From the NCBI GenBank assembly GCA_964016885.1, contig OZ024757.1, positions 24,552,001 to 24,616,000 of the forward strand: a DNA stretch of 64,000 nucleotides, given 5' to 3'. Position numbers and translations under genes: made by a program. Source of the DNA: Eledone cirrhosa. Its lineage: Eukaryota. This document shows positions 1-64,000 of this stretch, one piece after another (within the stretch, counting starts at the first letter, position 1; every line of letters begins with the position of its first letter). The notes beneath the pieces are model-generated. The model did no database searches. It saw nothing but the letters and a program-made list of their open reading frames with translations, and was not told the DNA's origin.

Positions 1-165
1 TGAAGGTAAAATTTTTTTTTATAAATGTACATGATTATTATTTTTTATATTAATATTAATGAAAGCATCTGAAACTATAACGATCTCCAGGAGACAGCCA
101 ATGAGTGGGAATTGTCCTTGTGATTGCCTCTTCCCCGTTTTCTGTTTCCTATATTTCTCCCAGGT

Positions 166-208
<43 letters not shown>

Positions 209-244
209 AAAGATGAAATAAAAGATGGTTATAAGAGTTCCATA

Positions 245-314
245 TATTTTATTATACGTATTTCGAATACAAAATGCTCCTGGGACAAAAATTGTGTTCT
301 CTTCAGATAAAATA
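245..314 (-). ncRNA. Type I minimal hammerhead ribozyme motif (mirror copy in the palindrome)
   Basis: Reverse complement of 421-490 with a single difference in loop II. Confidence 0.72.
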
Positions 315-420
315 AGGCACAATGATATGAGGCATAATAGCACTTGTTTATAGGAAAGTGCTAAGTCTACTTAGCACTTTCCTATAAACAAGTGCTATTA
401 TGCCTCATATCATTGTGCCT

Positions 421-490
421 TATTTTATCTGAAGAGAACACAATTTTTGTCCCAGGAGGATTTTGTATTCGAAATACGTATAATAAAATA
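421..490 (+). ncRNA. Type I minimal hammerhead ribozyme motif
   Basis: Stem I TATTTTAT (421-428) pairs with ATAAAATA (483-490). Core CTGAAGA at 429-435, stem II GAACACAA/TTGTATTC, GAAA at 471-474, palindromic stem III ATACGTAT. Predicted cleavage at AUA^ after 482. Confidence 0.75.
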
Positions 491-847
491 TATGGAACTC
501 TTATAACCATCTTTTATTTCATCTTTATTGTATATACTCCAGTTCTACCAACTGTCAAATGTTACTTATCTGATATATGCATAGTTTTATTGTTCTACAA
601 TATTACTCACCTTCTATATTATATATATATATATATAATGAGGGCCGGCTAAAACATTCATAGGCTGATTACAAAGGAGTGATGTTCATGCTGTGAAATC
701 TTGCATGCATTAATATTAATTTCAACTCTTCTTATTAATAACAGCAGTGTTTCTTTCCAGGGACTATGTTGAAAAATAAACCTCATTTGCTCATTCCATG
801 AGAGTATCTTGATCAGCCTATGAACATTTCATTCATATATATATATA

Positions 848-2116
848 CAGGGTGGGGCATAAGTTCGGAAGCAAATTTTTGAAATTTGACTTGTAAAAGT
901 GTTGCAAGTATATCATTAATCTTCTTTTATTTTCAATGTTAAAACATTAGTCTATGTAAACATATTGGACTTTGTTTGAATTTCTTAAAGAAATTGAATA
1001 TATCACCCAATAGAGAAATGATACTCAAACTTCAGTGCACAGGAAGATCAGATTCGGATATTGCAAAGTTACTTTCGGTGGCTAGATCTACTGTTTGGAA
1101 AGCTGTGAAGCATTTTAAAGAGCAAGTTTTGTTGGATAGATCCAGAAGTAGAAAACCTCAAACTAAACAGACTCCAACCATCATCAAAGTCTTTCGAGAA
1201 AGGATAAGAAGCAATCTGAAAAGTTCCATGAGAAAAATGGCAAAAGAGGTCCAAGTAAGGCCTAGGACAATGTGAAGGATCATCAATGATGATTTGGGAG
1301 TGTCTTCCTTCACTCTTCAGAACAGACAAACCTTTTTTTGTAAAGACAAAACAAAAAAAGGCTAGAGAGAAGCAATAATTTGCTTAAAGAAATGAAACGT
1401 GACATGAAAGAGGAAATTGTCTGGTCAGATGAAAAGATTTTCATTGTTGAGCAGACACACAACTGAAGAGAATGACAAGTCATTGGGAAAAACCCATCAA
1501 CAATCAGTGTTGACCAAATATCTGTATTCCATACAATGAAACCAGCTTCTGTTATGGTCTGGGTGGCTGTTTCATTGTCTTGGAAGTCTCCTCTCATTTT
1601 TGTGGAAGAAAGGACAAAAATCAGCTCCCAATCTTACATAGTTGCTTCTGCAACTAATCATTTTGGCAATGATTATCTGTGAACCTCCCAACAGGATGGA
1701 GTTACCTCCCATACAGCAAATGTCACACAAGCTTGGTGCAAAGACCATCTTTCGAGGTTCTAATCAAAAGAAATATGGCCTCCTTGTTCGCCTGATTTGA
1801 ACCCTAAGGACTTTTCAGTATGGTTTATCCTAGAAGATAAAGCCTGTTTAAAAGTCCACAAGACAGTCGATGATTTAAAGGCATCTTTACTGAGCGCTTG
1901 GAGAGAAATTCCCCAACAAATGTTGCATGCTTCGGTGAAAAATGTTCAACTGAGGTTAGAGGCTGTTATTGCTGCACGAGGGTGTCATTTTGAATAAATA
2001 TACATTATATTCTAAAGATATCTATGTATAATTACATATATGTTGCTGGTCAATAAAGTTAATAGTTTTGTTATTAAAAGCATTTTTATTTGTTTCCAAA
2101 CTTATGTCCCACCCTG
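848..2116 (+). mobile_element. Full-length dead Tc1/mariner DNA transposon, DD37D (maT) family
   Basis: About 28-bp TIRs (cagggtggggcataagttcggaagcaaa / tttgtttccaaacttatgtcccaccctg) flanked by TA. Transposase remnants include an HTH, WSDEKIF, QQDG and WPPCSPDLNPKDF, with 37 positions between the 2nd and 3rd D. Stops and frameshifts are present. Confidence 0.9.
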
Positions 2117-2199
2117 TATATATAATGTTTGATGATTTAGTGTTAAAGAATAAAAACTAATGATAAAAATATATTTTTTTTAAATGAAGCCCCCAAAAG

Positions 2200-2867
2200 G
2201 AAGCCTGTGCAGTGTACACTACAGGTGAATGAAGTTCCACTGAAGCAGGTAGAGAAGTTCAAGTACCTCAGGGCCGTGTTCACGAGTGATGGAAGGCAGT
2301 AGACTGAATTAAGTGCAAGAATTGTAAAAGCTGGTGCAGTAATGTGCCAGCTTCAGCATTCAGAAGAAGCGAGGTAGGCATAAAAGCCAAACTAGCTGAC
2401 TTCAATTCGGTTTTCGTGCCAATCTTTACCTATGGTCATGAATCTTGGGTAATGACCAAAAGAATACGATCGTGAATACAAGTGGCAGAAATGGGGTTCC
2501 TCCGAAGGATCTTTGAAGTAACGTTACTCGATAAAGTGTGTAGCTCAGAGATCAGAAAGTCACTCCAGGTAGAGCCGCTACTTCTCCAAATTAAGAGATC
2601 ACAGCTCTGATACTATAGACATGTAGTTAGAAAGTCTCAGGAAGGAATCGCTGGACAGATTTTACAGGTGAAACCAACAGGTAGGAGACCCGGGGGTAGA
2701 CCCTAAGCAAAATAGCTGGATACATCCATGAGCTTGGCTGGTCTCATTTGGGGATCCAACTGGATCAGTTGGAAATGGCTGCTTCTGACAGGACCTGCTG
2801 GAAGGAGTGTTTGAGGACTCTGCCCCAATGACCCTCTCAGGAATAAGTGGGTGAAGAAAAGAAGAAA
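2200..2867 (+). mobile_element. RTE-clade LINE 3' fragment
   Basis: Degenerate coding remnants (QVEKFKYL, LTYGHESWVMT, GRRPGGRP) followed by a gaa-type tail. Confidence 0.7.
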
Positions 2868-3286
2868 AAGCCCCCAAGAGTGTGTGGCTCTAAGCTTGAT
2901 AGCTCAGTCCAACACTGCATAACAATATGCCATGTGTGTTTGTATATTTACATATATATATCTCCCTCTGCAACTCTTTAAAATGTACACAAACATACAT
3001 ACACAATATCACAGTCACATTGCTGCAATAAGTAGTTCCCTTTCGATTCACAATATCAATTTTTCCATGTTGGCATGGGTTGGACGAGACTTTTTGAGGC
3101 AATGTTTTGCAGCCAGATGCCCTTCTGGACACCAACCTCTTCAATGCTTCTTACAACTTGCATGGACACACACACACACACACATATATATATATGTATG
3201 TAAAAGGTAAATAGAAATAACAACACAATCGGTACAGTATATGGAAGGAATATATTAGGTTAATGCTTGAAATAGCAAGAAGAGGG

Positions 3287-3322
3287 TCTTAACGTTTCGG
3301 ACGTTAGTCCTTCATCAGAAGA
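3287..3322 (-). ncRNA. Penelope-type minimal hammerhead ribozyme motif
   Basis: Minus strand reads TCTT-CTGATGA-A-GGAC taac GTCC-GAAACGTT-AAGA: 4-bp stem I, 4-bp stem II and palindromic AACGTT in place of stem III. Confidence 0.55.
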
Positions 3323-4539
3323 AAGAATGAGAAATTAGAAAGAATGAAGTGACAGTCAGGGCAATTATATATATATATATATATAATACCATATATACTC
3401 GAATATAAGCCGCTGCCTCCTCCCTTGTTTTATGTCTGAGAAATGGTCAAAAATCTAAACCCCATTTATAAACTAAGGCAGCTAATCAACACATTGTTTA
3501 GATGGTGTATATAAGCTGACCCCATTATTTTACCATCAATGTTTTTGTCACATATTGCTCAACTTATATGGTAAATATATATATATATATATATGTATAT
3601 ATAAAAACACACAGTCCACGCTGTAATATGGCCGTGTAGGTAACACGGTAAAAACCTCCCAGTACACACTGTAAACGTGGTTGGTGTTGGGAAGGGCACC
3701 CAGCCGTAGAAAACCCGCCAGACGTGTAGGTGTCACGACAATAAAACACACAGTCCACGCTGTAATGTGGCCGTGTAGGTAACACGGTAAAAACCTCCCA
3801 GTCCACACTGTAAACGTGGTTGGTGTTAGGAAGGGCATCCAGCCGTAGAAAACCCGCCAGACAGTCCTGAGCAAGACAACCAATCTTGCCTCAAGTGGGA
3901 CAATTCCCGTCCAGACCCATGCTAGCGTGGAAAATGAACGTTAAACGATGATGATGATGATGATTGATGATGATATACAATACATAAACAGAGAAAGCCT
4001 TAAGCGATACTCCGACCAACTCCATCTCACTCAACAAACATTAGGATATACCTAAGTATTATCCCAATTTAGTGTTTGGGGTGCTAACTAATCAGTATTT
4101 CGTGGATAGCTGGTTGTATTATTTTATATGAGACATTATTAAATAAATATCTCTTTCCTTCCAGACGGCCATTTTGTTATAAGATTTCTACAATTTGGGA
4201 TAAATAATTTCCAGGTTATGTAGAAACTTGTATATAATCCAGTTTTATACAAAAGCAGGTTCTTATAAACTCATCAGTGGATGCCCAAATAATATCGATA
4301 TAAGAATTATATCGACATTAATAGAATGGTGATGGTCTCCCTCAGCGCTAAGAAGAGACTGGTAGATTAGAAAATCCAGCAGTCCTCCCAAAGATAAAAT
4401 ACACGCTGTCCCCAAAAGGGTAAAGGGAGGTCATCTTAAAATAAAACAATATACACGCTGGTCATTTAAACCTGTTAGGTATTAACCACGTGTATAAGAA
4501 CTCAACTGGATATTAAAAGAATAAATATATATATATATA

Positions 4540-4974
4540 GAAGTGGTTACACAACAGTTAGTTCACCATACCGAGAACAATTGTTTCACCTTAGCGGATC
4601 CTCAGCTCGTAATGGACATGGTTATATGGAACAGGAAGGACAACTGAACAAACGTGCATGCGCAGAAACGATCACTTCACACAGGCAATACTAAATTGCG
4701 TGCGAGAGGTGTAAGGGAGATAACTGCGAAAGTCCGAAAGTTTCTAGTTGATAAGAAAATTAGGATGTTGTTGTAATTCAATCCGGAGCTTTGTAGTTAT
4801 GTCAGGTGTTTCCAGATGTGTGGACAACGTGTGAAGAATTCATTTCTCGTGTTTAGGAAATCACTCGTGCATAATCTCTTTAGAATATTTATTCGTTCAT
4901 CAATACATAGTCCACACGACGGATTGCCCCTTGCGAATATATACCACTACGGGTATTACCTTCCAGTGTTCTAC

Positions 4975-4976
<2 letters not shown>
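4540..4976 (-). mobile_element. 5'-truncated Penelope-like element: GIY-YIG endonuclease C-terminus plus 3' region with hammerhead
   Basis: Minus strand translates ...SCGLCIDERINILKRLCTSDFLNTRNEFFTRCPHIWKHLT* (stop at 4797-4799). This fits the CxLC..E..I..LNxRxE..CxH terminus of PLE endonucleases. A hammerhead follows about 180 nt downstream. Confidence 0.75.
4566..4615 (-). ncRNA. Type I minimal hammerhead ribozyme motif in the PLE 3' region
   Basis: Minus strand reads ccattaCGAG-CTGAGGA-tCCgctaaGGt-GAAA-CAATTG-TT^-CTCGgtatgg, with palindromic stem III ACAATTGT. Stem II is weak. Confidence 0.6.
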
Positions 4977-5021
<45 letters not shown>

Positions 5022-5777
5022 TATAAGTGAAAGGCAAAGCGTAAACGAACTGTGAGAGAAATTAGGCATAAGAGGAATTAGATGCAGTGCGCAGGATAGG
5101 AGATTACATTGGTATGGACACGTGATGCGTATGAAGGATGACAGCTGTATAAAAACGTGCAGAGCGCTCAAAGTTGATGGAAGCCATGGAGTGAGCAGGC
5201 CTAGGAAGACTTGGGATGAGGTAATAAAAACTGACTTTACACAATTACACTTTGGTAAGACAATGACACAGGACCGTTATATCTGACGCTACACAGTATT
5301 ACTGAAGACCCTCCTTCCCCTCTGCATGAGCTGAGGCATACATGCAGTATGCAACACCTTCCATACCATCACACCTCCCTTGCTGTAATCATCCCACCCC
5401 TATACCTACCTCCCAATTCCCCAGCAGGCATTTTCCCCACCCAAGCCCCCAGCCCACATCATAAAGTGGCACCCCCTGGAGCCACAACAAAAAGCCCCCA
5501 GTTCACACTGTAAAGTGGTTCTGTTGGTGACATGACAAAAGATGCCCAGCCCATGCTGTAAAATGGTCATGTAGGTGTCACGACAAAAAGCACCCAGCAC
5601 ACACTGTAAATGTAGTTGGCATTAGGAAGAGAATCCAGCCATAGAAACCAAGCCAAAATCAGTTCTGTATGAGCAAAACAATCCGTCGATCTGGATCTCT
5701 CAGAACAGGACAGTCCGTCATACCCATGCTAGCATGGAAAATGGATGTTAGATGATGGTGATATATGTATATATATA

Positions 5778-6160
5778 TATCATCAACATCATTTTACGTC
5801 CGCTTTTCCCTGCTAGCAAAGGTGGGACGGGAACTGATTCTGGCTTGATTTCTACAGCTGGATGCCTTTCCTAACACCAACCTCATTTACAGTGAGTGCT
5901 GGGTGCTATTTTGCCGTGGTACCTCCACGACCACTTTGCAGTGTGGGCTGGGTGTTTTTTTTACCGTGGCACCTCCACGACCACTTTGCAGTGGAATGAT
6001 AGGGACCCCAGTCCAATCATCTCATTTCTACAGCTGAGTAAACTGGAGCAATGTGAAATAAAGTGTCTTGCTCAAGGAAACAACACATCACCCGGTCTGA
6101 GAATTGAACTCACAACCTTTCAATTGCAAGGCCTATAACCACTAAGCCATGTGCCTCCAT
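5778..6160 (-). mobile_element. tRNA-derived CORE-like SINE with RTE-LINE-type tail
   Basis: tRNA-like head (tggcttagtggtt...gagttcaattc), CORE-like ccttgagcaagacacttta...cagtttactcagctgtagaaatg and tail gggaaaagcggacgtaaaatgatg. Many near-identical copies in the window. Confidence 0.75.
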
Positions 6161-7016
6161 TTGCGGTTGATAAAAAAAATTATAGTCAAGTACTGGGGTT
6201 GGTTTTCTCTCTCACTCTCTACATATTCTTCTTTGGAAGAAATCTGCTGTAGTCATACCTGGAGTGGAATGGGCTCGGCCAGGTTTTTAAAAAATGCCCT
6301 AAAAACGCCACATGTCAATACAGCACCTCTACAACTTCTAACTAGTAGTTACAGGACAAAAAAGAAAAAGAACTGCACGTGGTTAGTCAGTTGACTTGCT
6401 AAAGTTAGCAACCAAATCTCCCTCAACAGTCTTAAAAAAAGGGTTAAATAACCAAGTCCAGAAATTGAACCCATAACATTATATTGTAAGTTCAACACGC
6501 TTACCACTAGGCCATGTGTCTTCACACAACACACAACCTAGTCCAGGAATTGAATCCACAACATTATGGTCTTAAGTCCAACACCCTTACCACTGGGCAG
6601 CATGCCTCAACACAGTTGACCCAGGGTTAAACAACAAGGAAGTACACCCTTAGATAATGTAGTCCCAGATACACAATTATAGATGTGCTGGAACAGCCAT
6701 CTAAAAGCTCATCAAGCCAATGCTTATCCTGGTTTCCATGACATTAAGTGGTTGAAAGTACAAGACTCCCTCCTGGAGAGGACACCAGTCTACTGCAGGG
6801 TTAAAACCCCAGCTATTGCTGGTACTCATTTTCAGCTAAGTATACTGGAACAACATCAAATGAAATGTTTTGCTCAAGAACACAACACACAACTCAATCC
6901 AAGAACTGAACTCACGATATTACAATTGTAAGTCCAACACACTTACCACTAAGCCACATGCCTCCACACAGTTAGCCCAGAGTTAAACAAGAACCACAGA
7001 AGATTGAACCCCTTAC

Positions 7017-7221
7017 CTTGGAATCTGAAAGTAACTTTAACAATCCCCAAGATCTCAACTTTATGTTCGTAGTCATAGCTACCATCCAGCTTCTTTCGCT
7101 TACGTCGTTTAAATCTGAACAACAAGTTATTGGTGTTGCTGCTGTCCCCATAAGAACTTTTACAATAGGGGTCGGTTGGTCTCCAGCGAAGTTCCAGTCT
7201 CTGGTTAGAATTGACATATCT
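7017..7221 (-). CDS. GTF3C5: General transcription factor 3C polypeptide 5 (TFIIIC63/tau95), coding exon 2; gene continues left of the window
   Basis: RYVNSNQRLELRWRPTDPYC...NLLFRFKRRK...EILGIVKVTFRFQG matches the Tau95 N-terminal domain (LELxFRPxDPYC...EILGI). AG acceptor at 7223-7222 and GTAAG donor at 7016. Phase 0 joins exon 1. Confidence 0.9.
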
Positions 7222-7534
7222 CTGCAAAATAATATATTGATCTTTCAATTAATATATCTCAACAAAATAATCTTGATTTTTCAATATTTATATATATACC
7301 TGTTTGTTTATATCAATGTTGTTGTATTGTGGCAACATTCTTTTCGTCATCTTATTCTTGGTGTCACACTTCATTAACTTTTTGTATTCACTCTGGGTGA
7401 AAATGTATGTTCATTCCTAACTGGCCAGCCCTCATATATAACTTTATATATATCATCATCACTGTTTAACAGCTATTTTTTGACAATAGCATGTGAGATA
7501 AGCCAAATAAGATGGCCAGGTCTTGCTCAAACAG

Positions 7535-7578
<44 letters not shown>

Positions 7579-7629
7579 TTTCTGAATTTGTTTAGCAAGA
7601 TTCTTTATCTGAAAACGTGTGTTGAAACC

Positions 7630-7864
7630 GATATTGTTATACTTTGGGAGGGTCATGTTGCCAATAAGAATCCCCAGTCACTGAAGAGGTCACAGAATGT
7701 GTGACGAAAGAACTTTGACAATATATGAACAATCTGGTTGTGGAACCAACCAACCAACCGGAAATTTATAAATTCCTAAATTTATAAATTTAATTTATAA
7801 TAAATTGAAGTGAAAGCAACTGGTGCGTGTGTTTCTTATTGGCAACATGACCCTCCCAAAGTAT

Positions 7865-7871
<7 letters not shown>
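7630..7871 (+). mobile_element. Penelope-like terminal fragment with an inverted duplication of its 3' end
   Basis: About 41-bp inverted arms (atattgttatactttgggagggtcatgttgccaataagaa and its reverse complement) enclose a hammerhead. Related sequence at about 49675-49780. Confidence 0.6.
7677..7719 (+). ncRNA. Type I minimal hammerhead ribozyme motif
   Basis: GTCA-CTGAAGA-G-GTCACA gaatg TGTGAC-GAAA-GAAC-TT^-TGAC: perfect 4-bp stem I and 6-bp stem II. Confidence 0.68.
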
Positions 7872-7908
<37 letters not shown>

Positions 7909-8508
7909 ATTAGAATACTGGAGCGTGTTTAAGTCAAACACCCTCTTCGTATTATAGAAATGACAGTAAAAGGTATAGCTCAATGCAGTCACATTGCTGA
8001 CAAATGTTTCTCTGAACTGGTAGGTCTAGAGACCGCTACCTGCCTGTTTTTGCGTCAATCGATCACGACTACAGGGGGAGATAAAGCTGACAAGGCCTTG
8101 TTTCTGCATTTATTGATGCTTATCAAAGCCAAGTACTCCCCTGTCTGCTGAAGTTACGGATGTTATTTTCTTACAGAATTCTAGTAAATAATCAGGAACT
8201 GATTATACAGAGCGGTTGCCGGTCTAAGCAGAAATTATATATATAATATAAAACGAAAAATCAGTGATGCATCTGAACTCAATTTATTGTGTGTTACAAA
8301 TGATCCAGAATCAGACAGATCCACACAATGATCGCGTCTCAAGCTGTCCGCCGGCGAAACAATTGTAACACACAATAAATTGAGTTCAGATGCATCACTG
8401 ATTTTTAATTTTATATTATATCATACTCTGCCCTGTAAGAGCATAGAGTGCCCAACCGGCATACCGCCTATGGAAGCATCTTAGCTACCATCAGACACAC
8501 ACACATAC

Positions 8509-8552
<44 letters not shown>

Positions 8553-9393
8553 CAAGGAAGTGTGGTAAGGAACCAGGTGGGCCATAACGCACCAGAGTAC
8601 TCGATACTTTGGGTAGTAGAGTGGGTGATAGGAAAAGAGTCAAGACCCCGGCGGCAGAGCTCAGGCAGTTTCGACGGCTATTTCTGGTTCAGAAATAGCC
8701 GTCAAAACGGCTTGAGCTCTGCCGTCGGGGTCCTCACTATTTTCATATATATATATATATACCACGAAAAACATGAGCGGGGGTGGTGAGAGCATACCTC
8801 AGATCGCTGAACCTCACGGAGGAGATGACAAAGTTTCTGAAGAATGGAGAGATGCCATGCTTAACCAGACCCATCCCACCCTTGCAAGCAGGGAAACGCG
8901 GATGTAAAATGATGATAATGATGATGATGATGATGATATATATATAAAAGAAAAAAGCTATAAGATAATCCAGAGATCCAAAAAGATATCCAAGTGGAAG
9001 TTCAACTAGAGTCCTGGTAAAAATCCATTTCCAGGGTGAAAATCCGATGTTGGCTAGCAAGGGCTGGACAGGATATATAACATATCTCTGGCTCAGGGTT
9101 GCTGAAGCATGGAACAAACTACCTGCATCAGTTGTTAGCTGTCAGGACACTGCATCCTTGTAAACTTCCATGCTTCCCGAAATTTGCCAACAGTACACTC
9201 GATATTCCTCCTCCATACACAAGCACGCATGTATGTATATGTGTGTATATCACAACTCATACACTGTTCATTTTCCTAACATTTGTACATTATTCCATGT
9301 ACTATATATGCACCTTTGATGAGTTGTAGTGCACCTGAGCACTGTACATAATAATGTAATTATTATTATTTAATTATTATTATAATACAATAA

Positions 9394-9582
9394 GGGCGGT
9401 GAATTGGCAGTATAGGTAGAGGGTCGGACGCCATGCTTTCCAACATAGTTACGTCCCTTTACGGTCTGAGTTCAAATCCTGTCGAGGTTAACTTTGCCTT
9501 TCATCCTTACGGGGTCGATAAAATAAAGTACCAGTAATGTACTGGGTAATTGCTGGCCTTGTGCCAAAAGTAGAAACAATTA
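9394..9582 (+). mobile_element. tRNA-derived SINE with Meta-like central domain
   Basis: A-box-like tggcagtataggtag, B-box gagttcaaatcc and central gcctttcatccttacggggtcgataaaataaagtaccag. More than 15 copies in the window. Confidence 0.75.
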
Positions 9583-9780
9583 TTATAATACAGTAGACCC
9601 ACGTTCCCATGGGCACAAGTTGAAGCATATATACAGTATGCACCACCCCCAAACCAGAAACAGTTTGGTGTGAGCAAGACACAATCAACTGACCCATCTT
9701 GCCTCAAATTGGACAACCGATCTAACCCATACTAGCGTAGAAGAATGGATGCTAAACGGTGATGATGATGACGATATATA

Positions 9781-10315
9781 TACTAGCTGAGGTACCCGGT
9801 AATACCCGGGAGCGGCGGTATTCCCAGTTCCCATTAAAATGCCCAATGCCTCTCAGACCAAAAATAAATGTTACAGCAAGCAGAGAATATTAAGTTGATT
9901 TATGGAGAACATTTTAAGCCCACAACAGCTGAAGCTAAATTTCGCTCATCAGTTAATCAAAAATCACCTTACGCTTTGCTCGAGTGGTCTGGAGAATTCT
10001 CCTTAACAAAAAGCCATCCTTAGCACATAATCTATCTGTGTTTCAAGTTTGAAGTAAATCTGTTGAGAGCTTTAAAAGTTATGGCAGAATATAACATTCA
10101 TATGAGCATTTGCATACAAATTTCCTATTCATTTAAAAAAAAAAATCGATGCAGACTGGAAATTATTGATTTTTTTAACTTCAAAGTACATAAGAAATCA
10201 AATGGGCATGAACCCCACACACGTGTCAAGTTTCATCAAGATCTGTTTGGTAGTTTTTGAGTTTTAGGTTCACAAACAAATCCACACACAAACAGACAGA
10301 AATTGCCATTTATGT
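9781..10315 (+). mobile_element. Non-autonomous Helentron/HINE (DINE-1-like) element
   Basis: 5' tactagctgaggtacccgg...cccggg hairpin, internal aagtttcatcaagatctg and an acacacaaacagacaga microsatellite near the 3' end. The same 5' end occurs at 19263 and 51037. Confidence 0.55.
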
Positions 10316-10316
10316 A

Positions 10317-10663
10317 TCATCATCATCATCATCATTTCATTTTACGTCTGCTTTTCCCTGCTTGCAAGGGTGGGACGGGAACTGATTCTGGCTTGATTTC
10401 TACAGCTGGATGCCCTTCCTAACACCAACCTCATTTACAGTGAGTGCTGGGTGCTTTTGTGCTGTGGCGCCTACACGTCCACTTTGCAGTGGAATGATAG
10501 GGACCCCAGTCCCTATCATCTCATTTCTACAGCTGAGTAAACTGGAGCAATGTGAAATAAAGTGTCTTCCTCAAGGAAACAACACATCACCCGGTCTGAG
10601 AATTGAACTCACAACCTTTCGATTGCAAGGCCAATGCTCTAACCACTAAGCCATGTGCCTCCA
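10317..10663 (-). mobile_element. CORE-like tRNA SINE, full length
   Basis: Nearly identical to the copies at 27969-28301, 36987-37331 and 53570-53909. (GAT)n tail. Confidence 0.75.
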
Positions 10664-10742
10664 TAGATATATATGTATAAATACAGAGCCTGCACCATCG
10701 TATATAAATATATACACATATCTAATATGTAGGCATTAATCA

Positions 10743-10931
10743 TGGTGAATTGGCAGTATCGGTAGAGGGTTGGACGCCATGCTTTGATGCATAGAGTTAC
10801 GGCCCTTGCCATTCTGAGTTCAAATCCCGCTTAGGTTAACTTTGCCTTTCATCCTTACGGGGTCGATAAAATAAAGTACCAGTAATGCACTGGGATAATT
10901 GCTGGCCTTGTGCCAAAAGTAGAAACAATTA
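10743..10931 (+). mobile_element. Meta-like tRNA SINE
   Basis: Same family as 9394-9582. Confidence 0.72.
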
Positions 10932-12364
10932 ATCATGTAAACAAATACAAATTTCGCTGTAAATTTGAAAAAATGATAAACACTTTAATTAATTTTTGGA
11001 CCTAACCGGACCTTCATCAGAAGACATGGATATCATCCAATCAACCACAAAGAAACATGTATTTGATGGGTTTGTTTACCCATTTGCTCGTAGTTTGCAT
11101 GTAATTAGTGCCCATGTTGATAATTAATTAAGAGAAGTGTGCTAGCAGCTGAAGTATATGATAAAGTTATATCTGTATAAATACAGAGTGTGTAAACCGA
11201 GACTGCACCAACATGTATAATATATATATACGAACGGCAGAGCATAAACGAATTGAGAGAGAGAGACTAAGCATTACAGGAATCAAATGCTAAGTGCAGG
11301 AGAGGAGGTTGCGCTGGTATGGACATGCGATGCGTATGAAGGATGACAGCTGCATAAAAAGATGCAGAACACTAAAGGTCGATGGAAGTCTTGGAGTGGG
11401 GAGACCCAAGAAGACCTGAGATGAGGTGATAAAAGCTGACCTTGCCCAATTGCACCTTTCAAAGGCGATGACAGAGGACCGAGACCTCTGGCGTTACGCA
11501 GTAATACAGAAGACCCGACTTCCCAAGGGTACAAGCCAAAGCTGAAGCATATAGACAGTATGCCCCCCACTCCTCTCCTACTGTAAAGTGGTCGTGTAGG
11601 TATCACAACAAAAAGTACCCAGCCCACACTGTAAAGTGGTCGTGTAGGTGTCACTACAAAAAGCACCCAGCCCACTCTGTAAAGTGGTCGTGTAGGTGTC
11701 ACAACAAATAGCACCCAACCCACAGGATGATTTCTCACTGTAGTTTTAGTCCTGTAGAATCTCTTCTATATTAAAACTTTTATACTCTGCTATGTATTGA
11801 GTACCTTACTTACTGTGGTTACCTCCGATTCAACCCGGAATAACTTACCTCTTATATATATATATATGTATATAGACGTCGGTATAAACAAAAGAAAAGG
11901 GTAATCAACACGTGTGGAAATTGACAGTGTTTATATTAACAATTTGACCTATTTCTGCCTTACCAGCAGTTTCAAGACGTAAGAATGTCTGTAAAATAAT
12001 GGTTTCTGATTTAGACACAAGGCCAAAAATTGGGAAAGGGGTCCAGTCGATGAAATCGACCCCAGTACGTTACTTTTACTTTATTTTATCAACCCTCTGA
12101 TAAATGACAAAGCAAACCTCGGCGGGATTTGAACACAGACGTAGAAAGTCGTAAATATATGCCTCAAAACATGTCCGACGCTCTAATAATTGTTTCTTAT
12201 ATATATATATAGGCACAAGGCCAGTAACTGGTACTTTATTTTATCGACTCCGTGAGGATGAAAGGCAAAGTCAACCTCGGCGTGCGTCGTTTATGCAGAA
12301 ATAAGTTAAACTGTTAATATAAACATTGTGTATGTGTGTGTGTATATATAATATCATCACCGAC

Positions 12365-12544
12365 CTTATTAATCTCGTCCAGACCACCGAGTGTTTCCAT
12401 GGCTCTTGAAACATTCTTGATAATGCCAGGATATTCAATACAGACAGTCCTACGGCTTAATTTATCCGTGTTTATTGGAACAGATTCGTTTGGTAAATTT
12501 CCAAAACAATCGGATAAGCTGCTCATTCGGAAACTTTTTTCCAT
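12365..12544 (-). CDS. GTF3C5: GTF3C5 first coding exon
   Basis: MEKSFRMSSL...RRTVCIEYPGIIKNVSRAMETLGGLDEINK matches the conserved VCVEYPGxVxxxxxMLxTLGG motif. Donor AAG|GTCGGT at 12364. A candidate acceptor at 12568-12570 suggests an upstream UTR exon. Confidence 0.9.
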
Positions 12545-13780
12545 TTTTTTCTTTTTCTTTTCGCAGCCTGAAATTTGAAATGATGGATTATTAAAGATAG
12601 ATACACAGCTTTTCGCAATTAATTATAATTAATTCGTGTGTGTTAAACCACGAAATAACGGCGAAGCATGTTCTTGGTGGATTATCAAATAAAGTTCACC
12701 GCCATTGCAGCCGGTTCTATTCTTGTTTGTTTTTAAAGCGAGAATCTCATTCTAATATATAATTAAAAAATATAATCAATCATGTTCTTTTGTTTGGTTG
12801 TTATTTTTATTTTTATTTTTTGGGGACTTAATATTCCTATATGATACAGTTAGAGATTTAATACAAAGTATTGCGTTCTTCTTGTTAATATAACCAATGG
12901 TTTTCTTTGAGTAAAAATAAGTCCGTAATTTCATTCAGGTATTCTAATATTCTGTTATTCCTTTTTATAATCGTGCATTCGCTGATGTCACATGCAACGT
13001 ATTTACTGTTTTCTAATGTTTTCGGAAATAAATGCTTGGTAAGATTTGCTTTTAGATAAATTAATTTATCGCATGTCTAATTCCAAAGCAGAGGAAGGTG
13101 GCCATACAACAGCAACAGCAATATTAAAAATGGCCATGAGAGAATTAGCGTTTAATAGAATAGAATAGAAGAATATCCTTTAAGTATTCTATTCGTGTTC
13201 GTTTTTTTAAAGTCCCATTGTATTATTTACTTTACTTGCGATTTAATGGTATTTGTAGACCTGTTAGAAATAGCAGCCAAATCTCCCTCGAACTGCTCTT
13301 TAATTTGTATAATGTAGTCCTTAAAACAAAATCGGGTTTGCTGGATGAGCGCAGCCTGAGGCTAAACAACAATATTGCATATATATATATATATATAGGG
13401 GGTGATAAGTATAGAGGGGAAGGTCAGAATCGGTGCGTCAAACAATAATACTATGTGTTGTTCGCTTGCGTCCCTTTACGCGAGAGCTGAGTTAGCCATT
13501 ATTCTTTACAGAGAAGGTAAAATAAATACCAGGCAAAGTAGTAAGGTCGATATAATTAACGTAGGTGGTGGTGCCCCAGCATGGCCACACTCCATAATGA
13601 CTGAAACCAGTACATGGAATATTAATATAGATAGATATATTTATAAATAGACAGACAGAGACAGATAAATAGATAGATTTATTCAGTTCATTTGAGGTCT
13701 CCGTGAAATATTGGTGGTGTGTAATAACGTCTGTTGAATGTATCCGGTGACCTACGACCTCTGGCTGTATATTACCCAAG
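12545..13780. promoter_or_regulatory. Probable bidirectional promoter region between GTF3C5 and RPAP2
   Basis: Divergent start codons about 1.24 kb apart in relatively CpG-rich sequence. A YY1-like CAAGATGGC overlaps the RPAP2 ATG. Confidence 0.6.
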
Positions 13781-13848
13781 ATGGCTGCATTGACAGACTC
13801 AGAGAAAGATAAACAAAAGAAAACAGCGATGAGTGAGGAAGCAAAGAA
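13781..13848 (+). CDS. RPAP2: RNA polymerase II-associated protein 2 (Rtr1/RPAP2 CTD phosphatase), exon 1
   Basis: caagATGGCT start gives MAALTDSEKDKQKKTAMSEEAK. Donor aa|gtatga, and phase 2 fits exon 2. Confidence 0.7.
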
Positions 13849-14051
13849 GTATGATTGTTTTTCATGTCTTTACCTCTTTCTTCGTATCATCGAAATAATT
13901 TGAGGATCATTTCGTCTCTGTTAAATAGCGATGCTGTTTCCAAAATCCAGCTGCTTCTCACTCCTGTTGGAGGAACTCCTCTCTCATCGACCTCCACCGC
14001 TTTTTATCTCTGGCCATGTTGGGCCGAGGTATCGGGTCAGATCATCATACT

Positions 14052-14523
14052 ATCTGGTTCTTCTCCACTGCCTTGATATTCACGCTGTCACTCTAAAAGT
14101 CCACCCGCTGTCTCTCAGATGAGAGATGTAACCAGGCCATCTGGCCACCCCTGGCTCTTCTCCACTTGCCTTGGTGTTCACTCTGTCACTCCAATAGTCC
14201 ACCTGTTGTCTCAGAGATGGGAGATGTAACCAGGCCATCTGGCCACCCCTGGCTCTTCTCCACTGCCTTGGTGTTCACTCTGTCACTCCAATAGTCCACC
14301 TGTTGTCTCAGAGATGAGAGATGTGACCAGGCCATCTGGCCACCCCCTGGCTTTTCTCCACTGCTTTGATGTTCACTCTGTCACTCCAATAGTCCACCTG
14401 TTGTCTCAGAGATGAGAGATGTAACCAGGCCACCCCCTGGCTCTTCTCCACTGCCTTGATGTTCACTCTGTCACTCTAATAATCCACACGTTGTCTCTCA
14501 GATGAGAGATGTGACCAGCCCAT
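14052..14523 (-). repeat. About 98-bp tandem array (4-5 units) derived from an RTE LINE C-terminal coding segment
   Basis: The unit on the minus strand reads WPGYISHLxDNRWTIGVTExTPRQWRR and runs into a LINE 3' end at about 13900-14050. Confidence 0.7.
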
Positions 14524-15161
14524 CTATGTTTTTCCCTTCTTGGTGGTCTCAGTTGTGTTCTTCACTCCAGTCTGCTGTTAAATCCAGGTGTTATTCTACC
14601 ACGTAAGGTGATGCTGAACATGATTCGCTCCATTTTACGATACTGTTTAGCCCCCGAGTAAAACCTGGTACACTGACAAATTAGCAGTCGTTACAGCATT
14701 GGCTTGAATGATTTAATGGTGTTCGATCTGGTTCTCTCTGCTCTAAGTTCAAATCCGATCGAAGTCAACTTTGCCTTTCATCTTTTCGAGGCTGATAAAC
14801 TAATTAATAAGTACCAATCTAGTACTGAAGTCGATTCAGTCTCTATCTCTCCTTTGTTGTTTTGGGGTTTCGCTTGCTTCTCTCAGAGTCATCTGTGAGA
14901 AGCAGGCGAAACTAGAGTAACAAGCAAAACTCACTATTTAGCCTTAATAAAATGAATACTTAAACTCTACTTCAGTATGGACTACTCTTTTCTCTTGGCT
15001 ATCAACTACATACGGAGATTATATGTTATATTATATTATATTATATATATATATATACATATGTAGTTGACGGCCGAGAGAAAAAAGTACTCAATATATA
15101 TATATATTACCAGTCCAATACTGGAATCGATTCTTCTATCTCTTTATCACTTCCACTCTCC

Positions 15162-15211
<50 letters not shown>

Positions 15212-15374
15212 TATATAAACTTAAGAAAATTAACAAAGAATGGACAAGACAACGAAGATAGTGAATTTGGCTTTTACACCTACATCCCTTCTGATTACAG
15301 AATGCTGAAGTAGGCACATTACTACATCAGCTCCTGCAATTCTTGCAATTAATTAAGCCTCCTGCTTTCCATCT

Positions 15375-16040
15375 CTCGTGAACACGGCCCCAAGATACTT
15401 GAACTTCTCTAGCTGCATCAGTGGAACTCTACTTATATGTAGACTGTACTGTACAGGCTTCCTTGAGAAGACGAGTGTCTCAGTTTTCGCAGCACTGATT
15501 TTCATTCCAGCCACGCACCACTCCTATCGAGTGCAAGTTGGAGATCACCTTCTGTCGAGTTAAGTAACACCATGTCGTCTGCAAATTCCGGCCGACTGAT
15601 TTACCACTCGCCAGTCATGACACAACATCCAACCTGGCTGCATATGTCAATCCTGTTTGTGTAAATAATGTACAAGAGAGGTGACAGTACGCACCCTTGG
15701 CAGAGTCCGACTCCTACACTGAATGGTTTCGATTTAGAACAATTTATCCGAACATAAATACTTGGGCATTCGTATAGAGACATCAGGCTAGCAAGAAGCT
15801 GACCATCGATCCAATACTCCTGCACAACCTTCCACAGCCAGTCCCGAGGAAGACAGTCATGCCTTTTCAAGGTTGACAAAACAAGAATATACCTCTTGGC
15901 AATACTCCCACAATTTCTCGAAGGCCTGTTGCAGTGTGAGTATTTGGTCAGCTGTGCTGCATCCAGGGTGAAAAATCACTCTGTCCATCAGCTCGCTTGA
16001 ACTCAGCAATCTCCCTGCATCTCTTTGCCTGACACTTAGC
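15375..16040 (-). mobile_element. RTE LINE reverse transcriptase fragment
   Basis: Remnants STADQILTLQQ, CFVNLEKA, GLCQGCVLSPLLY, FADD and EKFKYLG. Confidence 0.8.
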
Positions 16041-16542
16041 ATAGACTATATGCGTGTATATATATATATATCATATCAAACCAAATTAAGATGAAATAAC
16101 TCCATTTTTTTCTTATATATTATTATATTAAAAATATATATGAAAGAATATATGTCCATGTGTTCGTATAGATATATGTGTCTGTATGTCTAAATCTACA
16201 GATACCTGTGTCTCTATGTATTTGATACAACCTTATAGTTACTTCTTAGACGTGTTATAAAAAAGGCTAAACAACCCTTTAGTCTTGAATGATTATGGGA
16301 TTTGCACCTAGAAAGTTCCCTTCTGAGTTACAAGTCTGGGCTAGGTTGTTTGTGGAAGACCAGCAGTCACCCATGCATTCTAGTCTCTCCTCTCTACCAC
16401 CAATCTTAGTCCAAGAGAAAGGCAAAGACTGATACAGCTTAGCACCAATGACACCATAACTCATTTTTACAGCTGAGTGAACTTGTGTTGTGTGTGTATA
16501 TATATATATGTGTGAGTGTATATATATATGTGTGCGTGTGTG

Positions 16543-16576
<34 letters not shown>

Positions 16577-16818
16577 GATATATGTATGTGTGTGTGTATA
16601 TATATATGTGTGTGTGTTGTATATATATATGTATGTGTGTGTGTATATATATATATTTATATGTGTGTGTATATATATATATGTGTGTGTGTATATATAT
16701 ATATGTGTGTGTGTGTGCATATATATTTATGTTTGTGTACATATATATATTCTGTGTAATTCTGAAGTTTTACTGCATGTGTGTGTTTCTGTTAATCTAT
16801 TTTTTTGTTATACTTCAG

Positions 16819-16930
16819 GAAAGACCTGGAAGAACAGATCAGGAAGAGGGTTTCATCGGAAGAGAGAGCTTTCCATATTGTTGTCAAGCTGGCTGAAGAA
16901 ACAGTTTCATTTGACAGACTTAAAGACATG
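16819..16930 (+). CDS. RPAP2: RPAP2 exon 2
   Basis: ttcag|G KDLEEQIRKRVSSEERAFHIVVKLAEETVSFDRLKDM|gtgggt. Confidence 0.85.
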
Positions 16931-17661
16931 GTGGGTTGTTGTTGTTATTATTATTATTATTATTATTTGGTGGTGGATTGGCAGTATCGGTAGAGGGTCG
17001 AACAATTTCCTCGTTTTTTCTAATATATACACTCTGCCTGTACATAGAGTGCATGTTTTGGTACAACCACCAGTAATTCACTGAATCACCTACACTATAT
17101 ATATATATATAAAATTGAAAGAGAAGGCTAAACAATGCAAAATGGACTGTGAGATGAGGTAACGAAAAGTAAGCTACCTGTTTTGTTTGTTGTTATTCTT
17201 TTTTCTGTTCAATATTTCGGGACCTAAAAGTCCCTTCTTCAGGGTTTAAGGAACTTTCCAATTTCCTCTCTTTGAACAGATAAATGAATAACAACAACAA
17301 GAAACAAAACAAAGATTACCAGGTAACTTACTTTTCGTTACCTCATCTTACAGTCCATTTTGCATTGTTTAGCCTTCTATCTCTTACAACATTATATATT
17401 ATACACAATACTTCAAGCAAACTACAACATTTTATTATATATATATGTGTGTGTATTTGGTAATGAAGCCATAAAAATAAGGATCTGTACAGCCTCGGCT
17501 GGTCCATTACTCACTCATTGAGACAAGATTTCAACGTGAGAACGGGCAAAGCAATATCGATCTGCTCTTCAGACTGGCGATGTGACAAAATATACATACA
17601 GATAGAAATATTTCGAAAATATCACAAGCAACCTTTCTATTATGATGTTATTGTTTTTAAG

Positions 17662-17760
17662 GCACACTTCCTCATGCCTACCCACTACCAAGACATTTGT
17701 GAAGAACGAGTCATTACCAAGCTTTGTGGATATCCAATTTGCACAAATAACATACCAAAT
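17662..17760 (+). CDS. RPAP2: RPAP2 exon 3 (zinc finger, CGYPIC)
   Basis: AHFLMPTHYQDICEERVITKLCGYPICTNNIPN|gtaagt contains the Rtr1/RPAP2 signature YxDxxxERxxxxxCGYPxC. Confidence 0.95.
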
Positions 17761-20204
17761 GTAAGTGAATGTATCTCTTTTTCATTGAATATTTGTTGTT
17801 CAAAGATGTTGCAGCTGTGACCATCCCCTTATCTGTATATCTAGCCAGCTACTCTAGTGTTGGTGCCATAATGAAATACACCCAATACGCTCTGTAAAGT
17901 GGTAGATTTGATGCCGTGATGATACACTCCTAGTACACTTAGTAAAGTTGTATTGCTGGTGGTGCCATGATAAAATACACCCAGTACACTGTAATGGGAT
18001 AATGCACTCAGAACACTGTAAAATGGTAGTCCTGATGTCACAATAAATTGCACCCAGTATACTCTGTAATGATGTTGGTGTTACGAGCTAACCTGGGGTT
18101 AAACAACAACAACTCATACTCAGTAAGTAAAGAGCCCTTAACTAATGATGGAGTCATAAGGTCGCCATTTTTACATGTGGTGTCTCAGGCAGTTTGAACT
18201 TGGTGGAGCTCATTCCACTCCAGGTCTGAACACAATTGATATCTTCCAAAGAAAGAAAAAAAAGAGAGGACGAATCACTCCCTGTACTGGACTAGTTCTT
18301 TATTTATTGACCACAAATTAACCTTGGTGGGATTTGAACTAGTGAGTACAGTGAGCCAGAACAAATTCCAAGCCACTTTTTATCCAACACTCGACTGCCA
18401 ATTTGCCACAGATATATAGGCAGTGAATTGGTAGAGTCATTAGAATGTTGGATAGAATGCTTTAAAGTATTTCAGGTTCTCTGTGTTTGAATCCCACTGA
18501 GATCAACTTTGCCTTTCAACCATTCTAAATCAATAAAAAACAGTACCAGTCAAGTACTGGGGTCAATTCTTCCTCTGTATCTCTTTCTCACTTCCTTTCT
18601 CTCACTGAAAGAAATCTGTTGTATTCAGACCTACCCTGCTGAGGTCATCTTAGCCTTTCATCCATTTGAGGTCAATAAAAGAAGTACCAATCTAGTGCTG
18701 AGGTTGATTTTTCCTCTACATCTCTTACTCACTTCCTTTCTCTCACTCTTTATCCTTCTCGGGAAGAAATCTGCTGTGTTCAGACCTAGAGAGAAGAAGG
18801 GCTCCGTCAGGTTTGAAAATGCCCTAGAAACGCTGTATGGCAATATGGCGCCCCTACGACTCTCTCAGGAGTTATGGGACTATACCATACCTATCACTTC
18901 ACATCACACAGATATAAACAAACAAAGGCATAATATAGGTGAAAAAGGAATGCTGTGATCGTCTCACTTGATCCATTCCGCCTTCACTGATTTCACATAA
19001 TCAACATAAATAGAAATATTTGATGCCATATACACCGAACAACCTCCAGCCAATGGCTAAAATGTTCATAGGCTGACCAAGATATTCTCATGGAATGACC
19101 AAATGAGGTTCATTTTTCAACATAATCCCTGGAAAGAAACAATGCTGTTATTAATAAGAAGAGGGAAATTAATACATACGAGATTTCAAAGCTCTAGCAT
19201 CAATCCTTTAGCTTTGAAGACTTTGCACTTTGTAGATCTCCAATGATATTGATTTATTATATACTAGCTGAAGTACCCGGCTTCGCCCGGGAGAACAGAG
19301 AAAACGACTGTATTGGATGTGTTGTCTGGTATGAGGTGAGACTGTGTGAGAAAGACATAAAAAAAACAATCATAAAACTTCCTTATTAGGCTGGGGGAGT
19401 AAACTGCTGATTAAATGGTAGCATTCATCATCATCACCCTTTTATGTCCCTTCTTCCACGCTAGCATGGGTTAGATGGGTTGTCCTGTTGTGGGCAGTGT
19501 CCGGTCGGCTGACCTTGTCTTGCTCATACGGGAACTGATTCTGGCCTGATTTCTATAGCTGGATGCCCTTCCTAACACCAACCTCATTTACAGTAAGTGC
19601 TGGGTGCTTTTTTTTTCCATGGCACCTATACATCCACTTTACAGTGAGTGCTGGGTGCTTTTTTGCCATGGTACCTCCACGACCACTTTGCAGTGGATTG
19701 ATAGGAACCCCAGTCCTATCATCTTATTTCTACAGCTGAGTAAACTGGAGCAATGTGAAATAAGGTGTCTTGCTCAAGGAAACAACACATCACCCGGTCC
19801 GGGAATTGAACTCACACTTGGCCTTGGATTTTAAATGTTGTGAAATAACCATAGTCAGTATGATCTTTTTCAGCTCCAAAGGACGTCATCTGAAACGTAG
19901 CAATGCACCGCATAACATTGCTTCTGAAGTGTTGCTTCGTTAGTATGGACTGTAAGTAGTATATGGAAAAAAGCTGGAAGGTAGATTAATTTCAAATAGT
20001 ATCAATTTTTCTTTGTTCTGTAAAATCAAAGATTATAAAACAACTTTATAAAAGCTAACACAATATTGTTAAACCTTCCTATAGATCAAAGACTTTTGTG
20101 GGACATCTCTCTCTCTCTCTGAATATTTAACACTTTAATTTGTGTTAATTTAAAAGTTGGTTTTGAATAAGGACAATGGGATTGATGAGTTAATATCTGT
20201 ATAC

Positions 20205-20430
20205 AACAACTACAACGGTACGCGATGGGGCCCACCCACAGCCCCGGCGGACAGAATGGAGAAGGCATTTCATCGGAGGACGGCAAGGGAGACACGCTGG
20301 AAAAGCCACTCCATCTCGTGGGGCTCACACCTGCGGCTGGCCAGCTCAGCGCCTATGGTGGTGAGTAAGGAGGTAGCCCTGGGGCCGAGGACAGCAGAAG
20401 TCTCCACTGCCAGGGGTACGACCGCAAACC
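20205..20430 (-). mobile_element. CRE-clade-like non-LTR retrotransposon 3' end (restriction-like endonuclease C-terminus)
   Basis: Translates as VPLAVETSAVLGPRA...EPHEMEWLFQRVSLAVLRxNAFSIL. Related GC-rich fragments at about 27080-27320, 38140-38205 and 39015-39200. Confidence 0.6.
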
Positions 20431-20604
20431 TGTATATCTCTCTCTTTAGATGTGTGTGTATATAGTTTGTGTGATTCAACCAACCAATTTTATATATATA
20501 GATTGGAAATTGGACTAAATCTCTCCAATAATATTGATTTATGGTTAGTAATAAATATATTGGAAATCAAGCTAAACTTGCCTTAAAATATTCATTTATT
20601 GTAG

Positions 20605-20670
20605 ACCAAACCCCAAAAATATCAGATATCAACAAAAACCAACACAGTCTATGACATCACAGAACGTAAA
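20605..20670 (+). CDS. RPAP2: RPAP2 exon 4
   Basis: gtag|TKPQKYQISTKTNTVYDITERK|gtaagt matches the conserved QKYxISTKTNxVYDITERK. Confidence 0.95.
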
Positions 20671-21485
20671 GTAAGTGTTTGATTATATTCTCTGTTTTTA
20701 CTGGTTTCACTCATTTAGCTGTGGCCATACTGGGGCATCTCAAGGAATTTGGTCAGCTTCAGAATTTTCTTTTTCTTTCATTGATTTATTTTTGACAAAA
20801 TATCCAATAACTAATAATAATAAAGTGAAAAACAAATAGTGCATGTGTTTTGTATTGGTGAAAATGACTCTCTCTAAATATAACACTATCTGTTTCAACA
20901 ACTTCACATGAAGAATCTTGCAAAACAAATACATAAGCATATAGTTATATATATGTAGGAACTCCAGTATGGAGATGACTTAATCCTTATAGCTGAATCT
21001 ATGGCTGAATTAGAGAAAAAATTCCAAACCTGGAAGCATGGCCTGGAATCAAAAGGCCTTAAAGTCAACTTAGCAAAGACTAAAGTTCTAGTAAGTAGAA
21101 AAGAAAACAGGGCCCAAATCTCCTCGGGAAAATGCCCAAGCGAAACCAGCCAAGCTCATGGATGTTATCCAACCATCTTGCTCAGGGTCTACCCGTGGGT
21201 CTCCTACCGGTTGGTTTTGCCCATAAAATCTGTCCAGCGATTCTTTGTTGAGACATTCTCACCACATGGCCATAGTTACAGAGTTGTGATCTCTCAATTC
21301 GGAGAAGTAGCAGCTCTACTTGGAGTGACTCTCTCATCTCCGAGTTACGCACTTTATCGAGTAACGTTACTCCAAATACCCTTCGGAGGAATCCCATTCC
21401 AGCCACTTGTTCTGATATGTTTTGTTTGTTTTTTTCTTTATTGTTTGATTATTGTTTTGTTTTTACTTTTCAAATCCCCCCCCAG

Positions 21486-21613
21486 AATTTCTGTAGTAAT
21501 CGCTGTTTCAAACATTCCAAGATGTTTGAGAAACAGATTCTGACATCTCCATTATGGCTCCGTACCAAAGAACAGCCTGCCAATTTCCATGTTCCAACTG
21601 TAGAGAATGACAA
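21486..21613 (+). CDS. RPAP2: RPAP2 exon 5
   Basis: ccag|NFCSNRCFKHSKMFEKQILTSPLWLR...END aa|gtaagt. FCSNxC supplies the remaining zinc ligands. Confidence 0.93.
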
Positions 21614-22990
21614 GTAAGTGTCTCCTCACCCTTATTCTACAGAAAGTATGTGTCACTAGGGATATTTTACCCAGTTTTCTAACACTGTATCATTGTGGGG
21701 AATCTGTGATTGGATTTCTATAGTTCTAATTTCAAATCATCCAAACACTTAAAGTCCATTTGTTTGTTTTTATGTAATAAAACTTTTTGAAAATCTTGTG
21801 GTATACCATACCACTTTTAGTACCATGGCTTAATCCTTCAGCATTTACATTACGCTATATATACTATTGTATTTTCCCCATAAAGGCTTTATTTCTCAAT
21901 ATCTCACATGATATTGAATCTACGAGATGTTGATAATATTTATTTTGAGAACAATACATTAACATCAGTACGAGTGGCCAGTTACAGCCGGTTTGAACAG
22001 AAAGAGGTGAGAGAATTCTGGCCAGATATGACCGATTTAAATGCTAAAGGGTTAATGGTTAGAACATAGGGCTTGCAATCGAGAGGTTGTGAGTTTGATT
22101 CTTGGACTGAGTGATGCATTGTGTCCTTGAGCAAGTCACTTTGTTTCATGTTGCTTCAGTTTACTCAGCTGTAGAAATGAGTTGCAATGTCACTGGTACC
22201 AAGCTGTATTGGCCATTGCCTTTCCCTTGGACAACATCGGTAGCATGGAGAGGGGAGACTGGTGTGTGTGAGCAACTGCTGGTCTTCCACAAACAACCTT
22301 ACCTGGACTTGTGCCTTGGAGGGGAACTTTCTAGGTTCAAATCCCTTGGTCGATCATGTTCATGGCCAAAAGGGGGTCTTTACCCTAGTGTGTATATAGT
22401 GTATATATGTCGGGTCACTCTTGAGTGCTACTGGTAACATGTAACCCAGTACAACCTGTCGCATGGTCGGGTTGTCGGTGACTAAACCGGCAACCCCACC
22501 AAGTTTACTTGGTGAGGAGGGTGATTTTGTACACCCTGCAGGACAAAAAACAAAACCTGACGAAGGGCGGAAGAACTCATAAGAGTCAACGGCCATCTGA
22601 AAGTGTGTAAATATGTATATACACATGTCCCGAGTGGTTAAACCACTGGGAGTGAAGGACCCTTCTAGAAGGCAACTCAGGAAACTGGGATAACTCCGAT
22701 ATAAAACCTGGGGCTCAGTAGTTACTGATGAAGTTGATATTTTCTTCTTTTCGGGTTATAGCTACTGTCGCTCAGAGAGTGGGATTGGCTCAGTGCACAG
22801 TCTTTCCTCACTTTAAGAAATATCTTCACGCACAGGCATTGCACGATAGAATTAATTAATAATGTTATATCGTGCAATGGCCATACTCGATAACTAGGGG
22901 GCAACCACCATGTAGTGTATATATCAGTTTCGACCTCACTGGTGCCAAGCTGTATTGGCCATTGCCTTTCCCTCAGACAACATCATATAT

Positions 22991-23420
22991 AGTGTGCATA
23001 GTATATTATAGAGTATACATAGTGTATATAGTATATTATAGAGTATACATAGTGTATATAGTATATTATAGAGTATACATAGTGTATATAGTATATTATA
23101 GAGTATACATATTGTATATAGTATATTATAGAGTATACATAGTGTATATAGTATATTATAGAGTATACATAGTGTATATAGTATATTATAGAGTATACAT
23201 AGTGTATATAGTATATTATAGAGTATACATAGTGTATATAGTATATTATAGAGTATACATAGTGTATATAGTATATTATAGAGTATACATAGTGTATATA
23301 GTATATTATAGAGTATACATAGTGTATATAGTATATTATAGAGTATACATAGTGTATATAGTATATTATAGAGTATACATAGTGTATATAGTATATTATA
23401 GAGTATACATATTGTATATA
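22991..23420. repeat. 30-bp minisatellite (agtgtatatagtatattatagagtatacat), about 14 units
   Basis: Directly visible, nearly perfect tandem units. Confidence 0.95.
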
Positions 23421-23697
23421 ACAGTTGTGATGTCACTGGTGCTTAGCTGTATCAGTCTTTGCTTTTTCCTTGGACAACATCAGTGGAAAGGAGAGACTGG
23501 TATTCATGGGTGAATAAACAACTTTGCCCGGACTTATGCCTTGGAGGGGAACTTTCTAGTTGTAAATCCCATGGTCATTGGTGACTGAAGGGTGTTTTTT
23601 ACCCTTTAACCATAAAGAATTAGGTGTATTTTGTGAAGTTGCTCTTGTTGGTATCTTCTTATTCTTTACAAAAAAACTGTTTTTGTTTCTGTTACAG

Positions 23698-24763
23698 AGG
23701 CTGGATTGGACATGAAGTAATTGGTAGAAAGACGAACTTCTGGGAGGAGGCCATGGAGGATGCTGAAGAGGAGGAGAGCAAAGCTGCTGTATCAATCTTG
23801 GATCGAAGGGACTGGCTGGACGAGCTACACGACAGTCTGCACGGAGAAGAGACAAATGTTCCAAAACTCTCGACTCAAGACTCCGACATTGAGGAAGAGC
23901 TGCTTCAAGAAGAGGCGGCTTACGAAGAGGGATCTGAAGGGGATTTCTTACAACCTGAGGTATCAGATGAAGAATATGGTTCCGTAACTAGGGAAAGGGA
24001 TTTTGAGGGATTTAAAGACAATTCTTATTCAGAAGAAACTGACTCTGATGATGAGCCCCCTAATATTTCAGTGAATATTTCAAGAAAAAAAAAGACAATG
24101 GCACCAAAAAAAGGGGAACACAGGCAAGAGCAGTGTCTACCGCCTCCATCTACCATTCCTGATGCTAAAGACCCAGAAATGACCGAAACTCATTTACAAA
24201 TAAACCAGTTAAAATCATTACTTGATAAACGAAAGAATAAATTATCAGAGTTTGTAAACCCCATTTTATTAGTCAACAAAGACCCAGAATCAACCCAAAC
24301 TGACAAGGAATGGATTCAAGATGCTAGCCACCATTCCTCAATTCTTCATGCATCAAAGATACTATCTTCATGTTCAAATTCTTCACCTTCAACTAAAGAC
24401 AATCCCAAAGACAGAGGCGATGATAATTCAAATCTCCAAAAGCCAAGAAATAAAATATTTGACTTCATCCAGTCATGGATTACTCGGAAATCACTGAACT
24501 TCTTGGGTTTATTAAACTATGACGGAGATGGACAACATAATCCCTCCAATGATTCTGCTCCCCAAAATGACTCGGACTTTTCAAAGCTCTGTGATCGAGT
24601 GGCTATTCAAGGTCGAGACTTTGAAGTCTTGCTTGATGACCATGTTCCTCAGAAAGATCAACCCCCAAAGAAATCCTTACCATCCTATGAAAACCTTCAG
24701 AAAGATGCAGAAAACTACTCCTTCAAAGTTAAGGAATATTTCAAACCAATTCCCACCAAAAAG
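23698..24763 (+). CDS. RPAP2: RPAP2 exon 6 (large acidic, low-complexity middle exon)
   Basis: 1066-nt open exon from acag|A GWIGHEVI to FKPIPTKK|gtttgt. Phases match exons 5 and 7. Confidence 0.88.
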
Positions 24764-24844
24764 GTTTGTAATTGAATTGTTACATTGTTTTAAAACACTA
24801 TATGATGACAATGGTGGCCTGTTTGTGTGTGTGTGTGTGTGTTT

Positions 24845-25360
24845 GTGACATGAGAAAAAGACACCACCCAGCCAACCCTGTAAAGTGGTCATGCTGGCGA
24901 CACGACAAAAAGCATCCAGTTAACCCTGTAAGGTGGTCGTGCTGGTGACATGACAAAAAAGTACTGTCTATCCTGTGAGGGTGTCGTGCTGATGACACAA
25001 CAAAAAACACCCCATCCACCCTGTAAGGTAGTTATGCTGGTGACAGGAGAAAAGTGCATCCAGTTCAGCCTGTAAGGTGGTCATGCTGGTGACATGACAA
25101 AAAGCGCCCAGTCCACCCTGTATAATGATCGTGTGGTGGCACGACAAAAAAGCATACAGTCCACCCTGTATAATGGTCATGTGGTGGCACGACAAAAAAG
25201 CACAGTCCACCCTGTAAGATGGCTGTCTTGGTGACACAATGAAAAAGCACTGCCTACTCTGTAAAGTAGTCATGCTGGTGATATGAGGAAAGCACCCAGT
25301 CAACCCTGTAAGGTGGTAGTACTGGTGACACAACAAAAAACACCCTGTCAACCCTGTAAG
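24845..25360 (+). repeat. About 50-bp degenerate tandem array of the SINE internal unit (aaaaagcacccag..ctgtaaagtggtc..gtgacac)
   Basis: About 10 diverged units running into a SINE/LINE-type 3' tail (25360-25530). Confidence 0.75.
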
Positions 25361-26224
25361 GTGGTTGGCTTTATTAGGAAGGGTATCCTGCCTTAGAAAC
25401 CAAGCCAAAATACAGATCTGTATGAGCAAAACGTGGGTCTCCAGACCTGACTTGTCTCATAATGTAACAACTCGTCTAACCCATGCAAACATAGAAAAAT
25501 AGATGTTAAATGATGATAGTGATGACAATGATGTTTGTGTTGGTGTGTGTGTGTCTGTGAACACACATACATTTATATATTAATGTCTATGGTTACCGGT
25601 TAAAACAGTGAATCCCTATCTTCTTTCATCATCGCCAATTTTCACATGGACAAATTTTCCACCATCCACATCATCACCATCATCATTTTAATTTCTGCTT
25701 TCCCTGATGGCAAAGGTTGGGCGGATATACATAGACCAAGTCATTACTGAAGTGGTGGCTACTAATCTCCCAGATAACCAAAGATCTGTCATTCCACTTA
25801 TGTAATCCCACGTTCTACTGAGTGCATAAGAGAGGTTGTCATGTCTTTGACACAACTGAGGGTCCTCTTAAACCCTTGTTTGGCAAGATTTCTGTTGCTG
25901 CATGCCTGTATAATATTTAAAAGTATACCAAAATTGTTTAGTAAAACTTTATTACTGGTTCGTTATTCTCATTTAGTCTCCTGTTTTTTTTAAAATACTG
26001 GTTCTTTGCATATCTCCTTTGAATATTTTTTCGGGTAGCATATATTGAAATTTTTTCTTAATACTTAAAATTCTGTATCATCCACCAAAATGTCCAATCA
26101 CCCACCATTTTCTGTTCAGTTGCTCATTACTCACTCAACTGTTGAAATCACCCACTGGTGAGCAATATCGATCAGGTTGGGAAACCCTGAGTTAAGCATT
26201 CATTATTTATTTTCTTCTTTCAAG

Positions 26225-26328
26225 GCTGATGCGACTGCCTCAGATAGGAATCTGGTGCTACCAAATGTCGATTCTCATTCCCAGTTAACCCTCAGGAGGT
26301 CTATTTTCTTGAAACAACTTGGCAAAAG
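26225..26328 (+). CDS. RPAP2: RPAP2 exon 7
   Basis: caag|ADATASDRNLVLPNVDSHSQLTLRRSIFLKQLGK ag|gtaatc contains the conserved LPxxDSxSQxxxRxxI motif. Confidence 0.9.
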
Positions 26329-27546
26329 GTAATCATTGTTTAATATATGAAGTTTTATATTTACTGTTAACATTGTTTCATTATTTTCCCTTTTGTTTCA
26401 TTATTTTCCATTTCTTTCTTATATATTCAAAATATCCAATACAATGATGTGTTGTTTCCTTGAGCAAGACACTTTATTTAACATTGCTCCAGTTTACTCA
26501 GCTGTAGAAATGAGATGATAGGGGGTGGGGTCCACATCATTCCACTGCAAAAAAAGCACCCAGCACTCATTGTAAATGAGGTTGGTGTTAGGAAGGGCAT
26601 CCAGCTGTAGAAATCAAGCCAGAATCTGTTCCCGTCCCACCCTTGCAAGCAGGGAAAAAGCGGACGTAAAAATGATGATGATGATGATGAATGCATCTGC
26701 TGATTAATTTTACTTCAATATAAAGAAGACTTTTAAGATCTTGCATTGTCATTTACACCACTTAATTACAGAAAGATTCTAAGACTTTGGTTTGTAATTT
26801 AAACCATCTGTAATGTATTTATCACATTAAATGATGGGTTAACTTTTGTTGTTTAAATATGTCAGCATTGGATTGGCAGTATCGGTAAAGCAATCAGACA
26901 CCCTGCTTTGCGGCATAGAGCTATGACCCATTACGTTCTGAGTTCAAATTCTGCCAAGGTTAGCCTTGCCTTTCATCCTTACACGGTTGATAAAATAAGG
27001 CACCAGTAATGCACTGGGATCGATTTAATCCACTTCCCCTCCCCCTAAATTGCTGGCTGTGTGCCTATAGTAGAAATCATTGTTGACCCTTTCATCTGAA
27101 GACTGCCACCCTACTCCTACCCTAATATGTCATCCATCTCGTGGTTCTGGCCAGCAGCTGGAGAAGACATTGGCCTGGAGGATGGGGATGGTGACACGGT
27201 GGAACAGCTACTCCACCTTGCGGGCCTCATCACCTGGGGGGAAGCCAACTCCACTCCAAAGCAGGGATATAGTCTAAGGGCCAAGAACACCAGAAGTCTC
27301 CACTGTTGCAGACACAACCACTGTTGTTGTTGCTTAACCCTAGGTCAACCCTGATACAGCAGAACTGTGATCAAAGATGTTCCAGCATGGAGAGGGTGGA
27401 TTATAATTAGATTTTCAAGTCATCTCAATCATCATCATCATTATAATCACCAACACCCTTATCATCGCTACCATCTTCATATGTGTGTGTGTATATATAT
27501 ATCATCATCATCATTTAACGTCCACCTTCCACGCTACCATGGATGG

Positions 27547-27589
<43 letters not shown>

Positions 27590-27928
27590 GGTGCCCCAAA
27601 AAATGTATACGCACTTTGATTACCTGTACAGGCAGTACTTATTAGAATGAACAGCCTTTGTGTATACATTTTTATGTCTGTTCTTCCACGGTAGCATGGG
27701 TTAGATGGGGTGTCCTGTTGTGGGCAGTGTCCAGTTAGCTGACCTTGTCTTGCTCATACGGGAACTGATTCTGGCTTGATTTCTACAGCTGAATGCCCTT
27801 CCTAACACCAACCTCATTTACAGTGAGTGCTGGGTGCTTTTTTGCCGTGGCACCCTACACGTCCACTTTACAGTGTGGGCTGGATGCTTTTTTGCTGTGG
27901 CACCTCCACGACCACTTTGCAGTGGGAG

Positions 27929-27964
<36 letters not shown>

Positions 27965-27968
27965 ATAT

Positions 27969-28301
27969 ATCATCATCATCATCATCATTTCATTTTACGT
28001 CCACTTTTCCCTGATTGCAAGGGTGGGACGGGAACTGATTTTGGCTTGATTTCTACAGCTGGATGCCCTTCCTAACACCAACCTCATTTACAGTGAGTGC
28101 TGGGTGCTTTTTTGCCGTGGCACCTTCACGACCACTTTAAAGTGGAATGATATGGATCCCAGTCCCTATAATCTCATTTCTACAGCTGAGTAAACTGGAG
28201 CAATGTGAAATAAAGTATCTTGCTCAAGGAAACAACACATCACCCGGTCTGAGAATTGAACTCACAACCTTTCGATTGCAAGGCCAATGCTCTAACCACT
28301 A
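27969..28301 (-). mobile_element. CORE-like tRNA SINE
   Basis: Same family as 10317-10663. Confidence 0.72.
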
Positions 28302-28586
28302 ACAAAGTGGGAGTGGTAAGATACCAGGTGGACCATAATGCACCAGAGTACTCAATGCTTAGGGTAGTAGAGTGGGTAATAGGAAAAGAGTCGGGACCCC
28401 AACAGCTAGATCCGAACTAAGCTAGCAATGTTAGTGTTAAAGAATAAAATACAATGATAAAATGAAAATATATTTTTCTAAAGAAATGAGGGCCCCTAGA
28501 GGGTGTGGGCTTAAGCTATAGCTTATAGGTGTGACCAGCACTGATATCGACCCTCGTTTCATGTGTTTTTCTTCTTTCTATTACAG

Positions 28587-28667
28587 CATTGATGATCTCA
28601 TTAGTCCCATGGACCTGCTCATTGGAGAATTGTCAACAGATATTAAGGACATTGTCTATACTTTCAG
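28587..28667 (+). CDS. RPAP2: RPAP2 exon 8
   Basis: acag|[27 protein letters not shown] ag|gtatac, phase 2/2. Confidence 0.85.
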
Positions 28668-28692
28668 GTATACATATATATCATCATCATCA

Positions 28693-28731
<39 letters not shown>

Positions 28732-28846
28732 TCATATATATATATCATCATATATATATATATCATCATATATATATCATCTTCATATATATCATCATAT
28801 ATATATATCACCATATATATATATATCATCATATATATATATCATT

Positions 28847-28982
28847 ATATAATATGTTGAGAAGGTAACACACCAGAGAGAGATATATAGTGCGTTATCA
28901 ATAATACAGGGAAAAAAACCACCATTATTGATAACGCACTATATATCTCTCTCTGGTGTGTTACCTTCTCAACATATTATAT
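28847..28982. repeat. Perfect inverted repeat (59-bp arms, 18-nt loop)
   Basis: 28847-28905 is the reverse complement of 28924-28982. Confidence 0.9.
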
Positions 28983-29064
28983 TTTAAAGGGCTCAGGATC
29001 TCTTCCCCTTTGAGCACATTATTTACAGGGAATAACGACGGCCTATGCCTCCGTTAATTTATCG

Positions 29065-30135
29065 TGATATCATCATATATATCTATCATATATATATATC
29101 ATCATATATATATATATATATATATCATATATATATATATATATATATATCATCATATATATAAATATATCATCATATATATATATTTATCATCATCATC
29201 ATCATATATATATATCATCATATATATATATATATCATCATATATATATATATCATCATCATATATATATATATATATCATCATCATATATATATATATC
29301 ATCATCATATATATATATATATATCATCATCATATATATATATATATATCATCATCATATATATATATATATATCATCATCATATATATATATATATATC
29401 ATCATCATATATATATATATATATCATCATCATATATATATATATATATCATCATCATATATATATATATATCATCATCATATATATATATATCATCATC
29501 ATATATATATATATATCATCATCATATATATATATATATCATCATATATATATATATCATCATCAATATATATATCATCATCATATATATATATATCATC
29601 ATCATATATATATATATCATCATCATATATATATATATCATCATCATATATATATATATCATCATCATATATATATATATCATCATCATATATATATATA
29701 TCATCATCATATATATATATATCATCATCATATATATATATATCATCATCATATATATATATCTCATCATCATATATATATATCTCATCATCATATATAT
29801 ATATCTCATCATCATCATATATATATATATCATCATCATATATATATATATATCATCATCATATATATATATATATCATCATCATATATATATATATATC
29901 ATCATCATATATATATATATATCATCATCATATATATATATATATCATCATCATATATATATATATATCATCATCATATATATATATATATCATCATCAT
30001 ATATATATATATATCATCATCATATATATATATATATATCATCATCATATATATATCATCATCATATATATATCATCATCATATATATATATATCATCAT
30101 CATATATATATATCATCATATATATATATATATCA
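29065..30135. repeat. Compound (AT)n(CAT)n microsatellite array
   Basis: Directly visible. Confidence 0.95.
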
Positions 30136-30677
30136 TTTCATTTTATGTCCGCTTTTTCCCAAGCTTGCAAGGGTGGGACGGGAACTGATGCTGGCTTGAT
30201 TTCTACAGCTGGATGCCCTTCTTAACACCAACCTCATTTATATATATATCTATCATCATCATATATATATCATCATATATATATATATCATCATATATAT
30301 ATATATATATATCAACTTATATATATATCATCATCATATATATATATATATCATCATCATATATATATATATATCATCATCATATATATATATATCATCA
30401 TCATATATATATATATCATCATATATATATATATATAGAAGGGCGGTGAATTACCAGTATCGGTAGAGGGTTGGACGCCATGCTTTTCAGCATAGAGTTA
30501 CGTCCCTTTACGGACTGAGTTCAAATCCTGTCGAGGTTAACTTTGCCTTTCATCCTTACGGGGTCGATAAAATAAAGTACCAGTAATGCACTGGGTTAAT
30601 TACTGGCCCTGTGTCAAAAGTAGAAACAATTATATATATATATCATCATCACCATACCATCACTATCATTATATATA

Positions 30678-30713
<36 letters not shown>

Positions 30714-31723
30714 ATCATTATTTCTTTGTATATTCACCTACATGATCTTTCTCCTTCTCTACTTTTTTAACTCCTTGCCTTTCTCTTCTGGTTATTTGTG
30801 TAACCATAGCTCTAAACCTAGCTCTAGTGAGAGCCCTAACCCTAGCACATTGTTGGTGGGTTTGTTGACAGTCATCTCACCTGGTGCCAAGAATTTTCCA
30901 TAGGTATTTGGTGTCAAAAGCATCTAATTGGTTCTCTCGGCTGATCTTCACACTCCACGTGTAGCACCCATACAGGAGTGTTGAAAGCTCATTGCTGTTG
31001 TAAAAGCTCATCTTGGTACCAAGTGCAAGTTTTTTTTGTTTCTCCAGATCTCATTGAGTTGCTCAAAGGCAGCTGAAGCTTTGCCTATTTTGTAATTAAT
31101 TTCTTTCGCCATGTTCCCACTTCTGTTGATAGAGTTTCCCAAGTATTTGAAGTCGTCCACAACCTCCAATTATAACTTACTTTATCTCACAATGAACTAA
31201 CTACATTAAACATCACCATCATTGTTTTTACGCCCATTTTTCCACACTTTCATGAGTTAGACAGGTCTTTTCTGTACACCATCTCTCAATTCACTGTGTT
31301 CCTTTATCATCTCCTCTGTGAGTCTCAGCGATTTACAGTAGGCTCTCACCACCTCTGCCCAGGTCTTCCTTGGTCTACCTCTATTGTGACTTCCTTCCAC
31401 TGGGAGTTCTTGGCACTTCTTCACCCAGCAATCATCATCCTTGCACATCACATGTCCATACTAACATAGTCTTCTCTCTTGCACACCACCTCTGTGTCCT
31501 CTTACACCCAGGCCTACCTCTACTACAGTTTCCATACAAATGCAGTCTTCTCTGATTTGAGATCAGCTCTCACCAACTCTGCCCAGGTCTTCCTTGGTCT
31601 ACCTCTACTGTGGCTTCCTTCCACTGGCATTGCCTGGCACTTCTTCACCCAGCAATCTCTATCCATGCACATCACATGTCATTTGGGTTTTCTTTTATGT
31701 TTTGTTGTTTTATTTTTTCACAG

Positions 31724-31792
31724 TTTACTGAATACAAATATTGTTCTGAAGACAAAGGAATGGGATGTTGCAGCTATCTTCATTATTATCTT
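31724..31792 (+). CDS. RPAP2: RPAP2 exon 9
   Basis: acag|T LLNTNIVLKTKEWDVAAIFIII tt|gtaagt matches the TFxLxxxNIxxxxxEWxxxAxxxL motif. Confidence 0.88.
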
Positions 31793-32523
31793 GTAAGTAT
31801 TTCATCTACAGTGTGTCTATGTTTGCACATTTATATTTATATACTCATATATATAAATGTATGCATATGCACACACATATACACATACACGTCACCGTGT
31901 TGGAAAAAATTCTAGTTCTGAATATTGTGGAAGTTGGTGTCTGTTGAGGTCACTGATTGTGACTTGGTGATAACTTGTATGAATGTAATCTGTTGAGGTC
32001 ACTGGTTGTGACTTGGTGATAACTTGTACAGAGGACATGTATATAAAATTATGAAGAAAAAAGTTTGATCGCTGCAGAGAGCTAAGATTACAGTTACACA
32101 CTCCAGGGGGATTACTTTGAAGGAGAAAACTCTTAGTGTGAAGTTTGGGTTTGAAATAAATATTTTGAGACATCAGTCCTGGAACTTTTCTGACACACCT
32201 CGTATCTCTCAAGGAAATGGAGAACTTATCCAAATATAAAGATCTTGAGATAGAAATAATATGAATGATGTAAACAGAAGCAATCCCTATAATAATAGGT
32301 TCTCAGGGAATGATAAAAAAACACACAGACAGATGCCTAACTAAAACTCCAGAAGTTACAAATATATCAACATCATGGTCCCTTAATCCTTTTCAGACAC
32401 ACGTTCATATACCCACCTCCCTAATCCACACACACTCTTCCCGCCAAAGCCCCCAGCCCGCACTGTAAAGTGGTGATGTAGGTATCACAACAAAAAATAC
32501 CCAGCCTACACTGTAAAGTACCC

Positions 32524-32563
<40 letters not shown>

Positions 32564-32680
32564 GGGCCAACTGTTGACAAACTAACATCACATGTCCAGC
32601 TGGTCTTATATATCAAGAAAAGTAGACCTTTTCTAAATTTAAAGATTTTATGAAATTTCATTATTTTATAGGTTTACCAT

Positions 32681-32730
32681 CTGAGGAGCTCAGGCTGTCA
32701 TAACTGATAGTCCTCAGCGAAATATATATT
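32681..32730 (+). ncRNA. Hammerhead core with long stem II and decayed stem I
   Basis: CTGAGGA-GCTcAGGCTGTCA taac TGATAGtCCTcAGC-GAAA-TATATA-TT. Only about 1 bp of stem I remains. Confidence 0.4.
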
Positions 32731-33077
32731 ACAGATTTTAATAATCCTAAACCGCATGAATATGGCCTCAGATTTTTTTTTTATATATCACGGAAAGAAA
32801 AGCACCCAACACTCACTGTAAATGAGGTTGGTGTTAGGAAGGGCATCCAGCTGTAGAAATCAAGCCAGAATCAGTTGCCGTATGAGCAAGACAAGGTCAG
32901 CCGACCGGACACTGCCCACAACAGGACAACCTGTCTAACCCATGCTAGCATGGAAGAACGGACATAAAACGGTGATGATGATGATGATATATAAACACTA
33001 TTGACAGCACTGTTCCACTAGTGGATTAATAATAATTCTCTCTCTTTCTCTCATTGTCTTTTCCATCCCCTGTAAAG

Positions 33078-33219
33078 GTTGTCCAAGAAAACTGCCAAAC
33101 TTGAAGCTGGACTTCAAAAACCAAAAGTCCAAGAGAAGTTCAACAACATTTTACAGAAATTTGACCTGACCTTGCCAGAAGCCGAAATACTTGTGACTGA
33201 AAAGCTGTTGGTCTTATGA
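33078..33219 (+). CDS. RPAP2: RPAP2 exon 10 (terminal coding exon)
   Basis: aaag|G LSKKTAKLEAGLQ...EILVTEKLLVL*. The spliced CDS totals 1935 nt (644 aa). AATAAA signals near 33580-33593. Confidence 0.8.
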
Positions 33220-33659
33220 TCGATCATAGTGTACAAAATGTGACGTTATGATGGATCTTAATGCTCAAAGGAAGTTTTATGACTATGAGACAAAAAACCA
33301 CTTATGCCTGAAAAGCTGTTGGTCTTATGATAGATCGTAAATGTGGTTTTAGTTCTATCGGAAGTTCAAACCTTTTATGCCTGAAAAACTGTTGGTGTTA
33401 TGATAGATCATAAATGTGGTTTTATGACTACTAGAGAAACTATTGGTGTTAGAATACATCAGAATTTGAATCATAAATATGATGTTATGACTACGAGAAG
33501 CTGAAGTCACTTATGACTGAAAAACTTGATCCTATGATCTATCATTGTACCCGTCTTAGATTGCCTTCATCACTGTGATAATAAAACAATAAAACTGCTG
33601 TGACTTTGTGTAAAGGTGTTGCCTGTCTTTTATTATGTTGACAGATTATTGTCATATAT

Positions 33660-34075
33660 CAATGGTATGGTGTTTGTGACATATCAGTGGCATGGTGTTT
33701 ACTGTGACATATCAGTGGTATGGTGTTTACTGTGACATATCAGTGGTATGGTGTGTACTGTGACATATCAGTGGTATGGTGTGTACTGTGACATATCAGT
33801 GGTATGGTGTGTACTGTGACATATCAGCAGTATGGTATGACATATCAATGGTATGGTGTGTACTGTGATATATCAGCAGTATGGTATGACATATCAGTGG
33901 TATGGTGTGTACTGTGATATATCAGCAGTATGGTATGACATATCAGTGGTATGGTGTTTACTGTGACATATCAGTAGTATGGTGTGTCCTGTGACATATC
34001 AGTGGTGGGGTATGTACTGTGACATAACAGTAGTATGGTGTTTACTGTGACACATCAGTGGTATGGTGTTTCTCT
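33660..34075. repeat. About 28-bp minisatellite (tgtgacatatcagtggtatggtgtgtac)
   Basis: Directly visible, with shortened variant units. Confidence 0.9.
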
Positions 34076-34719
34076 GTGTCACCATTAGAACAAAAAGATG
34101 ACAATGGTCGTTTAAAAAACAGTGTAATGAGGCTGTTTGCTTTCAAACAAATCAAATATTATTCAATATAAAACTCACGAACACATTTACGTATCCATTA
34201 TGTGAGAGCAAAAAAAAAACAAATTCTAATTTTGTTTTTATTCCTAATTAATTATACTAAATATAAATTTTCAGTGAAAATATGAAAGCATGACTAAGAA
34301 TGTGTGGCTACCAGTTCACGGTAAGCACATGGCATGAATGAACACCATGAAATTGGGGTAAAGGGGTTTCCCTGTGTAATATTTTCTGGTAGAAATTCAT
34401 TTCACAGTGTCTGACATGGCATGTCCAAATCTCAGACTAAGCTAACCTTTTGTTCATAGATACTCCAACCATGACCATCTTGTGTGATTTTATATTTCTG
34501 ACATTGTATATCTAGAACTACATTTTGTAATTAGTCACTTTTTAACAATATAGAATAGAGTATAATTGAGGGAGATATAGCAGCTATGCTTAGCAGTGAA
34601 AGGCTACCACTTCACTGGCACCACATGTGGATGTTATTCAATTATGTAACTGCAGTTTGGCCCATCTTCAATCCAAATTTCATAACTATATTTGTTTAAC
34701 ACAAGCTAAGAAACAAATG

Positions 34720-35190
34720 TAAACAAATTTCCACCTTCCCCAGAATGGCCTTGAAAACCATCACCATTCTTTTCGGTGCCAAATTCCACTCAAACCCCAG
34801 CCTGGTCAGGCAGTATGTCTGGTCCTTATACTGACCAGCTGATACTTCCACAGTTTCTCAGATAGGTGTCAGCAATCATGGAAGCACCTGTCATTTCTCT
34901 CCACTCTCACAAGGTTTCCCCACGGACAACTGTGACCTCACCGCCTGTGTAGCATGACACATGTTCATTCAGTTCACAAAAGTCCAGCACCGGTGTAACC
35001 TTGTTCTTGGTTGCACTACTGCCAATAATGGCAACACTCCACTCTTTATCTCCTCCTTCCAAGGGATTAATATGCCCTCCTCCATCCATCTTTGTATCTC
35101 TCCCTCAAACTCGCTTCTAACATACCCTTTCAGAGTATGCTGATAACAGCCCACTCTGTTCTTCAACGTTAGGTTAGAGGGTGAAATATG
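34720..35190 (-). mobile_element. Degenerate Ty3/gypsy-like reverse transcriptase fragment
   Basis: Remnants across frameshifts: EFEGEIQRWMEEGILIPW, LPLLAVVQP, KNKVTPVLDFCELN and YCLTRLGF...APK. Confidence 0.65.
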
Positions 35191-36073
35191 CAATTTAAAG
35201 GAATGTCTTGTAGCCAGTGCATGCTCCTCTGGCTATCTTAGTGGCATGTCCAGCCACCAAACTCTCCACAATTCAAAGAGAATGTATCAGTAAAATTGAC
35301 GGAGAAACACAAGTGAAACCTTTAACCACACACAAACTGATACATTTAAATGAATATAAGTTCTAAACTTAAACCAGAAATCGAATCCCACATCGTCACA
35401 ATACCACCAATGCACTGATAATTTTCTTATAAAAATATCCTTACTCTGAAGTAATACCGAACTACTTCACTTCGTTTATGTTTTTTTTAAGCCAAAAATT
35501 TCAAAGATAGCTATAAGTATCAACAATTTATTTAGTAGAATTCCGGCCTTCGCTGTAGTCTCAGACTACCAGTCTATGTGGCGATTTCTTTTTGCATAGA
35601 TTTCAAGCGAATTACTTCCCTGATTTATATTAAAGAATGATGTTATGGCCCTTTACGTTCTGAGTTCAAACCCCGCCGAGGTTAACTTTGCCTTTCATTC
35701 GTACGAGGTCGATAAAATAAAGTACCAGTAATGCACTGAGATAATTGCTGGCCTTGTGCCAAAAAGTAGAAACAATTAATCAAAAAATGATAATAAAGAT
35801 ACTAGATACTGTTTAAGGGAAGATAACTCAAATAGACTGCATTCTGAAAGAGTTTTTTTTTATAGATATATAATCTTATTCTACTGTACTTAACATTCTT
35901 AGTATGTTTTCATATCCTTATTCTACTATACTTACATAATTAGCATAAACTTCAATGTTCAAGGGAGATAACTCTAGACTGAGTTATTGTCTTAGATTTT
36001 AATTTTATTTCTTACGAGATGACTCGTCCGGCTGGCGCTCGGCTAGGTATACCTGCCCCCCACCACTCCACTG

Positions 36074-36273
36074 NNNNNNNNNNNNNNNNNNNNNNNNNNN
36101 NNNNNNNNNNNNNNNNNNNNNNNNNNNNNNNNNNNNNNNNNNNNNNNNNNNNNNNNNNNNNNNNNNNNNNNNNNNNNNNNNNNNNNNNNNNNNNNNNNNN
36201 NNNNNNNNNNNNNNNNNNNNNNNNNNNNNNNNNNNNNNNNNNNNNNNNNNNNNNNNNNNNNNNNNNNNNNNNN
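36074..36273. other. Assembly gap (200 N)
   Basis: Run of N. Confidence 0.99.
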
Positions 36274-36986
36274 CCAAGAAGACATACGTCAAGCAACTTG
36301 AGGACGATACTGGATGCGCTGCGGAAGAATTGGCAAACGCTATGAGAGACAGAGATGGATGGAGGAAACGTGTCGTAGAAAGCCGAGCAAGCTCGACCTG
36401 ATGATGAGATACGGAAAGTAAAAGAGTGTTGTCATATAGAGAGTGAGGAGAGACAGAGAGTAAAGCAATTAAATTATAGAGAGGGTGAAAGAGGGGGAGA
36501 GAGAGACGACGCTCAGCTTTATAATATTAGAGAGTGAAGAGCGACAGGGAGAGTAAAGCAGTTAAATTATAGAGAGAGGGAAGAGCGATGGAGAGAGTAA
36601 AGCTAAGAAACTATAGGGAGGGGTGTAGGATACATACGTGTTGACCGAATTTACATACGACGCTCATCTCTACGGAAAGTAAAAGAGTGGTCATATAGAG
36701 AATGAAGAGAGACAGGGAGTAAAGCAGTTAAATTATAGAGAGGGTGAAAGAGGGAGAGAGATAGAGGGACGACGCTCAGCTTTATAATATTTGAGAGTGA
36801 AGAGCGACAGAGAGTAAAGCAGTTAAATTATAGAGAGGGGGAATGATCTATTATAGAGAGAGAGAAGAGCAACGGAGAGAGTAAACCTAAGAAACAATAG
36901 GGAGGTGTGTAGGATACATACATAATACATACACACAACACTCAGTTTTATAATATTATAGATAGATATATAGATAGAGATTAATT

Positions 36987-37331
36987 TCATCATTCATCAT
37001 CATTTCATTTTACGTCCGCTTTTCCCTGCTTGCAAGGGTGGGACGGGAACAGATTCTGGCTTGATTTCTACAGCTGGATGCCCTTCCTAACACCAACCAC
37101 ATTTACAGTAAGTGCTGGGTGCTTTTTTGCCGTGGCACCTCCACGACCACTTTACAGTGGAATGATAGGGACCCCAGTCGCTATCATCTCATTTTACAGC
37201 TGAGGAAACTGGAGCAATGTGAAATAAAGTGTCTTGCTCAAGGAAACAACACATCATCCGGTCTGAGAATTGAACTCACAATCTTTCGATTGCAAGACCA
37301 ATGCTCTAACCACTAAGCCATGTGCCTCCAT
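36987..37331 (-). mobile_element. CORE-like tRNA SINE
   Basis: Same family as 10317-10663. Confidence 0.72.
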
Positions 37332-38489
37332 TTATTTATCAAAATCATCGAACACAATCCGTATATAAAATGTCAACATCTTTTATTAACAGACTTGTAA
37401 ATATTTCAATGGCTACGAGAAGGCTTAAACTTTATAAGATTCTTCCAATTTCCTATTTTTACAATATAAATCTAACTGCACACATGTATGTGTCTAAATA
37501 AGAGAATCTGTTCCTACGTTGGGGTACACATTTATAATATCCTTACTTTTCATAATGTAAGAACTTCTCAGCTGAATAAGAGAAAAGTTTCAAGTCAGTT
37601 TAAATGCTGGAATAGCCGCTCCGACAGTGAGTAAGACGGAAAGTCTCCATTGCTCCAAGCTCAACCACAAACCTATCAGAGAGCAGGTGAACATACCAGA
37701 AGGAATCACAACATATGCATAACAGTTGGTGGAGACTGAAAGAATCCGCTCACAGATCAGCAGGCCGAGGTCATGTTGCACTCTAAATCATGACCCGTTC
37801 GTTTGTTTTGGGGAAGAGGGACATGTCCGAGATGGTTCCACATCGCAGTGAAAAGTTAACCTATGATTATGATGATGATATCTAAAAAAAAAAATAGGAA
37901 ATACATAAAGCGGAGATTTATGAAATTGTAGAGAAAGATTCCAGTTAACGAAATATCTGAATGATAATTTTGAAGGTTTAATTACGTAAAAAAAAAAAAA
38001 AAAAAAGAGGAAAAACATAATTTTCATAAATTTCTAATGCACCGAAGCCTGGCAAATGATTTCATGAAGGTAACTGAGCTACAAGTGAGCTGTTAGTTCA
38101 GTTGCAATATACAATATACAAGTGGAACCCGTTTCTTCTACAACAACTACAGCCCCGGCGGACAGAATGGAGAAGGCGGTTCCCCGGATGTCGGCGAGGG
38201 AAACAGTATAGGGGAAAAAGTATTTCATCAAACGCCTCTGATATTTTTTTTTATTATTTTCAAAATTAATCTTGAGAATACAACTACTGTTGAAATAGTT
38301 GATTAGGAAGAGAACTAACAATAAAACATATCTAAATATTTCAACATATAAAACTGATTAATACAATCAGTATATCGATCTGTACGATTATGACAAACGT
38401 ACCGAGAGAGAAACTCCTCAAAAACGAATTGACAATAGAACACGAGGATACGAGAAATATAGTTTTAAAGACACGTCAGCGTAACAATA

Positions 38490-38945
38490 TAATAATTGTT
38501 TCTGCTTTTGGCACAAGGCCAGCAATTACCGAGTACATTACTGGTACTTTATTTTATCGACCCGGTAATGATGAAAGGCAAAGTTAACCTCGGCGGGATT
38601 TGAACTCAGACTGTAAAGGGACGTAACTATGCTGGAAAGCATGGCGTCCGACCCTCTACCGATACTGCCAATCCACCGCCCTAATAATTGTTTCTGCTTT
38701 TGGCACAAGGCCAGCAATAACCGAGTACATTACTGGTACTTTATTTTATCGACCCCGTAAGGATGAAAGGCAAAGTTAACCTCGGCGGGATTTGAACCCA
38801 GAATGGCAAGGGCCGTAACTCTACGCCTCAAAGCATGGCGACCAACCCTCTACCGATACTGCCAATCCACCGCCTTAATAATTATTTCTACTTTTGGCAC
38901 AAGGCCAGCAATTACTCACTGTATTACTGGTACTTTATTTTATCC
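38490..38945 (-). mobile_element. Head-to-tail array of Meta-like SINEs (two full copies and one partial)
   Basis: Units start near 38490, 38683 and 38877, separated only by short aat tails. Confidence 0.75.
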
Positions 38946-40687
38946 GCCCTAATAATGGAAGATATATTCTTTTAATGTTGCAATATTAAAGAAAATGTAA
39001 AGGAAGGGGTGAACAGCGGAGCCAACACCAGAGCAAAAGACAGCAACGTCGCGAGTACTGGGCAACCTCTCTAATGATTTTTGAGACAAGCCAGCACACT
39101 AGCAGCGTTGCCTCGGGTAATGGCGAGGCTGAGGTGCTGGAACAGCCAAGCACCCTCACGAGATTCGCCAGTTACCTCTATTAGGTGAGCCACCGTTGTT
39201 CACCCCTTCCATTACATTTTCTTTAATATTGTAACATTACAAGAATATATCTTTCATAATAATAATAGTTTCTACTTTCGGCACATGGCTAGCAATTATT
39301 CCAGTATATTACTGGTACTTTATTTTATCGACAATAATAATCAACTTTAAATTCTAGTTCATTAAATTGCTCCAAAATCAATTGAAATACGTCGGTTGGT
39401 GTATTACATGAGAAATACAATACAGCGTGGATTACGGCAGCTAAACAAAACTACCGTTTAAATAGTTGCTTTTGACTTTATGAAGGGAAAACTAAAAATA
39501 TGTTTCAATAAAAAATGTTCAACATAATATAAAGCTCTACTTTACCTTCATAAAAATGAAAAAAAAAATCGTTTTTTAACACTTTTTCCTGAGGTCGAAA
39601 AACACGAAACCTTAAGGCAGTCATTTTGTTTTTCTTCGATAGATTTACACTATGAATATGCAAAGTGTGTATGTGTGTATATATATATATAATGTATAAT
39701 AAACAATACAGTATAATTACCTCATTACCAGAGGTTTCCGGAATAAGACGAATACAAGAAACGTCCGCATTCGTTCGCCAGACAAGGGAATTTAAAAGTG
39801 AAATATTTGTCAAATCTCCTCAAGAAAGGCTAAAAGTTTAACGGGCAAAAAAATAATAAATAAAAGTAATGGTAATCTTTCGTTTTAGGTACGTAAATAA
39901 AAAAAAATCCAGAAAAACCAAAATTTATTTCAAAAGAAGCGAAATCTCACAAAGGATATTAACCCTAACCCATGTTATTTAAACTGACGGAAACCGAAAC
40001 TTAGTGAAATTTAAACATATCGACAAAGTTTTATTTTACGTACCGAAAACGAAAGATTGCCAAAGTAATAATACAAGAAATGTATAAAAAATAAAAATAA
40101 AGAAATATAGTAAGGGGATGTGTGTGTATATGCACATACATATGTACATGTGTGTGTATGTACAATTGCATGTGTATAGTGAAAAAATGTGTGCGTAAGT
40201 ACATACATGAGGGCAAACATATTAGTGTATGTGTGACCAAATACATATATATATATATATATATATATGTTGAAAATAGAAATTGTAAGAAAATGGAGTT
40301 AGCGTACATACAGACTATATATATATATATATTATAGAGTCAAGACAACGGCGGCTGAGCACTTGCCGTTACAATAGCTAGTTCCAGACTGATTGCCAAA
40401 GGCATTTGCGGTTAACTGACTGTATCGGAAGGACTGTTTGTCCAAATAAAGGGCATGCATTGTTTATATAATTGTAAAATCCCTTCAAAAAGTGTTCTTT
40501 TTTGTTTGTTGAGGGAGAGGTTGTGTGTATAGACATCTGGCTGAGTGAGTGTTTATATGCATGTGTACGTCTAAATGCGTGTCCAAGTGTATCTGCCTGG
40601 TCAGCTTGAGATAGAATAATCGTGGAGAGCGGGCAGAAAAATATCTATCGAGAAAATATATTACGGTGTGTGTATGTCTGCTCCCAC

Positions 40688-40908
40688 TAGGGCCGGATTT
40701 AGATTTGATGAGGCCCTAAGCTATTTGAGATAATGGGGCCCTAAAATGTTATAAAAACTGCAAAACGTTTAATATTAAAGCAGAAAACTGTTTAAAATTA
40801 TTGCATTATTTTAGTTCTTTTTTATCTTATATTTTGGAAATGTACACGCCGTTTTTTTTTTTCAATTTTTCGGGGCCCCAATAAAGTGGGGGCTCTAAGC
40901 TATAGCTG
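40688..40908 (+). mobile_element. Non-autonomous DNA transposon fragment, possibly hAT-like
   Basis: tagggccggatttag...gggccctaagcta subterminal motifs. Related pieces at about 2130-2195/2868-2917 and 28430-28545. Confidence 0.4.
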
Positions 40909-41791
40909 GCTCCCATGCATGGTTATCGCGACCTTCAGACAAACGGTCTATAGAATTGGCGTCAGTCGCCCTATCAAAGAATAGTGCAAGTTGACCGAAT
41001 GGAAGACATATTTGTCAACGAAGTGACAACTAACTTCTTAGTTATCTGGAAAAAAAACAGGAACAGCAGCCAATACAACAGCGCACACACGTATTTGATG
41101 AGACAACGATATATGTTAATTGACAAGGTTGACTAACTTGAGGAATTAGGATATTATTTAAATAAGGTAATCCTGGAAAAAAACGAAAGTTTGCACAGAA
41201 ATATTCTAAAAGAAAACGTTGTAGATAACAATTGCATCGATGAAATCAATAATAAAATAAATAAATGTGTTTAGTATAATGTTTCTACTTTTGGCACAAG
41301 GCCAGCAATTACTCCAGTGAATTACTGGTGCTTTATTTTATCGACCCTGTAAGGATAAAAGGCAAAGTTAACCTCGGCAGGATTTAAACGCAGAACGCAA
41401 AGGGTCATAACTCTATGCTGCAAAGCATGGTGTCTGACGCTCTACCGATACTGCCAAACTAATGAAAAGATTACGGGTATAAACGTTTAGCCATGCCAGA
41501 GTGGAAACATGGACGTTAAAAGGTGATGATAATGATATATGAATGTATACATTTATTTAAGTATACATATATTTATGTATATATGTATACGTATGTCATT
41601 GTCGCTGTTTAACATCCATTTTTGCACGCTAGCATGGGTTAGACAAGTTGTGAGGCAAGTGTAGTGAGATGACCCTGTCTTGCTCATGCAGAATTATTTC
41701 TGGCTTGCTATAGCTGGGTGCCCTTCCAAACTCTGACCACACTTACAGTATGGACTGGGTGCTTTTTGTCATGTCACTAACACAACCACTC

Positions 41792-43520
41792 TATGATGTA
41801 GTGTGCAGGAGAGAAGACTGTGCTGGTGTGGACATGTGATGTAGTGTGCAGGAGAGAAGACTGTGCTGGTGTGGACATGTGATGTAGTGTGCAGGAGAGA
41901 AGACTGTGCTGGTATGGACATATGATGTAGTGTGAAGGAGAGAAGACTGTGCTGGTATAGACATGTGATGTAGTGTGCAGGAGAGAAGACTGTGCTGGTA
42001 TGGATATGTGATGTAGTGCGAAGGAGAGAAGACTGTGCTGGTATAGACATGTGATGCAGTGTACAGGAGAGAAGACTGTGCTGGTATAGACATGTGATGT
42101 AGTGTGCAGGAGAGAAGACTGTGCTGGTATAGACATGTGATGTAGTGTGCAGGAGAGAAGACTGTGCTGGTATGGACATGTGATGTAGTGTGCAGGAGAG
42201 AAGACTGTGCTGGTATGGACATGTGATGTAGTGTGCAGGAGAGAAGACTGTGCTGGTATGGACATGTGATGTAGTGTGCAGGAGAGAAGACTGTGCTGGT
42301 ATAGACATGTGATGTAGTGTGCAGGAGAGAAGACTGTGCTGGTATGGACATGTGATGTAGTGTGCAGGAGAGAAGACTGTGCTGGTATGGACATGTGATG
42401 TAGTGTGCAGGAGAGAAGACTGTGCTGGTATGGACATGTGATGTAGTGTGCAGGAGAGAAGACTGTGCTGGTATGGACATGTGATGTAGTGTGCAGGAGA
42501 GAAGACTGTGCTGGTATGGACATGTGATGTAGTGTGAAGGAGAGAAGACTGTGCTGGTATAGACATGTGATGTAGTGTGCAGGAGAGAAGACTGTGCTGG
42601 TATGGACATGTGATGTAGTGTGCAGGAGAGAAGACTGTGCTGGTATGGACATGTGATGTAGTGTGCAGGAGAGAAGACTGTGCTGGTATGGACATGTGAT
42701 GTAGTGTGCAGGAGAGAAGACTGTGCTGGTATGGACATGTGATGTAGTGTGAAGGAGAGAAGACTGTGCTGGTATAGACATGTGATGTAGTGTGCAGGAG
42801 AGAAGACTGTGCTGGTATAGACATGTGATGTAGTGTACAGGAGAGAAGACTGTGCTGGTGTGGACATGTGATGTAGTGTGCAGGAGAGAAGACTGTGCTG
42901 GTGTGGACATGTGATGTAGTGTGCAGGAGAGAAGACTGTGCTGGTATGGACATGTGATGTAGTGTGCAGGCGAGAAGACTGTGCTGGTATGGACATGTGA
43001 TGTAGTGTGCAGGAGAGAAGACTGTGCTGGTATGGACATGTGATGTAGTGTGCAGGCGAGAAGACTGTGCTGGTGTGGACATATGATGTAGTGTGAAGGA
43101 GAGAAGACTGTGCTGGTGTGGACATATGATGTAGTGTACAGGAGAGAAGACTGTGCTGGTGTGGACATGTGATGTAGTGTGCAGGAGAGAGAGAAGACTG
43201 TGCTGGTGTGGACATATGATGTAGTGTGCAGGCGAGAAGACTGTGCTGGTATAGACATATGATGTAGTGTGCAGGAGAGAAGACTGTGCTGGTATGGACA
43301 TGTGATGTAGTGTGCAGGAGAGAAGACTGTGCTGGTGTGGACATATGATGTAGTGTGAAGGAGAGAAGACTGTGCTGGTATAGACATATGATGTAGTGTA
43401 CAGGAGAGAAGACTGTGCTGGTGTGGACATGTGATGTAGTGTGCAGGCGAGAAGACTGTGCTGGTATGGACATATGATGTAGTGTGCAGGAGAGAAAACT
43501 ATGCTGGTGTGGACATATGA
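41792..43520 (+). repeat. 43-bp tandem array (about 40 units) derived from an RTE LINE C-terminal segment
   Basis: Unit atgtagtgtgcaggagagaagactgtgctggtatggacatgtg matches the LINE at about 59900-59945 (CSVRERRLRWYGHV). The array continues directly into a LINE 3' end and (GAT)n tail at 43520-43757. Confidence 0.93.
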
Positions 43521-43914
43521 TGTGCATGAACGATGATCGCTGGGTGAAGAAGTGCCAAGAAATCCCAGTGGAGGGAAGCCACAGTAGCGGAAGAAAAGGG
43601 CAGAGATGGTGAGAGCTGATCTCAGATCGTTGAAGCCCACGAAAGAGATGACACAGGATTGCAACGAATGGAGAGATGATGTGCTGAAAAAGATCCATCC
43701 AACATATGCAAGCATGGAAAAGCAGACAGATGATGATGATGATGATGATGATGATGAGAGAGGCATTATATATAGAGATTTTTTAAGATTTAATAAAATA
43801 GTTTTCAAATACAGGAAAATCAAATTAAAGAAACAATAACCAGCAGAGACAATAATTTAACAATGTTCAATGTTTATTTAAACTATTTACATGAAGAAAC
43901 CTTTATTTAACCAC

Positions 43915-44400
43915 TTTGCTGTTGGTATTGTACTGGTCACAATACCTTGGTGTTGTTGTACTAGCACAGTACCTTGGTGGTGTTGTTGGTATTGTTGTAC
44001 TAGTCATAATACCTTGGTGTTGTTTTTGGTATTGTTGTACTAGTCACAATACCTTGGTGGTGTTGTTGGTATTGTTGTACCGGTCACAATAACTTGGTGT
44101 TGTTGTTGTACTAATCACAATACCTTGGTGTTGTTGGTATTGTACTGGCCACAGTACCTTGGTGTTGTTGGTATTGTACTGGCCACAGTACCTTGGTGTT
44201 GTTGGTATTGTTCTGGCCACAGTACCTTGGTGTTGTTGGCATTGTACTGGTTATAATATGTTGTTGTTGTCGGTGGTGGTAGTAGTAGTATTTTACTGGT
44301 TATAATATGTTGTTGTTGTCGGTGGTGGTAGTAGTAGTATTTTACTGGTTATAATATGTTGTTGAACTAGTTCTTATATCTTATAATGTTGTTGTTAATG
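43915..44400. repeat. About 34-bp degenerate minisatellite (ttgtactggccacagtaccttggtgttgttggta)
   Basis: Directly visible. Confidence 0.8.
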
Positions 44401-45025
44401 TTGTACTGGTTCTAATATCCTGCTGTAGTAGTATAATCATCATCATCTCCATAACAGAAATACTTTTTTGTTGAACCACCTGGTTATTGTTGCTGTTGTT
44501 GTACTGATTCAAATAATTTGCCAATGTTATTATTGTAGTTTCATCACCACCACCCCCATCATCAATAACAAAAACAATAATTCAAATTAAGGTACAAGGC
44601 CAGCAATTGGTGGGGAGAAGTTTATTAACCCTTCAGCATTAAAACCAGCCATATCCGGCCAGAATTCTCTCACCTCTAGCTGTTCAAACCAATGTTAAGG
44701 TATTGTTGTCAAAATAACAGCAAAATCTCACAGCTTCCATATTATGTGAGGTAAAGCCTTTACTGTGAAAATACAATAGTAAATATAGAGTAATGTAAAT
44801 GCTAAAGGGTTAAATGGACTCCAGTATGTGACTGGTGTTTTATTTTATCAACCTTGAAGGGATGAAAGGCAAAGTTGACCTCCGAGGAAATTGAACTTAG
44901 AATGTAAAGGGCTGTAACTAAATGCCACAAATTATTTTGTCTGTTGCTCTACTGATTCTGCCAATCCGCCATCAACAATAACAACAACACAGACCAGCTT
45001 CTATTTTCAAGTCAGGGTTGTGGTT

Positions 45026-45103
45026 TTATTCGTCTTCATCATCGGCAGGAATTCCTAATTCTTCATCTGTCCACTTGGATGCTTCTGGGTAGGGAAAGTG
45101 ACC
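45026..45103 (-). CDS. NDUFB2: NADH dehydrogenase [ubiquinone] 1 beta subcomplex subunit 2 (AGGG), exon 3
   Basis: cccag|GHFPYPEASKWTDEELGIPADDEDE* matches the diagnostic GHFPYPDPSxWTDEELGIPxDD C-terminus. Confidence 0.95.
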   Translation of the reverse strand, partial: GHFPYPEASKWTDEELGIPADDEDE

Positions 45104-45339
45104 CTGGGGGAAGAGAGACAGATGGCATAAGATAGATGGTTCTGGGAAAGTGACCCTGGGGGAAGAGAGACAGAGATGGATTTTTACAGGGAGAGATGAA
45201 AGTGAAAGATGGGGGTGGGTACATGACAGTGAAATAGAAATAGGGAGGGAGTGTATGAGAGAAGTTTTCCTTGGTCTTCATCTACAGCAGCTTCCTTCCA
45301 CTGAGCTCCTAGCACTTCACCCAACAATCATCATCCATA

Positions 45340-45810
45340 TTCATCACAAGTCGATATCAGTGCAGTCATCTCTCCTGCACACTACATCTGATTCCCCTTA
45401 TACCCAGCTTTTCTTTCAGCTGATCCCTGCTTTGTTGTTCATGTACACCAACATCACATGTCCATACCAGTGCAGTCTTCTCTCCTGCACACTACATCTG
45501 ATTCCCATTATACCCAGCTTTTCTTTCAGCTGAACCCTGCTTTGTTCATGTACACCAACATCACATGTACATACCAGTGCAGTCTTCTCTCCTGCACACT
45601 ACATCTGATTCCCCTTATACCCAGCTTTTCTTTCAGCTGATCCCTGCTTTGTTGTTCATGTACACCAACATCACATGTCCATACCAGTGCAGTCTTCTCT
45701 CCTGCACACTACATCTGATTCCCCTTATACCCAGCTTTTCTTTCAGCTGATCCCTGCTTTGTTGTTCATGTACACCAACATCACATGTCCATACCAGTGC
45801 AGTCTTCTCT
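45340..45810 (-). repeat. 110-bp tandem array (about 4 units) derived from the RTE LINE C-terminal segment, in NDUFB2 intron 2
   Basis: Units recur at 45421, 45531, 45638 and 45748. Each contains the reverse complement of most of the 43-bp array unit. Confidence 0.88.
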
Positions 45811-46093
45811 AGTTTCTTCTCTCAAGAAACTAGACATCATAATAGAGATGACAAGATAAGAAACAAGAAAAAAGATGGTTGTCTGGTGAGGTCGTGTCTA
45901 ATCCATAGTAAAATAGCTGATGATGATGATGATGATGGTAATATTGACAGTGATGGTGGCGATGATGATGATAATGATGAAGCTGGTAGTGATGAGGACA
46001 ACAAATATGTTGATGATGATGAGGGTGGTAGTGATGAGAATGATATGTTGTTAATGATGGTTGTGATGAAGACTGAAAGAACTGACTACTTAC

Positions 46094-46217
46094 AACTATA
46101 TGGTCAAACTCGAAGTAGATATGGTACATCATCCAGTACCAAACTGTGAAACCCATCACATTACAGAGCACTGTAACTTTTGTACTGCTTGTTTTTGCTA
46201 CTTCCCGATACCGAAAT
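46094..46217 (-). CDS. NDUFB2: NDUFB2 exon 2
   Basis: ttaag|A FRYREVAKTSSTKVTVLCNVMGFTVWYWMMYHIYFEFDHIV|gtaagt, with the RYR motif and a transmembrane WxW segment. Confidence 0.92.
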
Positions 46218-46384
46218 CTTAAAAAAAAAAAAAAAAACAAATAAAACAAATTGAAAAATATATAATTATAATTACAAGTTAAAAAGTTTGCCCAACCCCA
46301 GGGGCTCATCAAGTCAGTGCTTATCCTAGTTTAATCGGTGTTAAGCAGCTTAGAGTACAGAACTTACCCAGGAAAGTACACTAG

Positions 46385-47330
46385 TCCACCATAGCTGAAT
46401 TTATGGCAGAATTAGATAAGAAATTCCAAACCTGAAAGCATGGCCTAGAATCAAAAGGTCTTAAAGTCAACTTGGCAAAGACTGAAGTCCTAGTACATAG
46501 AAAGTAAAACGGCCTAGATCCCCTCAGGGAAATGGCCTTGTTCAGTGTGTAGGAAAGGAGTAAGTAGAATTTCCATCCTATGTACCGAATGCAAACTTTG
46601 GGTGCACAAGAGAAGTAGTAGAATCTCAGGCAGGCTAGCAAAGAATGAAGGTCTTATATGTGGTTGATGCATAGGTGCAAGTAAGTAGCTAGAGCTCATA
46701 GGAAACTAGCTCCTTTAACTGCTGAGAAGGTTCTGTAGAAGTAATTGACAGTTTCTGTTATCTAGGTAACCAAATTAGCAGTGGAGGTGGGTGTTCTGAA
46801 AATACAGTAGTCTCAGTGAGAATGGGATGGAAAAAGTTCAGAGAGCTACTACTGCTGTCACCTACAAAAGGTTTTTCCCTCAAAATGAAAGGCAGACTGT
46901 GTGAAACTTGTGTACAAACAGCAATGCTGCATGGCAGTGAGACCTGCGCAATATGTGCAGAGGAGCTCCGATGATTAGAAACAAATAAAGCTTGCATGCT
47001 CCAATAGATGTGTAATAGTAATGTGCATGAATGTCAAAGCATCAATGAACTGAGTGAAAAACTAAGTATAAGTGGGGTCAGATGCAGTGTACAAGAGAGG
47101 AGATTGCAACAGTTTGGACATGTGATACATATGGATGATGACAGATGTATAAAAAAGGTGCAGGGCACTCAAAGTTGATGGAAATTATAGAAAAGGAAGA
47201 CACAGGAAAGCTTGGGATGAAGTGATAAAAACTGACCTTGCCCAATTAAATCTCACAAAAATGACACAGGATTGAAAACTCTGGCATTATGGCATACTGC
47301 AGAAGACCCACCTTCACATATGCACAACAT
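46385..47330 (+). mobile_element. RTE LINE 3' fragment (degenerate)
   Basis: Remnants GLKVNLAKT, SFCYLG, GWKKFRELL, MLHGSET and FGHV. Homologous to 59190-60130. Confidence 0.8.
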
Positions 47331-47916
47331 GAAATGAAACAAACATGTACAGGACACACTAGTGTGCATCAATCTTCTTTTCACCCTCCCCGTTCTTAAT
47401 ACTTTGCCTTCACCAGCTAAATATCCCACGCACCTCGTAGATGTTGAACTTGCTTGCTTGTCCCCCCACCCCTGAGGCACTTTGTCTGCCCAACCTAGAC
47501 ATAAAAAATATGACATGCTCTACATCTGATCTCACACAATGATGTTGCCAGAACAAAAACCACTAAGTCCATTCTGTATGCTGATCTGGTATCACAACAA
47601 AAAACACCCAGTCCATCTTGTTAGGCAGATGTATGGGTAACACGAAAAAAAAACTCAGTCCACTCTGTTAGGTGGTTGTGCTGGTGACATGACAAAAAAG
47701 CACCCAGTCAACCTTGTACCGTGGTCATTTGGGAGCCACAATAAAAAGCGCAACCTGTCCACACTGTACCATGTTAGAAAGGTCATCTAGCTGTAGTAAC
47801 CAAGCCAAAATACAGTCATATCAACATGACCTGCGTGCGTGTGTAAATATAATTACAGCTATATTAACTTAAATAGAAACACATTTATAAACTACTCACA
47901 CACATATAAATATACA

Positions 47917-48010
47917 CAGGGTGTCCCCACAAAATATATACACACTTGAACAGAATTCTAAATATTGCCTGTACAGGTAATCAAAGTATGTATACATTTT
48001 TCGGGGACAC

Positions 48011-48013
<3 letters not shown>
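47917..48013. mobile_element. Small Tc1/mariner-type MITE
   Basis: Inverted ends cagggtgtcccc..aaaatatatacacactt / aagtatgtatacattttt..ggggacacctg. A related copy lies at about 27587-27670. Confidence 0.55.
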
Positions 48014-48041
<28 letters not shown>

Positions 48042-48982
48042 GAGAGAGATCTTTTATTATCGGTGGATTGGCAGTATCAGTAGAGGGTCGGACGCCATGC
48101 TTTGCAGCATAGAGTTACGGCCCTCAGATCATAAGATCTGAGTTCAAATCCCGCCGAAGTTAACTTTGTCTTTCATCCTTACGGGGGTCGATAAAATAAA
48201 GTACCAGTAATGCACTGGTATAATTGCTGGCCTTGTGCCAAAAGTAGAAATAATTATTATACCCGTCTCTGAAACAGGTGGTGTGGAGTTCTAGTTGGAA
48301 AACATCAGAAAAAGTATAATTTTACCACGGTTTTGAAAGCCATATTCGGTCAAAACACATTAAAATATATCATAGACAAAACAAATTTCACCTTCAAAAT
48401 TCTAACCCACCCTATCGACTAACTAGCCATAAAATAAAATAAAAATTATCATTACACGAGTCTCGGAGAACGGTAATAATAAACATTTATTAAAATGTCC
48501 AAATCGGAGGGCGCCCCTACGGCTGCATCAGGAGTTAAATGGACAGATTGAACTGTTAAAGAACGATAGAAAATTACTTAGATGTAAAATGGGGGGCGGG
48601 GTGCAATGATATGAGGGGAAATAAAGCTGCTATTTCTAGCAATAGAGAATCTCCATCTCCGTCCCTCGTTTGTTGTTTATCTGTAGAGGTCATAGAAGGA
48701 GAATGGCAACAATACAGGTACATCTATAATGTTACCTCAGATACTAAACATTTATACATATATATATATATCATGGTTTCTGATTTAGGCACAAGGCCAA
48801 CAATTTTTGGGGAGGGAAGTCGTTTAAATCACCCCCGTGTGTTACTGGTACTTTATTTTATTGACCCTGTAAGGATAAAAGGCAAAGCTACCTTCGGCAT
48901 TATTTGAATTCAGAACGTAATAAAAATAATAATAATAACAATAGCTGAACAGAAATTTAACAACAGAAACATTTCAACTCAC

Positions 48983-49077
48983 GCTGCAGCACCTCCATGT
49001 CTGACAGGCTGCAGTAGTTTAGGTGAACGCAGACAAGTATTTCGAAGCGAACCAAGAAATCTCAAAGCAACAGACAT
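48983..49077 (-). CDS. NDUFB2: NDUFB2 exon 1 (mitochondrial presequence)
   Basis: aagATG start gives MSVALRFLGSLRNTCLRSPKLLQPVRHGGAA gc|gtgagt. Arg/Leu/Ser-rich transit peptide ending VRHGG. Total CDS 297 nt (98 aa). Confidence 0.9.
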
Positions 49078-49368
49078 CTTGTTCCTCTGTCACCCTCACC
49101 AACAGCATTCTGGGATAGCATTTCACAAACAGACACATTTTCGCAGATTTTTCTATTTTCTTTTACAGCAATTTTCTAAAAATAATTTTGTTTTATTTTT
49201 GACATTTAGTAAATTCTGAAAACCACTGTAAGGAGTTTATTAATAAAAAAGATAAAAAGAATGTTTCCTTATTTTCGTATTAAAAAAACCCCATGAAAGT
49301 TATAAAAACCGAAACAGAAACGAACGACGAAATTTACATAACTTGTTTTCGTATTGTATGACTGTCCT

Positions 49369-49415
<47 letters not shown>

Positions 49416-49581
49416 TGTTGGATAAATCTATATCCTGATTCTTTTTGAATTGAGTTTGAATTATTTTTCCCACATCTTACGTTAACTATTTTCCCATTTT
49501 GACGCTATAGTCACTTATATATTATGGAATACTGTTGGCTTCTTGCTACAATACTTTCTATACCTTTCATTTATGTGTATA

Positions 49582-49679
<98 letters not shown>

Positions 49680-49854
49680 ACTTCGGGAGAGTCAAACTGC
49701 TAATAAAAACACACGCACCTATTAGTTTTCACTTCAATTTATTACAAATTTCTAGTTGCTGGTTTAATAACCGGATAGTTGTTTATTTTATGACAATAAA
49801 TAACCACCTGGTTATGAAACCAAGCAACTAGAAATGTGGACATGTTTTGTGGTA

Positions 49855-50595
49855 TATAGCTACGTCTCTTTACATTCTGAGTTCAAATCTCGTCGAGGTT
49901 AGCTTAGCCTTTCATCCTTATGGGGTCGATAAAATAAAGTACCAGTAACACACTGGAGCTGATTTAATCGACTTTTCTCTCCACCAAAATTGTTGGCCTT
50001 GTGTCTGAATCAGAAACCATTATTTTATAGAGTGGATTGGCAGTATAGGTAGAGCATCGGACATCATGCTTCGCGGCACTGAGTTATGACCCTTTACGAT
50101 CTAAGTTAAAATGCCGCCTATTTTCTTTGCCTTTCATCGTTACGGGGTCGATAAAATAAAGTACCAGTAATGCACTGGTTCGATTTAATTGCCTTTCCCC
50201 TCCCTTACGAATTGCTGGCTTTGTGCCTCAATCAGAAATTCCAACATAGTTACGTCCCTTTACGGTCTGAGTTAAAATCCCGTCGAGGTTAACTTTGCCT
50301 TTCATCCTTACCGGGTCGATAAAATAAAGTACCAGTAATGTACTAGTCTTGTGCCAAAAGTAGAAACAATTATTTTACGGAATAATACGAAATTCTACGG
50401 AAAGGTCGGTGAATTGGCAGTATCGGTAGAGGGTCGGACACCATGCTTTGACGCATAGAGTTACGGCCCTTGTCATTCTGAGTTCAAATCCCGCTGAGGT
50501 TAACTTTGCTTTTCATCCTTATGGGGTCGATAAAATAAAGTACCAGTAATGTACTGGTTAATTGCTGGCCTTGTGCCAAAAGTAGAAATAATTAT
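49855..50595 (+). mobile_element. Cluster of about four same-orientation Meta-like SINE copies
   Basis: The gcctttcatccttac/tggggtcgataaaataaagtaccag core recurs near 49907, 50130, 50297 and 50508. Confidence 0.72.
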
Positions 50596-51036
50596 TTTAC
50601 GGAATGACCTGCCCGGAGCCTGGCTGAAAATTTCATCGAGGCTTTGTTGTAGCAAGAAAAAATATGTATAAATCAATCTGAGGCCCCTTTATATATTGCT
50701 GGACACTTATCTACAGTCCAGTCACACCTATACACCAAATCTAGCTAAGACGTGTTGATGTGTAGGAGGATTTGTGTGAAAACCATAGTTATCTGCCCCT
50801 TGACAACAATTTAGGCGTCTTGCGTTGCTATGTTTACGTCGCATAACAGTAACAGGTGCCTTAGGTGAGAAAAACACCGCATTTTATCACGGACTGATGT
50901 TCTATTACTGTTATTGTTCCATTTTAGATGTAGGTAAGTATATTGATCTATATAAATATATTTATTTATTTATCATTTTAAAAGGTAGAGTTAAAAACTC
51001 ACAATAATCCCCTTTATTAATGAATATATATTATAT

Positions 51037-51903
51037 ACTAGCAGTGGTACCCGGCGTTGCACGGGATAAGGTATTTTGTAATGCGGCACGCCAAAAGACC
51101 TAATCGTGGAAAAACTGCATGCCAGGACAATATGTAAAGAAAATAAACCGAATACTCTGACGGCTGGATAATCTTTAAGATTTTCCTCGATGAAGAAGGA
51201 AAAATGCAGGTTTTCACCTAATCAAGAAAATAATTTTTTTTATGTGCATAATATGCCTTTAAATTTCGGGAAAATCGGCTAGACGTAACGCCTCCAAAAA
51301 GCCCTAAGAAGCTGAAAAATGAAGTTTTTCACCTAATGCGGGCCCTAGGCCATAAGAAAGTTGGATTTTCTTTGCTTACGGTATTAAGAAGAGACTGACT
51401 AATACATAGTTACAATTTCAAGGAAATCGGTCTGACGTAACGCCTCAAAAAACCCCTAAAAATGTTTTAAAAAACGCAGTTTTTCACCTAATGCGGACCC
51501 TAGGAGATAAAAAAAAGTTGAAAAAGTAATACACATGTAAAGTTTGAAAAAAATCGGTTGGGTACTTCTCGAGTTTTAGGGATTCAAACTCACACACACA
51601 CCCTCAGGGAAGTTTACGTAATGCAGACAGCCAGACATACAGACATATTATAAGGGCGCGACGTTATAAGTATGTATGTATGTATCTAAAAAGAGAAAGA
51701 CTAAGAATTATAGAGCGAGATCGCTAAATCGCCTAATGCGGTCCCTAGGGCATTGAAAATTTGAAATTCTTTTTGCTCAGAACACTTCCCTGAAATATAA
51801 GTATTACATGTGTAAAGTTTGAAAACAGTCGGTTGGGTGGTTTTCGAGTTTTAGGGATTCGAACTCACACACACACAGACATCCTCAGTTTTATATATAT
51901 AGA
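51037..51903 (+). mobile_element. Non-autonomous Helentron/HINE-like element with internal tandem blocks
   Basis: 5' tactagcagtggtacccggcgttgcacggg and 3' acacacacagacatcctcagttttatatatatagat. Internal repeated ttttcacctaatgcgg..cctagg blocks. Confidence 0.6.
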
Positions 51904-53569
51904 TAGGCGGCGAATTGGCAGAGTCGTTAGAAGGTCAGATATTCGTTCCGGCTCTCAAATCCCACCGAAGTCAACTTTGCCTTTCATCCTTTCGATGTCG
52001 ATGGAAAAAGTACTGGGGTTGATTCTTCCTCTATATCTCTTTCGTATTTCCTCTCTCTTCTCTCTATCTTTCTCTGGAAGAAATCTGCTGTACTCAGACC
52101 TGGAGAGGAATGGATTCTGCCAGGCTTAAAATGCCCTAGAAACGCTGTGTTTCAATATGGCACCCCCACGATTCCATCAGGAGTTACGGGACCATACATA
52201 CATACATTGTGTATATATATATCCAAAAAGTCAGCTCAAAAGTGACACAGAGGAGACTGAGGTTGGCTGGACATGCTCACCGACATCCAGAGTTGACATT
52301 GCACTCAGTGCTCCTTTGGGAGCCCCTACATGGACACACTAGAAGAGGAAGACCAAGGTTAACATATGTTGATGCCCTAAGGACAGACACTGGTCTGTTG
52401 GAGATGCAGGATATGGCAGCGATAATGAGGGACAGAGACCGCTGGAGAGAACTCGTCCATGGATCTCGGGAATTTTACCCGCCTTAGATAGATAGATAGA
52501 TATATATACCCTATATATATATATATATAAAAACAAACCCTATATATATATATATATAGGGTTTAGGATGGTGGTTAGGAAAAAAGGAGTTTCTATCGTC
52601 AGCTGTAAATGTATCCCAAACCGATGTTTCGGTGCTGAATTACAGGACATTGGTGTAGTTCGGGTGCACCCGAGGCCTTTTATTAATCAAAAGGCCAGGT
52701 GGAAAAGGAGAGAGAAAGAGAGAGAAAAAAGGAGAGAGAAAGGAGGAAGAACAGGGGGGGGGGAGATGAGGAGAGAGGAAGAAGGGGGAAAATAGGAAAG
52801 GAATAGAAGAAAAAAAAAAGTGTACAGATCCCATCGTGGGAAGACACAGGTGAAAGAAGCATGCAAAAAAGTAACCGTGGAAAAATAGGGAAAGTAAGTT
52901 GTTGCCAACCTGGTGGTCAGCTACGACTCAGAGCTGCTTACCTGAGGCAGCTCATCGGGTTTTTGTAGCCTCAGTACTCCCACCCCCGTAAATTCTATAT
53001 AGCACTGGCCAAAAATGCAATACCAGCTGAAAATATAGCAGTTGTTTTAGACTAGTTTTTTTTTGTTTTGTTTTTAATATTTAATTTTTTAATATTATTT
53101 TCTATTTATTTTTTTTAAATTTTGTAATTTCAATTTATCAACTTTTTAATTTTTTATAACTTCCCACTCTCAGATTCCTCTAGAATTGTTTTTTCGCCTG
53201 CTTTCTAGCTAGCCTAATTCATCCACACTCCTTAGAATTTGCTGTATAGAATTCACTTTCAACGCTTGACCGGCTCCACCCACTCCCTCATTGTTCTACA
53301 GGCAAGTTCAGCCAACCCCACCACCCACTCACCGCTATGAAAGATTTGATTGTGTTTACAAGAAATTTTGAGCAATCCTTTTGACAACTACAATCTTCAC
53401 AAATGCATGATTATTGCACGCCCATATATGGAATTACCTCTTGAAAAGTCCGGCTATTTATTACCACGCTAAAAATCTAATTTCATCCAGAAATAGCCAG
53501 CCATCGAAACGACTTGAGCTCTGCCGTCGGGGTCTTGAACATTTTCTTATATATATATATATATATATA

Positions 53570-53909
53570 TATCATTTCATCATCATCATTTCATTTTACG
53601 TCCGCTTTTGCAAGGGTGGGACGGGAACTGATTCTGGCTTGATTTCTACAGCTGGATGCCCTTCCTAACACTAACCTCATTTACAGTGAGTGCTGGGTGC
53701 TTTTTGCCGTGGCACCTCCACGACCACTTTGCAGTGGAATGATAGGGACCACAGTCCCTATCATCTCATTTCTACAGCTGAGTAAACTGGAGCAATGTGA
53801 AATAAAGTGTCTTGCTCAAGGAAACAACACATCACCCGGTCTGAGAATTGAACTCACAACCTTTCGATTGCAAGTCCAATGCTCTAACCACTAAGCCATG
53901 TGCCTCCAT
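53570..53909 (-). mobile_element. CORE-like tRNA SINE
   Basis: Same family as 10317-10663. Confidence 0.72.
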
Positions 53910-53959
53910 ATATGTATATATATATATATATATACACACGCACACACAAGAGTGTTGTT

Positions 53960-54042
53960 TATCTTAGTTGTTACGTAGTAACTTCCTGGTGATAAACAAA
54001 TCCTCGCGATCCAAAGCACTACATGTCAGTAGTTTATTCCAG
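53960..54042 (+). promoter_or_regulatory. Candidate promoter / 5'UTR exon of the VWA3B-like gene with an RFX X-box-like palindrome
   Basis: GTTACGTAGTAAC at 53970-53982, adjacent ETS-like ACTTCCTG and a possible donor ccag|gtagat at 54042. A matching acceptor tttcag at 55629 lies upstream of the ATG. Confidence 0.35.
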
Positions 54043-54548
54043 GTAGATGATAACGAGTGACGGAGTATTCATTTATAAAATAATTGTTTCTACTTTTGGC
54101 ACAAGCCCAGCAATTATCCCAGTACATTACTGGTACTTTATTTTATCGACCCCGTAAGGATGAAAGGCAAAGTTGACCTCAGTGGGACTTAAACTCAGAC
54201 CATAAAGGGCCGTAACTCTTTGCTGCAAAGCATGGCATCCGACCCTCTACCGATACTGGCAATCCACCAAATGGTAGTTAAGATGGGATTAACTCACCAT
54301 AATTGTTTAATTGTGGTGATTTTAATCGGTGGATTGGCAGTATCGGTAGAGGGTCGGACATCATGCTTTGACGCATAGAGTTACGGCCCTTTCCATTCTG
54401 AGTTCAAATCCCGATGAGGTCAACTTTGCCTTTCATCCGCTAAGGTGAAACAATTGATCTCGGTATGGTGAACTAACTGTTGTGTAACCACTGCTATATA
54501 TATATATATATATATATATCATCATTTTACGTCCGCTCTTCCCTGCTT

Positions 54549-54811
54549 TAATTAACTCATTACCAGAGGTTTCCCGAATAAGACGAATACAAGAAACGTC
54601 CTCATTCGTTCGTCAGACAAGGCAATTTAAAACATGAAATATTTGAAAAATCTCCTCAAGAAAGGCAAAAGTTTAACGGGCATTAAACTTTTGCCTTTCT
54701 TGAGGAGATTTTTCAAATATTTCACTGTTTTAAATTGCCTTGTCTGACGAACGAATGAGGACGTTTCTTGTATTCGTCTTATTCGGCAAACCTCTGGTAA
54801 TGAGGTAATTA
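54549..54811. repeat. Fold-back inverted repeat (about 128-bp arms, 6-nt spacer) with degenerate hammerhead-like cores
   Basis: 54549-54676 is approximately the reverse complement of 54683-54811. A third copy lies at about 39690-39846. Confidence 0.85.
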
Positions 54812-55727
54812 TATTGTATTGTTTATTATACATTAAATTTAGCTCTGTAACTTACATAGAGCACTCTTCACTCCTATGATTTTTTCAATTTTCAATGGAA
54901 ACTTCAATACATATATATATATACACACCGCATATATATATATATAACATTAATATATCAATATAGTTGTGCGGGTGGTATCGATGTCCAGGTGTAAACA
55001 AATAAACAGTATTGTACATGTGTGTGTGTGTATGTGTGTCTGTCTGTGTATCTGCGTGTGTGTGTGTCTGTGTCTGTGTGTGTGTCTGCCTGTCTCTGCG
55101 TGTGTGGCCTGTATGTGTGTGTCTCTGTGTCAGTGTGTCTGTATGTATGTGTCAGTGTGTCAGTATGTAGTTGATGCTATCATTGATTGTCATATGATAT
55201 TGACACACTGTCATTGAACCTGTACATACATGTAGGGACATGTGACATAGCAACTGGATTCAACTGGTTAGAACAGTAGTAGTTGTGGTGGTGGTGGTGG
55301 TAGTGGTAGTAGTAAGAATGTATGTAAAGAATATAAAAAAAGGGAAGGCATTGTTAAGATGTTGACAATATCCTATTTCTTAACCCTTTAGCATTTACAT
55401 TGTTCTATATTTACTGTTGTATTTTCATGGTAAAGGCTTTATCTCACATAATTATCTCATAATATTGAATCTATGAGATTTTGATGTTATTTATCTTGAG
55501 AACAATACTTTAACATCAGTATGAGTGGCTGGTTACAGCCAGTTTAAACAGAAAGAGGTGAGACAATTCTGGCCGGATATGGTCAGTTTAAATGCTAAAG
55601 CGTTAAACTGCTTTTTCTTCTCATTTCAGGTCGACTCTACAAGATGACTTAAATAAAGTTATAGTGGTTTATGGGAAAATTAAAAAATAATAATAAATAG
55701 CAAAAAACAAATCCAATTTTAACCAAA

Positions 55728-56654
55728 ATGTCTGAAAATTATTGTGAAAATATCTTTGGTGAGATTTTAGTGAAAAATGTTGTATTTTGTATTGAGACAT
55801 CAGGGAATATGTTGTCGAATTTGTCGGTCATTCAGAAACATCTGCAGGCTACCTTAGAGAAAATGGCTGCCAATGAAAGGAAGATATATTTCAACATTAT
55901 TGAGTTCAATTCTGAAGTTTTAGCTTGGGCTGATAAATTGATCTGTAGCACACAGGAGACTGTCCACATGGCCATTGATTGGTTAAATGGTCTGACAGCT
56001 AGAACAGGGTGCAATACTTTGCATGCCCTCCGTTCAGCATTTAGACAAGAATGCATTGACGCTGTCTATCTTGTAACAAGCAGCCACCCTGACCAACACC
56101 CTGAGGTCATTTTAGATGAAATTATTTCCTTGAGTAAAGGCTGTCCTATACACTGTATTTATTTTACTGGGAGCATACCGAACGATGTAGTGGAGAATTT
56201 TCTGGAAGATCTTTCATTAGAAACACATGGGACGTTCTATATTTTTCAAGCCTCAAATGAGAAATATAGTTTTTCAGATCCCAAGTTTATATATTCCTCA
56301 AACAACAGAAGACAAAGAGTAATCAGATCTACATTAGGAGACCGATATTCACCAGAAAAAACATGCAGTGTAACAAGTACCCTACAAGTTGACCCTGGTC
56401 TCATTCCGAACCCTGGTTACTCAGTAATGTATCCATTTGGTATAGGAATGGCTGCTGTCACCCCTAAACCTATATATTATCCAGCTAGAGAAGAACTATT
56501 TCCTTACTATTTATCTAAAGCCTGCCTCAGAAATAAACAGTTTGAAGTGTCTCCTTATCTCACACCTGGGGCTGGAGCTATTCTGATTGGAAAGAAAGTC
56601 CTTGCACTAGATTACAACAATGGTTATTTTTATATGGGAGAAGTTCATAGTCAG
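55728..56654 (+). CDS. VWA3B-like protein (VWA domain plus DUF4537/C11orf16-like domain), first coding exon
   Basis: IFGEILVKNVVFCIETSGNM...FNIIEFNSEV..W...AIDWL...NTLHALRSAF...DAVYLVT..HPDQ...PIHCI is a VWA3-type VWA domain. It is followed by LIGKKVLA..NGYFYMGEV. Donor cag|gtaagt. Confidence 0.85.
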
Positions 56655-56951
56655 GTAAGTAACTTCTGCTCTACATATATTTTACATTGATTACTAAAAA
56701 CAAGTGTTTCTTATTCTCCTCCTTCTCCTTACTCCTGAGAAGGTTGTGATGAAGTGAGTCCTTAAGCACTCCTTCCAGCGGGTCCTGTCAGAAGCAACTG
56801 TTTCCAATTGATCCAGCTAGATCCCTAGATGAGACCAGCCAAGCTCATGGATGTTATCCAATTATCTTGCTCATAGTAAAAATGACTAACCACTCAGTTC
56901 CTCCCTCTCTCTCTCACACACACCCTTTCTCTGTCATCTTCTTTCCCTCAG

Positions 56952-57192
56952 ATTCGAGCCAGTGACTTCCTGGTTGCGTTTGGTCAATCACACCATAAAA
57001 GATACAATGAGACCACATACCAGGAGACCAACATCTATAACATCATTGATTATACAGAGTCTTTGAGACATTCCATAGAGATGGGGGACTGTGTGTTGGC
57101 TCCATCTCCCTTACAACCTCAGCAGGGCAACTCCACAAGGTTCTCCTGTGGTCGGGTGTTGGAAGGACAAGAAGCAAGGCAGTCGGAGCTGA
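56952..57192 (+). CDS. VWA3B-like protein, second coding exon (DUF4537-like)
   Basis: ctcag|IRASDFLVAFG...RHSIEMGDCVLAP...RFSCGRVLEGQEARQSEL a|gtaagt, with consistent phases. Confidence 0.85.
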
Positions 57193-57934
57193 GTAAGTAT
57201 ATAAACTTAGTGGTTAGTGTATATGTATGTGTTTGTGTGTGCGGTTATATGCTTGTATATATATTATATATATAAACAAATTAACCTGAAAATAGAGTTT
57301 TGAGACGTGAGTGTATTAGGATTCTCAGGAAAATGGGAAAACTCGGAAGTTTTGGAACTGTTAGAACAACAAAATATCGTCAAAGCAGCGTTGGGTAAAA
57401 TATTACCTTGAAAGACAGAGATCAGCAGCTTGATGTGAGTTGACTCGAAGGAAAGAAGAGAAGATAGGAAGGGGGAAATAGAATGGATGAAAGTGAACAG
57501 GTCACAAACATTAAAATATGGTATTTTTTTCAATGTAATATTTGCTTTATGAGTTCACTCAAATGTCTAAAATAAGGATTTCATACAAATAGAATTGTAT
57601 GTAGCCTTCTGAGTAGTTTACTGTAATAAATCTCATATTTTGAGCTGTAGTAACTTCTTCACCTACCCTTATCTGTTTTCTTTTCGAAAACGATTTCTTG
57701 TAAACTATATATATATATTGATATATACAGTGAAATTCCGTTATAACGAAATTGACTGGGTATAAAAAAATTTTGTTGTAATGAAAAATCCGCTATAATG
57801 AGATCAACCAAAACAAACCAAGCGTTTGTTTGTTATTACCTCGGGGATTGAAAAAAATGTCATAATGGTATTTGTTATAACAGAAACATAGGTTAGTCAT
57901 TAGTGACATCTCAATAAGCAAGAGACAAAATGAG

Positions 57935-60181
57935 ACATACAGGAAGATGTGGAAAAGGAAGGTCTAGAAGCTAAAAGACATTTCACTAAAATATAAATTT
58001 AGGAAAGCCCTTCAAGATGTGTATGACGAAAAAGAAGACGATTTAGAGTCGTATGACATAGATGATAACTGGAATTTCTTACGTGACAACTTACTGTAGG
58101 CTACTGAAGAAACTTGTGGCTGGAGCAGAGCTTCAACCAGACAGAGAGTGACCTGGTGGTGGAACAGCACGGTAGATAGGGCCATTAAAGACAAGACTAG
58201 CATGGAACGCTTGGAAAAATGGTAGGAGTAGTGACCGATACACAGCCGCTAAGAGAGAAGCTAGACGTCAGTTGTACTTAGCACGCAGGGAGGCTGAGAG
58301 TAGGAGGTTTGCCAATGTTCTGCAACGGCAAGATCAGAGACGTATGGTGTTCCGCATTGCAAGGCAGTGTGTCAATGTAAATCAGGATATTGTTGGAGAT
58401 AAGTGTGTCCGAAATGATGCTGGTGTACTTAGTGTCACTAATAATCAGAAAAAGGAGGCCTGGAAATGTCATTATGAGAGACTGATGAATGTGAAGAACA
58501 AATGGGAGAGAGAGAGGGACCAGCTATTTAGATTGACAACTATAGGGTCCAAGAGGTAATTAAGGAAGTGAAAAGTGGTAAGTCCACTGGACCGTCTGGA
58601 TAGTTGCTGAGATGCTGAAGACACGCATCATCAATCAGGCTATATGTGGTGGCTCAAAGACTGGTGCAGCAGTATTCTTATAAATTGCTACAAAGGTAAA
58701 GGGGATGCTCTGAAGAGGAGCAATTATAGGGGTATAAAACTGATGGATCAGGTTATGAAAGTGGCAGAAAGAATACAAGTGCAACTAATTAGAGAAAGGG
58801 TCAAATTAGATGAGATGCAGTTTGGTTTTGTGCCTGGGAAAAGTACAACAGATGCCCTCTTCTTGGTGAGGCAATTACAAGAGAGGTTCTTAGAGAAGAA
58901 TAAGCCGTTATACTTAGCTTTTGTTGTCTTACAAAAGGCCTTTGATAGAGTACTCCGATCTGTCATCTGGTGGTCCCTAAGGAAACTAGGTGTAGACGAA
59001 TGGCTTGTGAGGACAGTGCAAGCTAAATACAGGGGTTCTGTCAGTAAAGTGATAGTAGGAATGGAGTTTAGTGAGGAATTCCAGATACAAGTAGGAGTAC
59101 ATCAGCCTGCTCTTGTTCATTATAGTCCTCCAAACTATAACAGAGGAGTTTAAAACTGGCTGCCTATGGGAACTTCTCTATGCTGACGATCTGGTACTTA
59201 TAGCAGAATCAGTAGAGGAGCTAGAAAATAAATTCTGGCTATGAAAACAGAAGTTGGAATCAAGAGGACTGAGAGTGAACCTAGCTAAGACAAAAGTGTT
59301 GATAAGTAGAAAAGAGGACAAAACTCTGATTCCACCAGGAAAATGGCCATGTTTGATATGTAGAAAAGGAGTTAACATAAATTCTATAAAATGTATGTAC
59401 ACAATGCAGATCTTGGGTACACAAGAGATGTAGTGGGATAGCAGGAAAACTAACAGGTAGGAAAAACTACATATGCAGTAGATGTACAGGGAAACTTGAC
59501 ATTAGAAGTCGCAGTGATAGACACATTTTTCAAATGCAGGTAGGATCTATAGAAGTGGTTGATAGCTTCCAGTACCTAGGTGATCAGATTAGCAAAAGAA
59601 GGGGGGGGGTACTCCAAGGTCATAGTATCTAGAATAAGGACAGGTTGGAAGAAGTTTAGGGAGCTGCTTCTTCTGTTGACAAAAAAAGGTTTCTCCCTGT
59701 GAACAAAAGGCTGGTTATATGATGCCTGTGTGAGATGCGCGATGCTGCATGGTAGTGAGACATGGGCAGCAGCAGCAGAGGATATGCGATGGCTGGAGAG
59801 AAATGAAGCAAGCATGCTCCGTTGGATGTGCAATGTCAATGTGCGAGAATGACCCAGCATGAATGAGTTGAGAGAGAAACTGTGTATAAGAGGGATATGT
59901 TGTAGTGTGCGGGAGAGAAGACTGCGATGGTATGGACATGTGATGTGCATGGAGGATGACCGCTGGATAAAGAAGTGCCATGAAATCCCAGTAGAAGGAA
60001 GATGCCGTTGAGGAAGACCACGAAAAACATGGGCGGAGGTGGTGAGAGCGGACCAGAGATCGCTGAAGCTCACAGTGGAGATGACGAAGGACTGTGACAA
60101 GTGGAGAGATGTTGTGCTGAATAGGACATGTGCCACCCTTGCAAGCAGGGAAAAGCAGACGTAAAATGATGATGATGATGA
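57935..60181 (+). mobile_element. 5'-truncated RTE-clade LINE (about 2.2 kb, degenerate) in an intron of the VWA3B-like gene
   Basis: Remnants KGKGDALKRSNYRGIKL, MQFGFVPGKSTTDALF, LQKAFDRV, LLYADDL, MLHGSETW and RLRWYGHV, plus a (GAT)n tail. Confidence 0.92.
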
Positions 60182-60279
60182 TATATATATATATGAGAGA
60201 AAAAGAGAGGGTATTAGTGTGTTGAGATGTGTAAGACATGATTTGAGGAATTTTCAACAATTTATTTTTTCTCTTCCAG

Positions 60280-61176
60280 AATACAAGGATGTTGATCTTG
60301 TGGTGTCATTTGAAAATGGTACAACATCCAAAATTGGCCGAGATGCTGCTATTTGGATTCCCAGAAATGTTTTTGACCAAATCAAATTAAAAGTTCATCA
60401 ACCTCGTTCCTTAAAGCATGGTGGGCCATATTACAGAAGTCATACTGAAATTCCTGAAACTTATTCCTTAGGAGCGAGGATTGTGACCCCTAGTCTGAAA
60501 CTGGCTGGGTGCCATCCAATGATGTCTCTCCCATATGTTCCAACAGTCCCTCTGATATATAATATGACAGCAGCCCCTCCTCATGGCATCTCTTATTTAA
60601 CCCAGCCTACATGGTACCCAAAATATCAACCCGCTGCACCGAATTATTCAATCAGTGCAGAAGATCTTCATTCAGAGGAAGTTCTCCCCATTAATAAACT
60701 CAGAATCAAAGAAGTTGATGATAAAGTTCCATCTACAATGGATGAACAGTGGAAAGAAATTGCAAAGGCAGGAAAAGAACAACGAAATAATGTGAAACTC
60801 AATCATGGAGAACAGAGAGAAATCTTGGCTGATGTATATCAACCATTAACTTGTGAATCATATGATACAACTAAAGATCACAAAGATAATAGCTTGTATT
60901 GCCGTTACTACTCAGATAACTTACCAGATTTAGGCTTCTACGATGACAATGGACTGGAAGAGTCGTATCAGAAAGATACGACAGATAAAGGAGTGAATAT
61001 AGAAAACTTTAAAATACTTGGTAAATGTAAAACCCCTGATAAACCACTCTGGAAATACTGGGCCAAAGCTCCAACCCATGGCCTGGACACAGGAAAAAGA
61101 AATTTGGGAACTTTTCGTGAGACAGCAATAGATGTTCCATTTGAGCTACGTGACAAAAAGAGAAATCTGTATCAAG
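60280..61176 (+). CDS. VWA3B-like protein, third coding exon; gene probably continues beyond the window
   Basis: ccag|AA YKDVDLVVSFENG...AIWIPRNVFDQIK...KPLWKYW...LYQ g|gtagat, an 897-nt open exon. If the donor is unused, an in-frame stop follows at 61227-61229. Confidence 0.8.
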
Positions 61177-61589
61177 GTAGATTCATATTGATCTATTTAA
61201 TGATTGATTCTTATACTAAGGATGGCTGAGAGATCACTACTCCAATATATACATACATATATACATATACACATATATACATACATACATATATACATAC
61301 ATACATATATACACACATACAGATATACATACACACATACATACATACATACACACATATATACAGATATACATACATATATAAATACATACATATATGG
61401 TGGCTGCCAACGCTTTTTCGAGTACGGCCACTACTTTATATCCATGTAGGAGAACCCCTACCGATGCGCTGAACGAGTGTGACTTTTTAGTCCAGCCAGC
61501 GACTTGAAAACTCTGGTACAAACACTACACTTGTGACAATTATTGACACATAGTGCTGGGCTCATGGTACCATGTGACGACAAGTGCAG

Positions 61590-62465
61590 AGAGATCTCCA
61601 GATATAAAGCAATGCCTGTGCCGTGAAGCTTTTATAGTGAGCAAAGGCACTGCACAAAGCCAGTCCCACTCTCTTAACCAAGATGATATTTACCAAAAAG
61701 AAGAACAAGTCAACATCATTGGATACCATCAGGGTTGCAGGTGTTATATCAGAGTTTTCCTTCTCCTAGAATTCTGCCTTGACAAAGGCTAAGGGGTCAT
61801 CTCTCCCGGTGATTTTGGATGGCCATTGACTCTTAAGAGCTCCTTTGCCCTTTGACAGGTTTTGTTTTTAGTCCCGCAGGATGTCCAAAGTCACCCTTCT
61901 TACCAAGAAACCTTGGTGGGGTTGTCAGTTTAGTCGCCAACGACCCAACCATGAGACAGGTTGTACTGGGATACATGTTACCAGTAGCACCAACTGGTAA
62001 CCTGACATACATATATACACACATACAGATATACATACATACATATATATATACATACATACAGATGTACATACATACAGATATACATACATATATAATA
62101 CTTACACATACATATACACATATATACATACATAGATACATACATACACACATATATACATACATACACACATACAGGCCATTGCATGATATACCATTAT
62201 TAATAATTATTAATTAATTCTATTGTGCAATGCCTGTGCGTGAAGATATTTTTTAAAGTGAGGTAAGACTGTGCACTGAGCCAATCCCACTCTCTGAGCG
62301 ACAGTAGCTATAACCCGAAAAGAAGAAAAGATCAACATCATCGGTAACTACTGAGCCCCAGGTTTTATATCTGAGTTATCTCAGTTTCCTGAGTTGCCTT
62401 CTCCTAGAAGAATACGCTGACAAAGGCTAGGGGTCCTTCACTCCTAGTGGTTTAACCGCGCGATC
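61590..62465 (-). repeat. Dispersed repeat homologous to 22410-22890, possibly LINE 5'UTR-derived
   Basis: Blocks 61820-62005 and 62175-62460 are reverse-complement matches to 22410-22600 and 22629-22890. Confidence 0.65.
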
Positions 62466-62741
62466 AGGTGTCCAGCCCGACTATTTCTATGTCCCCGCGC
62501 ATATACATACACATACACCCATGTATATACACATATACATACAAATGTACATGTCCATATACATATTTACACACTTTTGGATGGACGTTGACTCTTATAT
62601 ATATATAATACACACACACACAAATATATATATATATACACACATATACATACACATATACATACAATCATACACATATATATATATATATATATAATAC
62701 ACACACAAATATATATATATATATATACACATATACATACA

Positions 62742-62776
<35 letters not shown>

Positions 62777-63096
62777 CACACACACACACAAATATATATA
62801 TATATATACATATACATACAATCATATATATATATATATAATACATACACACATATACACAGACAGACAGAGTGGCAGTATCGGTAGAGTGTCGGACACC
62901 ATGCTTTGAAGCATGGAGTTACGTCCCTTTACGGTCTGAGTTCAAATCCCACCGAGGTTAACTTTGCCTTTCATCTTTATGGGGTCGATAAAATAAAGTA
63001 CCAGTAATACACTGGGATAATTGCTGGCCTTGTGCCAAAAGTAGAAACAATTATTATATACCACTGAGACAGAACTGTTCTTTGTTCTGTCTTAAT

Positions 63097-64000
63097 CTGT
63101 CTGTCTGTCTGTGTGTGAGTGTCTGACTGAGTCTGTATGTCTGTCTGTGTGTCTGTCTGTCTGTGTGTGAGTGTCTGACTGAGTCTGTATGTCTGTCTGT
63201 GTGTCTGTGTGTGAGTGTCTGACTGAGTCTGTATGTCTGTCTGTGTGTGTGTCTGTCTGTGTGTGAGTGTCTGACTGAGTCTGTATGTCTGTCTGTGTGT
63301 GTGTCTGTCTGTGTGTGAGTGTCTGACTGAGTCTGTATGTCTGTCTGTGTGTGTGTCTGTCTGTGTGTGAGTGTCTGACTGAGTCTGTATGTCTGTCTGT
63401 GTGTGTGTGTCTGTCTGTGTGTGTCTGTCTGTGTGTGTGTGTGTCTGTCTGTGTCTCTGTCTGTCTGTGTGTGAGTGTCTGACTGAGTCTGTATGTCTGT
63501 CTGTGTGTCTGTCTGTGTGTGAGTGTCTGACTGAGTCTGTATGTCTGTCTGTGTGTGTGTGTCTGTCTGTGTGTGTGTCTGTGTGTGTGTCTGTCTGTGT
63601 GTCTGTCTGTCTGTGTGTGAGTGTCTGACTGAGTCTGTATGTCTGTCTGTGTGTGTGTCTGTCTGTGTGTGAGTGTCTGACTGAGTCTGTATGTCTGTCT
63701 GTATGTCTGTCTGTCTGTGTGTGAGTGTCTGACTGAGTCTGTATGTCTGTCTGTGTGTGTGTCTGTCTGTGTGTGAGTGTCTGACTGAGTCTGTATGTCT
63801 GTCTGTCTGTCTGTGTCTGTCTGTGTGTGATCGTCTGACTGAGTCTGTCTGTCTGTCTGTGTGTGAGTGTCTGACTGAGTCTGTATGTCTGTCTGTGTGT
63901 GTGTCTGTCTGTGTGTGAGTGTCTGACTGAGTCTGTATGTCTGTCTGTGTGTCTGTCTGTCTGTGTGTGAGTGTCTGACTGAGTCTGTATGTCTGTCTCT
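63097..64000. repeat. GT-rich minisatellite (about 42-54 bp; gagtgtctgactgagtctgtatgtctgtctgtgtgt)
   Basis: Directly visible and runs to the window end. Confidence 0.92.

Follow-up and report, generated by a model that had tools for sequence, protein, structure and literature searches.

A 64-kb window of the genome of the octopus Eledone cirrhosa (the whole stretch analysed here, 64,000 nt of contig OZ024757.1) contains type-I hammerhead ribozyme motifs that our analysis confirmed as real, and these are very probably the hammerheads of the pLTRs of at least seven ORF-bearing Penelope-like element (PLE) families, present in the window as 5'-truncated ends that were likely laid down by target-primed reverse transcription into TA-rich DNA. 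The copies are linked through longer relatives to open reading frames, are truncated at the 5' end with inverted pieces upstream, and have an optional tail and (TA)n ends. An earlier sequence-only reading had taken the motifs for a dense, multi-family population of short, Penelope-related fold-back elements, many of them in introns; its families, Penelope affinity, fold-backs, density and introns held up, and the stand-alone status it gave the elements for the most part did not.

A descriptor scan (stem I of at least 4 bp, CUGANGA, stem II of at least 2 bp, GAAA, stem III, UH) found six strict motifs in the window, with C3 at 429(+), 306(-), 3318(-), 4605(-), 7681(+) and 54616(-). Stem III is an exact palindrome in four of the six, and that of 54616(-) consists of 3 bp and a triloop. 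Hammerhead cores or halves occur at every site listed in the sequence-only reading, and those it called decayed proved to be of several kinds. Decay is evident at 39715-39785 (A6G), 11020 (G12A) and 32681 (stem I); 54616(-) is intact, while its inverted twin at 54744(+) has G12C; the stem I of 17242 is only 2 bp long, but this is so in family copies as well, and the motif is weakened here; and the supposed core at 8356-8367 is a 5'-truncated copy without the 5' core strand. An Rfam cmscan of the window, a check that the same reading had proposed for the whole genome, gave no hammerhead model among 50 matches at E<=1, all of which were to hairpins (miRNA), to tRNA-like models or, in two weak cases, to cis-regulatory models; RF00163 matches another family elsewhere in the genome. 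Rfam misses 6/6 window motifs, which indicates that standard annotation greatly undercounts cephalopod hammerheads. The ten sites fall into nine repeat families (A to I), and the window copies are as follows.

199..373, minus strand: 5'-truncated copy of family A in inverted orientation, its arms of 168 nt being 99% complementary; hammerhead C3 306
369..637, plus strand: family A 3' end (Hydra-type PLE); pLTR whose hammerhead (C3 429) is intact and predicted to cut after 482; optional tail; terminal (TA)n
3186..3352, minus strand: family B 3' end (Neptune-type linker and EN); minimal hammerhead C3 3318, stem III ACGU
4534..4938, minus strand: family C 3' end (Hydra-type); hammerhead C3 4605, stem III ACAAUUGU
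4942..4989, plus strand: family C inverted piece, distal tail
7558..7670, minus strand: family D inverted piece, 3' end and tail; 7631-7670 aligned, left edge set by eye
7664..7870, plus strand: family D 3' end (RT and GIY-YIG, Neptune-like); hammerhead C3 7681, stem III AGAACU, non-palindromic
8241..8298, minus strand: family E inverted piece
8302..8508, plus strand: family E 3' end and tail (Hydra-type), truncated within the long stem II; 3' half of the hammerhead only
10665..11231, minus strand: family F, ORF-less permuted unit of ~348 nt, about 1.1 units; hammerhead C3 11020, G12A
10744-10931: unrelated 188-nt repeat interrupting the family F copy
17105..17274, minus strand: family G 3' end (RT and GIY-YIG); hammerhead C3 17242, 2-bp stem I, weakened
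17287..17437, plus strand: family G inverted piece
32558..32786, plus strand: family H, old; hammerhead C3 32681, decayed stem I
39684..40316, minus strand: family I 3' end (Hydra-type) in two pieces, 39684-39871 and 40069-40316; hammerhead with A6G
54435..54513, plus strand: extra family C 3' fragment, absent from the earlier reading, beginning within stem II
54549..54682, minus strand: family I inverted copy; intact hammerhead C3 54616, predicted cut after 54561
54683..54920, plus strand: family I 3' end and tail; hammerhead C3 54744 with G12C

Longer copies of families A, B, C, D, E, G and I elsewhere in the genome extend upstream into a Penelope-like RT/GIY-YIG frame, forming elements of about 2.5-4.5 kb, and in each of the seven the hammerhead is sense to the ORF and downstream of it. 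RT and EN frames lie upstream in 6/6 long copies fetched for A and in L243 for E; a C copy (L254) has a 585-aa open RT-EN frame whose end lies 173 nt before the core; EN is contiguous with the hammerhead in three I copies (L256-L258); the order in B (L248) is EN, 3' UTR, hammerhead; and Pfam RVT_1 is found with GIY-YIG in D (L249) and with EN in two G copies (L252 and L253). These ORF-bearing copies are broken, and no PLE protein was found in the 64-kb window itself. Family H gave no ORF link by upstream walk or by ORF search around its copies, and its copies elsewhere have the Hydra-type tail motif. Outside the window, several very abundant TATTTT-type subfamilies showed no ORF of their own in the loci examined. 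One query, L259:6950-7200, matched an unrelated family. The idea of several independent families with one fold is borne out in nine repeat families and the Penelope connection in seven of them, and these seven, proposed earlier as short ribozyme-bearing retroelements, are 3' ends of ORF-bearing elements. Their window copies, six with an inverted piece, are textbook PLE scars and not separate mini-elements.

Judged by the motifs they carry, A, C, E and I would belong to the Hydra clade. The CxCX5C linker is present in 4/4 of these families and absent from B, D and G. DKT is found in A and E and DTT in one C copy (at the DKG replacement site), and the N-terminal RWK-type motif reads RWI in A and GWR in one E copy. 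In an EN alignment the four families are without CCHH and have CxxC and CxH near the C-terminus (read for E in L242 and L246). The RTs of the Hydra-type families share 33-57% identity with one another and do not match D or G. Tail-less copies terminate in (TA)n (20/26 in A, for example), and most others run on into the tail. B and G have a CX2-5CxxC linker before a canonical GIY-YIG, as does D in L250 and not in L249; these three families may belong to Neptune/Nematis.

The 163 family loci that we tallied include 102 single copies and 42 with an inverted piece upstream, consistent with the proposal that the fold-backs are PLE inverted duplications. The tally also scored 16 loci as inverted-downstream, nine of them from the D query, which contained the window's own inverted piece, and 13 as direct, the rest beyond those nine being partly resolved. 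The 34 motifs of a blind sample included five head-to-head pairs, one tail-to-tail pair and no tandem. Most copies in all families are a few hundred bases long, with 5' ends spread from -5 to beyond -900. None of 60 copies of B and D starts at the cut site (the nearest at -5 and -6), and a cleaved 3' fragment as RT template is not supported. We infer that the GIY-YIG nuclease of the element nicks (TA)n and that RT begins at either of two sites downstream of the hammerhead, which would give copies with or without the tail, copies across the ribozyme, which is still uncut, and in most cases terminates prematurely, frequently with a second, inverted copy joined head-to-head. The GAGTGCT tail motif is common to ten families or subfamily groups, and no description of it was found in the literature searched.

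The ribozymes themselves would probably process tandem master transcripts slowly, as dimers via palindromic stem III. The palindromic stems III are computed to form no hairpin, with self-duplexes of -6.5, -6.4 and -1.7 kcal/mol; the monomer fold of family C is predicted to be unfavourable (+3.0 versus -4.7 kcal/mol), and family I could fold as a monomer. Within host pre-mRNA the dispersed copies are probably inert: those that stand singly have no partner, and in those that form head-to-head pairs transcription reaches the antisense arm before the ribozyme, which would then be caught in a long duplex.

The role of the PLE hammerhead is acknowledged as an open question in the relevant portions of PMC8557442 and PMC7761336, and family E bears on it directly. 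This Hydra-type lineage multiplied although its core is altered, either to CCGUCGA or by one additional base, while its stems covary. The core CCGUCGA (U4C, A6U) was read in 28 of 33 copies and has 731 exact 20-nt matches genome-wide, one extra core base is present in 24 of 26 copies of E', and one E-lineage copy has the canonical CUGAGGA. Set beside this canonical sister, the non-canonical cores are CCGUCGA and CUGAAAGA. Copies of E are 92-98% identical to the queries, and their stems are paired in 93% of cells with three doubly changed pairs, a covariation that comes from about three lineages only; RNAalifold recovers stem II and not stem I. The suggestion that E had lost its core was wrong: its stem II is long, which places the 5' strand 61 nt upstream and outside the 45-nt limit of the scan. 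A CTGATGA...GAAA string in the E 3' UTR fits no hammerhead type.

Such a lineage raises a reading with an appreciable chance, well short of even, of being correct: the fold may be selected as a scaffold for RNA dimerisation or protein binding, with cleavage slow or dispensable for transposition, which is compatible with the PLE-end explanation and not exclusive of it. Hammerheads with U4C, A6C or an insertion after A6 are less active (PMC3088659), although weak variants may work in vivo, as in a U4C viroid (PMC3088659), and E was possibly mobilised in trans. CUGANGA is present in 33/33 clusters, which would argue for cleavage, but the descriptor requires it, and the 0/60 copies starting at the cut site point the other way, as does the tolerance of core mutants by PLE insertion in vitro in the part of PMC11167929 that deals with it. 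A bolder extension has a slightly lower chance: this genome would carry the densest hammerhead load among those found on record, with a Hydra lineage at thousands of copies after crippling its core in two ways and keeping the fold; Hydra mobilisation would depend in cis on a hairpin of the tail (ACUC...GAGUGCU) located where RT starts, and the hammerhead would be a dimerisation scaffold and not a cutter. The three sister cores (E, E' and canonical) are a natural series for testing the role of the PLE hammerhead.

Family F comes closest to a non-coding retrozyme. Its unit is ~348 nt, 32% GC, ORF-less and circularly permuted; among the 53 best-matching loci, 45 cross the unit junction, 33 exceed one unit and 15 have an inverted 5' piece, and the 3' ends form two clusters about 42 nt apart. 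No ORF and no shared non-unit upstream DNA were found around these 53 loci, none of which reaches two units (longest 1.6), nor did an ORF search around the copies find an autonomous partner. A strict hammerhead is retained in 11/51 copies. In two unlabelled contig runs over 10690-11240 the signal is dominated by the inserted repeat. With its low GC, its non-coding unit within the 150-450 nt range and its single type-I hammerhead in each unit, family F resembles non-LTR retrozymes, and a second permuted ORF-less family, of ~420 nt, lies outside the window. It is improbable that most motifs are stand-alone retrozymes, that is, short non-coding units that self-cleave, circularise and are reverse-transcribed by rolling circle: the two permuted families and the length of a few hundred bases typical of all families would suit that account, but 7/9 families continue into PLE ORFs, 5' ends are scattered and not fixed, and tandem dimers number zero in 53 F loci and zero among 34 blind motifs. 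For the seven ORF-linked families it is largely refuted, and the retrozyme idea would apply only to F and the one family outside the window. Judged on its sequence features, F is likely a non-autonomous pLTR-like unit, copied in PLE fashion from multimeric or circular RNA and likely borrowing the enzymes of Penelope-type elements. It offers insertion-scar evidence for PLE enzymes moving retrozyme-like units.

Eight of the ten insertion sites are intronic, as the sequence-only reading held for many, the host genes being GTF3C5 and RPAP2. A single GTF3C5 intron holds the intact motifs 306, 3318 and 4605 in sense orientation, which might suggest co-opted host regulators that cut GTF3C5 or RPAP2 pre-mRNA; this is very unlikely, as each motif belongs to a large repeat family in which nothing sets it apart (identity to the best-matching copies 92-98%), the palindromes of B and C differ and leave both without a nearby partner for a dimer, 306 sits within a 168-bp near-perfect hairpin, and older copies have decayed (strict hammerheads in 11/51 F copies). 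Octopuses are known for heavy RNA editing, and head-to-head inserts, numbering in the tens of thousands, would give rise to long double-stranded RNA in introns.

That the motifs are chance matches in DNA rich in AT and repeats has next to no probability. The descriptor is short and was tuned after the sites were seen, which would favour chance, but the counts refute it: six motifs in the window against a mean of 0.027 (maximum 1) in 300 dinucleotide shuffles in 1-kb blocks, a control the sequence-only reading had proposed; 34 in a blind-chosen 400 kb against 0.25, in keeping with the dense population claimed; and 93,708 half-motifs against 344 for the reversed control. Raising the stem II limit from 45 to 80 nt took the blind sample from 34 to 37 motifs and added none in the window. 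Across the 33 hammerhead clusters compared, stem I positions 5-7, outside the demands of the descriptor, were paired in 56/99 cases against 43.3 +/- 4.1 in partner swaps, the clusters being mutually non-independent; MAFFT misaligned the 3' halves of 26 family representatives, so pairs were scored by script instead. Genome-wide we estimate 140,000-250,000 motifs (about 87,000 from exact counts), or about 50-85 per Mb versus about 4.5 per Mb in axolotl.

At bottom this is ordinary PLE biology, to be annotated accordingly; the motif density, the E lineage with its changed core and the GAGTGCT tail motif are less ordinary. The PLE-end explanation has published matches in passages of PMC4209133, PMC8557442, PMC3846280 and PMC11167929. 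Canonical PLE insertion, in the sections of PMC3846280 and PMC11167929 that describe it, likewise involves a pLTR, an optional tail from two RT start sites, a head-to-head inverted copy, an AT-rich target and an uncleaved RNA template; tails here are often 70-110 nt versus 30-40 nt in those sections, whose descriptions do not include the GAGTGCT motif.

Hydra PLEs with hammerheads are already published for Octopus, and the Hydra clade as outlined in part of PMC8557442, including Hydra-1_Obim from Octopus bimaculoides, resembles A, C, E and I in its CxCX5C linker, in having CxxC and CxH at the C-terminus, in its (TA)n targets, in a type-I hammerhead at the 3' end and in 5'-truncated copies that are inverted; DKT or DTT is shared by copies of A, C or E, and the N-terminal RW-type motif by A. 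Compared with that outline, families and copies are far more numerous here, stem II is up to 61 nt long and the 3' UTR up to about 1.6 kb, and cores in the E lineage are non-canonical, whereas canonical hammerheads are given as universal in Hydra; by eye, 0/33 hammerhead clusters match the motif listed there for Hydra-1_Obim.

Retrozymes as PLE derivatives are also already published, and excerpts of PMC7229834 and bioRxiv 10.64898/2026.07.22.740005 propose that animal non-LTR retrozymes are PLE-mobilised. Like the retrozymes described in these excerpts, F has a permuted non-coding unit, of about 350 nt and 32% GC, with one type-I hammerhead; F differs in that no tandem dimer was found and its hammerhead is mostly decayed, and it shows PLE scars (two 3' ends, an inverted 5' piece), a kind of evidence absent from the excerpted bioRxiv text.

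Metazoan PLE minimal hammerheads, in the portion of PMC4209133 devoted to them, are like ours in several respects: truncated PLEs leave single motifs scattered through the genome, some motifs pair up on opposite strands at distances of 100-700 bp, A9 may be followed by an extra base, stem III is palindromic, one family has a 2-bp stem I, and a genome holds many families. No genome-wide hammerhead count for an octopus was found in the literature searched, and 235 hammerheads are reported for the giant squid (PMC6962438). That portion of PMC4209133 gives about 2,000-9,000 motifs per genome with other descriptors, against an estimate of over 100,000 here; elements of this kind are known, and it is their estimated density that is unusually high.

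The hammerhead sites cited in the sequence-only reading are present in the window, and six of them satisfy a strict type-I descriptor (CUGANGA, GAAA and UH with stems I to III), with the core position C3 at 306, 429, 3318, 4605, 7681 and 54616. Shuffled sequence yielded a mean of 0.027 such motifs over 300 shuffles. An Rfam search of the window detected none of the six. The remaining cited sites each have one altered core position or poorly paired stems, apart from that at 8356, which is truncated. C3 54616, described as decayed in that reading, fits the strict descriptor. The window hammerheads are real, well above chance, and accounted for by known biology of Penelope-like elements (PLEs).

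The window belongs to a genome of 3.0 Gb in 1,796 contigs, and its genes have their best protein matches in octopus, which points to an octopod host. Three host genes were placed with tblastn:

12535-12365 and 7230-7015 (-), GTF3C5 (Tau95) exons; the next exon lies 679 nt before the window
16817-33216 (+), RPAP2
55728-61175 (+), gene for a vWA and DUF4537 protein

GTF3C5 and RPAP2 are divergently oriented. The sites of families A, B and C share one GTF3C5 intron, those of D, E and F a second, and those of G and H lie in RPAP2 introns, with both family I copies outside the mapped coding spans; the expectation that many motifs are intronic thus holds for 8 of 10 sites. The window also contains broken pieces of a Tc1/mariner-like transposase with an HTH match (943-1994, +) and minisatellites at 41665-43500, 22895-23520, 29170-30200, 33620-34100 and 63000-63900 (units of 43, 30, 21, 28 and 8-10 nt). 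A very abundant SINE-like repeat of ~188 nt occurs at 10744-10931 and at about 9396, 26868, 30445, 35590, 38488, 41280, 50408, 54074 and 62866; in public contigs its end is joined back to its own start and to inner positions, joints that suggest tandem or permuted copies. A second SINE family has tRNA-like matches (53841-53898, 37263-37320 and 10596-10653 (-)), one scoring 34.8 bits, at the Rfam gathering score.

Every window site is a member of a repeat family. First-look candidates, which are rough indicators rather than copy numbers, total 1551 (A), 2515 (B), 1557 (C), 383 (D), 1013 (E), 967 (F), 860 (G), 803 (H) and 1896 (I); D has 6,693 exact 34-nt genome matches against its 383 candidates. 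The best-scoring copies share 92-98% identity with the window copy in A-E and I (some D down to 86%) and 79-93% in F, G and H.

No PLE protein was found inside the window, and longer copies of A, B, C, D, E, G and I carry PLE coding sequence upstream, with the hammerhead on the ORF sense strand ~0.2-1.6 kb downstream of the ORF; an ORF link was sought for H and none was found. "Short ribozyme-bearing retroelements" is therefore a poor description of seven families and an apt one of F, an ORF-less unit. A CxCX5C linker, YRDD and terminal CxxC/CxH are common to A, C, E and I. PMC8557442 counts the linker and these terminal motifs among the traits of Hydra elements, and a hammerhead-bearing Hydra element from Octopus is already catalogued in its supplement. 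The endonucleases of B, D and G are canonical, Neptune- or Nematis-like. Further Hydra-type families occur at L244:5114-7700, L258:4106-6300 and L324, whose 3' ends by eye have apparently odd cores (e.g., TTGAGAA or CTGATCC before GAAA). Hydra ORFs at L032, L035, L243 and L244 have asparagine-rich inserts between RT and EN, resembling those of rotifer Penelope (PMC3846280).

The proposal that the fold-backs are PLE inverted duplications is borne out by 163 family loci, 102 single and 42 with an inverted piece upstream, and by motif pairs in 400 kb of genome chosen blind (5 head-to-head, 1 tail-to-tail, 0 tandem), the PLE scar described in PMC3846280 and PMC4209133. At 54435-54513 (+), a family C 3' fragment is joined to a SINE-like repeat via a short shared sequence. 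L426-L430 hold a young hammerhead family, some of whose copies fold back and which ends in (TA)n; its hammerhead is matched by Rfam RF00163 and, having a bulged stem I, missed by the strict descriptor.

Of 60 copies of B and D, not one starts at the predicted hammerhead cut site (queries began there, and the set includes both copies from the window as well as some arms of pairs), from which we infer that the RNA serving as template had either stayed uncut or been religated, in agreement with PMC11167929, in which core mutants did not stop insertion in vitro. Computation indicates that the palindromic stems III cannot form a hairpin and could pair between molecules, which fits the hammerhead dimer model of PMC4209133. 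A solitary intronic copy would have no partner motif for a dimer, and in a head-to-head pair the ribozyme would be buried within a duplex; cutting of host transcripts is therefore improbable.

Ten families or subfamily groups share GAGTGCT, usually preceded by ACTC, 20-40 nt into the tail, an optional extra 3' piece (chance expectation, 0.0035 per 70 nt). It occurs in 5/15 tails of A, 11/15 of C, 15/16 of E, 11/17 of its sister group E' and 4/13 of H, fractions that are lower bounds because anchors took in some non-tail sequence, and in five groups outside the window; it is present in 1/38 F tails and absent from those of B, D, G and I. By eye, family I has GCTC...GAGC, possibly a compensatory form. 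One ACTC...GAGTGCT lies at 8420-8460. The motif might, speculatively, be a recognition hairpin for the RT or EN.

Family E was considered as a core-less family and this was rejected when a core was found across a 61-nt stem II. It reads CCGUCGA in 28/33 E copies and CUGAAAGA or CUGAAGGA in 24/26 E' copies; one copy of the lineage has canonical CUGAGGA. In an alignment of 20 of the 60 lineage copies, pairing holds in 93% of cells, and both partners have changed in three pairs, though few independent events lie behind this. With RNAalifold, stem II is supported and stem I is not. Comparable core changes reduce hammerhead activity (PMC3088659), yet the lineage is abundant (731 and 1,539 exact matches).

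Family F has no ORF and no upstream DNA common to its loci, and its downstream tail runs back into its upstream sequence, which indicates a permuted unit of ~348 nt. Among 53 distinct loci (11 duplicates removed; two of three queries biased to long copies), 45 cross the unit junction and 33 are longer than a single unit, but two full units are never attained; an inverted 5' piece is found in 15 and a (TA)n end in 23, and 34 have 3' ends at two sites ~42 nt apart. F probably behaves as a retrozyme that PLE enzymes mobilise, the idea put forward in PMC7229834 and defended in bioRxiv 10.64898/2026.07.22.740005, but no tandem dimer occurs among these loci. L190, L053, L186 and L193 represent another hammerhead family that lacks an ORF and is circularly permuted (unit ~420 nt, stem III ACUAGU).

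What stands out is how dense the hammerheads are, together with family F and the set of core variants in E. The blind 400 kb holds 34 strict motifs against 0.25 in shuffles, confirming a dense population; 85 per Mb scales to 255,000 genome-wide (bootstrap, 142,000-397,000). Exact matches to one half-motif number 93,708 across the genome versus 344 for its control, and 93 of 108 sites examined complete a hammerhead. The blind sample predicts 127,000 half-motif matches versus 93,708 counted, and 22,000 D matches versus 6,693; both are over-represented in it, so 255,000 is probably too high. Exact counts give about 87,000, and we estimate 140,000-250,000. By descriptors other than ours, Xenopus has about 9,000 hammerheads (PMC4209133) and axolotl 126,247 (PMC7229834), the latter in a genome of 28 Gb (bioRxiv 10.64898/2026.07.22.740005).
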